Assembly (NCBI GenBank): GCA_031256905.1
Contig: JAIRPY010000129.1
Location: forward strand, 1-54,661
DNA: 54,661 nucleotides
Reading direction: 5' to 3'
From: Spirochaetaceae bacterium
Lineage (GTDB): Bacteria; Spirochaetota; Spirochaetia; Treponematales; Breznakiellaceae
This document shows, one piece after another, positions 1 to 54,661 of this stretch. Positions within the stretch are counted from its first letter, which is position 1. Each line of letters starts with the position of its first letter. The notes beneath the pieces are model-generated. The model was not told where the DNA came from, searched no databases, and saw only the letters and a list, made by a program, of their open reading frames with translations. The translations under genes were made by a program, and so were the position numbers.

Positions 1-100
1 ACCCACTTTTTAAAAAAAATTTTTGAAAAAATTTTTTGTTTTTTTTTAATAACACGCTATTTTACATTTTTTATTTTTTTTTTAAAACAAAAAACAATTA

Positions 101-118
101 CCCCCCCCCCCCCCCCCC
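101..118. repeat. Homopolymeric C18 tract (G18 on the minus strand), preceded by about 95 nt of A/T homopolymer runs
   Basis: Direct count gives 18 consecutive C at 101-118. This agrees with the poly-Pro run in ORF 36..224. Positions 7-100 are almost entirely runs of 5-10 A or T. Confidence 0.95.
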
Positions 119-491
119 GATAAATTTGCTATACGGGTTGGGTTTTTACAGAACCGGCAGGCCCGGACTTGCCGGGGGGCCCGAAGGGGCGGGTCTGCAA
201 AAAAGAAAACTCCTTTATCATTGATCTTTCATATATTCTCGGGATGGGTCGGGCCTTTAGTCAAAGGCTGGATCCGTCATAACCCCGCTGTTTCGGCTTA
301 GGTCTTCCTGCACAGCCCCAGGCCGAAACATACCCATCAAGGAGGCGAAACCTGAAACTATAAACCAGAGTATTACCCCTGGTCGGTCCAGAAAATCCAG
401 GGGCAAATACCGAAATCTCCGGCTATGCATCAACGCAGGCCGGCCCAAGGAAGATAACTTCCCCAATTTTATGCCAAATAAGGAGAAAATA

Positions 492-1157
492 ATGGCAAAG
501 AAAATTATGATCTGTTTGGTTCTCGCCGTAATAGCGGCGGGAGGAGCCTTCGCACAAGTCGTAGTCAGCGCCGGCGGCGGAATTGACGTTGTCGGCTCTG
601 AAGACAAATCTACTGGTACAACAATAAAAGACACCACCACAGATTGGAAAATTGACTTAGAGGGCGGATACCGCATGGGCCTTATGGGCTTTGGGCTTCA
701 CGCTGGATTCGGCGGTGGAGAAGAGAAGAATGAAACCGGATCCACAACGATCACGATAAAACACCCCTTCGGTTTGAAGATCGGCGGCTATTTTGAGTAC
801 GCCCTGTTACAGCTCGGCAAATTCTCGTTCTTCGGAAAAGCAGGCCTCGGCTACCGTGGCATCTTCGATGGTTATGGTCCGAATAATACTCAAAGGGTTG
901 TGAGCTATAACGCGGGCGGGTTTTATCTCGATGCTGACGCGGTCTTTGAATACCAGATGTTCAAGCACGCGGCCTTCTTCGCATCCGTGAAGGCCCTCGA
1001 TTTTTCCGTAATAACCTGGGAAGCGAAAGGATTTATTATACCTAATACTCCTGGTTTTTCATCTGATGCTTACCCAAAAACCACTGTGGTAAATTTTGAT
1101 TTACCGTGGACTCATACGATTTCTGCGATAACTCTCGGCTGTAAGTTTATATTCTAG
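492..1157 (+). CDS. Small secreted outer-membrane beta-barrel-like protein (OmpW/OmpA-like size class), function unknown
   Basis: AAGGAG lies 7 nt upstream of the ATG at 492, which I prefer to the ORF-track start at 471. The N-terminus is a signal peptide (MAKKIMICLVLAVIAAGGAFAQ). The protein is Gly/aromatic-rich with alternating hydrophobic residues and ends in a C-terminal Phe (..GCKFIF). Confidence 0.6.
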   Translation: MAKKIMICLVLAVIAAGGAFAQVVVSAGGGIDVVGSEDKSTGTTIKDTTTDWKIDLEGGYRMGLMGFGLHAGFGGGEEKNETGSTTITIKHPFGLKIGGYFEYALLQLGKFSFFGKAGLGYRGIFDGYGPNNTQRVVSYNAGGFYLDADAVFEYQMFKHAAFFASVKALDFSVITWEAKGFIIPNTPGFSSDAYPKTTVVNFDLPWTHTISAITLGCKFIF

Positions 1158-1273
1158 CCGGGCCGGTTTGCCGTATATCTTGCCGGCCCTGTCGGCAGGG
1201 TATGCGGCGGCTTTCAGCCTTTACAATAAATTCAACTTCCCCTCGGCTGGCGGCTCCATTCCCCGCTCCCGGG

Positions 1274-1432
1274 CCTTTAAACCTAATTTGCCCTGCTTTT
1301 TTGGTAATTAAATTGCCTTTAAACCTAATTCGCCCTGCTTTTTCGGCAATTAAATTGCCTTTAAACCTAATTCGGCCTGCTTTTTCGGCAATTAAATTAT
1401 CTTTAAACCTAATTTGCCCTGCTTTTTCGGCA
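1274..1432. repeat. Tandem repeat array A: 42-bp unit x 3.8 (CCTTTAAACCTAATTYGCCCTGCTTTTTCGGCAATTAAATTG)
   Basis: Unit starts fall at 1274, 1316, 1358 and 1400, exactly 42 bp apart. The same period appears as a 14-aa repeat in spurious ORF 1202..1555. Confidence 0.95.
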
Positions 1433-1585
1433 CGGCTCCCCCAAAAAACTGCCCGGGGTTACCGGTCTTCATCTTCGGATTCCATTGGCATGATCCGGGC
1501 TTTACGGGTTTTTGCCTTGCCGATTCCGGGAGATTCCAGCGGTATATTCAAGTAACTTTTTTAGAAAGAATCCGAAAAGCGGGGC

Positions 1586-1614
1586 TTGACAAAAAAAACT
1601 AATGATACTATATA
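1586..1614 (+). promoter_or_regulatory. Candidate sigma70-type promoter for trpE-trpG
   Basis: TTGACA (1586-1591), a 17-nt spacer, then TATATA (1609-1614). The element sits about 25 nt upstream of the trpE ATG. Confidence 0.5.
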
Positions 1615-1636
1615 TAGAAACACGAGAAGGAAAAAT

Positions 1637-3103
1637 ATGGATACCCTAAGTTTAGACGAAATACGGTCCCTCCCCGGGGATTACCGGATGATCCCCATCG
1701 CGAAAACTATACCGGCAATTCGGGATCCGTTGGAAATATTCAGGATTCTGAAAAACCTCAGCCGGCAGTGCTTCATCCTCGAAAGCGCAGACCCCCAGGC
1801 CCGTCATGGCCGATATACCTTTCTCGGGTATGACCCAAAACTCGAAATCGCCGGCCTCGATAACGAAGTAACCATCAAAAACGGCGCGGAAATCCGCATC
1901 CAAACCGAAAACCCCGGGCAGTATATCGCCCAAATCCTCGAGGAAAATAAAAGCCCCCGTCTGCCGAACCTGCCCCCCTTTGCAGGAGGCTTGGCAGGCT
2001 ACTTTTCTTACGATTATATCCAGTACAGCGAACCAAAATTGCGGCTCAAAAGCGAAGATCAAGAGTTCTTTAAAGATTTCGACCTCATGCTCTTCGATAA
2101 AGTCATCGCTTACGATAACGTCAAACAAGAAATCACCCTCATCGTCAACGTCAAGACCGACGCCCTCGAGGAAAATTATAACCGGGCCCGGGGCGAATTA
2201 AACCGCCTCGAAGAGATCGTCAAAACCGGCAAACCCGCAGACCTTCCGGCTCTGCGGTTCAAAAGGCCCTTCCGGGAACTCTTCAGTAAGGAACGGTTCT
2301 GCGATATGGTCAGGCAAGCAAAAGAACGGATTCGAGAAGGAGATATTTTTCAGGTGGTTCTTTCAAACCGGCTCGACGCGGCCGTTGAAGGCAGTCTTTT
2401 CGATACATACCGGCTCCTGCGAGACCTAAATCCTTCGCCGTATATGTTTTATTTTTCAAGCGACCATATCGAAATTGCCGGAGCTTCCCCGGAAACTTTG
2501 GTTCAGCTTCAGGAAGGTAATCTTGCAACTTTTCCCCTGGCCGGCACTCGTCCCAGAGGGAAAAATCCCGAAGAAGACGCCAAACTGGAACAGGAACTTC
2601 TCGCGGATCCAAAAGAACTGGCCGAACACAATATGCTCGTCGATTTAGGCAGAAACGATTTGGGAAAAATCAGCGAATTTTCTTCGGTGCAAGTGGAGAA
2701 ATATTTGTCGGTCGAACGGTTTTCCCATGTGATGCACATCGGTTCTGCGGTGAAAGGCAAAATCCAAAAGGGCAAAACCGGACTGGACGCGATAACCGCG
2801 GTACTCCCGGCGGGAACCCTTTCCGGCGCGCCGAAGGTGCGGGCTTGTGAGATTATCCGGGAATTGGAAAATAACAAGCGGGGTATTTACGGCGGCGCGG
2901 TGGGATACATCGCCTTTACCGGCGATACAGATGTCTGCATCAGTATTCGGATTGCGTACAAAAAGAATGAAACAGTGTTTGTGCGTTCCGGGGCAGGCAT
3001 TGTGGCGGACAGCATTCCTGAACGGGAATACGAAGAGTGCGCGAATAAAATGCAGGCGGTAATTACTGCGTTGGAAACCGCGGCGCAAGGAGGCGCGAAA
3101 TGA
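1637..3103 (+). CDS. trpE: Anthranilate synthase component I
   Basis: Carries the TrpE-type motifs ..ILESAD.. and NPSPYMFY plus the chorismate-binding C-terminus (GGAVGY..). An AGGA RBS precedes the ATG at 1637. The ORF-track TTG start at 1586 lies inside the promoter. Confidence 0.9.
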   Translation: MDTLSLDEIRSLPGDYRMIPIAKTIPAIRDPLEIFRILKNLSRQCFILESADPQARHGRYTFLGYDPKLEIAGLDNEVTIKNGAEIRIQTENPGQYIAQILEENKSPRLPNLPPFAGGLAGYFSYDYIQYSEPKLRLKSEDQEFFKDFDLMLFDKVIAYDNVKQEITLIVNVKTDALEENYNRARGELNRLEEIVKTGKPADLPALRFKRPFRELFSKERFCDMVRQAKERIREGDIFQVVLSNRLDAAVEGSLFDTYRLLRDLNPSPYMFYFSSDHIEIAGASPETLVQLQEGNLATFPLAGTRPRGKNPEEDAKLEQELLADPKELAEHNMLVDLGRNDLGKISEFSSVQVEKYLSVERFSHVMHIGSAVKGKIQKGKTGLDAITAVLPAGTLSGAPKVRACEIIRELENNKRGIYGGAVGYIAFTGDTDVCISIRIAYKKNETVFVRSGAGIVADSIPEREYEECANKMQAVITALETAAQGGAK

Positions 3104-3669
3104 TTCTGCTGATCGATAATTACGATAGTTTTTCTTACAATTTGTATCAGCTTATGGGCGGTATAAATCCAGATATTCGGGTGATTCGGAATGACGCAGT
3201 AACTCTGTCGGAGATAGTAGTACTGCGGCCGAGTCACATTGTGCTGTCGCCGGGGCCTGGCCGTCCTGCTGACGCGGGAATCTGCGAAGAGGCGATAGGA
3301 GCTTTTGCCGGGAAGATTCCGATTTTAGGGGTGTGTTTGGGGCATCAGGGGATTTGCGAGGTTTTCGGCGGGAAAATAACCTACGCCGCCGCGCTTATGC
3401 ATGGGAAGGCATCGGCGATTCGGCTGGAACCGGATTGCCCGATCTTCGCGGGTTTGCCTTCGGTGATTTCCGGGGGGCGGTATCATTCCCTTGCGGCGGA
3501 TCCGAAAAGCTTTCCGGAAAAAACTCTCGCCGTAACGGCCCGTTCCGAAGACGGCGAAATAATGGGCGTAAAACACAAAACTTACCCGGTCTACGGCGTC
3601 CAGTTTCATCCGGAATCCATCCTCACTCCGGAAGGAAGCCGAATCCTCCAAAACTTTCTGAAAATATAA
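3100..3669 (+). CDS. trpG: Anthranilate synthase component II (glutamine amidotransferase, TrpG/PabA type)
   Basis: MILLIDNYDSFSYNL.., a GVCLGHQ nucleophile elbow and QFHPES. Its start overlaps the trpE stop in an ATGA junction. Confidence 0.9.
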   Translation: MILLIDNYDSFSYNLYQLMGGINPDIRVIRNDAVTLSEIVVLRPSHIVLSPGPGRPADAGICEEAIGAFAGKIPILGVCLGHQGICEVFGGKITYAAALMHGKASAIRLEPDCPIFAGLPSVISGGRYHSLAADPKSFPEKTLAVTARSEDGEIMGVKHKTYPVYGVQFHPESILTPEGSRILQNFLKI

Positions 3670-3755
3670 ATTCGGACTGGATGAGCGGGACCCTATGTGC
3701 TATATTTCTATCCATGCTTGAATGAGCGGGATCAAAAATATAAATAGGGAAAGGT

Positions 3756-5147
3756 ATGCTTATAAAAGAAATTGTTGCGTTGCCCCCGGAGGCACAGGAA
3801 GCCGCGGTGTTGGGGTGGGTTCGGACTAAACGGGAATTAAAGAATCTGATCTTTGTGGAAATGAATGACGGTTCAACCCTTGAAGGTCTTCAGTGTACCT
3901 TTGATCGCGGGAGCGAAACTTTTAGTTCTGCGGTTGAAGCGGTGTTGTCTGAAGTATCGACGGGCTGTGCGGCGGCGATAACCGGCCGGCTTGTACCGTC
4001 TCCTGGGTCTGGGCAGGCGGTGGAGATTGCGGCCTCGGGGATTGCCCTTTTAGGGAAAGCTCCGGGGGAAACTTATCCTTTGCAAAAGAAGCGGCATTCC
4101 TTGGAGTTTCTTCGGGAGAATGCGCATTTACGGGCCCGAACCAATACGTTTTCCGCGGTTGCCCGGGTGCGGAGTCGTCTTGCTTTTGGGGTGCATGAGT
4201 TTTTTCAATCCCGGGGTTTTCAGTATGTGCATACGCCGATTATCACGGCCAGCGATGCGGAAGGGGCCGGCGCGATGTTTCAGGTGACGACCTTAGATTT
4301 GGAAGCTCTTTCTCGGTCTGGGAAGGGGCCGGCGTATTCCCAAGATTTTTTCGGCAAACCGAGTTATCTTACCGTTTCGGGTCAGCTTGAGGCGGAGACG
4401 TATGCGACGGCTCTATCTCGGGTGTATACCTTTGGACCTACCTTTCGGGCGGAGAATTCCAATACTTCTCGGCATTTGGCGGAGTTTTGGATGATTGAGC
4501 CTGAAGCGGCTTTCGCTGATTTGGCGGACAACCGGGCGTTGGCGGAGGATTTTCTTAAATTTCTTTTTGACCTGGCTCTGCGGGAGTGCCCGGAGGATCT
4601 TGCTTTTTTCGATGCCCGCATAGAAAAGGGTTTGCTTGCTTCGTTGCGTTCTGTTTTGGATTCTCGGTTTGTTCATCTTACCTACACCGACGCGATGAAA
4701 GAGCTGGAGAAAAACGAGTCTGCTTTTGAGTTCAAGCCCTTTTGGGGATGCGATTTGCAGAGCGAGCATGAAAAGTTTCTCACCGAAAAAGTAGCGAAGG
4801 GTCCGGTAATCGTAACCGATTATCCCAAAGAAATAAAAGCGTTTTATATGAAGCTCAACGAGGATGAAAAAACGGTCCGGGCGATGGATGTGCTTGTTCC
4901 TCGCCTTGGGGAAATTATCGGCGGGTCTCAGCGGGAGGAAAACCTGAGCCGGCTTGAGAAACGTATTCTGGAACTCGGCATGAACCTGGAGGATTACTGG
5001 TGGTATCTTGATCTCCGGCGATACGGCACGGTTCCTCATGCAGGTTTCGGCTTGGGCTTTGAACGGCTGATTCAGTACGTCACCGGCATGACGAACATCC
5101 GAGACGTAATCCCTTATCCCCGCACAGCAGGTCAAGCAGATTTCTAA
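3756..5147 (+). CDS. asnS: Asparagine--tRNA ligase
   Basis: Class IIb aaRS layout: an N-terminal OB anticodon-binding domain, motif 2 FRAE..SRHLAEFWMIEPE, and motif 3 GFGLGFERL. The length (463 aa) is typical of AsnRS. Confidence 0.9.
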   Translation: MLIKEIVALPPEAQEAAVLGWVRTKRELKNLIFVEMNDGSTLEGLQCTFDRGSETFSSAVEAVLSEVSTGCAAAITGRLVPSPGSGQAVEIAASGIALLGKAPGETYPLQKKRHSLEFLRENAHLRARTNTFSAVARVRSRLAFGVHEFFQSRGFQYVHTPIITASDAEGAGAMFQVTTLDLEALSRSGKGPAYSQDFFGKPSYLTVSGQLEAETYATALSRVYTFGPTFRAENSNTSRHLAEFWMIEPEAAFADLADNRALAEDFLKFLFDLALRECPEDLAFFDARIEKGLLASLRSVLDSRFVHLTYTDAMKELEKNESAFEFKPFWGCDLQSEHEKFLTEKVAKGPVIVTDYPKEIKAFYMKLNEDEKTVRAMDVLVPRLGEIIGGSQREENLSRLEKRILELGMNLEDYWWYLDLRRYGTVPHAGFGLGFERLIQYVTGMTNIRDVIPYPRTAGQADF

Positions 5148-5209
5148 AGCCCGCCGAGCATCTTTCCTGTCCTCCGCCGGCGGGCTTTAGGTTGGCCGGC
5201 GGAGGACAG
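5148..5209 (+). terminator. Two overlapping GC-rich hairpins immediately after asnS
   Basis: H1 pairs AGCCCGCCG (5148-5156) with CGGCGGGCT (5178-5186) and is followed by TT. H2 is a perfect 14-bp stem, CTGTCCTCCGCCGG (5167-5180) with CCGGCGGAGGACAG (5196-5209). The arms overlap, so the two folds are mutually exclusive. Confidence 0.5.
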
Positions 5210-5253
5210 ACCGGCTTGATAGAGAAACTCTCCATGGCTCTTATGCGGCTTAA

Positions 5254-5655
5254 TCCGTTAAAAAATTTTCCGTATATTGCCTTGAGGAGTTTCACACGAG
5301 TTTTCACATTTACGAGGATGAACCCAAGGAGTATAAACTGACCGATGCTTTGGAGATACATTCGTATTGCAGGAGGTAGTAAAGATGGATAGCGGGATAC
5401 AGCGGGCGCAGGAGCGCATGGATTTTGTGACGATGGATCGAGGCTTATCGGGCATATGAACTGCGGGAAGCCCAGATTGCCTTTTACGACGAGGATGTCC
5501 GGGAAGCCGCAAAAGCGGCAAAAGAAGCGGCCCGAAACCGGGACTTTGAGATTGCCCGGAATCTCAAAGCGATGGGGATTCCTATTGAACAGATAAGCTG
5601 TGGGACAAATTTGACTCCCGAAGAAATTAGAAAAACTGTAAACCTGGCAATCTAA
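5254..5655 (+). pseudogene. Degraded remnant of an Rpn/YhgA-like (PD-(D/E)XK putative transposase) gene, C-terminal two-thirds only
   Basis: Three out-of-frame pieces are visible: ..FHIYEDEPKEYKLTDALEIH.. then stop, MDSGIQRAQERMDFVTMD.. then stop, and ..AYRAYELREAQIAFYDED..RDFEIARNLKAMGIPIEQISCGTNLTPEEIRK. These resemble the conserved middle and tail of Rpn-family proteins. No nuclease N-terminus is present. Confidence 0.5.
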
Positions 5656-5692
5656 AATGCAATCCTTCGGGTACGGGCGTTTCGGGAAAAGG

Positions 5693-6502
5693 CTAATCCG
5701 TAATACGGCCGCTATGGGAATAAATGTTCATATACCCGCGCCGCAAAAATCCCGCGAGGGTAATGCCCGCGGCTTCCGCCTGCCGGACCGCGCTCGATGT
5801 AACCGCGCCGTGACACAGCAGAACTTTCACGCCGGTACGTTCAACCATCCGGCACAAGTTCAGGGATAGTCTGCCGCTGAACATAAAGGCTTTTCCCGCA
5901 GGATCAAGCTCGCCGAGAACCATGCGCCCGATAGTCTTCGCCGCGGCGTTGTGCCGAGCCGCATCTTCCCGCAAAATAAGAATAGTATCGCTGTCCGTAA
6001 GAGCCATCGCATGAACCGCCCCGGTTATGTGAAACAAGTTGCTCTTCTCGTTAAAAATTTCCCACAAGGCGTAAATTTTTTCTTTTTTAAATTTTTCGTT
6101 TTTTTCGTTTTTTTCCTCAGAATTTTTTTCTTTAGAAAAATATTCGCTAGAAAGACTTTCTATTTTTTCTTTTTCTTTAGAAAAATTTTCTTTAGGAAGA
6201 TTAGAAAAATTAGAAAAAAAAGAGAAAAGGGAAAGGCGGATTTCCTGAGCGTCCCGGTCAACCGAGAGGCTCTGGATTTCCGCCTTGCTGTTGAAAAACC
6301 CTTCCGCAAAAGCGTAGCCCGCGGCAAGGTCTTCTAAATCAATGGGCGTACAGGCAAACGTGTAGATTCGCTGTTCGTTGATGTATAACGTATACGCCTC
6401 TTCCCGGATTAACCGGTCGCTTCGCCGGTAGCGGCGGGATTCGTCGATCCGGATGATGCTCAATTCTTCCCATGAGGCGGTACCGTTTGCCCTTTCGCCC
6501 AT
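5693..6502 (-). CDS. fdhD: Formate dehydrogenase accessory protein FdhD homologue, atypical because the Cys loop is replaced
   Basis: It aligns by eye with E. coli FdhD: ..TPIDLEDLAAGYAFAEGF.., TGAVHAMAL, REDAARHNAAAK, and a C-terminal ..AVTSSAVRQAEAAGITLAGF... I prefer the start at 6502 (MGERANG), 8 nt after the upstream stop. The longer ORF-track start overlaps the ferredoxin gene. Confidence 0.8.
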   Translation of the reverse strand: MGERANGTASWEELSIIRIDESRRYRRSDRLIREEAYTLYINEQRIYTFACTPIDLEDLAAGYAFAEGFFNSKAEIQSLSVDRDAQEIRLSLFSFFSNFSNLPKENFSKEKEKIESLSSEYFSKEKNSEEKNEKNEKFKKEKIYALWEIFNEKSNLFHITGAVHAMALTDSDTILILREDAARHNAAAKTIGRMVLGELDPAGKAFMFSGRLSLNLCRMVERTGVKVLLCHGAVTSSAVRQAEAAGITLAGFLRRGYMNIYSHSGRITD

Positions 6503-6510
6503 ACTCGCGC

Positions 6511-7026
6511 TTACCCTTGGTACTGCACAGCGTTTCTGCGCTTTTCCGCGAGGCTTTCGTCCATAGCTTCTTCGGTGACCAGCTTCAAGGTTTCGGTGGG
6601 ACACACCTTTACGCAGGACGGAGAATCCGCGACGCCTACGCAGAGATCGCACTTGTTGGCGACTTTCTTGGTTGAACCGTCGTTTTGGACTTCCGCGGTA
6701 TCGACCATTACCACCGCGCCGAAGGGACAGGCGATCACACAGTTTTTGCACCCGATACACTTCTGCTGATTGATCACCACCGCGTTTCCTTCGACTCGGA
6801 TGGCGTTGGACGTACACGCGGCTTTACACGCTGGATTTTCGCAGTGCCGGCATTGGATAGGAGTGCTAACTCTGGCGGTTTTCACCATAAAGAGTTTGGG
6901 ATTGAAGGCGTACCCGTCAGGATCGATTTCAAAGATGCGCTTCCCTTCGTGGGCGACTACGCAGGCTATCATACAGGTTCTGCACCCGATACACCGGTTC
7001 GGATTTGATTTTACAAAACAGTTCAT
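6511..7026 (-). CDS. 4Fe-4S dicluster-domain electron-transfer subunit (HycB/FdhB-like)
   Basis: Four CxxCxxCxxxC(P)-type cysteine clusters. The MNCFVKSNPNRCIGCRTC start at 7026 overlaps the fdhF stop in an ATGA junction. Confidence 0.85.
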   Translation of the reverse strand: MNCFVKSNPNRCIGCRTCMIACVVAHEGKRIFEIDPDGYAFNPKLFMVKTARVSTPIQCRHCENPACKAACTSNAIRVEGNAVVINQQKCIGCKNCVIACPFGAVVMVDTAEVQNDGSTKKVANKCDLCVGVADSPSCVKVCPTETLKLVTEEAMDESLAEKRRNAVQYQG

Positions 7027-9212
7027 GCTAACGCCCTCTCTTTTTCGATACGCATCTTTGCGCGAATGTCTTCGTACTGCCGGTTTACGTCGTCCCACGC
7101 GGCTTTCTGGTCCCTGAGTTTTTCGACCTTGCAGGCGCAGTATTTGTATTCCGGGGTGCTGGAACTCGGATCAAGCCGGCTTATGGTCAGCTCGTTGCAC
7201 GCGCCGATCCACCACTGGTACGTCATATACACCGCGCCTTTTTTGACCCGTTCGGTAACGTTGGCGCGAGTAATGCAGGTTCCGCGTTTGGAAGAAATCC
7301 GCACAAGCTCGCCGGAGGCTATTTTCAGGGTTTCCGCGTCTTCCGGGGATATTTCAACCCATCCCGGCTCGTCTTCGAGGTTCCGAAGGGCGCGACAGTT
7401 TCCGGTCATCGTACGAACCGAATAATGCCCGACTTCGCGAACCGTGCAGAGGGTGAGGGGGAAGTCGCTGTTTTCGGTTTCCGCCGGCGGCTGATAATGC
7501 GACGTTTTGAAAATGCCGATGCCGTCGGGAGTGGCGAATTTGCCTCCTTCGTGCAGAAACATTGTTCCGGTGTCTTCGGGTTTTTCGTCCCAGCAGGGCC
7601 ACTGTACCGAACCTTGGCGTTCCAGTTTTTCGTAAGTCGCGCCTTTGAATTTCGGGGAAAGATTCCGCATCTCGTCCCAAATTTCCTGCACGTTTTTGTA
7701 TTTCATCGGATAGCCCATCGCGGTGGACACGAGGCAGATGATTTCCCAGTCGTCCTTTACGTTGCCCGTAGGTTCAAGGACTTTGCGAATCCGCTGAAAG
7801 CCCCGGTCGCTGGAGGTGTACACGCCGTCATGCTCGCCCCAAGCGGTGGCCGGCAGGATCGCGTCCGCGTGCTGAGTCGTCTTGTTCCAGAAAATATCCT
7901 GACAGACCACGAAGTCGATTTTGTCGAGGGTTTCCCGCAATTCTTCCAAATCCGGATCGCTCTGTCCGGGGTCTTCTCCGAAGATGTAGTAGGCGTGAAT
8001 CTGTTTCGCCGGGTCCTTTTCGTGAACCACCCGTTCCGGGACCCGGGTTAAGGTGAGTCCGACTTTATCGGAAAGTTTCGCGCCCCAGGCTTTCTCGAAT
8101 TTTTCCTTGATTTTCGGGTCCGTTACGCTTTGGTAGCCCGGGTAGACGTTAGGCAGGACTCCCATATCGCAGGTGCCTTGGACGTTATTTTGTCCCCGGA
8201 CGGGACCGGTGCCGCAGGCGTAATGTCCGAAGTTGCCGGTGAGCATCGCGAGGGAACAGTTGCTTTTCACGACTTCGACGCCCTGTTGGAATTGGGTTAC
8301 GCCCATTCCCCAGAGGATTACCGAGTGTTTTGACCCGGCGTATTTCCGGGCGGCGAGGCGGATGGCGTCCGGGCTTACGCCGCAAATTTTTGCGGAATGT
8401 TCCGGGGTGTAGACTTTGACGATTTCCCAGAAGGCGTCGAAGTCTTTGGTGTGGGCTTTGATGAAGGCTTGGTCCTGTAAGCCTTCGGTGACGATGACGT
8501 TAGCCATCGCGTTGGTGAGAGCGATGTTGCTTCCCCCTTTGATTTGGAGGTGCAGGTCTGCGATGCGGGCGGTTTCGGTGATTCGGGGGTCCGCGCAGAT
8601 GATGTACGCGCCCTTTTCTTTTGCCCGGACGATGCGTCTTGCGACGATGGGGTGACTTGCCGCGGCGTTGTAGCCGATGTTGAAGATGACTTCGCAGTCT
8701 TCGATTTCCGGGATGGAAAGGGACATGGCCCCTTCGCCGATGGTCTGCATGGAGCCGACGACCGATGCGGCGTGGCAGATTCTGGCGCAGTGGTCGATGT
8801 TATTTGTGCCGATGCAAGCCCGGATGAATTTCTGCATGAGGTAATTCGGTTCATTTCCCGGACCTCTGGCGGACCCGGCGCCCATAATGCTATCGGGTCC
8901 CCATTTTTCTTTAATCTTTTTGAGATTATCCGCGACGAATTTGATCGCTTCGTCCCAGCTTACCGCGGTAAGGGGCGAGGCTCTTCCGTTTTTTCGGATC
9001 ATAGGCTCTCGGATGCGTTTGGTGATGATTTGAGGATCATTCAAATAGTCCCAGCCGTACCAGCCTTTTAGACAGGCTTTATCGTCGTTGGTTCTGCCCT
9101 TTACGGGGTGGACATCGAGGATTTTATTCGCCCCTTGGTCTACCGTAAACAAAAGCTGACACCCCGACCCGCAATAGCAACAAGTAGTCTGAATTTCTTT
9201 CACTGATGCCAT
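7023..9212 (-). CDS. fdhF: Formate dehydrogenase H-type catalytic subunit (molybdopterin), cysteine variant
   Basis: It has the N-terminal CxxCxxxC..C 4Fe-4S motif and molybdopterin oxidoreductase domains. The active site reads HCARICHAAS, against HCARVUHGPS in E. coli FdhF. GGAGGG lies 6 nt upstream of the ATG at 9212. An alternative ATG is at 9230. Confidence 0.9.
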   Translation of the reverse strand: MASVKEIQTTCCYCGSGCQLLFTVDQGANKILDVHPVKGRTNDDKACLKGWYGWDYLNDPQIITKRIREPMIRKNGRASPLTAVSWDEAIKFVADNLKKIKEKWGPDSIMGAGSARGPGNEPNYLMQKFIRACIGTNNIDHCARICHAASVVGSMQTIGEGAMSLSIPEIEDCEVIFNIGYNAAASHPIVARRIVRAKEKGAYIICADPRITETARIADLHLQIKGGSNIALTNAMANVIVTEGLQDQAFIKAHTKDFDAFWEIVKVYTPEHSAKICGVSPDAIRLAARKYAGSKHSVILWGMGVTQFQQGVEVVKSNCSLAMLTGNFGHYACGTGPVRGQNNVQGTCDMGVLPNVYPGYQSVTDPKIKEKFEKAWGAKLSDKVGLTLTRVPERVVHEKDPAKQIHAYYIFGEDPGQSDPDLEELRETLDKIDFVVCQDIFWNKTTQHADAILPATAWGEHDGVYTSSDRGFQRIRKVLEPTGNVKDDWEIICLVSTAMGYPMKYKNVQEIWDEMRNLSPKFKGATYEKLERQGSVQWPCWDEKPEDTGTMFLHEGGKFATPDGIGIFKTSHYQPPAETENSDFPLTLCTVREVGHYSVRTMTGNCRALRNLEDEPGWVEISPEDAETLKIASGELVRISSKRGTCITRANVTERVKKGAVYMTYQWWIGACNELTISRLDPSSSTPEYKYCACKVEKLRDQKAAWDDVNRQYEDIRAKMRIEKERALA

Positions 9213-9426
9213 GGAGTACCCTCCTTCCATTTTCTCTATCCAATATAGAAAGAAAATTATAGTTTAAATTAGTATGACCCTGAACCATGAAAAGATCAAG
9301 CGTTTTTTGCTTATAATCTTGCCTCATCAGAGGGATTAGAAATTCTTAAAAAAAATATTTTTCCCTATTGAACAAGTTTTTTTTTTATGATAGGCTCATC
9401 TATCATATTTTGGAGTTTAGTATACT

Positions 9427-9837
9427 ATGACGATACTCAGGGCGGCGTTGTTAGTTGTGTTTATTATAGTTGCGCTTCTTTTGGTTCTTCTGGTCCTTGT
9501 GCAAAATGAAGAAGGCGATAGTTTGGGAGGCATCTTTGCCGGAGGAAGCGCGTCGGCCTTCGGGTCCCGAACAGGTAACGTGTTGACCCGGGCGACTTCG
9601 GTTTTGGGCGCGCTCTTCTTGATTATCAGCTTCGGGCTTGCCCTGGTGAATAGAAGTTCCGGCGGGTCCGGGGTAGAAGCGGCCGGAGCCAAAGTCCGCC
9701 AACAGGCGACAGAAGGAAATCAGAATTGGTGGCAGGAAGATGAGACCCCTCCGGTTATACCCGAAAGTCCGGTCCCAGAAGCTCCATCCGCGATAGAAGC
9801 CGAGAATCCAATTTCGGAACAAACCAAAGGGGATTAG
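9427..9837 (+). CDS. secG: Preprotein translocase subunit SecG with an extended C-terminal tail
   Basis: Two TM segments flank the conserved ..GGIFAGGSASAFGSR.. loop. A hydrophilic extension of about 60 aa follows. Confidence 0.8.
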   Translation: MTILRAALLVVFIIVALLLVLLVLVQNEEGDSLGGIFAGGSASAFGSRTGNVLTRATSVLGALFLIISFGLALVNRSSGGSGVEAAGAKVRQQATEGNQNWWQEDETPPVIPESPVPEAPSAIEAENPISEQTKGD

Positions 9838-9843
9838 GGAAAA

Positions 9844-10317
9844 ATGTTCTTATACGAAATATTCCCGCCGGAATTGATTAAAGTCGATCTCCAAGCGGTG
9901 AATAAAGACGAGGTCTTCGAGGAAATGGTAGACCGCTTCTGCCAAGCATTGAAATCCGACGCCAGAGAAGAACTCCTCGAAGCCCTTAAAGAACGGGAAG
10001 CCAAAATGTCTACCGGAATTCACAAAGGCATAGCGGTTCCCCACGGAAAAAGCCCGGCCCTCGATAAAATGTACGGGATTTTAGGAATCTCTAAACAGGG
10101 CATCGATTACGACGCCCTGGACGGCCAGCCGGTATACATCCTGTTTATGATTCTCGCGCCCCCGAAAGACTCGGAAAAGCATCTGCGGGTTCTCAAACGG
10201 CTCGCCCAACTGCTGGACAATACCGAGTTCTTCACAGACCTCATGGCTCAACGGGACGCCCAAGGGGTCGCCGGGGTCCTCAAAAAATATGAGGATATTC
10301 TCATAGGCTTAGATTAA
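9844..10317 (+). CDS. ptsN: PTS EIIA-Ntr-type protein (fructose/mannitol-family IIA domain)
   Basis: 157 aa with the GIAVPHG phosphorylatable-His motif and ..VYILFMILAP... Confidence 0.75.
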   Translation: MFLYEIFPPELIKVDLQAVNKDEVFEEMVDRFCQALKSDAREELLEALKEREAKMSTGIHKGIAVPHGKSPALDKMYGILGISKQGIDYDALDGQPVYILFMILAPPKDSEKHLRVLKRLAQLLDNTEFFTDLMAQRDAQGVAGVLKKYEDILIGLD

Positions 10318-10352
10318 TTTTTCCAAAAAAAGAAAAAGTTGAGGAGATAAGT

Positions 10353-10652
10353 ATGCAAGAACCGGAAGTTTTACGTCATCTCTTGAAAATAGAAGCCGAC
10401 GCGGCCGCTTTGGTTGACGACGCCCAAATTGAAGCGGATAAACGGGTCGCGGAAGCGGAAAAACAGAACCGCAAGGTTTACGAAGACCGGTACGCCAAGG
10501 AATTTGCCGTTCTAAACGAAACTTACGAGCAAGAAATTGCCGGAATCAAAGGGGATCATCAGACTCAGCTGGAGACGTACCGGCAGAGTCTGGAAAGCCT
10601 GTCCCTCCGGCCAGACCGGTTTGCCGAGCTTGCCGGGTCCCTGCTGAACTAA
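10353..10652 (+). CDS. Small coiled-coil protein, probable V/A-ATPase peripheral-stalk subunit (G/H-like)
   Basis: It is the first gene of the ATPase operon, 99 aa, charged and helical (..EADKRVAEAEKQNRK..), with a strong GAGGAG RBS. Confidence 0.45.
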   Translation: MQEPEVLRHLLKIEADAAALVDDAQIEADKRVAEAEKQNRKVYEDRYAKEFAVLNETYEQEIAGIKGDHQTQLETYRQSLESLSLRPDRFAELAGSLLN

Positions 10653-10664
10653 CAAGGAGCGTAT

Positions 10665-11693
10665 ATGCCGGGAACAGGAGAACAGGCTTACGCCTACGCC
10701 AAGGCCTGCGGAATTATCGGCAAATCCTTTGTCGGCAAACGGGTAAGCCGCCTCGCCGAGGTAAACCGCCTGTCCGAACTGGACCGCCTCGTGTTCCCCA
10801 ACGAAAGCCGGGACATCCCGGAACGGGAACTGCTGGTCGATATGGAAGACCGCATCATCCAGCGGGGGGTCAAGCAAATCATTTCGGTCCTGGATTCCTT
10901 CATAAAACCTCCGGAACTGCTCATCCGGCTGGTCCGAACTTACGAATACGAAGATTTAAAAATCTTTTGCGGCGCCTTAGGGCAGGGCGAATCGAAAGGA
11001 CCGGACTTTACTGACATCGGCGCGTTCAGAACCGTCAATTTTTCCGCCTACCCAAACCTCGAGGCCATGGTTGCCGGCACGGAATTCAGGTTTCTCTTGC
11101 AGGAAGACCTGCGGCCGGACCGCAAAAAAGAAAAACCCGAAATAACCTCGGAAAATTTGGCGGTCCAAATCGCTCTGGATCGGCAGTATTACCAGTCCCT
11201 CTGGAACGACCTCTTCAAACTAAAACGAAGGGACCGAATCGGGATTGAAAAAATCCTGCGGGATGAGCTGTCTCTGCGCAACGCGGTTCTTGCCCTCCGT
11301 ATGCGGACCTACTACGGAATGCCCTCCGAGGAAATTCGGGAAAAGTTCATCGCCTTTGAAGCCGGCAAAAAAAGCCCGCCGGAAACCGCGCTCACCCTCC
11401 CCATGGACCACAGAGCCGACTGGAAAGGCTGGAAATGGGAACGTTTCCTCAATCCCGAAAAACCCGGAGAACCCTGGCGGGTAGACCCCCGATACTTCCA
11501 AAACGCCGGGTCTAAATATCTGTATCGGCAAGCCCGATTTTCCTTCCGGCGAAGTGCTTCGTCGTTGGATTCGATTTTTTGTTTCATAAAACTGAAACTT
11601 TTTGAAGAAGACCTCTTGACCAGCGTCGCCGAAGGCCTTGGAATGGGTATGACAAGCAGAGATATTTTTACCCTTCTGGAGGTAGAAACGTGA
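10665..11693 (+). CDS. V/A-type ATPase subunit C (d-type)
   Basis: The call rests on operon position, size (342 aa) and a helical-repeat composition typical of NtpC/subunit d. Confidence 0.6.
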   Translation: MPGTGEQAYAYAKACGIIGKSFVGKRVSRLAEVNRLSELDRLVFPNESRDIPERELLVDMEDRIIQRGVKQIISVLDSFIKPPELLIRLVRTYEYEDLKIFCGALGQGESKGPDFTDIGAFRTVNFSAYPNLEAMVAGTEFRFLLQEDLRPDRKKEKPEITSENLAVQIALDRQYYQSLWNDLFKLKRRDRIGIEKILRDELSLRNAVLALRMRTYYGMPSEEIREKFIAFEAGKKSPPETALTLPMDHRADWKGWKWERFLNPEKPGEPWRVDPRYFQNAGSKYLYRQARFSFRRSASSLDSIFCFIKLKLFEEDLLTSVAEGLGMGMTSRDIFTLLEVET

Positions 11694-13759
11694 TACGGCC
11701 TGAAAAAATGAAACGGTTCGAACTGACCCTTCTTGCCAAAGACGCCGACGCCGCGTTGGAATACTTGGGGCGAACCGGCGCGATGCAGTTCGCCGAAGAA
11801 GCCCGGAAACAACCGCCGGACCAAGGATCTGCGGAAAAATTATCTTCCTTTGAGGAAAAAGAGGGAAAAGAGGGAAAAAAAGAAATCCTTGAAAAAATCC
11901 GATCTGCCGCCGGGTATCTCGGAATACTTTTGCCCATGGAACCCGAAGAATCCGCCAAATTGCCCGGACCCGAAGAAGAAGCCCGAACTGAAAGGCTCTG
12001 CGCGGAAATCGCCGAAGTCAACGCCGCGGAAATCGCCGCAAAACAGGAAAAAGCGAAAATCGAACATACCCTTGAAGAGTCCCGGTCCTTCGTCAATCTC
12101 AATGCGCCGTTTAAAGATTTCGATCAGCTTTCCTACCTAACTCTGCGGATCGGGCATATTGATCCGAAAGGCCCCAGCGATTTACGGGAACGCCTCGCAG
12201 ACCGGGCGATAGTCATTCCTCTGGGGGAAAATCGGGTCCTTGCCGCGGCTTCCCGGAAGGGCCGATTCGCCCTCGATACGGAACTGAAAAAACATTCTTT
12301 TACGGCTATGACCATTCCCGAAGAGTTCCGAGGCATCCCCGCCGAAATGATCGCTACCCTCGAAAGCCGGCTCGACCAGGTTTCCGGAGAAGTGGACCGC
12401 CTCGAGGCCCTAAAAAGGGATCTCAAAAGCCGGCACGAAAGGGACCTCCGGTTTCTCGCATCTTCTTATATAATGGCGCATATAATAGAAGAAATTAAAC
12501 GGCATTTGATCGGAACAAAAACCGCCTTCCTCCTGACCGGCTGGGTCCCCGCCGCCCGGACCTCGGAAATAGCGAAAAACCTGGCCGAAATAACCGAGGG
12601 CCGAATCAGCCTCAAAACCTTCGACCCGGAAGAAATAGAAACCGTCCAAACCGGCGCGGAAAAAGTGCCGGTTTCCCTCAAACACAAGGGCTTCGTCAAA
12701 GGTTTTGAGAGCCTCGTGCTTTCCTACGGCGCGCCCCTCTACGGCGCGATTGATCCAACGCCTTTTGTGGCGGTTTTTTTCCCAATATTTTTCGGCATCA
12801 TGTTCGGCGATTTCGGGCAGGGGCTGGTGCTTCTGCTTCTCGGTCTCTTAACCAGCGAAAAGGGGCTGAAAAAATTCGCGAAACTGCGGATTTACTCGAA
12901 GCCCCTCATCTCGGTAAGTATCGCCTCGATGATTATGGGGCTTTTAACCGGCGAATGTTTCGCCAACCATACCCTGCTTGCAGGTCCGACCCGGAAGGTT
13001 CTCGAACTCTTAGGCGTAGAAAATCCGGAGGTCCCGATTTTGCACCTTATGCCGAGTTCCCACAGTATCGGTACTATTTTTCTATTTTTTGGTTTTACTA
13101 TCGTATTGGGGATTATCCTCAATTCTATTGGGCTTTGGCTGAACGTGATCAACCATTTCGCCATGAAACAGTACGAAAGGGCCCTTTTTTCAAAGACCGG
13201 GCTTGCTGGAATAGCGGTATTTTGGTACGCCCTCTTTATTGGGGTTCGGTGCATTGCCGGAGGGTCCATCGCGTGGTTTGACGCTTTGGGGCTGGGGCTT
13301 CCCCTGATCTGCATCGTTGCGGGGCATCCGCTGTGGCGGCTTATTACAGGGAAGCGGCCCCTTCTTGGAGAAGGGCTTTTTCTGTTTTGCATCGAAGGGG
13401 TGGTGGAGATTCTTGAGGTTCTTTCGACGTACATTTCGAGTACGGTGAGTTTTGTCCGGGTTGGGGCTTTTGCGGTTTCCCATGCGGTTTTATCGTTTGT
13501 GGTGTTTTACCTTGCTGATATGGTTTCCAAGGTCCCGGTGGGACCGTTATTTTCTTTAGGGATTATCTTGGTTGGCAATGGGATAATCATCCTTCTTGAG
13601 GGAATGATCGTGGCAATTCAGGTTGCCCGTCTTCAATATTATGAGTTTTTCAGCAAGTTTTTTACCGAAATGGGGGCGAAATTCAAGCCCTTTCGGTTTC
13701 GGGGAAACGTTGTTTCGGATGCGGCTGTTTTAGGAAGAGCGTCCGGGAACTCGAAATAA
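11690..13759 (+). CDS. atpI: V/A-type ATPase subunit I (a-type, membrane stator)
   Basis: 689 aa. A soluble coiled-coil N-terminal half is followed by about 7 TM helices, with a conserved Arg region (..VSFVRVGAFAVSH..). The GTG start overlaps the upstream stop. An alternative ATG is at 11708. Confidence 0.85.
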   Translation: MIRPEKMKRFELTLLAKDADAALEYLGRTGAMQFAEEARKQPPDQGSAEKLSSFEEKEGKEGKKEILEKIRSAAGYLGILLPMEPEESAKLPGPEEEARTERLCAEIAEVNAAEIAAKQEKAKIEHTLEESRSFVNLNAPFKDFDQLSYLTLRIGHIDPKGPSDLRERLADRAIVIPLGENRVLAAASRKGRFALDTELKKHSFTAMTIPEEFRGIPAEMIATLESRLDQVSGEVDRLEALKRDLKSRHERDLRFLASSYIMAHIIEEIKRHLIGTKTAFLLTGWVPAARTSEIAKNLAEITEGRISLKTFDPEEIETVQTGAEKVPVSLKHKGFVKGFESLVLSYGAPLYGAIDPTPFVAVFFPIFFGIMFGDFGQGLVLLLLGLLTSEKGLKKFAKLRIYSKPLISVSIASMIMGLLTGECFANHTLLAGPTRKVLELLGVENPEVPILHLMPSSHSIGTIFLFFGFTIVLGIILNSIGLWLNVINHFAMKQYERALFSKTGLAGIAVFWYALFIGVRCIAGGSIAWFDALGLGLPLICIVAGHPLWRLITGKRPLLGEGLFLFCIEGVVEILEVLSTYISSTVSFVRVGAFAVSHAVLSFVVFYLADMVSKVPVGPLFSLGIILVGNGIIILLEGMIVAIQVARLQYYEFFSKFFTEMGAKFKPFRFRGNVVSDAAVLGRASGNSK

Positions 13760-13778
13760 GGTTTAGGGGGGTGCAGGT

Positions 13779-14081
13779 ATGAGACGCGGAAAAATCGGCG
13801 TTCTGGTTTTCTTACTTCTTTTGGGCGGGTCCGGAGTTGTGTTCGCCGCAGGCGAAGAGGGGTCCGGGGATTCTTCCGGGGTGAGGTATATCGCCGCGGC
13901 TGTCGCGGTGGGCATTGGGTGCATCGGCGGAGGCCTGGCGGTCGGCCGAATCGGCGCGGCCGCCATGGGCGCGATGAGCGAAAACCCGGAGCTGTCCGGC
14001 AAAGCGATGCCCTTCGTGGGTCTCGCGGAAGGCATTTGTCTTTGGGGCTTCCTCGTGGGGCTCCTCATTCTGGTGCTGTGA
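13779..14081 (+). CDS. atpK: V/A-type ATPase proteolipid subunit K (c-type), single hairpin with an extra N-terminal hydrophobic segment
   Basis: Gly/Ala-rich TM hairpin (..AVGIGCIGGGLAVGRIGAAA.. / ..GLAEGICLWGFLVGLLIL) with an essential-type Glu. Confidence 0.8.
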   Translation: MRRGKIGVLVFLLLLGGSGVVFAAGEEGSGDSSGVRYIAAAVAVGIGCIGGGLAVGRIGAAAMGAMSENPELSGKAMPFVGLAEGICLWGFLVGLLILVL

Positions 14082-14084
14082 GCG

Positions 14085-14426
14085 GTGGATTACTTTTTCA
14101 TCGGGGACCCGGAATTGGCCACGGCTTTCCGGTTCGTCGGCATCCGAGGAACCGGAGCAAGTAAAGCCGAAGACGCCGTCGCCGCCTTCCGGCGAATCAC
14201 CGAAGGCTGGGACGAAACCGCCAAAGCAATCCGACCGGAAACCGAACAATGCCGGATCCTCATCATCACCGAAGAAGTCGCCGACTGGCTGGGAGATTTC
14301 CTCACCCAATGGCAGTTGTCCGACCGCTACCCGCTGATAGTTGAGGTCCCCGGCATGATGGGAAGACTCCCGGGCAGAAAAAGCCTCGTTGATTCCATCC
14401 GGGAAGCCATCGGCATCCACGTGTAG
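14085..14426 (+). CDS. V/A-type ATPase subunit F
   Basis: 113 aa with MDYFFIGDPELATAFRFVGIRG.., typical of subunit F. It has a GTG start 3 nt after the atpK stop. Confidence 0.7.
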   Translation: MDYFFIGDPELATAFRFVGIRGTGASKAEDAVAAFRRITEGWDETAKAIRPETEQCRILIITEEVADWLGDFLTQWQLSDRYPLIVEVPGMMGRLPGRKSLVDSIREAIGIHV

Positions 14427-14474
14427 TTTTTTCTTTTTTAAATTTCTTTAATTTTAAAAAGAAAAAACCAAAAA

Positions 14475-14527
14475 GGCGGATTTTTACTTTTAATTTTAAA
14501 GAAGAAAATCCGCCGGTTTTTCTTTTT
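14475..14527 (+). terminator. Intra-operon hairpin plus T-run (rho-independent terminator-like) within a 179-bp AT-rich spacer
   Basis: GGCGGATTTT (14475-14484) pairs with AAAATCCGCC (14505-14514). GGTTTTTCTTTTT follows. Confidence 0.55.
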
Positions 14528-14605
14528 ACTTCTCAAGAAAGCGGAAAACCCTAGAAAAAAGAAAAAAAAGAAGGAAGATTAGAAAAAAAGAAAGAAGAGG
14601 AAAAA

Positions 14606-15265
14606 ATGGAAGAAATACGATCTACCGAAACGCTGGACCGGGAAATTTTGGAAGAAGCCCGGAAAAAAGCTTACCGGATCCTCAAAAGCGCGGAAGAATC
14701 GGTAAAAACTGCCGTGGAAACTTGGGCTTTGAAAACGGAAACGGATATAGCGGAAATCCGCAGTCGTTACGCCCAGCGGCTGAAAGTTATGAAAGATGAA
14801 CTTTTTGCCCGGCTTATTCTCGATAAACGCAGAATCCGGGCTGAAAAGATAGAAGGACTGCTCAAATCTGCGATGGAATCTTACCTTCGAAGCTTAAGCC
14901 GGGAAGCCCTTCTATCTATTCTGGAACGGACTTTGCGTCAGCGGCTGGATTTCCTGCGGGAAACCGGGGAATTCCCGGACCAAACAAACCTTCAAGTCCA
15001 ATCCTGCAACCTTGAAGCCGGAGAATTGGAGAGGATGCTTCACCGGCATCTGCCCAAGGGAAGCTGGTCGGCCGTCGCCCCGGAACCCGGGAAACCGGAC
15101 CCTTTCTTGGACGCCCGGTTTCCCGCTGTGGCAATAACCGCCCCGGATCTGCGGATCGCGGCTTCCCTCGACAGCCTTGCCGGGCAATTATTGGAAGATA
15201 ACCGGGCGGAACTCGCGGTTTCCCTGGTCGGGGAAGAAATCCTGCTGGAAGGAGGGGCAATATGA
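14606..15265 (+). CDS. atpE: V/A-type ATPase subunit E
   Basis: 219 aa. The N-terminal half is a charged long helix (..[19 protein letters not shown]..). It sits immediately upstream of the A subunit. Confidence 0.65.
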
Positions 15266-17052
15266 CCCAAGGCAAGGTGAAACGAATATCCGGTCCAATC
15301 ATTCGGGCCGTAGGTCTCAGCGGCGTAGGGCTGTTCGACGTAGTCGAAGTCGGTGAAAAACGCATCATCGGCGAGGTGGTGCGCCTCGAAAAAGACGAAG
15401 CAGTCATTCAAATTTACGAAGACAATACCGGGATGCAAATCGGCGCGGAAGCCTTTTCCACCGGGCGGCCCCTTTCGGTGCAACTGGGTCCGGGTCTCAT
15501 CGGCACGATTTACGACGGCATCCAACGCCCTCTGGAATCTTTGTTCAAACAAACCGGCGCGTTTATGGAACCCGGCGCGCGAGGCGAACCGCTGGATTCC
15601 GCAAAACTTTGGACCTTTAACCCGAATCCGGAAATCGCCGCCAAACTGGACCGAAAAGAGCCGGTCCCTGCAACCCCGGGGTTACATCTGGGAAGCGTGA
15701 AAGAAACCGAGAGCATCACCTGCAAAATTATGGTCCCTCCTGATACTAAGGGCGGTTTCATTACCGAACTTTCCGGGCAAGGGAATTACCGGATTAACGA
15801 TATTATCGCCAAAACCGATAAAGCCGAGGAAATCCCTATCGCCCAGTGGTGGCCCGTGCGGGTCCCCAGGCCCAACGCGGAACGCCTTTCTCCGGATCAG
15901 CCCCTCGTAACCGGCGAGCGGGTCATCGACGTGTTTTTCCCCCTCTCCAAAGGCGGGACATCGGCAATTCCCGGGGGTTTCGGCACCGGAAAAACCATGA
16001 CTCAACACGCTATAGCCAAATGGTGCGACGCGAATGTCATCATTTACATCGGATGCGGCGAACGGGGCAACGAAATGACCGACGTTTTGACCGAATTTCC
16101 CCACCTCATTGACCCCCGGACGGGCAGGTCCCTGATGGAACGGACGGTTCTTATCGCCAATACCTCGAATATGCCGGTAGCCGCGAGGGAAGTTTCGATT
16201 TATACGGGCGTAACTTTGGCGGAATTTTACCGGGATATGGGTTATCACGTCGCGATTATGGCGGATTCCACCAGCCGTTGGGCTGAAGCCTTGCGGGAAT
16301 TATCGGGCCGAATGGAAGAAATGCCCGCGGAAGAAGGGTTTCCCGCGTATCTGCCCACGAGACTCGCGGAATTCTACGAACGGGCCGGCCGAGTCAGAAC
16401 CTTTTCCGGCGGCGAAGGGTCTGTTTCGATTATCGGCGCGGTTTCTCCGCCGGGGGGCGACTTTTCCGAACCCGTAACCCAGCACACCAAGCGGTTTATC
16501 CGCTGTTTTTGGGCCCTAGATCGGGACCTTGCCAACGCCCGGCATTATCCTGCAATAAGCTGGATCGACAGCTATTCCGAATACGCCGACGAAGTCAAGC
16601 CCTGGTGGGAAAAGGTCAGCCCCCAATGGGCTAAAATTCGGCAGGAAGCTCTGGACCTGCTTAAACGGGAACAACGGCTGGCGGAAATTGTCCGGCTCAT
16701 CGGACCCGATGCCCTTCCCGACGACCAGCGGCTCATTCTCATCACCGCGGACATCATCAAAGACGGATTTTTACAGCAGAATTCTTTTGACGATGTGGAT
16801 ATGTTCTGCGTTCCCGCAAAACAGGTCCGGCTTCTGGAGCTGATTATGGACTTTCACACCCGGGCGTCCCTGTGCATCAAGCTGGGCGCGCCGCTTATCA
16901 AGATTACAGCCCTGCCGGTCCGGGAACGGCTTGCCCGACTCAAAAGTGTGGTGAAAAACGACGAACTCGGAAATTTGGAGACGTTTCATGAAGATTTGCG
17001 GAACGCCCTGGAAGAAGTGGAACGAAGTTATCGTTTAAAGGAGGCGATATGA
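15262..17052 (+). CDS. atpA: V/A-type ATPase catalytic subunit A
   Basis: Walker A GGFGTGKT, ..[17 protein letters not shown].. and a non-homologous-region insert typical of A subunits. The start has an ATGA overlap with the upstream gene. Confidence 0.95.
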
Positions 17053-18464
17053 GGGGCATTGAGTACCGAGGACTTACCCGGGTTGAGGGACCCGTCGTAA
17101 TTACCGCCCGAAGCCGGAAGGTCGGCTTTAACGAGGTAGTCGCCGTGTACGACCGCGCCGAAAGACGCAGACTCGGCCGAGTGGTCGATATGAGCGAAGA
17201 CTGGACCGCGGTGCAGATCTTCGGAAATACCACCGGCCTTTCCGGGGATGACGGCCGAGTGGAATTTCTCGAAAAACCTATGGAACTTCGGGTAGGACCC
17301 GGGCTGTTGGGCCGAGTTTTTAACGGCTTAGGCGAACCTATCGACGGCTACGGCAACATTTTTTCGTCCGCCTGCCTTGATGTGAACGGGCTTCCCATCA
17401 ATCCTTACGCCCGAACTTACCCCCGGGACTTCATTCAGACCGGAGTTTCCGCGATTGACGGGATGAACACTCTGATTCGGGGGCAGAAACTGCCGATTTT
17501 TTCGGGAAACGGCCTTTCTCACAACCGGCTTGCCGCGCAAATTGTCCGGCAGGCGAAAATCCGAAGCGGAAACGAGTCTTTTGTGACGATTTTCTGCGCG
17601 ATGGGCATCAAATACGATATGGCCCGCTTCTTTTTGGATGATTTTGAACGAAGCGGCGTCCTTGCCAACGTGGTGGTCTTTCTTTCTTTGGCGGACGCCC
17701 CGTCTTTGGAACGCCTTGTGGCCCCGAAGTGCGCGCTTACCGCGGCGGAGTATCTGGCCTACGAGAAAAATATGCACGTCCTCGTGGTAATGACCGATAT
17801 GACCAACTACTGCGAAGCTCTGCGGGAGGTTTCGTCTATCCGGGGGGAAGTCCCAAGCCGGAAGGGGTATCCGGGGTACTTGTATTCGGATTTGGCATCC
17901 TTGTACGAGCGGGCGGGGAAGATTACCGGGTCCACCGGTTCGATTACCCAGATTCCGATTCTCACGATGCCGAATGACGATATAAGTCATCCGATTCCGG
18001 ACCTTTCCGGGTACATTACCGAAGGGCAGATTGTGCTTGACCGGGAACTTGCCCAGCGGGGAGTGTATCCGCCGGTAGCGGGTCTTCCCAGCCTTTCCCG
18101 GCTTATGAAAGACGGCATCGGTTCCGGCATGACCCGGGAGGACCACAAAGACATAGCCAGCCAGCTTTTCGCCGCCTATTCTAAGGTCAAGCAGATCCGG
18201 AATTTGGCATCGATTATCGGGGAAGAGGAACTGGCGCCGTCGGATAAACGGTACCTCAAGTTCGGGGAACGGTTTGAACAAGATTTCCTCGCGCAGGGCG
18301 AAACCGAAGACCGGTCCATCGAACGGACCTTGGACATAGGCTGGCAAATTCTTACCGAACTGCCCCGGGAAGAACTTTTGCGGATCAAGGATGAACTGCT
18401 CGAAAAATATTTTGACCCCCTCCTGCAACAGCCTGGTCCAGCCCAACAGCTCCAGCCGGTATAG
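17049..18464 (+). CDS. atpB: V/A-type ATPase subunit B
   Basis: ..[31 protein letters not shown].. The start has an ATGA overlap with atpA. Confidence 0.95.
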
Positions 18465-18472
18465 GAGGACTT

Positions 18473-19096
18473 ATGCCCCGAGAATTTATCGCCCCGACGA
18501 AGAGCAACCTCCTGCGGGTAAAAGAACGGCTCGCCACCGCGGAAGAAGGCTACGATCTGCTGGAGCAGAAACGGGAAATTTTGGTGATGGAATTGATGCA
18601 TCAGGTTGAACGGGTGAAACTGCTGGAACGGGACTTGGACGCCCAGATTAACGCGGCTTACCCGGCCTTGAAGCGGATGCTCATCGTAGTGGGCCGGGAA
18701 CGGGCGGATCGGCTTTCTCAAAACATCCGCTATGACTTTGATCTCAAGGAAAAACGGGTTACCGCCGCGGGAATGTCTCTTCCGGGACTGGAAATTAAGA
18801 TTCCAGCCATGGAATTAAAATATTCCCCGGCAAATTCATTTGCCGAATGCGATGAAACCGTATTAGAATTTTTTAAACTGCTGAAAGTAATAACCGAGCT
18901 GGCGGCGGTAAAGACCATCACGTGGCGTTTGGCGAGGGAGGTCCGCAAGACTCAGCGGCGGGTAAACGCCCTCGAAAAAATGGTCATCCCCACAGCCCGG
19001 GAAACGAGGACGTATATCGAAGCGGCTCTGGAAGAGCGGGATCGGGACGCCTTTTTTACCAGCAAACTTCTCAAGAAAAAGGCCGGAAAGGAATGA
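18473..19096 (+). CDS. atpD: V/A-type ATPase subunit D
   Basis: 207 aa with ..PTKSNLLRVKERL..EGYDLLEQKREIL.. and ..RRVNALE.., characteristic of subunit D. Confidence 0.85.
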   Translation: MPREFIAPTKSNLLRVKERLATAEEGYDLLEQKREILVMELMHQVERVKLLERDLDAQINAAYPALKRMLIVVGRERADRLSQNIRYDFDLKEKRVTAAGMSLPGLEIKIPAMELKYSPANSFAECDETVLEFFKLLKVITELAAVKTITWRLAREVRKTQRRVNALEKMVIPTARETRTYIEAALEERDRDAFFTSKLLKKKAGKE

Positions 19097-19581
19097 ACTT
19101 AAAACCCTTGTTTTCTAATATTTTGATTGCCATTACCGGTTCGGACGCCTCAATTTTGGCGGCCAAATACGCGATAGTGCTGGCGAAAACCTACCGATGC
19201 CGCCTTACCGCGCTCTACGTCGTGGATACCGCCACGATCCGCCAACTCACCTTGAGCAAAATCTTCATCCAAGAAGAAAGTCAGGAATATGAGCAAAGCC
19301 TCGAAGCAAACGGCCGGCGGTATCTCTCCTTTGTCGAAGAATTAGCCCGAAGTAAGGGGGTAAAATTGGAAGCCGAAATCCGCCGGGGCGCGGTATACAC
19401 CGAAATCCTCACCCTCGCGGAAGACAAAAAGGCGGACCTCATCCTGTTAGGAGGCTGGGAAAAACACCGAAGCGCCCGGGACATCATTTCCCATGTCCAC
19501 CGGGAAGTTATGATCAACGCCAAATGTTCGGTAATGCTGGTCAAAGAACCTAATATCGACCTTATGTTCAGATTACTTTAA
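19093..19581 (+). CDS. Universal stress protein (UspA family)
   Basis: ..ILIAITGSDAS..A..YA..LAK.....L.ALYVVD.. and C-terminal ..DLILLGG..HVHREVMINAKCSVMLV. The ATG at 19093 overlaps the atpD stop (ATGA). The longer ORF-track start lies out of frame inside atpD. Confidence 0.8.
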   Translation: MNLKPLFSNILIAITGSDASILAAKYAIVLAKTYRCRLTALYVVDTATIRQLTLSKIFIQEESQEYEQSLEANGRRYLSFVEELARSKGVKLEAEIRRGAVYTEILTLAEDKKADLILLGGWEKHRSARDIISHVHREVMINAKCSVMLVKEPNIDLMFRLL

Positions 19582-19594
19582 TCTTTTTTCTAAA

Positions 19595-19637
19595 AGCTGG
19601 AGAAAAAGAAAGGACCGATTTTTTTCCAGCTTTTTTT
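19595..19637 (+). terminator. Rho-independent terminator after usp, closing the ATPase operon
   Basis: AGCTGGA (19595-19601) pairs with TCCAGCT (19625-19631). A T7 run follows, and A-rich sequence flanks the 5' side. Confidence 0.6.
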
Positions 19638-19668
19638 CTAAAAACGAGAAAAAACAAAAAGGAAAAAA

Positions 19669-20076
19669 ATGAGAATTGTGATAATCAGCGCGCCGGCTCA
19701 ACGGAAACCTCCTCCGGATTACGTAACGGCTCTGCAAAAAGGCATGGCTTCAATGGGGCATCAGGTGGATATTTTGGACGCCTGGACCGAGGACGGCTTC
19801 CGGCTTCCCTCCTATGAATACATCGCGGTAGCCGCGGAGCAGATTTCGCTTTTCGGCGGGAAAATGCCTACTGCTCTGCCGAAAATTCTATCCGCTGGGA
19901 CCGGCGTCGGCGGCAAACGGGGCGCGGCCTTCCTCCGGAAAACCGGTCCCTTCAACGGCAAAGCTCTGTCAAACCTTATGCGGGCCATGGAAAAAGAAGG
20001 AATGCTCATCAACTGGAGCGATATTATCCTCAATCCGCCCCATGCGGAAGCCTTGGGGAAACGCATCGGAGCCTGA
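19669..20076 (+). CDS. Hypothetical protein, 135 aa
   Basis: Clean ORF with a purine-rich region before the ATG. I recognise no motifs. Confidence 0.5.
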   Translation: MRIVIISAPAQRKPPPDYVTALQKGMASMGHQVDILDAWTEDGFRLPSYEYIAVAAEQISLFGGKMPTALPKILSAGTGVGGKRGAAFLRKTGPFNGKALSNLMRAMEKEGMLINWSDIILNPPHAEALGKRIGA

Positions 20077-20098
20077 CAACTAAAAAAAATAGAAAAAA

Positions 20099-20866
20099 AT
20101 GGAAGATTATTACGCTCTGCTTGGAGTTAACGGTCAGGCCTCTTTGCAGGACATAAAGCGGGCCTTTCGGTCCCAGGCGAAGCGGCTTCACCCGGATCTT
20201 GCCGGAACCGGCGGGGCCGAAGAAATGCGGAAATTGCTGGCCGCTTACGAGGTTCTTTCGGATCCGGAGCGGCGGTTTGCCTATGATCGGGTGTTTTTCA
20301 AACGTGCCGGCTTTGATTACCCCCGGTTTCTTCGGGAGCAGACGGAGGACCCGAAAAGTCAGGCGAAGCTGATTTTTTTCGAGTTACTGCATTTTGCCGC
20401 AGAAGAGGCTATTGCAGTGTGGCGGTCCCAGGGAGGAGTGCATTTTGCGATGGACCGGTATATGGATCGGGAAGATTGGATGGATTGCGCGTTTTTACTA
20501 GCCGAAGCTTTGGAGGAACGCCGATGTTATTACGAGGCCTTTATACTTATGGTTAGTCTTGTGCAGGCCGAACGGCGGAAGCCTTATTTCAAGCATTTTT
20601 TTGTGGACCTGGAGGGGTCTTTAAAGGAATTGGTTCGGCTTAGGCTTAAGGCTTCGGTGGATCCGGAGACGTATCTGGCCTGTATGGACCGGCTTTTGGG
20701 TTTAGGCTTTCCCCCGAAGGACGAAGCCCGATGGCTTCGGGCTATGGCGGAAACTTTAGCCCGACTGGGCCGGATCGCTCCCGCCCAAAGGGTATTCCAT
20801 GAAGCCCTCAACCGGGACCCCCGGCTTTCCAATACGGCCCGGCTCAGACGCAAACTCGGGGTGTGA
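20099..20866 (+). CDS. J-domain (DnaJ-like) protein with a helical C-terminal domain
   Basis: N-terminal DYYALLGV..DIKRAFR..AKRLHPDL.. carries the HPD motif. There is no Zn-finger or G/F region. Confidence 0.8.
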   Translation: MEDYYALLGVNGQASLQDIKRAFRSQAKRLHPDLAGTGGAEEMRKLLAAYEVLSDPERRFAYDRVFFKRAGFDYPRFLREQTEDPKSQAKLIFFELLHFAAEEAIAVWRSQGGVHFAMDRYMDREDWMDCAFLLAEALEERRCYYEAFILMVSLVQAERRKPYFKHFFVDLEGSLKELVRLRLKASVDPETYLACMDRLLGLGFPPKDEARWLRAMAETLARLGRIAPAQRVFHEALNRDPRLSNTARLRRKLGV

Positions 20867-20892
20867 AATTATGGTATATTTTAAGGAAAAAA

Positions 20893-21663
20893 ATGATACG
20901 TCTAAAGAATGAAAAGCAGATTAACGGCATCCGGACTTCCTGCCGTATGTTAAGTTCGATGTTTCAGGAACTCCTTCCCTTAGTGGTTCCGGGAGTGGAA
21001 ACCTTGGAATTAGACCGATGGACTCGCAGGTGGATCCAAAAAGCCGGGGGAAAACCGGCGTTTTTGGGGTACGGACCTGAGGCCAATCCGTTTCCTGCGG
21101 CAATTTGTATTTCTATAAACGACGAAGTGATTCATGGGATTCCCTCTAAACGGAAAATCCTTGAGGGGGACTTGGTGTCTCTGGACTGCGGCATTGATCT
21201 GGGGGGATTTATCAGCGATCAGGCGGTAACTGTGGAAGCTGGAAAAGTTACCGAAGCCGCACATAATCTCAATAGAATTACCCAGGAATGCCTGTATCGG
21301 GGAATTCTCGCGGCAAAAGCCGGGGACCGGTTGCTACAAATTGCCCGATCTGTGCATAGCCATGCGATTGCCCATGGCTATGGGGTGGTCCATCAATTTT
21401 GCGGGCATGGCGTCGGCTTTGAGGTGCATGAAGAACCCGCGGTATCCAACAACCCCAAAGGGCCTAATCCGCGGATGCAGAGCGGTTTTGTTATAGCCAT
21501 TGAACCGATGATAAATCTTGGAACCGGAGATGTAACAATTAAAGACGACGGCTGGACGGTGGTTACCGCGGACCATAAATTATCCGCCCATTGGGAGCAT
21601 ACGGTAGCGATTTTCAAGGATCACACCGAAATCCTGACAGAACGCCTAGACTCCGCCTCGTAG
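20893..21663 (+). CDS. map: Methionine aminopeptidase, type I
   Basis: MIRLKNEKQINGIR.., with metal ligands in ..DLVSLDCG.., ..FCGHGVG.., ..IEPM.. and ..HWEHT... I prefer the ATG at 20893 to the GTG at 20863. Confidence 0.9.
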   Translation: MIRLKNEKQINGIRTSCRMLSSMFQELLPLVVPGVETLELDRWTRRWIQKAGGKPAFLGYGPEANPFPAAICISINDEVIHGIPSKRKILEGDLVSLDCGIDLGGFISDQAVTVEAGKVTEAAHNLNRITQECLYRGILAAKAGDRLLQIARSVHSHAIAHGYGVVHQFCGHGVGFEVHEEPAVSNNPKGPNPRMQSGFVIAIEPMINLGTGDVTIKDDGWTVVTADHKLSAHWEHTVAIFKDHTEILTERLDSAS

Positions 21664-21669
21664 AGTAGG

Positions 21670-22938
21670 CTAGTCTTCATCCCCGAATTTGGGAATCTTG
21701 GGAATCTCTAGGGGTATGGTTTCTTGAGCTTCCCTAAAGGCTTTTTTTCGTCCATCCACGCTTTTGTAGTAATTGGCGTCTTTTGTGAGGGTGGCGATCT
21801 GTTCGATGTATACTTTATCATTGATGATTTTTATGTTTGGGTTTGCGGTGAATTTGTTGACGGTTCGTTCCATTTTTTCTTCCGGGATGCCGGTCATGGA
21901 GATTAGTTCTTTCAGTCCAAAATCGAAATTGTAGGCGTAAGCCGCTTCGAGGGGTATTTTTTCTTTTTCAAGCTGAATGAGCAGTACGTCGTACATCCGG
22001 GCTATAGGGTCGGTTAGATTGGTGTTTGCGAGCTGACGGTAAATGAACCAAATGCGTTCCGCCAGAGATTCCACCAGATGCCCGACAATTTGGGGGCTGG
22101 TGTCCACAATATTGGCAAAATTTTCCTTGCTGATGCTGATGAGGCAGGTCGGTTCTGCGGTAACGGCGGTTACGGATCGGGGCTTGGACCCAAGAATCGC
22201 CATTTCTCCGATTATATCCCCGGCTTTCAGAACCGCCAGCAGTACTTCGTTATTGTTGACGATTTTAGATATTTTAATCGAACCGCTTTGGATAACGAAC
22301 ATTTCACTGGCTGGTTCTCCCTGGGCGTAGAGGACGGTTTCGGCCGCGTAGATTCGTTTGTTGCCGTCGGTGGTAAAGGGGATGGCTTTGGCGTACTGTT
22401 TGACCGCTTCGAATCGTTCTTTTGCTTCCGGGACCCGGGCGCCTTTGGGGCAAAGTTTCAGATATTGGCGATATGCGTAGAAGGCATGGCTTAAATTGCC
22501 GGTTTTATCGTAATATTGCCCAATATCGAACAAATGCTCGGCTTCTTCCGATTCGGTCGCGTCGTTGATAGCCCGTTTGGTGAAAGCCTTGTTCAGATAC
22601 CGCATCCTTTCGGCGAAGTTGGTGACGATGTTCATGGCCACTTCGGTATTGTGATGGATGAAACTGCCAATCTCCTTTTCCGGGACCGCAATAACGCTGG
22701 CATCCGTCACGCATCGAGCGGTTTCAATATGAGTGTGCCGGGATAAAGCCGCCACTACGCCGAAAAAATCTCCCGCCTGAAGAAGCATTCCGTCCCGTTC
22801 AGTGACCACCTCGTTTTCTCTGGACAACAGAATCTTGCCGCTTTTCACAATAAAAAAACGATTATCTTCTTTACCTTCTACAATAATATACGAATCCTTT
22901 TTGAAGGTAAGCACATTCAGATTAAAGGTATCGCCCAT
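21670..22938 (-). CDS. Protein with two cyclic-nucleotide-binding (CAP effector-like) domains
   Basis: Two copies of the beta-roll pattern are present: ..FFIVKSGKILLSRE..GDFFGVVA.. and ..MFVIQSGSIKISK..GDIIGEMA... No obvious output domain is recognisable. Confidence 0.7.
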   Translation of the reverse strand: MGDTFNLNVLTFKKDSYIIVEGKEDNRFFIVKSGKILLSRENEVVTERDGMLLQAGDFFGVVAALSRHTHIETARCVTDASVIAVPEKEIGSFIHHNTEVAMNIVTNFAERMRYLNKAFTKRAINDATESEEAEHLFDIGQYYDKTGNLSHAFYAYRQYLKLCPKGARVPEAKERFEAVKQYAKAIPFTTDGNKRIYAAETVLYAQGEPASEMFVIQSGSIKISKIVNNNEVLLAVLKAGDIIGEMAILGSKPRSVTAVTAEPTCLISISKENFANIVDTSPQIVGHLVESLAERIWFIYRQLANTNLTDPIARMYDVLLIQLEKEKIPLEAAYAYNFDFGLKELISMTGIPEEKMERTVNKFTANPNIKIINDKVYIEQIATLTKDANYYKSVDGRKKAFREAQETIPLEIPKIPKFGDED

Positions 22939-23027
22939 ATATTTTCCTTATTTTTTGATTTTTCGAACTTTCATTATATCACAGAGAAAAAAAGAATACA
23001 AGCGTTTTTTTTCTATAAACTGAAGGG

Positions 23028-24824
23028 CTATCCGTGTTGAGCAGACAATACTATTAGCGAAAAAATGTATAACACTATCATCCCCAGGGTAAAACATACA
23101 ATAGCAAGGGGAAATCCAAAGGCGATGACGGTCCATATACTGAACGTGTGAATCAGGCTTCGGCAGAAGAAAACAATGCCGTTAAATACCATGGGTAAAA
23201 CCGCCAGCATGGGGATTCCCACGACCCAAGACGGCTTGGAAGCCCGGAATCGCCAGCCGGCTACGATCATGAGAATCGTTAGGGGCAGAAAAACCGCGAC
23301 TTCCGAGATGCGGTAGAGAATTTCCGCCTGAAAAAGCTGGGGTATATAACCATACGAACCTATCCTTTGGGCTATGGCCATCAACTCGCCGACAAAAAGG
23401 GGATTCAGTCCCTGCCGGAGCCGGGATAAGAGCAGAAAATCATCGTAAGATAGGTCCAGTATGAGCCGGGCGTCCTTGGAAACCGTCTGATCCGGACCGC
23501 TGCAAATCGGATCGAAGACTTTCTGCCGATCCTCCCGATCCAGGGAACGCAGTAACAGCAAAACCTTGGAACCCGAGGCCGTCGTTACCGGAAGGATCTT
23601 CGCGTAGGGCGTTTCGACTCGGTAAAGCAGTCTGCCGTCTTCGTCAAAGCTCATCAGATCGATGGATGCGCCGTACGAATGCTTCTTCGAAGCGAATAAA
23701 GAACCGATCCGCAGAACCGTTCGGCCGGTTTTCGGCGGGGCGGAGGACCTGAGGGGAAAGGAAAAGAGAGCTTCGGTGTGAATTTCCCCAAGGATCGTTT
23801 CCATCTCGTCAATAAAAAAAGCTACATCCTCGAGGCCTTGTTCGCTCATTTCCAAAAAACGGCTCACATCCGGGTCTCCGGGGGTTTCTACGGAAAGTTC
23901 TTTGAAAATATAATAGGCTTTCACCCAATCTTCCGAAGCGAGAGCTTCATAACCTTCCCGTTTTTTCCGGTAAAGAGAGTAAATCGCGGTCTCTTTGGCG
24001 GTAGGTTCCAGGGCTCCCACCCGATTCCAAGCCCTCCGGGCCAGTTGAGTCCCCTGAAGCCGCTCCGGACTGCCCTGCCGGGCCAGGCGGATTCCCAGAT
24101 TCGCAAGCCAATGGGCGTCATAATACCGTTCAGACTGAAAGGCCTGGTCCGCCATCGCTAGAGCTTCTGCGGCGTTTACTGGATTCGGTCTGCCTAAAGT
24201 ATCGGTGTAAGCGAGGATAATATTCTCAAATTCATTCTCTTCGACCCATGCGTCCTTGTGGGTGTTGGCCTGGGCGATCCGCCATTCTTCCATGCCCATG
24301 ATAGTATCAGTCCGGAGTTCTTCGATTTCGGGACTGTTGGGCCATATCTGCTCGCAGACCGCGAGAAATTCCGCCACCTCGGGCCACTCTTTTTTTTCCG
24401 CGCTGATCAGAGCTTTTTCTTTAGAAGATTTAAAAAGATACCCTTGAGCGTACAGGTAAGTTTCATAATCCTTCGCCAAAGGATAGGCAAGACAGAACAA
24501 AAGCCCATAAGCCCCAACTCCAATAATAGCGAGAAAAATAGACGGCTTAATGCGCTTCAGGAATTCCGGGGAAAAACTGCCAAAAGAATCCTGCCGCTTC
24601 GTAAGCCCGAAAGGAATGACCAGCCCGGCCATGACCAGCGCGGGAAACAACTCGATATAGGCCAACACTCCCTGGACCGCCCGCCAGGAACGAGTATACA
24701 GCTCAAGAGGCGGGGTAATCGGCAGAATAAACCGGAAGCCCATAATCACAAGACAAGACAGGACCATATAAAGAATAAAAAGCCCGGTCGGGGACAGGAA
24801 CATCGCTTTAGAAATCTTCATCAA
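23028..24824 (-). CDS. Large multi-pass membrane protein with a central soluble (TPR-like/beta) region, possibly LptF/LptG-like
   Basis: 3-4 N-terminal and about 3 C-terminal TM helices flank a soluble segment of about 350 aa. The family assignment is tentative. Confidence 0.4.
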   Translation of the reverse strand: MMKISKAMFLSPTGLFILYMVLSCLVIMGFRFILPITPPLELYTRSWRAVQGVLAYIELFPALVMAGLVIPFGLTKRQDSFGSFSPEFLKRIKPSIFLAIIGVGAYGLLFCLAYPLAKDYETYLYAQGYLFKSSKEKALISAEKKEWPEVAEFLAVCEQIWPNSPEIEELRTDTIMGMEEWRIAQANTHKDAWVEENEFENIILAYTDTLGRPNPVNAAEALAMADQAFQSERYYDAHWLANLGIRLARQGSPERLQGTQLARRAWNRVGALEPTAKETAIYSLYRKKREGYEALASEDWVKAYYIFKELSVETPGDPDVSRFLEMSEQGLEDVAFFIDEMETILGEIHTEALFSFPLRSSAPPKTGRTVLRIGSLFASKKHSYGASIDLMSFDEDGRLLYRVETPYAKILPVTTASGSKVLLLLRSLDREDRQKVFDPICSGPDQTVSKDARLILDLSYDDFLLLSRLRQGLNPLFVGELMAIAQRIGSYGYIPQLFQAEILYRISEVAVFLPLTILMIVAGWRFRASKPSWVVGIPMLAVLPMVFNGIVFFCRSLIHTFSIWTVIAFGFPLAIVCFTLGMIVLYIFSLIVLSAQHG

Positions 24825-25761
24825 AAGGGTCCCTCCGGCTTTTTTTAAGGTGAGTCAACGCGGTAAAGAGAATGCAGATAATTCCCAAAGTGCAAAACAC
24901 GAAAGAGCTTATCTGCCGGCTGGGGAAGCGGTCCCCGATAAATGAGCTTATAAAGGCCAGGGTAGATTCCGCATCGAGAAACCGTTCCAGTCCCAAGACT
25001 CCTCGAAAGGCTAAAATGCCTAAAAAAAGATTTGCCAGGGGCCAGCCGCTTAGATCCATAATAAACCGCAGAGAACTTAGCAAAAACACAAGACCAAAGG
25101 CATACAGAACAAAAAGCAGGATATTTTCTTTAAACCGGCTTCGAAACTGTTCCGCCGCGAAAGTGAAATCCTGAAATACCTCGTTAAGCAGAAAAAACAT
25201 ATTACTTTGCGCCAGGTCGCGGTAAAATCCTGAAATCTGATGATGCGGCTCTTCTGGAGAAGAATTGCTTCCGGGGCTTTGATAGGTTAGGGGCGCGTTG
25301 GGAAGGGCTAAAACCCGGGGGCTTTGGGGGTTGCCGGGGTCTTGGAGGTATACCAGGGCGCCGTCGCCGTCGGGCTGGGAGATGATAAGTCCGGGTTTTC
25401 CGAGTTTGACTCCGGCGGTACTTGGGGAGCTGGGTTTGGGGATGCTTTCGAGGGTCTTGGTTCCCAGGGTGATAAGGATGGCGAAAAGCATACCGAGACT
25501 CACGAGGCAGGCGATAGAGGCCGGCACGGGGATATTTTTTCGGGCGGTATAGCTTATTCCCAAGAGCAGGGCGAAATAGAGCGTAAGGGGCAGGACGCTT
25601 TGGGCTCCGGCATCGATATCTTGGAGGCGGATGTTTGGCAGGACTGGGCTGGTCCGCATGGCGTCGATTCGGAGCTGGAGGAGCGCGATGATCAGGGAGG
25701 CCCCGAACACCGCGATGAAACATATACTGAGGACTAGAATCAGCCGGGCTATATTTTTCAT
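24808..25761 (-). CDS. Multi-pass membrane protein, possibly LptF/LptG-like permease
   Basis: TM helices at both ends and a periplasmic-looking middle (..GKPGLIISQPDGDGALVYLQD..). It overlaps the downstream gene by 17 nt. Confidence 0.4.
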   Translation of the reverse strand: MKNIARLILVLSICFIAVFGASLIIALLQLRIDAMRTSPVLPNIRLQDIDAGAQSVLPLTLYFALLLGISYTARKNIPVPASIACLVSLGMLFAILITLGTKTLESIPKPSSPSTAGVKLGKPGLIISQPDGDGALVYLQDPGNPQSPRVLALPNAPLTYQSPGSNSSPEEPHHQISGFYRDLAQSNMFFLLNEVFQDFTFAAEQFRSRFKENILLFVLYAFGLVFLLSSLRFIMDLSGWPLANLFLGILAFRGVLGLERFLDAESTLAFISSFIGDRFPSRQISSFVFCTLGIICILFTALTHLKKSRRDPFDEDF

Positions 25762-25781
25762 GGTTCCCCTTTTCCCTTTTT

Positions 25782-26477
25782 TTACAAGGTTTTATCCGGC
25801 AGGGCTTTCATCTTTTCTTTTAGTTCGAGGAGCAGGGAATCTGCGGAGGCGTCGGATTTTTCTAATTCCGCGAACTTTTTTTCAAGATTGGAGTCCGCGG
25901 ACAGATCTTCGAGTTCTTGAGCGGCTTCCGCTTGGGCTTCCATTTGATCGACTTTGGCGGCCATGCGGTCGAAGGTGTCGAAGGCGCTTCGGTTGCCGGC
26001 GACGCTGGCCATGGTATTTTGGATTTTTTGTTGGGCTTCGGCTCGTTTGGCCCGGGCGATGAGGAGATTTTTTTTCCGTTGGGCTTCTTCGATTTTGCTT
26101 TGGAGGTCCCGGAGGGACATTTTGAGTTTCTCTACTGCGGCTTTTTGGGTGTCCCATTGTTTTTTATATTCCGTGTAGGCGGAGACGTATTCTTGTTTCC
26201 GGAGGAGGGCTTCTTTGGCGAGGTCGTCTTTACCGGCTTGGACGGCGAGCATGGCCCTTCGTTCCCATTCTTGGGATTGGGTTTGTTGTTCGGCGGCGGC
26301 TCGTTCCAATTTTTTTTCGTCTGCGATGGCGAGGGCCACGGCTTTTTTGGATTCGATGAGCTGTTCATTCATATCGATGATCAGTTGGTTGAGCATTTTT
26401 TCCGGTTTTTCGGCTTTACTGATGGCATCGTTTATATTTGACGAGATTAGGGTTTTGAGTTTTGAAAAGATCCCCAT
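25782..26477 (-). CDS. pspA: PspA/IM30-family membrane-stress protein
   Basis: MGIFSKLKTLISSNINDAISKAEKPEKMLNQLIIDMNEQL.. and a long coiled coil. The N-terminus is the classic PspA form. Confidence 0.9.
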   Translation of the reverse strand: MGIFSKLKTLISSNINDAISKAEKPEKMLNQLIIDMNEQLIESKKAVALAIADEKKLERAAAEQQTQSQEWERRAMLAVQAGKDDLAKEALLRKQEYVSAYTEYKKQWDTQKAAVEKLKMSLRDLQSKIEEAQRKKNLLIARAKRAEAQQKIQNTMASVAGNRSAFDTFDRMAAKVDQMEAQAEAAQELEDLSADSNLEKKFAELEKSDASADSLLLELKEKMKALPDKTL

Positions 26478-26496
26478 GGGTGTGTCCTCCGTTTTT

Positions 26497-26871
26497 TTAT
26501 CTGTAGGATGCTAAGACCGGATAATGCTGAGTTACGGCGAGACCGAAGGCATCCAGGGTCGCCATGAGTTCTTCATAATCCATTGTATCGTATACCAAAG
26601 TATCGATCAGAATAATTTGGTCCTCTTCCAGGGCGTACGCGCCATGCACCACATCCCGGGCGTTTAGTTCCAGCAGTTTGGTGAATAGTTCTAGGCGTTG
26701 TTCTTTCGGCGCGGCCATGACCCAGGTTCGGCATATAACCACCGGGGCCGCGTACATGATGGCCACCTGGGGCAGGCCGTGGTTTTCATCATCCAGGAGC
26801 CACAAATTATCTTCGAGCTTCCGATAGGTATATCCTTCGAGGTATTGTTCGATTCTATTTTTTTCTGTCAT
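26497..26871 (-). CDS. YbjN-like small protein
   Basis: 124 aa, acidic, with the pattern ..W.L.D......V.I.......V.....V.....L...LLELN......GAYAL.. seen in the YbjN/T3SS-chaperone-like fold. Identified from memory only. Confidence 0.45.
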   Translation of the reverse strand: MTEKNRIEQYLEGYTYRKLEDNLWLLDDENHGLPQVAIMYAAPVVICRTWVMAAPKEQRLELFTKLLELNARDVVHGAYALEEDQIILIDTLVYDTMDYEELMATLDAFGLAVTQHYPVLASYR

Positions 26872-26915
26872 CCCTTATCCTTAATTTTTTAGTGTACCGT
26901 ATTCCGGGGATTTTG

Positions 26916-28208
26916 TCAAACCCCTCCCGGGGCCCGGAGCCCGGCGCTTTTCCGGTGGGCTGGGAGGCCCTCCGCGAGGGCTATGTGTTCCGCGGCCCGG
27001 ACGCTTTCGGTGAAGCCGGTTCCCGGGGAGCATCGCAGGGCCGTGAGGGTCTTCAGGAAATGCCGAACCGACAGGCCTCCGCTGAACCGGGCGGTCCCGG
27101 AAGTCGGCAGAGTGTGGTTCAGCCCGGCCGAGTAATCCCCTAGCACTTCCCCGGCCAGGGAACCGATAAACAGGGACCCGTAATTCCGAAACCGGGAAAC
27201 CCAGGGCTCGGGATCCGCCACGTGTAATTCCAGATGTTCCGGGGCTAGGATGTCGGCGATGCGGATGCTTTCTTCCATATTAGGGGATACGATAAGAAGC
27301 CCCTCCCCGGCGAGGGAGGCCCGGGCCGTTTCGCCCCCGGCCGGACCGGCTAGGCCTTCTTCCAGATGCCTTAGAACCGCTTCGGCTAGGGCCGGGGATG
27401 AAAGAAGGGCCCGGGGTTTTGCTTCCGGGTCGTGTTCGGCCTGGGCGAGGAGGTCCGCGGCGACCCAATCGGGCTTTCCATCGCTGATTACCAGCACATC
27501 CGTGGGGCCCGCCACGAAATCCAGACCCACCGCGCCGAAAAGCAGTTGCTTCGCGAGGGCTACGTATTTATTACCGGGCCCTACGATGACATCAGCCCGG
27601 GGGATGGATTCAGTACCGAAGGCTAAAGCCCCGATAGCCTGGGCCCCGCCGACAGCAAAGACCCGATGAACCCCGGCCAAGGCCCCGGCCCCGAGAATCC
27701 GCCAGTCCGGGAAGCCGTCTTCCAGGGGCGGCGAAGCCAGCATCACCTCCGGAACCCCCCCGGCCAAGGCCGGAATAACCCCCATCAGGGCCGAAGAAAT
27801 GAGGGGAAACCGGCCCCCGGGAACGTAAACCCCGGCCCGGCTTACCGGGACCACCCGCTGTTCCGCAAGAACCCCCGGGGCAATTTCATAGGTGAAATTT
27901 TCGAACTGTTCTTTCTGCCGGTCCGCGAAGGCCCGGATTCGTTTCGCCGCCAAGGCCAGGGCGCCGGCTAACTCCGGCTCCTGGCCCCTCAGCCGGGCGT
28001 AGGCCTGATCTATTTTTTCCCGGGGGACTTCAAGGCTTTCCGGGGAACTTTTATCGAAATGCCGGGCAAATTTTTTCACTCCCTCGTCGCCTTCGGCCCG
28101 AACCCCGGCAAGAATTTCCTCTACCTGGGCCCGAACCGCCGGATCCTGGGGTTTTTCGGTTTGCCTCCGCCAATATTCGTCAAATTCGGAGGCCTGTAGT
28201 ATCCGCAT
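26916..28208 (-). CDS. hisD: Histidinol dehydrogenase
   Basis: ..GGAQAIGALAFGTES..VDVIVGPGN.YV..AK.., ..QAEHD.., ..APEHLEL.. and ..GDY..G.NH.LPT.G.ARF.. motifs. Confidence 0.9.
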   Translation of the reverse strand: MRILQASEFDEYWRRQTEKPQDPAVRAQVEEILAGVRAEGDEGVKKFARHFDKSSPESLEVPREKIDQAYARLRGQEPELAGALALAAKRIRAFADRQKEQFENFTYEIAPGVLAEQRVVPVSRAGVYVPGGRFPLISSALMGVIPALAGGVPEVMLASPPLEDGFPDWRILGAGALAGVHRVFAVGGAQAIGALAFGTESIPRADVIVGPGNKYVALAKQLLFGAVGLDFVAGPTDVLVISDGKPDWVAADLLAQAEHDPEAKPRALLSSPALAEAVLRHLEEGLAGPAGGETARASLAGEGLLIVSPNMEESIRIADILAPEHLELHVADPEPWVSRFRNYGSLFIGSLAGEVLGDYSAGLNHTLPTSGTARFSGGLSVRHFLKTLTALRCSPGTGFTESVRAAEHIALAEGLPAHRKSAGLRAPGGV

Positions 28209-28289
28209 CTTTTTTTTTCCTTTTTTCTTGGGAGAGCATAGGCTGGAATCGGGGCTTGCGTCTAGTCCGGCCCGGGAAAGGCCGGGGCC

Positions 28290-28318
28290 TTGCCTTTCTT
28301 TTTCCCCCGGGGTATACT
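28290..28318 (+). promoter_or_regulatory. Candidate sigma70-type promoter for terD
   Basis: TTGCCT (28290-28295), a 17-nt spacer, then TATACT (28313-28318). An AGGAG RBS follows 12 nt later. Confidence 0.4.
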
Positions 28319-28341
28319 AGGGCTTTCAGAAGGAGTAAACC

Positions 28342-28920
28342 ATGGCTTTTAATTTGCAAAAAGGCGAGAAAGTGGACCTCACCAAGGGGAATCCCGGGTT
28401 ATCCAAACTGGTAATCGGCCTCGGCTGGGATGTAAACAAGTACGACGGCGGCGAAGCCTTCGATTTAGACGCCGGGGCCTTCCTTTTAACGGGCTCCGGG
28501 AAGGTAATACGCGAAAGCGACTTCGTATTTTATAATAATCTGGTCCATGGAAGCGGCGGCGCGGCCCATTTAGGCGATAACCGCACCGGCGCAGGAGAAG
28601 GGGACGACGAACAGATAAAAATCGATCTGGCCAAGATTCCCGGAGAATACGAAAAAATCGATTTCACCGTGACTATTCACGAAGCCGAGGCCCGGAAACA
28701 AAATTTCGGCCAAGTGAGTAACGCCTTTATCCGGGTGGTAAACGAAATTACCGGCGCGGAACTTATGCGATACGACTTGGGAGAAGATTTTTCGGTAGAA
28801 ACCGCCGTAATTGTCGCGGAACTTTACCGAAACGGCCCCGAATGGAAATTCAACGCCATCGGCAACGGCTTCAAAGGAGGCTTAGCCGCCTTGTGCCGAA
28901 ACTTCGGCATCGCAGTCTAG
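28342..28920 (+). CDS. terD: TerD-family stress protein
   Basis: [15 protein letters not shown]...LGWD....G.AFDLDA.AFLL.. and ..[14 protein letters not shown].. Ca-binding-type motifs. Confidence 0.9.
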
Positions 28921-29055
28921 GCCCTCTAAAATAATAAGGACCCGAAAATCCGCCAAACCGGACAAAAAACTAAAGCCAAAGCCTAAGAAATAAACCTCAA
29001 CCAGAGCTTTCCCAAGCATAAAGCCCGGTAAGGCATCAAAATCCCAGGCCAAAAC

Positions 29056-29365
29056 TTTCTTCCCCCGGGGTGTAAAACCTTTTCCCCCGAGGGAAATTTC
29101 TTCTCAGCCTTGGGTAAAAATTTCTCCCATGCCTGAAACTTTTTCTCAGCCTTGTGTAAAATCTTCTCAGCCTTGGGAGAAAACTTTTCCCATGTGGATA
29201 AAGTCTTCTCAGCCTTGCGAGAAAACTTCTCCCATGTGGATAAAGTCTTTTCAGCCTTGTGAAATTTCTTCTCAGCCTTGTGAGAAAACTTCTCCCATGC
29301 GGGTAAAATCTTTTCAGCCGTGGGAAAAAACTTTTCAGCCGTGGGAAAAAAATTTTTCCCTGGTT
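29056..29365. repeat. Tandem repeat array B: about 14.5 units of 21 bp, with two interspersed unit types
   Basis: The TCAGCC or TCCCAT landmark recurs at 29083+21n, from 29083 to 29335 without any indel. The units are TTCTCAGCCTTGNGARAAAAC and TTYTCCCATGYGGRTAAARTC. The same period appears as a 7-aa repeat in spurious ORF 29129..29374. Confidence 0.95.
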
Positions 29366-29512
29366 ATAGGATAAAAAGCCGCTTCGGAGCTTCTTAAAGG
29401 GATGCGTCTCGGCCGGGATAATCGGCCGGCCCTTCTTTTAAACAGGCCGAAAAAGGCGGAATCCCCGGGACAGCCTTGTTATAACCCGCAAATTAGGATA
29501 CACTCGAGGGCA

Positions 29513-31273
29513 ATGAAAAAGATTATCGGTATTCCCGTGTCCCCCGGGGTCATTGTTGGAAAAGCGTTTCGGTACATGGAAAACGCAATGAACGAAATTC
29601 TCCATTACGCCATACCCAAGGATCTGCTCGAGGCCGAATGGAAACGATTTCTCCACGCCCAAGCCGAAGCAGTCGAAGAAATCCAGGTCCTCCAGGAACA
29701 GCTCGCCCCGGAACAGTCCCAAAAAGAACAGTTAGATATTCTTAGGGCCCACCGGATGATGCTCGAAGACCCGGATTTTCAAGAGGAGATCAAAACAAAT
29801 TTAGAAGAAAATCTGCAAAACATAGAATGGATTATCCAAGAGGTTTCTATCGGCATGAAGGACCGGCTCAGGGCCTCGGGTAACGCCTTTCTCCAAGAAC
29901 GAGCCGCCGATATTGACGACGTATGCAACCGGCTCCTCTATAAACTCCTCAAAGTCAAACGTTTCCCCCTCAAAAACTTCGATAGTGACGTCATTCTCGT
30001 GTGCCCGGACCTCTTGCCCTCCGACGTATTGACCATGCATAGGGCCCGGATTAAAGGCATCGCCCTGGAAGAAGGAAGCCGCACCTCCCACACGGCAATT
30101 CTCGTGCGGGCCTTCGCAATCCCCACCGTAGCCGGGCTTTCCCAAAATACCCGGGACCTCAAAAACGGGGACCTTCTGGCCCTCAACGGAGACTCCGGGG
30201 AAGTAATCCTAGACCCGGACCCGGCCATCCTCGCCCAATACCAAAGGGCCCAAGAACATTATCACCGGCATTACACCCAATTAAAGTCCCTCCGGGAACT
30301 TCCGGCCGAAACCAAAGACGGCTACCGGGTCGCCCTCAAGGCCAACATCGAAATCCCCGAAGAAGCCGCCCAGCTCGCCCAATACGGCGCAGAAGGCATC
30401 GGCCTGTACCGCTCGGAATTCCTTTTCCTCGCTTCCGGGCAGTTCACCGGCGAAGAAGAACAGTACCAGGCCTACACCCAAGTCCTCCAAAATATGGGAA
30501 ATCTGCCGGTAACCATCCGCACCTTAGACATCGGAGGAGATAAACTCCTCCCGGAGTTAATGGAAAAAAATGAAAAGAACCCCCTCCTCGGCTGGCGGGC
30601 CATCCGCTTTTCCCTTTCCCACCCGGATCTGTTCAAAAAACAGCTCCGGGCCCTCCTCCGGGCCGGGGCCCAGGGCAACCTCCGCATCATGTTCCCCATG
30701 ATCTCCGGAATAGAAGAATTAGAACACGTCGGGGCCCTCTTAGAAGAAGCAAAAACCGAATGCCGCCGGAAAGGTCAGACCTTCACCGAACACCTTCCCA
30801 TCGGAACCATGATCGAAATTCCCTCGGCCGGACTAACCGCAGATATTCTAGCAGAGAAATCCGACTTCTTCTCCATCGGAACCAACGACCTAATCCAATA
30901 CACCTTAGCCGTAGATCGGGGAAACGAAAAAGTCGGCTACCTAGCCCAACCCTTCCACCCCGCAGTGCTCCGGCTCCTCAAACAAATCATCGATACCGCC
31001 CACAGTAAGGGCCTTTCCGCCACATTGTGCGGAGAACTAGCCGGAGATTCCGCCGCAACACCCCTCCTCCTAGGCCTAGGAGTAGACGAATTCAGCATGA
31101 CCGCCCGATCCATCCCCCAAGTAAAACGAGTTATCCGAGAAGCCGACATCACCACCTGCCGAAGCCTAACCCAAGAAGCCCTCCAATGCCGCTCCTACAA
31201 AGACGTCGCCCGCCTCGCCCAGGCCTGGACCGCCGCTCATCTCCCCGAAGGAAAACAGGAAAAAAATGCTTGA
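29513..31273 (+). CDS. ptsI: Phosphoenolpyruvate-protein phosphotransferase (PTS enzyme I)
   Basis: MKKIIGIPVSPGVIVGKAF.., active-site ..GSRTSHTAILVRAF.., and the PEP-utilizer C-terminus ..GTNDLIQYTLAVDR... I prefer the ATG at 29513 to the ORF-track start at 29402. Confidence 0.9.
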   Translation: MKKIIGIPVSPGVIVGKAFRYMENAMNEILHYAIPKDLLEAEWKRFLHAQAEAVEEIQVLQEQLAPEQSQKEQLDILRAHRMMLEDPDFQEEIKTNLEENLQNIEWIIQEVSIGMKDRLRASGNAFLQERAADIDDVCNRLLYKLLKVKRFPLKNFDSDVILVCPDLLPSDVLTMHRARIKGIALEEGSRTSHTAILVRAFAIPTVAGLSQNTRDLKNGDLLALNGDSGEVILDPDPAILAQYQRAQEHYHRHYTQLKSLRELPAETKDGYRVALKANIEIPEEAAQLAQYGAEGIGLYRSEFLFLASGQFTGEEEQYQAYTQVLQNMGNLPVTIRTLDIGGDKLLPELMEKNEKNPLLGWRAIRFSLSHPDLFKKQLRALLRAGAQGNLRIMFPMISGIEELEHVGALLEEAKTECRRKGQTFTEHLPIGTMIEIPSAGLTADILAEKSDFFSIGTNDLIQYTLAVDRGNEKVGYLAQPFHPAVLRLLKQIIDTAHSKGLSATLCGELAGDSAATPLLLGLGVDEFSMTARSIPQVKRVIREADITTCRSLTQEALQCRSYKDVARLAQAWTAAHLPEGKQEKNA

Positions 31274-32603
31274 TTCTTACCGAAACCTGCCTATAGTCGC
31301 CCTAGCCGGCCGCCCCAATGTGGGAAAATCAACCCTCTTTAACCGCCTCGCCCATAAACGACGAGCCATTACCGACCCAACCCCAGGAGTCACCCGAGAC
31401 CCAATAGCCCTGGACGTTTTAATTCAGGGCAGACCAATCCGGCTTATCGATACCGGAGGCTTTAAGCAGGAAAAAAAAGGCCTAAACGAAGCAGTAATAG
31501 CCCGGACCCTGGAAACCCTAGCCCAAGCCCACCTCATCCTTCTGCTCTTCGAAGCCGGAGAAATGACTCCGGAAGACGAGGAATGTATGCATACCCTGCG
31601 GCCCTTTCGGGACCGCACCCTTGCAGTAGTAAACAAAACCGAAGGCGGCCGCCGGGCAGAAGAGGCTTGGAACTTGCTTGCTTGGGGCTTTGAACAGGTG
31701 TACCTGATTTCCGCAGAACATGGAGACCGAATCGGAGAATTAGAAGAAGCGATTATCGCCAAACTGGACTTTTCAAAAGTCGAAAGAAATTCAGCGCCCG
31801 GGCGGATCCGAATCGCCCTTCTGGGAAAGCCCAATACCGGCAAATCAACCTTGTCCAACCGGCTTACATCGTCCTCGGCATCGATTGTCAGCCCCATCCC
31901 CGGAACCACCCGAGACGTGGTTGAAGGAGAATTTTCTTACAAAAATCGGGATTTTAAAATCCTCGATACCGCTGGAATCCGGCGGAAAAGTAAAATCAAT
32001 GAAAATATCGAGTATTATTCGGTAAATCGGGCGATCAAGTCAATGGATGAAGCCGATATTGTGTTTCTCCTGATCGACGCCGAAGAAGGCCTGTCAGATC
32101 AGGACAAAAAAATCGCCGCCCTCGCCCACGATAAGGGCCGAGGTATCGTTTTGGTTCTGAATAAGTGGGATACCCTGCCCCAAAAGCCGAACCCATTCCA
32201 AGCCGCGGCAGACCGGATTCGCTTTCTGTTCGGCAAAATGGAATACGCCCCGATCATTCCGATAAGCGCGAAAACCGGCGCCGGCACAGAGGCCCTACTG
32301 AATACCGCCATCAGACTTTACGCCCAGCTCACCCGGCGTATCGATACCTCCCGGCTCAATCAAGCCATCGAAAAATGGCTCCAAGAGTACCCTCCGCCGG
32401 CAGGACCCCACACCCGGTTCAAGATAAAGTACGGCCTCCAAACTTCAGACAACCCCGTAAAGTTTATCTTGTTTGCCTCCCGGCCCAAAGCCGTATCAGA
32501 GGCCTACTTAGGATATATCAGAAATAAAATGCGAAAAGATTTAGGTTTTTCCCAGATTCCCGTGGAAATCGAAATCCGTCCCTCCCGGAAAGAAAAAATA
32601 TGA
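31266..32603 (+). CDS. der: Ribosome-associated GTPase Der (EngA)
   Basis: Two tandem G domains (GRPNVGKSTLFN and GKPNTGKSTLSN; DTGG / DTAG; NK.D) plus a KH-like C-terminus. Confidence 0.9.
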   Translation: MLDSYRNLPIVALAGRPNVGKSTLFNRLAHKRRAITDPTPGVTRDPIALDVLIQGRPIRLIDTGGFKQEKKGLNEAVIARTLETLAQAHLILLLFEAGEMTPEDEECMHTLRPFRDRTLAVVNKTEGGRRAEEAWNLLAWGFEQVYLISAEHGDRIGELEEAIIAKLDFSKVERNSAPGRIRIALLGKPNTGKSTLSNRLTSSSASIVSPIPGTTRDVVEGEFSYKNRDFKILDTAGIRRKSKINENIEYYSVNRAIKSMDEADIVFLLIDAEEGLSDQDKKIAALAHDKGRGIVLVLNKWDTLPQKPNPFQAAADRIRFLFGKMEYAPIIPISAKTGAGTEALLNTAIRLYAQLTRRIDTSRLNQAIEKWLQEYPPPAGPHTRFKIKYGLQTSDNPVKFILFASRPKAVSEAYLGYIRNKMRKDLGFSQIPVEIEIRPSRKEKI

Positions 32604-32622
32604 CTTCTTTAAGGAGATAAAG

Positions 32623-33744
32623 GTGTTCGCCTCCCTGGATTCCGCAGTTTGCCAAGCCTTAGAAAATCTTCTCGGTATAATCGACCGGGTGTTTCCTTTG
32701 CCCCGGCGGTTTCGGGCGGGACTGCCTCGGGACATTGCTGAACTTTCCGGGCTTCTTACCGGCAACCGGGAAGCCCGAAGCGAGTCCTATCTCGGCAAGC
32801 CCGGGCATTTATCGGCCTATCTTCGGTATTTTCTTCCATGGAATGTATACCGCCTGTGCCGTCTGCTTCCGGGGCTGGACCTTTCGCTTCGATCCGGGGA
32901 TGTGATCTCTGATCTTGGTTGCGGTCCCCTGACCTTCCCGATAGCCCTTTGGATTTCCCGACCCGATTTGCGGGAATTAGCCCTTGAATTCCGCTGTCTC
33001 GATCATACTTATCCGGTTTTGGAAGCTGGGAAAACTCTGTTTTCCGCCCTGATCGCCTCCAATGCCAAGTGGCATATACAATTGATTCGAGGGTCCCTAG
33101 AGACCAGGACGAAAGCACCGAAAGCCGCTCTGATCTCGGCGTCCCAGGTATTTAACGAAGTGTTTTGGGGCCTGCCGCACCGCAAACCGGAACTGCTGGC
33201 GGCTTCCGCGGGTAAATACGCCCGGCTTCTCGCATCCCTTCTGACCGAGAAGGGCGTTATCCTTATTGTTGAACCGGGTATTCCTCGGTCTGGCGAAGGA
33301 ATTGCGGCTTTGCGAGCCGCTCTGCTGGACCAGGGGTACACGCCCCTAATGCCCTGCCCGCATTCCAAGGCCTGTCCTTTCCCCGGCGGTTTTAGAGCGA
33401 AGTGGTGTCATTTCGCTTTTGACACCCAGGATGCCCCCCCAGCTCTGCTGAACCTTTCCGCCGCGGCGGGTATTCCCAAAGAGCGGGCGGTTCTCAGCTT
33501 TTTGCTTGCCCATTCGGGAGAGGCCGGCTCCGGGGGATTGGGACTTCCGGTACGAATCATCTCCGATGCCTTTCCGGTTTCGGGCAGATATGGGCGATAC
33601 GGCTGTTCTCCCCAAGGGGCTGTTCTCGTTACCGGCCCCGCCGCCGAGATGGAGTCCTGGAAATCCGGCGCGCTTTTACGTTATGCCCCTCCTCTTTCCA
33701 GCCGGAGGGATAAAAAAAGCGGCGCCCTTTTATTGCCCCTCTGA
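32623..33744 (+). CDS. SAM-dependent methyltransferase, Rsm22-like
   Basis: Has the SAM motif I ..ISDLGCGPLT.. and a downstream Cys/His cluster (..CPHSKACPF....WCHF..), as in Rsm22-family proteins. GTG start. Confidence 0.55.
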   Translation: MFASLDSAVCQALENLLGIIDRVFPLPRRFRAGLPRDIAELSGLLTGNREARSESYLGKPGHLSAYLRYFLPWNVYRLCRLLPGLDLSLRSGDVISDLGCGPLTFPIALWISRPDLRELALEFRCLDHTYPVLEAGKTLFSALIASNAKWHIQLIRGSLETRTKAPKAALISASQVFNEVFWGLPHRKPELLAASAGKYARLLASLLTEKGVILIVEPGIPRSGEGIAALRAALLDQGYTPLMPCPHSKACPFPGGFRAKWCHFAFDTQDAPPALLNLSAAAGIPKERAVLSFLLAHSGEAGSGGLGLPVRIISDAFPVSGRYGRYGCSPQGAVLVTGPAAEMESWKSGALLRYAPPLSSRRDKKSGALLLPL

Positions 33745-33749
33745 GGGTT

Positions 33750-35147
33750 TTAAAAGCGGTAGCTTAGTTTCAGTTTGACGAAGCTGTTTTTGCGGTACTG
33801 GCCCAGTTCGCCTTGGGAGTTTCCGCCCAAGAAGCCGGCGGAGCCTTCTAAGGCGATATCGTCTTTGGTCCAGATTATGGCCGGGAGGATGAAAAAGTCC
33901 TTATCCTCGAGGCCCCAGAGACCCGTAATTTTGACCTCCAGCTCGTCCCGGAGGAATTTTTTTGAAAGGATGCCGGTAATCCGAGTGCTGGTTGCCGGGG
34001 CTTCCGCTTCGGTATCCGTGACCGGGTTATCGGCAATCTTATCCCAGCGAAGCCGAATCCCCTCTACAGCCTGCACGTTTAGGTTGATTCCCCAGAATAT
34101 ATCCCGATCAAAACCCAAGGACCAGAGAATTTGCGGATTATACACCAGGCCGTCGTCTCCGGCCAGGTCTCCGGTGATATTCGCTCCCAGTTCCGCCCGC
34201 AGGTTAAAACCTGCAACTATCTGTCCGTAGTCCAGTCCGGCGTGGTGGTATCGGTTATAGGCAATTTCCGGAGTTATTCCCCGGGGATTTTGCAGAAACT
34301 CGGCGGGATCAGAGCCGGACACGGTAATTGCGGGTCTGAAAAGATTTCCCCAGAAATATTGGGCCCCGATATCCGCAGATCCGATAGTTGTAGTGAAGCG
34401 CAGGCCCATCTGGGCGTACTCCAGCCCGAGGGTTTTAGGGTAGGAGATCGTCATATTCGCGTAATATTCCAGGATTTCTTTTTTTTCAGCAGAAGAGAGG
34501 GAGGGCATCATCGTCAGACCTTCCGCGACGCCGGTTCGGATGCGTTCGATTTTTGCCTGTACCGGGGTCCATCGTCCGGATTCCGCAAAGCGATGCCCTT
34601 CAAACCCGGGGAGAAATACCGCTTCGAGTTTCGAGAAGGAGCCGAACTGGTAGGTTCCATGAATCATGGGCCGAGAGATTTTGCGGTCCAGCTGGTTTAC
34701 AATATCCGTGAGGTCCCGGTAATCCCGGGGATTTACCACATCCAAGGGGCCGAAACTGTCCGCTTTTCCCCAAGTGAGTTTCCGCAGACCTCCTTCGACG
34801 ATCAATTTCCCGAAATAGGCCCGCAGGTAGGCTTCGTCCAGCTCGACCGGGGAAGCCGAACCGTCAAATACCGGAGCGACCTTGAGATTCAGCGTTCCCT
34901 CGGCGTTGAAGCCCGAAGCTTTAATGTTGAGCTTTCCGGCGAATACATCCCCGAGGCTCGTTTTTTTGAAGGTTGAAAAATCGGTAAAATCCTCGAGGTA
35001 GGCCGTCAACTGGGCGGCCATTTCCCCGGAAATGGCGACTCCGAAAGCGTTCGTTCCGGCCTCCGGTTCGCCGAAGCCGAAATCCTGCCCGAGGACCGGA
35101 AAAAGGATATGAATCCCCAGGGCAACGAAAAATATTCTCCTGGTCAT
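33750..35147 (-). CDS. Putative outer-membrane beta-barrel protein
   Basis: It has a signal peptide, 465 aa of alternating beta-strand-like sequence, and a C-terminal ..KLKLSYRF. It is translationally coupled to the upstream LolA-like gene. Confidence 0.55.
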   Translation of the reverse strand: MTRRIFFVALGIHILFPVLGQDFGFGEPEAGTNAFGVAISGEMAAQLTAYLEDFTDFSTFKKTSLGDVFAGKLNIKASGFNAEGTLNLKVAPVFDGSASPVELDEAYLRAYFGKLIVEGGLRKLTWGKADSFGPLDVVNPRDYRDLTDIVNQLDRKISRPMIHGTYQFGSFSKLEAVFLPGFEGHRFAESGRWTPVQAKIERIRTGVAEGLTMMPSLSSAEKKEILEYYANMTISYPKTLGLEYAQMGLRFTTTIGSADIGAQYFWGNLFRPAITVSGSDPAEFLQNPRGITPEIAYNRYHHAGLDYGQIVAGFNLRAELGANITGDLAGDDGLVYNPQILWSLGFDRDIFWGINLNVQAVEGIRLRWDKIADNPVTDTEAEAPATSTRITGILSKKFLRDELEVKITGLWGLEDKDFFILPAIIWTKDDIALEGSAGFLGGNSQGELGQYRKNSFVKLKLSYRF

Positions 35148-35914
35148 GAAGGTCTTCCGGTTTCAAGAAAGCCGATGGTAAACACGCCTTCCGGAATGGG
35201 GTCGTTATATTTTATAATTTCCGCGTATATTGTGGTGAACGTGCCGGTACTGACCGTGGTCATTCGGGTTACCACCGGGGTTAGGCGGTCCTGCACATCT
35301 TTGAGTTCGAGAATTTCCAACACTTTGACCAGGGCGCCCCGGCGGTCGTAGAGTTCGACTTTGCGGTTTACCAAGGAGCTTTTATCTATCCATTGGATCA
35401 TTTTGGAATATTGGTAGGATGTGTCTTTGGGAACCGATTCGATGACGAAACAGCGGAGGCCCTTTAAGCTGTCTTCCCGGAGGAGGGTGTGGCTGTCGAG
35501 ATTCACATCTCGTTTCATGGAAGAGACATCGTCGTAAGAAAGGTCCGTTCCCATGAAACTGTCCCCGCCGTTGGATCCGGCGATTCTCCGGACTTTGCCT
35601 AAGGAGGGGAGGAAAATCCAACGGTCCGCGGGGTTTCCGGGGTTATCCATGGTGAGGAATCGGGTGCCCGCGACATTCGGGGGATTCTGAAATACGATGA
35701 TGGTCCGGTTTCCTCGGGGACCGCTTTTTTCGTACTGATCCACGAGCCGTTCTGTGGTCCCGCCGCCTTTAGCGGTGATAACCATCCGGGATCTGGTGGA
35801 AATCGTATTGGAAACAATGCGGTTCCGGGACGCTTGTACAAGTTCTCCGGCATTTTGCGCGATAAGTCCCTGGGGGGCTATTATCAGCCCCAAAAGTATC
35901 AGCAATTTCATCAT
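35144..35914 (-). CDS. Outer-membrane lipoprotein-sorting (LolA-like) family protein
   Basis: Signal peptide, then ..RWIFLPSLGKVRRI....GDSFMGTDLSYDD.., typical of the LolA_like family. Confidence 0.65.
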   Translation of the reverse strand: MMKLLILLGLIIAPQGLIAQNAGELVQASRNRIVSNTISTRSRMVITAKGGGTTERLVDQYEKSGPRGNRTIIVFQNPPNVAGTRFLTMDNPGNPADRWIFLPSLGKVRRIAGSNGGDSFMGTDLSYDDVSSMKRDVNLDSHTLLREDSLKGLRCFVIESVPKDTSYQYSKMIQWIDKSSLVNRKVELYDRRGALVKVLEILELKDVQDRLTPVVTRMTTVSTGTFTTIYAEIIKYNDPIPEGVFTIGFLETGRPS

Positions 35915-36002
35915 TTTTTCTAACTCCTACCTATAATATATATCTTTTTTCCCCTAGGGTCACTTTGTAGACGCAAAAGAGCCGGCATGGTATACTATCC
36001 CC

Positions 36003-36458
36003 ATGGGCATTATGGAACGTTTTGTAGACGTACTAAAAAGTTATCTTAACCCTGAAGATGTTGGGAAATCCAACCCCAAGAAAGAAGGATTTATCGATCC
36101 GGATCAGGCGGAAGCCTATAACGAGCTGAACGATTTTTTGGGCGGCGGTTCGAGTAAAGAACGGGATAATTTTGATGAAAGAATCCGAACCAAAAACAGG
36201 CGGAACGAATCGCCTCCCTTTTCCTCTCCCGAAGAAATTCCTAAGGCTGTCAAGCAGGACTTTGCGGAATTGGGTTTGGCCCCGGGAGCTTCTTCGGAAG
36301 AGTGCAAAAGGGCCTATAAGCATCTGCTTAAAATCCATCACCCGGACCGCCACGCCGGGCATCCCGAAAATATGCGGAAAGCCACCGAAAAATCCGCCCG
36401 GATCAACGCCGCCTTCGACCGCATCGAACAATGGCGGCAATCAAAAAATAGAGGTTAA
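36003..36458 (+). CDS. Small protein with a C-terminal J domain
   Basis: ..ECKRAYKHLLKIHHPDRHAG.. carries the HPD motif. The N-terminal half is hydrophilic and low-complexity. Confidence 0.7.
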   Translation: MGIMERFVDVLKSYLNPEDVGKSNPKKEGFIDPDQAEAYNELNDFLGGGSSKERDNFDERIRTKNRRNESPPFSSPEEIPKAVKQDFAELGLAPGASSEECKRAYKHLLKIHHPDRHAGHPENMRKATEKSARINAAFDRIEQWRQSKNRG

Positions 36459-37255
36459 GAAATCCGGGGACTCTCCTGCCGAATCCCCTCGCCGATGTAG
36501 TGAAAAGCCCCAACGGTAAGCATAATCATACCCCCAGGTCCCAAGGCGCACCAGGGAGCGTTAAACAGAAAAGACTGAGCTTCGGCCAGCATCCGCCCCC
36601 AGCTCGGAATCGGCGGCTGAATGCCCAGCCCCAAATAACTCATGGTAGCTTCCGCAAGAATCGCGTTGGAAAGTCCCAACGCCGCCGCCGCAAGCAACGG
36701 AGTTTTTACATTCGGCAGAATATGCAGAAATATAATGCGAATCCGGGAAGCTCCCATAATTTCCGCGGTTTTCACAAAATCAGCCTTCTTATACTGAAGC
36801 ATCCCATTCCGCATAATCCGCATATACGAAGGAATAAACAGCACCACCAGAGCGAGGATAAGAGTAAACGCGCCGTTTTCCATCAGGGATACCATCACCA
36901 GGGCCGCCAAAATCCCCGGAAAAGACGTGACCGCATCCATGAGCCGCATAAGTATCTCGTCCAAGAGGCCGCCGATGTAGCCTGCCGTCAGTCCCAAAGA
37001 CGCCCCGATGCTCAGACTGCCGATAACCGTGAGAACCGAAACCGCTAAAGTATACCTGCTACCGATCAGGACCCGGGAAAAAACATCCCGTCCGAAGTTA
37101 TCCGTTCCCATTACATGGGGAAATCCGGGGGGCAAAAACCGTTTCAACGGGTCCATGTCGTTATACTCGTACGGCGTGTAAAACAAACTCAGCAAGCCCA
37201 GACCTCCAACCAAAACCGCGAGAATCAGCCCTATTTTGAAATCGATTTTTCCCAT
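36455..37255 (-). CDS. ABC transporter permease, DppC/OppC/NikC type (orphan)
   Basis: ..GTDNFGRDVFSRV..G.R.......... and the EAA-loop region ..GASRIRIIFLHILPN... No partner ABC genes are adjacent. Confidence 0.8.
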   Translation of the reverse strand: MGKIDFKIGLILAVLVGGLGLLSLFYTPYEYNDMDPLKRFLPPGFPHVMGTDNFGRDVFSRVLIGSRYTLAVSVLTVIGSLSIGASLGLTAGYIGGLLDEILMRLMDAVTSFPGILAALVMVSLMENGAFTLILALVVLFIPSYMRIMRNGMLQYKKADFVKTAEIMGASRIRIIFLHILPNVKTPLLAAAALGLSNAILAEATMSYLGLGIQPPIPSWGRMLAEAQSFLFNAPWCALGPGGMIMLTVGAFHYIGEGIRQESPRIS

Positions 37256-37494
37256 GCTTTTTCTTCCAAATCATCAATAACTATCGCCGATGCCTCCGAA
37301 GCAGAGGTACTTTCACTTTTTAGCCTATTATATAAAAATAGTAAAGAGAATTTTTTCCTCCCAGGTGAAGGATTTCTTCTGCCGGATAAAAATTCCGGCC
37401 CAACTCTCGCATTGGAAATTTAAATTATCGGAATACGGATTAAAGATATTTAGAAATTTACCGATCCTTATAAAAGAATATTAAGGAGGAGTGT

Positions 37495-39222
37495 ATGAAA
37501 CATCGTTTATTGATTGGTATGGCGGCGTTGTTATCCTTGGTTTCCTGCGGAGCCGGGACCAAAGACAGCGGAGCCGGAAGAGTTCAGGAACATACCGAAG
37601 GACTAAGCCCGGACCAACGGCTGACTCAGCCCTATACCGCGCCGGTACCGATTCATGTGGTGCTGGGCTATCGGGAATCCGAGGACCCCCTCACGCCCAA
37701 GGACCTCACCCCTGCCAAGGCTTACGCGGTTACAGCGGCAAAAGAAAAACTCAACATCGAACTTATCTATGATTGGGTGGTAAATACCGATCAGTTCAGC
37801 GCAAAGTTCGGCGCGGAACTGGCCGCCGGAAATTTGCCGGATATTATGCTCCTCGATCCCAATCAATTTGAGGATTTATATCAGCAAGGAGGCCTGGCAG
37901 ACCTCACCGAAGTGTGGAACGCCTACGCCAACGAGGGCCTTACCTTAATCAGCAACCATGACGGTCAGCTTTTAAACGCCGGCAAACGGGACGGCAAACT
38001 CTACGGCCTGCCCATGGCGACCTACAACGGCCAGCAAACTTCCCAAACTTACTACCGCATGGATTATCTCAAGAGCGTTGGGATCGAAGGGGAGGATCAG
38101 CTTCCTAAAAGCATAGCCGAATTCGAAGCCCTTTTGGATAAGCTGATGCAGACCGACTTTGACGGCGACGGCAAAACCGGAGGACCGGTTCTTCCGGCGG
38201 GTAACGGTTTTTACGGCGAAGGCTTGGGAGATTTCACCCCGGTGTTTAACGCGTATAACGCTTCTGCCACCGGATATATCGATGACGGAACCGGCCGGCT
38301 GGTCTTCGGCGGAACCCGGCAGGAAGTAGCCGACGCGCTTCGCAAACTCAACGAATGGTACGGCAAAGGCTATTTCGCCAAAGATTTTGCGGCCCAAAAC
38401 GTCTGGGCGGCGAGCAGTCCGATTATATCCGGTATTGTGGCAGGGAATTATCCCATCGTATTCGGGTCCTGGTGGATTCCCAATTGGCCCCTTAACATGA
38501 ATATCGACGGACAGTCCAACGCTGAATGGGCTATCGGTCCAAGCCTTACCGCCGACGGAGGCAAACCAAACGTATTCGTGGACCGCTATCCGGTCAATAA
38601 CTTCGTGGCGGTAAGTAAAAACTGTAAAAACCCCGAAGCGGTTTTAAAATTGATAAATATGTCCCTTTCCCTCAACGATTGGAGCCGCCCGGGCTGGGAA
38701 GAACAGGCCACGGAACAAGAAAAGATCAACAAACATTCGTACATTTACACGTGGCTTCCCTGGCGGGTGTATTCGCCTATTACTTTGGTGGATAACCAGC
38801 AATTCTTGAGCCGGTATGAACGGGAAGGCAAATTCGACCTTGCATCGATGGATCTTTCCGACGCGCCCAAAAACGACGAGTTCAACGGAGTGCTGACCAA
38901 TTACCTCAAGTGGCATTCCGGGGATCATTCGGGACCGGTGTGGGGTTGGTACTTCAGCCGGGTAGCCTCCAACGGCGGAGTGGCAAAAATGTACGACCTT
39001 TTCACCTCTGCAAATATTCACTACAACGAAGTTTTTGTCACCACTCCGGCTATTGTTTCCTATTCCGGGGAGCTGGGGCGCCTCTACAGCACCAGTATCA
39101 TCCAGATGATCATGGGAGATCAGCCCTTGAGCTATTTCGATACCTTAAAATCCCAATGGCTGAACCTCGGCGGACAGAAGATTCTAGACGAAGTGAATGC
39201 TTGGTACGCCGGCAATAAATAG
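37495..39222 (+). CDS. Extracellular solute-binding lipoprotein (large LplA-type sugar-binding protein)
   Basis: Lipobox ..LLSLVSCG, 575 aa, and an AGGAGG RBS. Two CUT1-type permeases follow. Confidence 0.8.
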   Translation: MKHRLLIGMAALLSLVSCGAGTKDSGAGRVQEHTEGLSPDQRLTQPYTAPVPIHVVLGYRESEDPLTPKDLTPAKAYAVTAAKEKLNIELIYDWVVNTDQFSAKFGAELAAGNLPDIMLLDPNQFEDLYQQGGLADLTEVWNAYANEGLTLISNHDGQLLNAGKRDGKLYGLPMATYNGQQTSQTYYRMDYLKSVGIEGEDQLPKSIAEFEALLDKLMQTDFDGDGKTGGPVLPAGNGFYGEGLGDFTPVFNAYNASATGYIDDGTGRLVFGGTRQEVADALRKLNEWYGKGYFAKDFAAQNVWAASSPIISGIVAGNYPIVFGSWWIPNWPLNMNIDGQSNAEWAIGPSLTADGGKPNVFVDRYPVNNFVAVSKNCKNPEAVLKLINMSLSLNDWSRPGWEEQATEQEKINKHSYIYTWLPWRVYSPITLVDNQQFLSRYEREGKFDLASMDLSDAPKNDEFNGVLTNYLKWHSGDHSGPVWGWYFSRVASNGGVAKMYDLFTSANIHYNEVFVTTPAIVSYSGELGRLYSTSIIQMIMGDQPLSYFDTLKSQWLNLGGQKILDEVNAWYAGNK

Positions 39223-39234
39223 CAAGGAAAGCAC

Positions 39235-40182
39235 ATGAATAAAGCTGAACAAGAAGCTCTGAAGGCCTGGCGCCGGGACTGCATGGCAAAACGGGCAAAA
39301 TTATCGGATTCCCGGGCCCTGCATCTCATGCTGATTCCCAGTGTGGCCTTTACGCTTATTTTTGCCTATCTCCCGTTGGGAGGTATTATTATGGCTTTTC
39401 AGGAGTTTAAGCCTTTACTGGGTTTTACGAAATCGAAGATGGTGGGCTTGAAACAGTTCAGCTATCTTTTTTCCATGCCCGGTTTTTGGGACGCTCTGCG
39501 GAACACGTTTATCATCGCGTTTTTCAAAATTCTTCTGAGCATCCTCGTTCCTTTGATTCTTTCCCTCGCTTTGAACGAAATAATGTCCCGGCTTTTCAAA
39601 CGGTTTGTGCAAACCGTGGTGTTTATTCCGTACTTTTTCTCTTGGGCGATCTTGGGAGGCCTTATTCTTGAAATTTTCGGTATAACCGGGGTTATAAACC
39701 AAGCAGTTATCGCCCTGGGCGGAGAAGCGACGCCGTTTCTCATCAGTAACAAGTATTTCAGGCCGATTATCATCGCCACGGACGTCTGGAAAGGCATGGG
39801 CTACAACACAGTGCTGTTCCTCGCGGCGATTACTAACATCGACCCGACTCTCTACGAATCCGCTATGGTGGACGGCGCGGGCCGAGTCAAACAGCTTTTT
39901 GCCATTACCCTTCCGTCTATCGCGCCGATGATTATCCTGCTTACCATCTTGGGTCTGGGGGGAATTCTCAACGCCGGCTTCGAGCAGGTGCTGATCCTCA
40001 AAAACCCCGTCGTGGACCGTACCGTAGATATTATCGATACCTTCGTGTACCGGCTGGGTATTATTTCAACCCAATATTCGGCCGCGGCCGCGGCCGGGCT
40101 GTTCAAGAGCCTGGTGGCCCTGATCTTTGTGGGAGCTTCGTACTATGCCGCTCACAAAACTACCGATTACCGGGTCTTCTAA
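39235..40182 (+). CDS. Sugar ABC transporter permease (LplB-type)
   Basis: Six TM helices, with the EAA loop ..YESAMVDGAGRVKQLFAITLP... Confidence 0.85.
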   Translation: MNKAEQEALKAWRRDCMAKRAKLSDSRALHLMLIPSVAFTLIFAYLPLGGIIMAFQEFKPLLGFTKSKMVGLKQFSYLFSMPGFWDALRNTFIIAFFKILLSILVPLILSLALNEIMSRLFKRFVQTVVFIPYFFSWAILGGLILEIFGITGVINQAVIALGGEATPFLISNKYFRPIIIATDVWKGMGYNTVLFLAAITNIDPTLYESAMVDGAGRVKQLFAITLPSIAPMIILLTILGLGGILNAGFEQVLILKNPVVDRTVDIIDTFVYRLGIISTQYSAAAAAGLFKSLVALIFVGASYYAAHKTTDYRVF

Positions 40183-40233
40183 GGGACCCGATATAAAGGC
40201 CGGGGAAAACCCGGCCTTTATTAAGGAGAGAAC

Positions 40234-41127
40234 ATGAGGATAAAAGAACCTTTTTCCCGGCAGGCTTTCACGGCGGTGAATTACTGTTTTTTGTCCCTGG
40301 TGGCTTTAAGCTGTATTTTCCCGATTCTGCACATTTTAGCCTTATCTTTGAGTTCCAACCAAGCGGCCATGGCCGGCCAAGTGGTTTTGTTTCCGGTGGA
40401 TTTTTCCTTGGCCGCGTACAAGTACCTGATTATTAAGCGGGATTTTTTTGCGGCGGTGTACATTTCGTTTTGGCGGGTTTTGGCGGGCCTGGGGGTCAAT
40501 ATGCTTTTTATCGTTATTACGGCCTATCCGCTGTCCAAGTCGGTTTTGGATTTTCCGTACCGTACCGTTTACATCGTCTTTTTTGCAATTACTATGTTTA
40601 TAGGCGGCGGACTGATTCCAACGTACATGGTGATTAAAAACATGGGCCTGCTTAATAACTTTTGGGTGTTGATTCTTCCCGGCGCGGTGAATATTTGGTC
40701 GGTGATTATCATGATGAATTTCATGCGGAGTTCTATTCCCCAGGCTATTGAAGAAGCCGCGGCCGTGGATGGCGCGGGGCATTGGCGTACTTTATTTATG
40801 GTGGTTTTGCCTATGTCCGGGCCGAGTCTGGCTTCTTTGGGGCTTTTTACTATGATTGGGCATTGGAATGCTTGGTTTGACGGAATGTTCTACATGAATA
40901 ACCCGAACAACTACCCCATGGCGACTTACCTCGCAACCCAAATTATGAGTAACAACCAAAATATGACTAACATGACCCCGGAGCAACTAGCTCAGCTTGT
41001 GCTTTTGAGCGAGCGGACCGTACGGGCGGCCCAGCTTTTCATTTCGATTATACCCATTCTCGTGATTTACCCGTTCCTCCAGCGGTTTTTTGTGAAAGGC
41101 ATCGTGGTAGGGTCGGTAAAAGGGTAA
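40234..41127 (+). CDS. Carbohydrate ABC transporter permease (LplC-type)
   Basis: Six TM helices, with the EAA loop ..EEAAAVDGAGHWRTLFMVVLP... Confidence 0.85.
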   Translation: MRIKEPFSRQAFTAVNYCFLSLVALSCIFPILHILALSLSSNQAAMAGQVVLFPVDFSLAAYKYLIIKRDFFAAVYISFWRVLAGLGVNMLFIVITAYPLSKSVLDFPYRTVYIVFFAITMFIGGGLIPTYMVIKNMGLLNNFWVLILPGAVNIWSVIIMMNFMRSSIPQAIEEAAAVDGAGHWRTLFMVVLPMSGPSLASLGLFTMIGHWNAWFDGMFYMNNPNNYPMATYLATQIMSNNQNMTNMTPEQLAQLVLLSERTVRAAQLFISIIPILVIYPFLQRFFVKGIVVGSVKG

Positions 41128-41167
41128 GGTTATTGCCAAATATTTCTCTTCAAGATACTTTAAAAAT

Positions 41168-44100
41168 GTGGAAAAGATACAGCGAGTGTATGTGGAAAAA
41201 AAGCCGGGTTTTGACCTTGAAGCCCGGCGTCTTCAGGCGGAATTGGCCATGTTTCTTGGTTCCGCCTTGGCCGGCCTGCGGATTCTCCAGCGGTATGATG
41301 TGGCAGGCCTAACCCGGGAGGGTTTCGGGCAGGCGGTGCAGGCGGTTTTCGCAGAACCCTCCGGGGATCAGATTTTTCTTTGTGAAGCCGTCCCCGGGGG
41401 TCCTAAGGAGCAAGTCTTCGGCGTGGAATTTCTTCCCGGGCAATACGATCAGCGCAGAAATTCCGCCGAGGAATGCATCGAACTCATTCTGGGGGTCAAG
41501 CCGGCGGTAAGAACCGCCCGGATTTTCCTCCTTCGGGGGGATAAGCCCCTTTCGGAAAGGGCCTTAAACGAAGTAAAGGGGTATCTCATAAATCCCGTGG
41601 ATTCCCGGGAGGCTTCCCTGGCCCTGCCGGATTCGCTGGAAGAACCGCCGCCGGAGCCCCAGGACATCCCAATCCTTACCGGCTTTTCCCGAGCTTCTCC
41701 GGCGGAACTGGCGGAAATCTCTGGGTCCTTGGGTCTTACCTTGGCGGACCTGCTTTTTTGCCAGGGCCATTTCGCCGCCCTCGGCCGGGACCCTACCCTG
41801 GCGGAACTTCGCATTCTCGGCGTTTATTGGTCGGATCACTGCCGGCACAGTACGTTTACTACGGCTCTGGACATTGAAGTTTCGGAATCTTTGGGCCGGG
41901 CCTTTGACCTTTACGAGAGGGCCCGGAAGGCGGTGTATTCGGATCCGCCGCCGTATTCGCTTATGGATCTGGCTACCATCGGCGCGAAATTTCTAAAAAA
42001 GCAGGGCCTTTTGCCGGATGGAGACGAATCGAAGGAAATGAACGCGGCCGCTATTAAGATTCGGGGGGAATTTAAAGATTCCCCGGCGGAAGACTGGCTT
42101 CTTCTTTTCAAAAACGAAACCCATAATCATCCGACGGAAATTGAGCCTTTTGGAGGCGCGGCGACCTGTTTAGGCGGCGCGATCCGGGACCCCCTTTCGG
42201 GCAGAGCTTACGGGTATCAGGCCCTGCGGATTTCCGGGGGCGGCGACCCCAGACAGGCCTGGGCCGAAACTCTGCCGGGGAAAGTGCCGCAACTTAAACT
42301 GGCCCGGGAATCTGCCCGGGGATTTTCTTCTTACGGCAACCAAATCGGCATCGCCACGGGCCTTGTGGCTGAATTTTATCACCCCGGATTTATTGCGAAA
42401 CGGCTTGAATTAGGCGCGGTTATCGGCGCGGTCCCGGCGGGGCAGGTTCAACGGGCAAGCCCTCGGCCGGGAGATGCGGTAATTCTCGTCGGAGGGAAAA
42501 CCGGCCGAGACGGCATCGGAGGCGCCACGGGCTCATCCCAAGTTCACACCAACGAATCGGTACGAAAATCCGGCGCGGAAGTCCAAAAAGGAAATCCCGT
42601 GGAAGAACGAAAACTCCAACGCCTTTTCCGAAACCCCCAAGCGGCAAAACTTATCAAGCGATGTAACGACTTCGGCGCGGGCGGCGCGGCCGTCGCGGTG
42701 GGGGAACTCGCTCCGGGAGTCGAAATAACCCTCGAGGCCATGCCGAAAAAATATGCCGGCCTGGACGGCCTCGAGCTGGCGATTTCGGAATCCCAAGAAC
42801 GCCTGGCTGTGGTGGTTTCGCCGGAACACACAGAAAGGTTTATCCATCTGGCGGCCCAGGAAAACCTCGAAGCTACGGTCCTAGCCAAGATCACCGATGG
42901 AGACGAGGCCGAACCGGAAAGCTACTCCCCCAAGGATCCCGATGCAGGCCCCCATCTCCGGTTCCTTTGGCGCGGAAAGGTCCTGGCCGATCTTTCCCGG
43001 CAATTCTTGAATTCTAACGGCCCGGCCCGCTCGGCTAAGGTTCGCCTTCCTTCTTTTTCTGCTCCTTCTTCTCCTGAAAAGGCAGAAATGCCCCTCCCGA
43101 ACCTTATCGAGGAATTGGGGTCCCTGCGGTCTGGGAGCCGCCGGGGTTTGCAGGAACGCTTCGATGGGTCTATCGGCGGGGGGTCGGTTCTGTTTCCTTT
43201 TGGGGGGGCCGAGCAAGGGACTCCCGAATGCGGGATGGCGGCTTTGCTTCCCAGCCTTGAGAAGGAGAGCCTTACGGCCAGTCTGGGGACCTTTGGTTAT
43301 GACCTGGAATCTAATCCCTACGAAGCCGGGAAAGGCGCGGTTCGGGAGGCCCTAGCTAAATTTGCGTGTCTCGGAGGGAATCCCTGGAAGTGCCGGCTTT
43401 CTCTTCAGGAGTATTTTCCCCGGCCGGAAAGTCCGGAGGCCTGGGGCCTGCCGGGGGCCGCGCTTTTGGGGGCCCTGGAAGCTCAGCTTAGGCTGGAAGT
43501 GCCGGCTATCGGGGGGAAGGATTCTATGTCCGGCACGTATCGGGGGGAGGCCGGGGACTGGACCGTACCGCCGACGCTGATCGCTTTTGGGATGGGAACC
43601 CTTCGGGCCGAGAAGGTTCGGTCCGGCGCGCTCACCGGGGCCCCGGGGATGGATATTATTCTTTTGCATCAGTCCGGGGCCGAGGAATGGGAAGTTTTCA
43701 AAAAGAACATGAATACCCTGATCCGCCTTGGAGAGGCCGGGCTGGTTCGGGCGGCTTATCCGGTAGGCCCTGGGGGCCTGGCCCCGACCCTGGCGGTTAT
43801 GGCCTTCGGTAACCTGACCGGAGTTGAAGTTCTGACGGACCTGGGGTATCTGCCTCGGGGTTCGGTATTGGCGGAGCTTCAGCCCTCGGCCTCTGGGGAG
43901 GCTATTCTTGCTTCGGCCGGAGCTTGGGTTAAGGCGGCCGAGACTCTGGCGGAACCGGTCCTTCGGCTTAGGGGAGAAACCTTTTCTTTGGCGGCCCTTC
44001 GGGAGATTTATGAATCTCCCTTGGGGCAGGTTTATCCCCAAACTTCCGGGGCTTCTTCGGTCCTGCCGGTTCTGCCCCGCCGGGTTGGGCGGTCTCATCC

Positions 44101-44914
44101 GAGGATTCGCTTCGGCCTTCCTTTGACTATTTTACCCGTCTTTCCGGGAACTAATTGCGAATGGGACCTGGAACGGGCCTTTCGCCGGGCCGGAGGGAAG
44201 ACTCGGATGCTTATTTTTAGGAACAGGACCCGGGAGGATCTTCAGGAATCTTTGCGGGAATTGGCCCAGGCTATAGGGGAGGCCCAGATTATTGCTTTGG
44301 CCGGGGGATTCAGCGCGGGGGATGAGCCGGATGGTTCGGGCAAGTTTATAGCCAATGTTTTGCGTTCCCCGGCGGTGCAGGAGGCGGTGCTGGATTTTCT
44401 TGAAAATCGGAAGGGCCTTATTCTCGGCATCTGCAATGGGTTTCAGGCCCTTATCAAGACGGGCCTGGTGCCTTATGGCGAGTATCGGCCGGGGCCGGGG
44501 CCGGGGCCGACTCTGACCTTTAACCATCTGGGAAGGCACATTTCCCGGATGGTTCGCACGACGGTTATGTCCACGGTTTCGCCTTGGCTGGCCCTGGAAG
44601 AAGTAGGGGCGGTTCATATCCTTCCGGTGAGTCATGGCGAAGGGCGTTTGGTAATAGACCCGGCCGAAGGAGCCGGGCTTTTTCAGGCCGGACAAGTTCC
44701 CTTTTGCTACGCCGATGCCCAGGGGAATCCGGCCGGGACGGAACCGGATAATCCAAACGGCTCGGCCCTGGGAATCGAAGCTCTGGCCAGTCCAGAAGGC
44801 CGAATTTTAGGTAAAATGGCCCATTCCGAGCGGTTCGGCGAGTTCGTTCACATCAACATCCCCGGAAATAAACATCAACGGATCTTTGAAGCCGGAATCC
44901 GCTACTTTTCTTGA
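41168..44914 (+). CDS. purL: Phosphoribosylformylglycinamidine synthase, single-chain large form
   Basis: 1248 aa with N-terminal ..VYVEKKPGFD.., PurM-like repeats (..ETHNHPT.IEPF.GA.T..GG.IRD..), and a C-terminal GATase (..GICNGFQAL.. , ..SHGEGR..). GTG start. Confidence 0.9.
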   Translation: MEKIQRVYVEKKPGFDLEARRLQAELAMFLGSALAGLRILQRYDVAGLTREGFGQAVQAVFAEPSGDQIFLCEAVPGGPKEQVFGVEFLPGQYDQRRNSAEECIELILGVKPAVRTARIFLLRGDKPLSERALNEVKGYLINPVDSREASLALPDSLEEPPPEPQDIPILTGFSRASPAELAEISGSLGLTLADLLFCQGHFAALGRDPTLAELRILGVYWSDHCRHSTFTTALDIEVSESLGRAFDLYERARKAVYSDPPPYSLMDLATIGAKFLKKQGLLPDGDESKEMNAAAIKIRGEFKDSPAEDWLLLFKNETHNHPTEIEPFGGAATCLGGAIRDPLSGRAYGYQALRISGGGDPRQAWAETLPGKVPQLKLARESARGFSSYGNQIGIATGLVAEFYHPGFIAKRLELGAVIGAVPAGQVQRASPRPGDAVILVGGKTGRDGIGGATGSSQVHTNESVRKSGAEVQKGNPVEERKLQRLFRNPQAAKLIKRCNDFGAGGAAVAVGELAPGVEITLEAMPKKYAGLDGLELAISESQERLAVVVSPEHTERFIHLAAQENLEATVLAKITDGDEAEPESYSPKDPDAGPHLRFLWRGKVLADLSRQFLNSNGPARSAKVRLPSFSAPSSPEKAEMPLPNLIEELGSLRSGSRRGLQERFDGSIGGGSVLFPFGGAEQGTPECGMAALLPSLEKESLTASLGTFGYDLESNPYEAGKGAVREALAKFACLGGNPWKCRLSLQEYFPRPESPEAWGLPGAALLGALEAQLRLEVPAIGGKDSMSGTYRGEAGDWTVPPTLIAFGMGTLRAEKVRSGALTGAPGMDIILLHQSGAEEWEVFKKNMNTLIRLGEAGLVRAAYPVGPGGLAPTLAVMAFGNLTGVEVLTDLGYLPRGSVLAELQPSASGEAILASAGAWVKAAETLAEPVLRLRGETFSLAALREIYESPLGQVYPQTSGASSVLPVLPRRVGRSHPRIRFGLPLTILPVFPGTNCEWDLERAFRRAGGKTRMLIFRNRTREDLQESLRELAQAIGEAQIIALAGGFSAGDEPDGSGKFIANVLRSPAVQEAVLDFLENRKGLILGICNGFQALIKTGLVPYGEYRPGPGPGPTLTFNHLGRHISRMVRTTVMSTVSPWLALEEVGAVHILPVSHGEGRLVIDPAEGAGLFQAGQVPFCYADAQGNPAGTEPDNPNGSALGIEALASPEGRILGKMAHSERFGEFVHINIPGNKHQRIFEAGIRYFS

Positions 44915-45193
44915 AGGACCCTAGACTTTCCCAGCAGGGCCCTAGACTTTCCCAGCAGGGCCCTAACTCTTCCCGGCATGGCCTTAATCTTTCCCGGAAT
45001 GGCCTTAAACCTTCCCGGAATGGCCTTAGACTTTCCCGGAATGGCCTTAAACCTTCCCGGCAGGGCCTTAAACCTTCCCGGCAGGGCCTTAGACTTTCCC
45101 GGCATGGCCTTAGACTTTCCCGGAATGGCCCTAATCTTTCCCGGCATGGCCTTAATCTTTCCCGGAATGGCCTTAAACCTTCCCGGCATGGCC
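44915..45193. repeat. Tandem repeat array C: 13 exact-register 21-bp units plus a partial unit (ATGGCCTTAAACCTTCCCGGM)
   Basis: Unit starts fall at 44915+21n through 45167, with no indels. The array starts 1 nt after the purL stop. It runs into the last codons and the stop (45173-45175) of the convergent helicase gene. Confidence 0.97.
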
Positions 45194-47212
45194 GGCAGGG
45201 CCCGCCCGGAAGCGGTTTTTCATCATGGCGAAGAAGCGTTCCGCTTCGGCGGGGGCGGTTTCGAGTTCCGGCTCTTCTTCCCGGTACTCGACGAGATGCT
45301 CCGGGATTTCCGCGAGGAACGGCGAGGGCAGACATTCCCCGGAGGACTGAAGCCTCCGGCGGTTCAGACAGCTGGTGATAACCAGTTTGTCCCGGGCCCG
45401 GGTAATCGCCACGTAGAAGAGCCGCCGTTCCTCTTCGATGCCTCCGGCGTCGTCTTCGAGGCTTCGGGCGTGGGGGATGATGCCGTCTTCCGCGCCCGCG
45501 ATAAACACCACCGGAAACTCAAGCCCTTTGGCCGCGTGAATCGTCATCAGGTTGACTTTGCCTTTATCGCTGTCATCGCCGTCGTCCCGGGAGAGCAGGC
45601 TGATCCGGTTCAGGTAAGGATACAGGGTCGGATCAAGATTGTCCGGGTCTCGCTCCCAAACCTCGATGGACTGAATCAGAGAGCCGATATTCCCAAACTT
45701 CCACCGCGCGGCTTTTTCGTTTTTGCTGTATTCCGCGACTAAATATCCCCAGTAATCGATTTCGTCTACCATAGCTCTGACTTTTTGCGAAAGCCCTCGG
45801 CGTCCTAACATTCCTTCCCGCAGATTTTCGATGAGGGTCATAAAATCGTCCAGTTCCTGTTTGGCGGTTTCCTGAAAGAGCGTGTCTTGGGCGTATCTCT
45901 GCCCGGCCATTGCGTCCCAGAGGGAAGAGCCGTTCTTTTTGGCGATATCCGAAATCCCGGCGATCGCGGTTTTCCCGATGCCTCTGCGGGGGGTGTTGAT
46001 AATCCGCAGGAGATTTACATCATCCTGAGTATTCCCGATTACCCGCAGGTAAGACAGCACATCTTTTATTTCTTTGCGCTGAAAAAAACTTGTGCCGCCG
46101 GAAACTTGGTACGGAATATTTTCCGCGAGAAAGGCTTCTTCCAAATTCCGGATCAGCGAGTTGGTTCGGATAAGCACTCCGAAATCGTCGTATTTGAGTT
46201 TATAATGTTCCCGGAACCGGATTTTTTTTATTTCCCCGGCGATGAATTCGGCTTCTTCGGTTTCGTTTTGGGGCGTGTAGATTTCGATAGGTTTTCCGCC
46301 CCGGTTTCCGGACCAGAGGGTTTTTTCTTTCCGGTTGGTGTTGTTTGAGATTACGCCGTTTGCGGCTTCGAGGATAGTCGAAGTCGAGCGGTAATTCTGT
46401 TCGAGTTTAATCTCGATAGTTCCGGGGAAATCCCGCTCGAACAGGAGGATATTTTCGTAGTTTGCGCCCCGCCAAGAGTAGATTGACTGGTCGTCGTCGC
46501 CTACGACGCAGACGTTGCGGTCTGCTAAGAGCCGCAGGAGCCGGTATTGGGTGAAGCTGGTGTCCTGAAACTCGTCAACCATAAGGTAGCGGTATCTGCG
46601 GCGGTATTTTTCGAGGATTTCCGGGAAGGTTTCAAAGAGTTCGATAGGAATTACCAGCAAGTCGTCGAAGTCGAGGGCGTTGAAGACCTTGAGGCTCTGC
46701 TGATACGCGGCGTAGACCGGCTCGAAGGCTGAATCCGCGCCGTTTCCCCAGCGGAGTCTGCCGATTTTTATGTTTGAGAAGAGCTGACCCAAGGCGTAGA
46801 GGTCGGTTTTTTCGGCGGAGAGCTTACATTCCCGGAGGCTTTCTTTGATGAGTTCGGTTCGGTCGGTTTCGTCGTAGATTGAAAAGTTTTTTCGGTATCC
46901 GAGGTTTTCGATTTCGTCCCGCAGGATTTTGACGCCGAAGGCGTGGAAGGTATTGATTGCGAGGTTTTGGAGTTTTCTGCGGGTGCGTTCTTTGATTCGC
47001 TGTTCCATTTCTTTTGCGGCTTTATTGGTGAAGGTGAGGGCGAGGATCGCCGATTGGGGGATGCCTTGTTCGAGCATATACGCGATGCGGTAAGTGATGA
47101 CTCTGGTTTTCCCGGACCCCGCGCCGGCTATGATGAGTATCGGACCGTCGATGCTTTTGACGGCTTGTATCTGTTTTTCGTTCAGCTCCGCGGAAAAATC
47201 GATCTGTCCCAT
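45173..47212 (-). CDS. ATP-dependent DNA helicase, PcrA/UvrD/Rep family (SF1)
   Basis: Motif I ..AGAGSGKT.., ..VDEFQDT.., ..GDDDQSIYSWRGA.., ..NYRST.. and ..T.H..KGLEF..VF..G.. motifs. Confidence 0.9.
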   Translation of the reverse strand: MGQIDFSAELNEKQIQAVKSIDGPILIIAGAGSGKTRVITYRIAYMLEQGIPQSAILALTFTNKAAKEMEQRIKERTRRKLQNLAINTFHAFGVKILRDEIENLGYRKNFSIYDETDRTELIKESLRECKLSAEKTDLYALGQLFSNIKIGRLRWGNGADSAFEPVYAAYQQSLKVFNALDFDDLLVIPIELFETFPEILEKYRRRYRYLMVDEFQDTSFTQYRLLRLLADRNVCVVGDDDQSIYSWRGANYENILLFERDFPGTIEIKLEQNYRSTSTILEAANGVISNNTNRKEKTLWSGNRGGKPIEIYTPQNETEEAEFIAGEIKKIRFREHYKLKYDDFGVLIRTNSLIRNLEEAFLAENIPYQVSGGTSFFQRKEIKDVLSYLRVIGNTQDDVNLLRIINTPRRGIGKTAIAGISDIAKKNGSSLWDAMAGQRYAQDTLFQETAKQELDDFMTLIENLREGMLGRRGLSQKVRAMVDEIDYWGYLVAEYSKNEKAARWKFGNIGSLIQSIEVWERDPDNLDPTLYPYLNRISLLSRDDGDDSDKGKVNLMTIHAAKGLEFPVVFIAGAEDGIIPHARSLEDDAGGIEEERRLFYVAITRARDKLVITSCLNRRRLQSSGECLPSPFLAEIPEHLVEYREEEPELETAPAEAERFFAMMKNRFRAGPAGHAGKV

Positions 47213-47314
47213 ATCCTGTAGTATACGGATACTAAAACTAAATACAAGCCGTTCCCGCAGACCCTCCGCGCCGGGGCGGACCGTTTTCCCTTTCCCCCGA
47301 TTTTTTTAAACTTT

Positions 47315-47860
47315 GTTAGCGTTTACGGAAACTCTGTTAGCATTTACGGAAACTTAGTTAGACTGTACAAAGACTTCGTTAGACCATACGGAGACTTCGC
47401 TAGACTATACGAAGACTCCGTTAGACTGTACGGAAACTTTGCTAGACTGTACGAAGACTTCGTTAGACCGTACGGAGACTTCGCTATACTGTACGGAAAC
47501 TCTGTTAGACCGTACAGAAACTTCGTTAGACCGTACGGAAACTCTGTTAGACCGTACGGAAACTTAGTTAGCTTTTACGAAGTCTCCGTTAGACCGTACA
47601 AAGACTCCGTTAGTGTTTACGGAAGTTTCAGCAATGTTTACGGAAGTTTCAGCAGTGTTTACGGAAACTTCAGCAATGTTTACGGAAGTTTCAGCAGTGT
47701 TTACGGAAACTTCAGCAATGTTTACGGAAACTTCAGCAATGTTTACGGAAGTTTCAGCAATGTTTACGGAAACTCTAGCAATGTTTACGGAAACTCTAGC
47801 AGTGTTTACGAAAGTTCCATCAGTGTTTACGGAGTTTCCGTTAGCGTGTACGGAAAATAT
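47315..47860. repeat. Tandem repeat array D: 26 exact-register 21-bp units in two sub-families
   Basis: Units start at 47315+21n. Units 1-15 and 26 are about GTTAGACCGTACGGAAACTYY. Units 16-25 are about AGCARTGTTTACGGAARTTTC. There are no indels across 546 bp. Confidence 0.97.
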
Positions 47861-47962
47861 GCCGAAAAAACCGAAAAGATGCAAGGGGGGTATAGAAAGA
47901 ATTTCCGCCCTCCGGGGGCATAAAAAGAAGGCGAAAAAAATCGAAAAATCTTTGCAAGAGAC

Positions 47963-47991
47963 TTGACTCTTTTTTTTATTATCGATATATT
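47963..47991 (+). promoter_or_regulatory. Candidate strong sigma70-type promoter for tRNA-fMet
   Basis: TTGACT (47963-47968), a 17-nt spacer, then TATATT (47986-47991). The tRNA 5' end lies 12 nt downstream. Confidence 0.6.
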
Positions 47992-48002
47992 AAAAGCATC
48001 AA

Positions 48003-48075
48003 CGCAGGGTGGAGCAATTGGCAGCTTGTCGGGCTCATAACCCGAAGGTTAGAGGTTCGAATCCTCTCCCTGCTA
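48003..48075 (+). tRNA. Initiator tRNA-fMet (anticodon CAT)
   Basis: A manual cloverleaf gives a 7-bp acceptor stem with a C1/U72 mismatch and an A11:U24 pair. It also has three G:C pairs (29-31:39-41) next to the CUCAUAA anticodon loop and a TTCGAAT T-loop. The sequence is close to E. coli tRNA-fMet. CCA is not encoded. Confidence 0.9.
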
Positions 48076-48146
48076 TTTGTTCCCTGCCGAGGCCCCTCCG
48101 GCCCTTGCAGGCCCCCGCCTTACCCCTGCCGGCCCCCCGCCGATTT

Positions 48147-49106
48147 TTACATCCCCCCAGAGGAAAAATGAATTTTGTAGAGATACTGATCCATCAATAT
48201 ACTCTCCAGAGCCCCGCCGCCGGACCGGACGAGGATGTCATATTCTGCGGTAAGAGAAAGGCAGATTTCCGGGTTATAGCGGCGGGAAGCGCGTTCGTAG
48301 TCTTTCCGGGCTTTTGGGGATGCGAGGCCGATTTTTCTGTAATCCAGGTCCCCGGTTTTGCCGGCTTCGGCGAGGCCTGCGTAATCCCGAAGTTTCCTGA
48401 AACACCAGGCCAGGCCGGCAAGAATTGCCGGGGGCGTTTCTTTCGCCCGAAGCAGGGACCGCAGAGTCCCCAGGCTTTTGGATAAATCCCCTTCGGCAAT
48501 CCGGGAAAATAACGTAAACGCGGATTCTTCCCGGGTGTGGGAGAGCAGTTTTTCCAAATCTTCGCTGGTTATGGGCTTGTCTTTATCGAGGAACAGCAGA
48601 AGCCGCTGACATTCCCGGCGGAGGGCCTCGGTATTGTTTTCCACAAGTTCAAGGATGGTTTCAACTCCGTCCTCGCCGATGCGAAAACCGGCTCGTTTGA
48701 AAAAACCGCTTACCCATTCGATTTTCCGGTTTTCAAAGAGTTCCCAAAAAACCCGTTTATTGCCCCCCGGAATCGGCGTTTCCAGTCCTTTTGCAATATT
48801 CGTCCCCTCGGCCAAGAGAATCAGAACGGTATCGTCCTGGGGATGGGCTAGGTAATCCCCGAGAAGTTCAATTTCTTCCTTCTTTTTGATGATTTCTGCG
48901 TTTTTGATAAAAATGAGCCGGTGATCCGCAAAGAGAGACCCATTTTGCAAAACCGATACAATTACCGAAACCGGAGTCTCCCCCGGATAAAAGGACATTT
49001 CCTCCGGCGGCGCGGTTTTGCCGAGTTTGGCTCGGATTTCCGATACCGCATCTTGTTTTTCCCCGATTTCAGGACCGAGAAAAAGAAAACAGCTTCCTTT
49101 AGCCAT
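48147..49106 (-). CDS. holA: DNA polymerase III delta subunit
   Basis: 319 aa with ..CFLFLGPE.GEK.. at the N-terminus and a helical C-terminal domain typical of HolA. Confidence 0.75.
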   Translation of the reverse strand: MAKGSCFLFLGPEIGEKQDAVSEIRAKLGKTAPPEEMSFYPGETPVSVIVSVLQNGSLFADHRLIFIKNAEIIKKKEEIELLGDYLAHPQDDTVLILLAEGTNIAKGLETPIPGGNKRVFWELFENRKIEWVSGFFKRAGFRIGEDGVETILELVENNTEALRRECQRLLLFLDKDKPITSEDLEKLLSHTREESAFTLFSRIAEGDLSKSLGTLRSLLRAKETPPAILAGLAWCFRKLRDYAGLAEAGKTGDLDYRKIGLASPKARKDYERASRRYNPEICLSLTAEYDILVRSGGGALESILMDQYLYKIHFSSGGM

Positions 49107-49139
49107 GCCAGGTCCTTATAAAGAGGGAAGGCCAATCGT

Positions 49140-50537
49140 TCATTTGGTGGTCCTTATCTTATATTTCTTTACTTTTGTGTGGAGATTACTGGGATACACC
49201 CCGATGGCTTCCGCAGTACGGTTTATGACGCCTTCATGTTTGGCGAGCTGGTATTCGAGGTAACGTTTTTCAAAGGTCTCTTTCGCTTCGGCATAGTCGA
49301 GGTCGAGCAGAGCTAAGAAATCCGCCTCGGCGCCGTCTTTCGGCTGATTCCCCAGAACCGCCGGGCTTTTCTGAAGAAGGTCCGTCAAAACCGCTTCGCC
49401 GATGGTGCCTTCCGGGTGAAGTACGAGAATTCGTTCCGCCACGTTCCGAAGTTCCCGGACGTTCCCGGGCCACCGGTACTCCTGAAGAGCTTTCACCGCC
49501 GGGGCTTCGAAGCGCAGTTTGTCTCCTCCGTAGCCGGGTCCCCCGATTTCGCGCAGGAAATGGGTCAAAAGGAGCAAAATATCCTCCGGCCGGTCCCGCA
49601 AGGGGGGCATATAAATAGGAATCACGTTGAGCCGGAAGTACAGGTCCTGTCTGAATCGTCCCGCTTCGCATTCTTCTATGAGATTTTTGTTGGTAGCCGC
49701 GAGGATCCGGACATCCACTGCGATGGTTTGCTCGCCTCCAACCCGTTCGATTTGCTGTTCTTGGATGGCCCGCAGGACTTTGGCCTGCGCGGTGAGGGAC
49801 ATATCGCCGATTTCGTCGAGGAAGAGGGTGCCGCCGTCGGCCAGCTCGAATCGGCCCTTGCGGCTGGTTACCGCGTCGGTGAATGCGCCCTTTTCATGCC
49901 CGAAAAGCTCGCTTTCGATAAGGGTGTCCGGGATGGCCGCGCAGTTGACTTCCACGAAAGCCTTGTGGGACCGGCTGGACCCGCGATGAACCGCCCGGGC
50001 GACCAGCTCTTTGCCGCTCCCGTTTTCCCCGGTGATGAGAATCCGGGCATCGCTGGAGGCCGCTTGTTCAATTAACGCCTTAACTTGGTTAATTTCCCGG
50101 CTGACGCCGATGAGTTCATCCCGGTCCTTCAGGCGCATATTTTTTTTGAGGTCCCGGTTCTCTTCCCGCAGATGCCGCAGAGTCAGGGCGTTTCGGACCG
50201 CCGTCAGGACCTTATCTATGGACAGGGGCTTTTCCAAAAAATCAAAGGCCCCCAGTTTCGTCGCCCGGACCGCCATGTCCACGTTGCCATGCCCGGACAT
50301 GACAATCACTTCGAGGTCGGGCCGGAGGGATCGTATTTTTTCGAGGGCTTCCAGGCCCCCCATTTTGGGCAAGAGGACGTCGAGAAATACCAGGTCCACC
50401 GGCTCCTGATTTACAATATCCAAGCCGGCCAGCGCGGTTTCCGCAGTATGGACCCTATAATTTTCATCTTCCAAAATCGAAGCGAGAGTCCGCCGGATCC
50501 CGGGTTCATCATCGATAATCAGTATCTTTTTTCCCAT
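49140..50537 (-). CDS. Sigma-54-dependent response regulator (NtrC/AtoC family)
   Basis: REC domain (..ILIIDDE..DLVFLDV..), AAA+ domain with GENGSGKE and GAFTDA, the ESELFGHEKGAF motif, and a C-terminal Fis-type HTH. Confidence 0.9.
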   Translation of the reverse strand: MGKKILIIDDEPGIRRTLASILEDENYRVHTAETALAGLDIVNQEPVDLVFLDVLLPKMGGLEALEKIRSLRPDLEVIVMSGHGNVDMAVRATKLGAFDFLEKPLSIDKVLTAVRNALTLRHLREENRDLKKNMRLKDRDELIGVSREINQVKALIEQAASSDARILITGENGSGKELVARAVHRGSSRSHKAFVEVNCAAIPDTLIESELFGHEKGAFTDAVTSRKGRFELADGGTLFLDEIGDMSLTAQAKVLRAIQEQQIERVGGEQTIAVDVRILAATNKNLIEECEAGRFRQDLYFRLNVIPIYMPPLRDRPEDILLLLTHFLREIGGPGYGGDKLRFEAPAVKALQEYRWPGNVRELRNVAERILVLHPEGTIGEAVLTDLLQKSPAVLGNQPKDGAEADFLALLDLDYAEAKETFEKRYLEYQLAKHEGVINRTAEAIGVYPSNLHTKVKKYKIRTTK

Positions 50538-50557
50538 TTTTTTCCTAATTCCGCATT

Positions 50558-52312
50558 TTATGTTTCAGAAAGATTTTGAGGTTCCGCATCTTCTTGCCCC
50601 GGCAGATCGATGAAAAATGTCGACCCGGCGGCTTCCGCGGAATTAACCCAGATGCTCCCCCCATGATCCTGCACTATCCGCTCCACAATGGGCAATCCCA
50701 GACCGGTCCCGCCCAAGCCTGTGCCTCCGGCTTTTGTGGTAAAGTAAGGCGTGAAAATTCGCGATTTATCCGCTTCTGGAATGCCTTTTCCCGTATCCCG
50801 AACGCTTATTCTACAATACCGGATTTCTCTCTTTTTGACAAGATCAGCCCGTATTTCAATGAGGCCCGCCCCGTCCATGGCGTCGATTCCGTTGTTGATA
50901 AGGTTTACCAAGGCCTGCCCAAGCCGATGGGGGTCAATCTTAACCGATATATTTTTCGGTATGGAGGCGATATTAATGTTCACCCGGGGATGAGAACTGC
51001 CATAGGGACCGATAACGGACTCCGCCAGGTCCCGCACATTCGTCCAGGTCCGGGACGGCTCTAGGGGCTTGGAAAGGGTCCGAAATTCGGTGAGAAGAAT
51101 CGTAAGCATCTCGGTCTCCTGAATAATCGCCAGCATCGAGGTTTCCAAAATTTCCCCCAAACGATCCGGCTCATTCCGCCATCGCCGCAGGACCCGCTCC
51201 GCCGAAAGTTTTATCGGCGTAAGGGGATTCTTTATCTCATGGGCCAACTGTTCCGCCATGCTCTGCCAAATCGATATTTTCTCCGCCTTCACCAGGGACG
51301 TCTTCAATCGCCCCAAATCTTGAGCCATCGTATTAAACGAACCCACCAGCTGACTTAACTCGTCATTCTTCCTCGTCATAATATGCACGCTGAAATCTCC
51401 GGAAGCAATCCGCCGAGTCGCCTCCGTAAGCTCCATGAGGGGCTGAGTAATCCGGCGAGTAAAAGATATGGCAATAATCAGGGTCATGAGAATAATCGGA
51501 AAGAAAAAAATACTGTAATAAAAAATAAGAATCGGCTTTACATGAATGTTCAAAAAAGCAAGCGCGCTGAACCGGGATTTCTCCTGCTCCAGGGCCTTCA
51601 AGGACCCGTCAAAACCCTCCGCCAGGTTAAACCAAAAAACCCAAAGCTTTTTGCCCCGCCTCAGGGCATACCGGACCGTATCGGTATCCCGGGGCATCTC
51701 CCGAGGAAGAAAGCCCGTCTGAACCGCCGGAGGCGTCAAAACTTTCCGGGAAGAGTCTCCCCAAAAGCCTTGGGCTTCCCATTCCCCGGCATCGTTTTGC
51801 GCGAACTCCTGCACCCCGGCAATCTCTTCCGGCAAATCCGACGCCCCCGGGAAAACCTCCGCCGCCAAAGTCTCAAAGTGTTCCAACTGAAAGGCGTAAA
51901 GGCTTATCGCGGATTCCTCCGCGAAGTCGATAACCCGCAGGACATCGATGCTCCGGTAAAACCGGACGAATTCCGCCGCGGCCTGGGCGGTAATAATCGC
52001 CGCCGGGGTCGCCGCAAACAGCGCGATAATACTGAAATACCCCAACAGTTTGATCTGAAATCGGCCTCCGCTCCGGCGGGCAATAAGATCCCGCAGGAAA
52101 CTCAGCAGAGAAATCGACAGAAAAGCCGCCAACACCGCCGGAATAGTAAAAAAAAGAAGACCGTAGAATAAAAGCGGAGTTTCCAGCCCCTGTAAGATGC
52201 GGATAAAGAAGAACCGCGAAAACAATACCGTTATAATGCAGAGGGCCAGATAGATAACTATCAGGCCCCGGACATTGATAATAGTCTGTTTCGCGTGAGT
52301 CAGGGTTTTCAC
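50558..52312 (-). CDS. Sensor histidine kinase (2 TM + HAMP + HisKA + HATPase_c)
   Basis: H-box ..LAHEIKNPLTPI.., N-box ..LVNLINNGIDA.. and G-boxes ..DTGKGI.. / ..GTGLGL... It lies 20 nt upstream of the response-regulator gene. Confidence 0.9.
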   Translation of the reverse strand: MKTLTHAKQTIINVRGLIVIYLALCIITVLFSRFFFIRILQGLETPLLFYGLLFFTIPAVLAAFLSISLLSFLRDLIARRSGGRFQIKLLGYFSIIALFAATPAAIITAQAAAEFVRFYRSIDVLRVIDFAEESAISLYAFQLEHFETLAAEVFPGASDLPEEIAGVQEFAQNDAGEWEAQGFWGDSSRKVLTPPAVQTGFLPREMPRDTDTVRYALRRGKKLWVFWFNLAEGFDGSLKALEQEKSRFSALAFLNIHVKPILIFYYSIFFFPIILMTLIIAISFTRRITQPLMELTEATRRIASGDFSVHIMTRKNDELSQLVGSFNTMAQDLGRLKTSLVKAEKISIWQSMAEQLAHEIKNPLTPIKLSAERVLRRWRNEPDRLGEILETSMLAIIQETEMLTILLTEFRTLSKPLEPSRTWTNVRDLAESVIGPYGSSHPRVNINIASIPKNISVKIDPHRLGQALVNLINNGIDAMDGAGLIEIRADLVKKREIRYCRISVRDTGKGIPEADKSRIFTPYFTTKAGGTGLGGTGLGLPIVERIVQDHGGSIWVNSAEAAGSTFFIDLPGQEDAEPQNLSET

Positions 52313-52327
52313 ACCGAATTTTTCTTC

Positions 52328-52591
52328 TTATTCTTCAAATTTTGCCTCGAACAGCCGGACTAGGGCTTCCAGAGCTTCAATTTCATCGGGTCCTTCGGTG
52401 ACAATATTCAGTTCTGTGCCGTACCCGGCTCCCATCGTCAAAATTCCCATGATGCTTTTGCCATTGATGCGGTCATTATCTTTTTCTATATATATTTTGC
52501 TCTTGAAATCTTTTGCGATTTCCACAATCATAGCCGCCGGTCGAGCGTGAACTCCGGCGCGATTGGATACGGTTATTGTGCGTTCCGTCAT
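52328..52591 (-). CDS. ptsH: Phosphocarrier protein HPr
   Basis: 87 aa with the His-15 region ..NRAGVHARPA.. and the Ser-46 region ..INGKSIMGIL... Confidence 0.9.
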   Translation of the reverse strand: MTERTITVSNRAGVHARPAAMIVEIAKDFKSKIYIEKDNDRINGKSIMGILTMGAGYGTELNIVTEGPDEIEALEALVRLFEAKFEE

Positions 52592-52599
52592 GGTTATTC

Positions 52600-53613
52600 C
52601 TATATTATATCTTCTGTGTCAAAATAGACCGCTTTTGAGGCATCGCTTTCGGTCCAGCGTAGAATATTCTGGTTGAATTCCCGGGCCGAATGATACCCCA
52701 TTTTTTTAAGCCGCTCGTTCATCGCGGCGGATTCTATGATAACCGGAATGTTCCTGCCCGGTTTTACGGGGATTTCCAGTTTTGGGACCCGCACGCCCAG
52801 CAATTCTTCGTACTTTTCCTGGGTACCCAGCCGGTCGTACTCTTTGCTGGAGTTCCATTCTTCCAGCTCTACGACCAGCTGAATTTCCTTTCGGTCCCGG
52901 ATCGCCCGGACCCCGAAAAGCCGGGTGATGTTGATGATGCCCAGTCCGCGAATTTCCATGTGATGCCCAATCATCGTCCGGGACCCCGCGCCGATGAGGT
53001 TATTCCCGTTGACGCAACGGATGGCGATAGTATCATCCGCCACAAGCCGGTGTCCATGCTTCACCAATTCCAGAGCGGTCTCGCTTTTGCCCACCCCGGA
53101 ATCGCCGATAAGCAGAATCCCAAGACCATAGACCTCCACCAGGACCCCATGGAGGGTCAGAGAAGGGGCAAACACATTCGTCAGCACCTGCATGAGTTTG
53201 GCATGAAATTCGGTGCTACTCAGATCAGTTTGGAGAATGGGACATTGATTCAACTCCGCCTCTTCAAGAAAATTGCGGTCCGGCAAAAGCCGATGCGAAA
53301 AAATGCAACACGGAATCGGATAGGTAAACATATGCTTGATAGTTTCCGTTTTGCCTTCCAATTCAAGTTTCCGGAGATAGGCCGCTTCTCCCTTTCCAAA
53401 TAACTGAACCCGATCATACGCAAAGGAATCATAAAAACCGGATAAGGCCAATCCGGGGCGGTTCAAATCAGGAACTTTGATTTTGCGCCCCAGCCCTTTC
53501 CGCCCTCCAATGCAACGAAGATGTAAGGATACCGGCTCCTTCAGTTCATTTTCAGCATTGATCAAACCCAATACGGTAAACTGCTTTTCTGACATATTTT
53601 TATCATAATCCAC
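52600..53613 (-). CDS. hprK: HPr kinase/phosphorylase
   Basis: P-loop ..GDSGVGKSE.. and the signature ..LVADD...... / ..HHMEIRGLGIINI... GTG start. Confidence 0.9.
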   Translation of the reverse strand: MDYDKNMSEKQFTVLGLINAENELKEPVSLHLRCIGGRKGLGRKIKVPDLNRPGLALSGFYDSFAYDRVQLFGKGEAAYLRKLELEGKTETIKHMFTYPIPCCIFSHRLLPDRNFLEEAELNQCPILQTDLSSTEFHAKLMQVLTNVFAPSLTLHGVLVEVYGLGILLIGDSGVGKSETALELVKHGHRLVADDTIAIRCVNGNNLIGAGSRTMIGHHMEIRGLGIINITRLFGVRAIRDRKEIQLVVELEEWNSSKEYDRLGTQEKYEELLGVRVPKLEIPVKPGRNIPVIIESAAMNERLKKMGYHSAREFNQNILRWTESDASKAVYFDTEDII

Positions 53614-53663
53614 ACGCCGAAGGTCCGCAATGTTCTATCTTCGGCGGATAACGGGAATTGAAC

Positions 53664-53700
53664 GAAGCCGGTTTCTTTTAAAGAAGAAAATCCGGCCTTC
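53664..53700. repeat. Short imperfect palindrome sharing an exact 19-mer with the ATPase intra-operon hairpin
   Basis: GAAGCCGG...CCGGCCTTC arms. TTTTAAAGAAGAAAATCCG at 53676-53694 is identical to 14494-14512. Confidence 0.7.
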
Positions 53701-53720
53701 TTTAACATAAGCCTCAAGCC

Positions 53721-54470
53721 TCAGCCGAACTTGGCGATAGGGACAAAGGTATCCGCCTTGAGGGCCGCCCCGCCGACTAACGCGCCGTCGATGTTTTCCT
53801 TCGCCATAAGCTGGGCGGCGTTATCGGGCTTTACGGACCCGCCGTATTGGATGATAATCTTCTGCGCCAAATCTCCGCCGTACAGCCGCCCGACGACCTT
53901 CCGGATGTGAGCATGAATCGCGTCCGCGTCTTCGGGAGTGGCGGTCTTGCCGGTCCCTATCGCCCATACCGGCTCGTAGGCAATGGTCACCCGGACCAGC
54001 TCGGCCTTGTTTACCCCGGTCAAACCCCAAATCGTTTGGGTTTCGCAGACTACCTCCGCCAGTCCGGCCTCGCGTTCCTGCAAGGTTTCGCCGACGCAGA
54101 GAATCACCTCCAGCCCATGTTTCAGGGCAAGCTGGACCTTTTTGTTGATCAGGGCGTCATCTTCTTTGTAGGTGTGCCGCCGCTCGCTGTGTCCGAGAAT
54201 CACCACCTGTACGCCCAAATCCTTGAGCTGTAAAATCGAAACTTCCCCGGTATGCGCGCCCTGCTCTTCAGCCGCAACGTTCTGCGCGCCCAAAAGGATA
54301 TTGGTCCCAATGATAATCGGTCCAACCGTCGCAAGACTCGTGAAACTCGGGGCAATCAAATACCGATGCTTCCCATCCCGAAGCTGGCTGACCAAGGCTT
54401 TGGCAAGTTCCGCCGCTTCTGAGCGGGTTTTGTGCATTTTCCAATTTCCTGCAATAAAATAGGGTCTCAT
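53721..54470 (-). CDS. tpiA: Triosephosphate isomerase
   Basis: MRPYFIAGNWKMH.., ..LGHSERR.., ..IAYEPVWAIGTG.. and ..YGGSV... I prefer the ATG at 54470 to 54503. Confidence 0.92.
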   Translation of the reverse strand: MRPYFIAGNWKMHKTRSEAAELAKALVSQLRDGKHRYLIAPSFTSLATVGPIIIGTNILLGAQNVAAEEQGAHTGEVSILQLKDLGVQVVILGHSERRHTYKEDDALINKKVQLALKHGLEVILCVGETLQEREAGLAEVVCETQTIWGLTGVNKAELVRVTIAYEPVWAIGTGKTATPEDADAIHAHIRKVVGRLYGGDLAQKIIIQYGGSVKPDNAAQLMAKENIDGALVGGAALKADTFVPIAKFG

Positions 54471-54540
54471 GTTTTCCTCTTTTAAAGAATTTTCCGCCGG
54501 CAAGTTTTTGGATCGCCGGCGGGTTTTCTGCCTTTTGCGT

Positions 54541-54661
54541 TTAGCCTCGGCAGACTTCGATGCCGGGCAATTTTTTGCCTTCGAGCAGTTCGAGCGACGC
54601 GCCGCCGCCGGTGGAGACGTGGCTCATTTTATCGGCGAGTTTGAACTTGTTGACGGCCGCG
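54541..54661 (-). CDS. pgk: Phosphoglycerate kinase, C-terminal 39 codons (gene continues beyond the window)
   Basis: The reverse translation reads ..[32 protein letters not shown], the conserved PGK C-terminus. The pgk-tpiA order is classic. Confidence 0.85.

Follow-up and report, generated by a model that had tools for sequence, protein, structure and literature searches.

Within the window, by which we mean the whole stretch of 54.7 kb that was analysed and which derives from an uncultured spirochaete of the termite-gut type, long tandem repeats occur only as four intergenic arrays (A to D). All four repeat every 21 or 42 bp, and none contains insertions or deletions, as is seen when their units are listed in register (Table 1). 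We hold with moderate confidence that they are non-coding, satellite-like minisatellites (VNTR-type) which are specific to this spirochaete lineage and which change by slippage and exchange of whole units, their common period having been either inherited or imposed. This genome was sampled over about 55 kb, and the pattern is stated for that region.

Table 1 Position, unit structure and neighbouring genes of the four arrays and of the two sub-arrays of D.
Element	Position	Unit length	Copies	Unit sequence and organization	Neighbours
A	1274-1432	42 bp	3.8 (93% matches)	GCCTTTAAACCTAATTCGCCCTGCTTTTTCGGCAATTAAATT	outer-membrane-like gene 471-1157; trpE 1586-3103
B	~29056-29365	21 bp	~15, one register	CTTCTCAGCCTTGTGAGAAAA and CTTCTCCCATGTGGATAAAGT in alternation	terD 28342-28920; ptsI 29402/29514-31273
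C	44915-45193	21 bp	13	ATGGCCTTAAACCTTCCCGGC and variants	convergent purL and UvrD/PcrA helicase
D	47308-47853	21 bp	exactly 26	two in-register sub-arrays, D1 and D2	helicase start; tRNA-Met 48003-48075
D1	47308-47622	21 bp	15	AAACTTCGTTAGACCGTACGG and variants; 42-bp alternation	
D2	47623-47853	21 bp	11	AAACTTCAGCAATGTTTACGG and variants; 63-bp higher-order repeat	

Architecture and genomic setting of the arrays

The same four arrays had been described in an earlier note on this DNA, and all of them were recovered by Tandem Repeats Finder, by an autocorrelation scan and in the unit listings. The coordinates given there for A, B and C hold, while D was found at 47308-47853 rather than at 47315-47860. 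Throughout the window, a long periodic signal occurs in the autocorrelation only at lags that are multiples of 21; outside the arrays, values of at least 0.60 are restricted to three low-complexity stretches. With lengths of 0.16-0.55 kb, the arrays make up 2.4% of this housekeeping region. They consist of head-to-tail copies of a unit in the range of 10-100 bp, as do VNTR loci and minisatellites. CRISPR arrays, which the earlier note had already excluded, have a similar range of repeat lengths and are likewise intergenic and lineage-variable. However, the units found here abut directly, with a spacing equal to the unit length and zero spacers, and no cas-like gene occurs among the ten annotated neighbours.

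The period is locked. Despite substitutions in many units, the start-to-start spacing is 21 throughout C and D, with 0 net indels, exactly as the earlier note had reported, and all units of B share a single register. The units have accumulated at least 81 column-state changes and 0 net indels; in minimum spanning trees of the units, 133 substitutions compare to 0 net indels. As the usual indel-to-substitution ratio in bacterial non-coding DNA is roughly 1:10, about 8 or more indels would have been expected in the arrays. The absence of indels could be due in part to recent amplification.

Higher-order periods of 42, 63 and 105 bp were detected by Tandem Repeats Finder and by autocorrelation, all three of them in B, where two unit types alternate. 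Sub-periods of 7 or 10.5 bp were found neither in the autocorrelation scans nor when the unit listing was inspected by eye. A 21-bp sub-period was not confirmed for A: the two halves of its unit are unrelated to each other and A is thus a 42-bp repeat. In B, C and D, the most diverged units are those at the edges. Between the sub-arrays D1 and D2, a relationship was detected at rotation 0 (z 4.1), that is, in register, with TACGG as the main common part.

The genes and RNAs adjacent to the arrays are trpE, terD, ptsI, purL, the uvrD-like helicase, holA and tRNA-Met. Array C begins one base past the stop codon of purL and occupies the entire gap to the convergent helicase, a degenerate 14th unit extending it to 45208. 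The last 10 codons of the helicase together with its stop codon are derived from C (45173-45205, minus strand). D1 is located 95 bp upstream of the helicase start, and D2 150 bp upstream of tRNA-Met.

Independent assemblies, strain variation and relatives

The arrays are real. Two other pipelines, applied to two samples, yielded contigs which extend 85-140 bp (3-5 units) into A, B and C and in which the variant units are the same as in the window. Contigs 100% identical to the window are present in run SRR14710896, which represents the source community together with JGI sample 3300041968. A JGI contig (L089) reads 140 bp into A, about 116 bp of B are covered by two contigs (L087 and L088, 100% and 99.86% identical, respectively), and a Logan contig (L090) covers purL followed by 85 bp of C. 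At the edges of D these independent contigs break: the sequence of a JGI strain (L081) starts at window position 47313, the left edge of D1, and another Logan contig (L091) stops at the right edge of D2, near 47850. The interior and copy number of D, as well as the helicase side of C, are taken from this assembly alone.

The arrays are hypervariable between strains. When A was compared to a JGI strain (99.3-99.9% identical), all nine differences were found within the array, at 1302-1400, so that 9 mismatches in 141 bp of array contrast with 0 in 1172 bp of flank (probability about 2e-9). The units of A have been reshuffled between the two strains as a mosaic. Array C is missing from the 3' end of the helicase in that same JGI strain (L081), where the gene ends with NRFK and a stop codon and is followed by fabD-fabG-lepA. 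Variation between close strains is thus concentrated in the arrays, which agrees with fast-evolving VNTRs, one of the options of the earlier note; the variation scored consists of substitutions and of the presence or absence of an array, as the other assemblies break inside the arrays.

Related loci amounting to about 1.28 Mb contain 34 arrays, only four of which repeat every 21 or 42 bp, each with at most 3.8 copies; 21-bp arrays with more than 3.8 copies do not occur there. The chance that four of four arrays show a period of 21 or 42 bp is about 0.118^4 = 2e-4, and the shared period exceeds what is expected by chance. In the window, the density of arrays that reach 150 bp or more is about 15 times that of the relatives. 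Intergenic-looking arrays of the relatives have periods of 23, 25, 28 and 86 bp, and a universal helical-phase filter is therefore not evident. The array-free relatives have helicases of about 76-83% identity, and none of the relatives examined shares the gene order around the helicase and purL.

Database searches did not reveal the array units elsewhere beyond chance. In metagenomes there were 63 single chance matches only, in viral contigs one and three chance matches, and in plasmids none. The arrays do not contain a known structured RNA: the gathering threshold of Rfam 15 was passed only by tRNA-Met, and at E values up to 1 the sole further match was a chance hit to a plant miRNA model. 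When folding was compared to dinucleotide shuffles and to column-permuted arrays, only B proved to be more structured (z -3.8 and -4.6), because of its dyad TTCTCA-N6-TGAGAA. The literature that we searched does not describe such arrays.

Unrelated units and alternative explanations

The four arrays do not share a motif. This was established by profile comparison, using all rotations and both strands, and by gapped local alignment against column-permuted arrays. Apart from the relation between D1 and D2, only a weak match between A and C was found, with p 0.025 before correction for 12 tests, and there is no core across the arrays. It had been proposed that an A-rich tract followed by C(C/T)TT(C) is common to all arrays and that B and C units have the same framework. 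In both cases, nothing beyond chance was detected, and the arrays do not form a single dispersed repeat family with a supported shared core. Neither a common leader or tail nor a significant terminal inverted repeat occurs (the best flank comparison, with z up to 5.8, is not significant among 56 comparisons), which bears out the view that the arrays are not MITE-like. Target-site duplications are also absent.

The arrays resemble in several respects the BrickBuilt minisatellite of Porphyromonas gingivalis, which is also a species-specific, strictly intergenic, spacerless tandem repeat of about 20 bp that occurs at many loci (PMC4596501). BrickBuilt, which has been described as a minisatellite borne by a MITE, has one 23 nt unit at all of its 19 loci, leader and tail subunits that end in inverted repeats, and a measured promoter activity (PMC4596501). 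The arrays described here differ in having no common unit, no common flanks and no inverted ends.

An unlikely alternative, though more probable than the others, is a molecular ruler specific to this lineage. Repeated duplication of the local 21 bp, by an enzyme or a tightly bound protein whose footprint is 21 bp (for example through an integrase-like staggered cut or a replication block), would give each locus its own unit sequence, yet all would have one period. Such a ruler would account for a single period among unrelated units, for their confinement to this lineage, for the lack of the units elsewhere beyond chance matches, and for the position of C exactly at a strain-specific junction. 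However, there is no candidate gene beside any array, the flanking genes being housekeeping genes, and no dispersed 21-bp direct repeats were found as marks of single insertion events. Ordinary unequal exchange accounts for the higher-order blocks and mosaics, and the derivation of a C unit from the array-free allele of L081 is not significant (p 0.08-0.14).

More doubtful still is the proposal that the arrays provide same-face platforms for the binding of proteins, or titrate DNA-binding proteins, each having arisen by amplification of an operator-like site with a phase of two or four helical turns. Dyads provide some support for this. Every unit of A contains the 7-1-7 palindrome GGCAATTAAATTGCC (p 0.015), some units of D1 contain the 6-1-6 palindrome ACGAAGACTTCGT (p 0.03-0.09), and the units of B have a 6-N6-6 dyad (p 0.09). 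In addition, A, B and D are located upstream of promoters, and the absence of indels would preserve the phase. The arrays present the same face every two turns, as had been pointed out, but this follows from the period alone and is silent on function. In the absence of a motif common to the arrays, a single sequence-specific binding protein does not account for their period, and the one platform that had been envisaged for a motif-sharing family is not supported; at least four different proteins would be required. Units of C and D2 are devoid of a significant dyad, C is situated between two convergent genes and another strain does without it, and 13-26 copies are far above what is known for operator arrays. 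The A palindrome was also considered as a sigma-54 promoter, a reading that failed upon testing. Within the arrays, sigma-70 promoters and terminators do not occur above the level of shuffled sequences, and palindromic 4-mers that might serve as restriction-site decoys show a pattern that is inconsistent across the arrays.

Plasmid iterons and centromere repeats of the ParR/parC type consist of 3-12 copies of one sequence beside a rep or par gene. They are also direct repeats at about two helical turns (20-22 bp) and expose one face to a cooperatively binding protein. A phasing at about two helical turns is found here as well, with the period of 21 or 42 bp. However, the arrays have 13-26 copies, represent four sequences, are located among chromosomal housekeeping genes and have no plasmid or viral match; neither a rep or par gene nor a plasmid or phage context was found next to them.

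There is a poor chance that the arrays represent intrinsically curved DNA which has been selected for phased bending. The curvature was predicted by a wedge model only and is expressed as the ratio of end-to-end distance to contour length. A (0.73), B (0.41) and D2 (0.43) fall within the lowest 0-0.3% of segments drawn at random from genomic DNA and would thus be curved, but among arrays made up of random 21-mers they rank at the 18th-29th percentile and do not stand out. C (0.92) and D1 (0.86) are predicted to be about as straight as ordinary DNA. Curved-DNA elements had been suggested in the earlier note; specific selection for curvature is not supported by these values.

It is very unlikely that the arrays are heptad-repeat coding sequences, either active or decayed. 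Twenty-one bp correspond to 7 codons, several frames are open, the purL frame remains open across C, and a relative with 81% identity (L084) has a genuine 42-bp repeat which codes for a coiled coil. However, open frames are expected of any repeat, and those in the arrays are not opened by ATG, GTG or TTG. Six-frame translation and the ORF lists revealed no coding signal, and per-column entropy no excess of substitutions at third positions. The remainder of a gene would not fit into the flanks of 0-150 bp, and a protein search with the concatenated translations of the array ORFs gave no match. The earlier note had come to the same conclusion that the arrays are not coding.

Hardly credible is an assembly artefact of 21-base words, for although k = 21 is the default smallest word length of common metagenome assemblers and the interior of D is present in this contig only, the contigs from two samples and two pipelines show identical variant units where they enter A, B and C, and break exactly at the edges of D, and the many ordered unit variants go beyond a simple graph cycle.

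Turnover of whole units and the common period

According to the explanation that we prefer, satellite-like minisatellites, each array would consist of copies, joined head to tail, of a 21-bp unit of its own or of a 42-bp unit composed of two diverged 21-mers. Arrays would grow, shrink and become homogenised when whole units are misaligned, be it by replication slippage, unequal exchange or gene conversion. Such misalignment would generate the higher-order blocks of 42, 63 and 105 bp, leave older, diverged units at the edges, and lead to mosaic reshuffling between strains, all of which are observed. We infer both this mechanism of slippage and unequal exchange and the reason for the number 21.

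Two options exist for the common period. It may have been inherited from one ancestral 21-bp satellite, with each array having drifted by concerted evolution; D1 and D2 show such drift in progress, their sequences diverging while the register is kept. Alternatively, the period may be imposed if indels are removed because they break the phase of two helical turns. The period lock is the only puzzling feature of the arrays. Points against the preferred explanation include that no measurement accounts for 21 bp over 19 or 23 bp and that common descent of the arrays is unsupported in sequence comparisons. The arrays may affect neighbouring promoters, or bind proteins via the dyads in A, B and D1; any function is putative.

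Bacterial VNTR or minisatellite loci are in use for MLVA typing, for example the MIRU loci of Mycobacterium tuberculosis. Like the arrays in the window, they are intergenic, spacerless head-to-tail repeats of tens of bp which vary between close strains through slippage and unequal exchange. While known sets within one genome have assorted unit lengths, all four arrays have 21 or 42 bp in this case, are free of indels and are unusually dense. Higher-order repeats and concerted evolution are typical of eukaryotic satellite DNA. Similarities are that unit length is kept while the sequence diverges, that higher-order blocks are formed, and that interiors are homogenised while edges are diverged. 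The arrays differ in being short elements of a bacterial chromosome without a centromere or telomere context.

For this spirochaete, the arrays are break points of short-read assemblies. They mark at least one strain-specific rearrangement, by which the C-terminus of a UvrD/PcrA-type helicase has been altered. Bacterial minisatellites are usually regarded as scattered typing markers of arbitrary unit length. We see a small but real chance that the four arrays belong to a genome-wide system with dozens to hundreds of intergenic arrays, in which the period is fixed at two helical turns, the sequence is free-running, and a lineage-specific ruler operates (a protein footprint, an integrase-like enzyme or helical-phase selection). 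If this were true, bacterial satellite DNA would gain a new class, or new mutational machinery would be indicated. Four unrelated arrays with one indel-free period of two turns of B-DNA would depart from such typing markers if the whole genome followed the pattern, and would suggest that intergenic spacing obeys a physical or selective rule, or that a lineage-specific process duplicates DNA in steps of 21 bp.

Repeat arrays and their register

Tandem Repeats Finder, lag-by-lag autocorrelation and in-register unit listings, applied to the whole window, confirmed the four tandem arrays reported in the earlier note. Together they amount to 1,294 bp (2.4% of the window). Across the 54,661 bases, long periodic signal occurs at multiples-of-21 lags only; once the arrays are masked, an autocorrelation of at least 0.60 is reached at just three A/T-rich low-complexity stretches.

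Tandem arrays of the window, their genes and the contigs of other assemblies ending there
Array	Position	Units	Setting	Matching contigs
A	1274-1432	42 bp x 3.8	between outer-membrane-like gene and trpE	L089 (JGI 3300041968, 99.3%), stops 140 bp into A
B	about 29056-29365	15 x 21 bp	between terD and ptsI	L087 (Logan SRR14710896, 100% over 7,209 bp), stops 116 bp into B; L088 (JGI 3300041968, 99.86%), stops about 118 bp into B
C	44915-45193	13 x 21 bp, degenerate 14th unit to 45208	entire gap between convergent purL and UvrD/PcrA helicase	L090 (Logan SRR14710896, one window protein carried exactly), stops 85 bp into C, after purL
D	47308-47853	exactly 26; interior and copy number known from this contig alone	between helicase start and tRNA-Met	L081 (JGI 3300041968, 99.6%), starts at left edge; L091 (Logan SRR14710896, one window protein carried exactly), stops at right edge
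D1	47308-47622	sub-array in register with D2		
D2	47623-47853	sub-array in register with D1		

The units within the arrays are separated by at least 81 column-state changes, or by 133 substitutions when placed on minimum spanning trees; the in-register listing and column-state count gave zero register shifts. Bacterial sequences usually acquire about one indel per 10 substitutions, a ratio that predicts some 8 indels or more. As the register never shifts, the period lock is a genuine property of the arrays.

Contigs of other assemblies that match the window terminate at, or within, the arrays. Reads from two samples contain the repeats, as do contigs from other pipelines, so the arrays are real and an artefact of 21-base assembly words can be rejected; the helicase side of array C is seen in this contig alone. 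Another assembly break point is a run of 18 C (101-118) in the A/T-rich low-complexity window start (1-120), where L089 begins.

According to ORF lists, tRNA and Rfam scans, and Pfam, the arrays sit amid housekeeping genes. The helicase shares 76% identity with its Breznakiella homolactica counterpart and 74-75% with Treponema primitia proteins, which places the host, by sequence, as an uncultured relative of termite-gut treponemes. Two A/T-rich intergenic regions (6070-6230 and 14426-14614) carry 9-bp TTAGAAAAA-type repeats and short inverted repeats, and share an identical 19-mer, TTTTTTCTTTTTTAAATTT, at 6076 and 14427. Directly downstream of tRNA-Met, a GC-rich segment (48082-48142) repeats roughly every 10-11 bp (GGCCCCTGCC-like x 5-6).

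Comparison between arrays and with relatives

It had been claimed that the units form one family with a shared core, an A-rich tract followed by C(C/T)TT(C), and that B and C units have a common framework. Position-frequency profiles were compared in all 21 rotations and on both strands with column-shuffled nulls. D1 and D2 are the sole related pair (z 4.1, rotation 0), and all pairs of different arrays, B and C included, are within chance (best C-D2, p 0.018, uncorrected, 15 tests). Gapped local alignment against column-permuted arrays gave a weak A-C match alone (GCCTTTAAACCT vs GCCTTAAACCTT, p 0.025, 12 tests), and the halves of the 42-bp unit of A show no relationship to each other. With no cross-array similarity beyond chance, neither core nor framework is supported. 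The flanks share no common leader, tail or inverted ends, in agreement with the view that the arrays are not MITE-like.

The background set was 1.28 Mb of loci surrounding homologous helicases (roughly half spirochaetal), in which arrays 50 bp or longer were counted. Of the 34 arrays found, 27 have periods divisible by 3 and are therefore probably coding. A period of 21 or 42 occurs in four (at most 3.8 copies), against which four out of four in the window has p ~2e-4. For arrays 150 bp or longer, the density in the window is about 15 times that of the background loci. Relatives also hold 23-, 25-, 28- and 86-bp arrays, so a universal 21-bp filter is not apparent.

Close relatives (81-83% helicase identity), sampled by about 25 kb only, contributed one 42-bp repeat, which is coding. 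This repeat (contig L084, 11100-11259, 81% helicase identity; 42 bp x 3.8, QETDRKMQETAQQM) lies towards the N-terminal side of a gene; C-terminally, that gene presumably resembles a PD-(D/E)XK/DUF3782-type domain. The contig ends inside the repeat. Perfect heptanucleotide microsatellites occur at contig ends of relatives (L003 12129-12246; L159 8-103): ACGACCC x 17 within an ORF, at its 5′ end, and AAACAGC x 13.7 upstream of an acyltransferase-3 gene, the two resembling phase-variation loci. L159, from a relative with 66% purL identity, also has a 258-bp x 3 repeat within a Big_3-domain gene (20782-21549).

Strain differences

The most diverged units of B, C and D lie at the array edges, and array interiors contain 42-, 63- and 105-bp blocks, both of which are expected of arrays evolving by whole-unit misalignment. 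Between the window and L089, from another strain, nine of nine differences fall inside array A (1302-1400) and none in 1,172 bp of flank (p ~2e-9), the units of A being rearranged as a mosaic. The identity to L081, also from the other strain, breaks off precisely at the array C edge. In place of array C and purL, the L081 helicase ends in ..NRFK* and is followed by fabD-fabG-lepA (2095-2240), whereas the window helicase, facing purL, takes its last 10 codons and stop from array C (..NRFRAGPAGHAGKV*; 45173-45208, minus strand). This break indicates that array C is strain-specific and lies on a rearrangement junction. Gene order around helicase and purL is conserved in no relative compared. By definition the arrays are VNTRs or minisatellites, one of the options initially considered.

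Nature and origin of the arrays

As proposed earlier, the arrays are non-coding. Their open frames are about as frequent as in any repeat by expectation, no ATG, GTG or TTG is able to open them, substitutions show no third-position excess, and searches with array translations found no protein match. Flanks of 0-150 bp leave too little room for a decayed gene. Coding heptad repeats, whose defining features are missing, were rejected for want of a start codon and a codon-like substitution pattern. The purL frame is open past its TGA stop through all of array C and beyond (44912-45742), probably by chance, given that this stretch has two of its three plus-strand frames open.

Other known systems differ as well. 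Spacers, which define CRISPR, are absent, as already stated in the earlier note; iterons and partition sites are defined by an adjacent rep or par gene, which is missing here. BrickBuilt-type MITE minisatellites have the same unit, leader and tail (PMC4596501), which the arrays lack. The arrays match no RNA family in Rfam, and in folding B alone beats column-permuted arrays, an effect of the TTCTCA-N6-TGAGAA in its unit. Kinship to plasmids, phages or other metagenomes was rejected: matches of C and D units in viral and metagenome collections were single chance ones only, and B and D had zero plasmid matches. None of the promoter, terminator, sigma-54 and palindromic 4-mer patterns examined recurs consistently from array to array.

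A wedge model (Bolshoy-Trifonov parameters) predicts A, B and D2 to be strongly curved compared with random genomic segments, but places them only at the 18th-29th percentile of random-21-mer arrays; C and D1 are predicted to be about as straight as ordinary DNA. A small bend per unit adds coherently in any 21-bp array, so the modelled sequences give no sign of extra selection for bending. Dyads are longer than in most shuffles for the units of A (GGCAATTAAATTGCC, 7-1-7 palindrome, p 0.015), D1 (ACGAAGACTTCGT, 6-1-6, p 0.03-0.09) and B (6-N6-6, p 0.09), and not for those of C and D2; Fisher combination, by hand calculation, comes to about 0.02. The dyads hint weakly at two possibilities: amplification of operator-like sites as units, or unit hairpins that favour slippage.

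On the evidence of this 54.7-kb contig, the best-supported reading is that of satellite-like, non-coding minisatellites, which would evolve through slippage, unequal exchange and gene conversion. One possible source of the common period is descent from an ancestral 21-bp satellite, its copies having drifted apart via concerted evolution; D1 and D2 would illustrate such drift in register, and A and B would contain 42-bp higher-order units built of diverged 21-mers. The other is constraint, if breaking two-turn helical phase carries a cost. A less likely possibility is a lineage-specific ruler duplicating 21 bp at a time, which would suit both the unrelated unit sequences and the confinement of the arrays to this lineage. 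The literature searched yielded no description of one period across unrelated arrays, and it is this single period that distinguishes the minisatellites described here.
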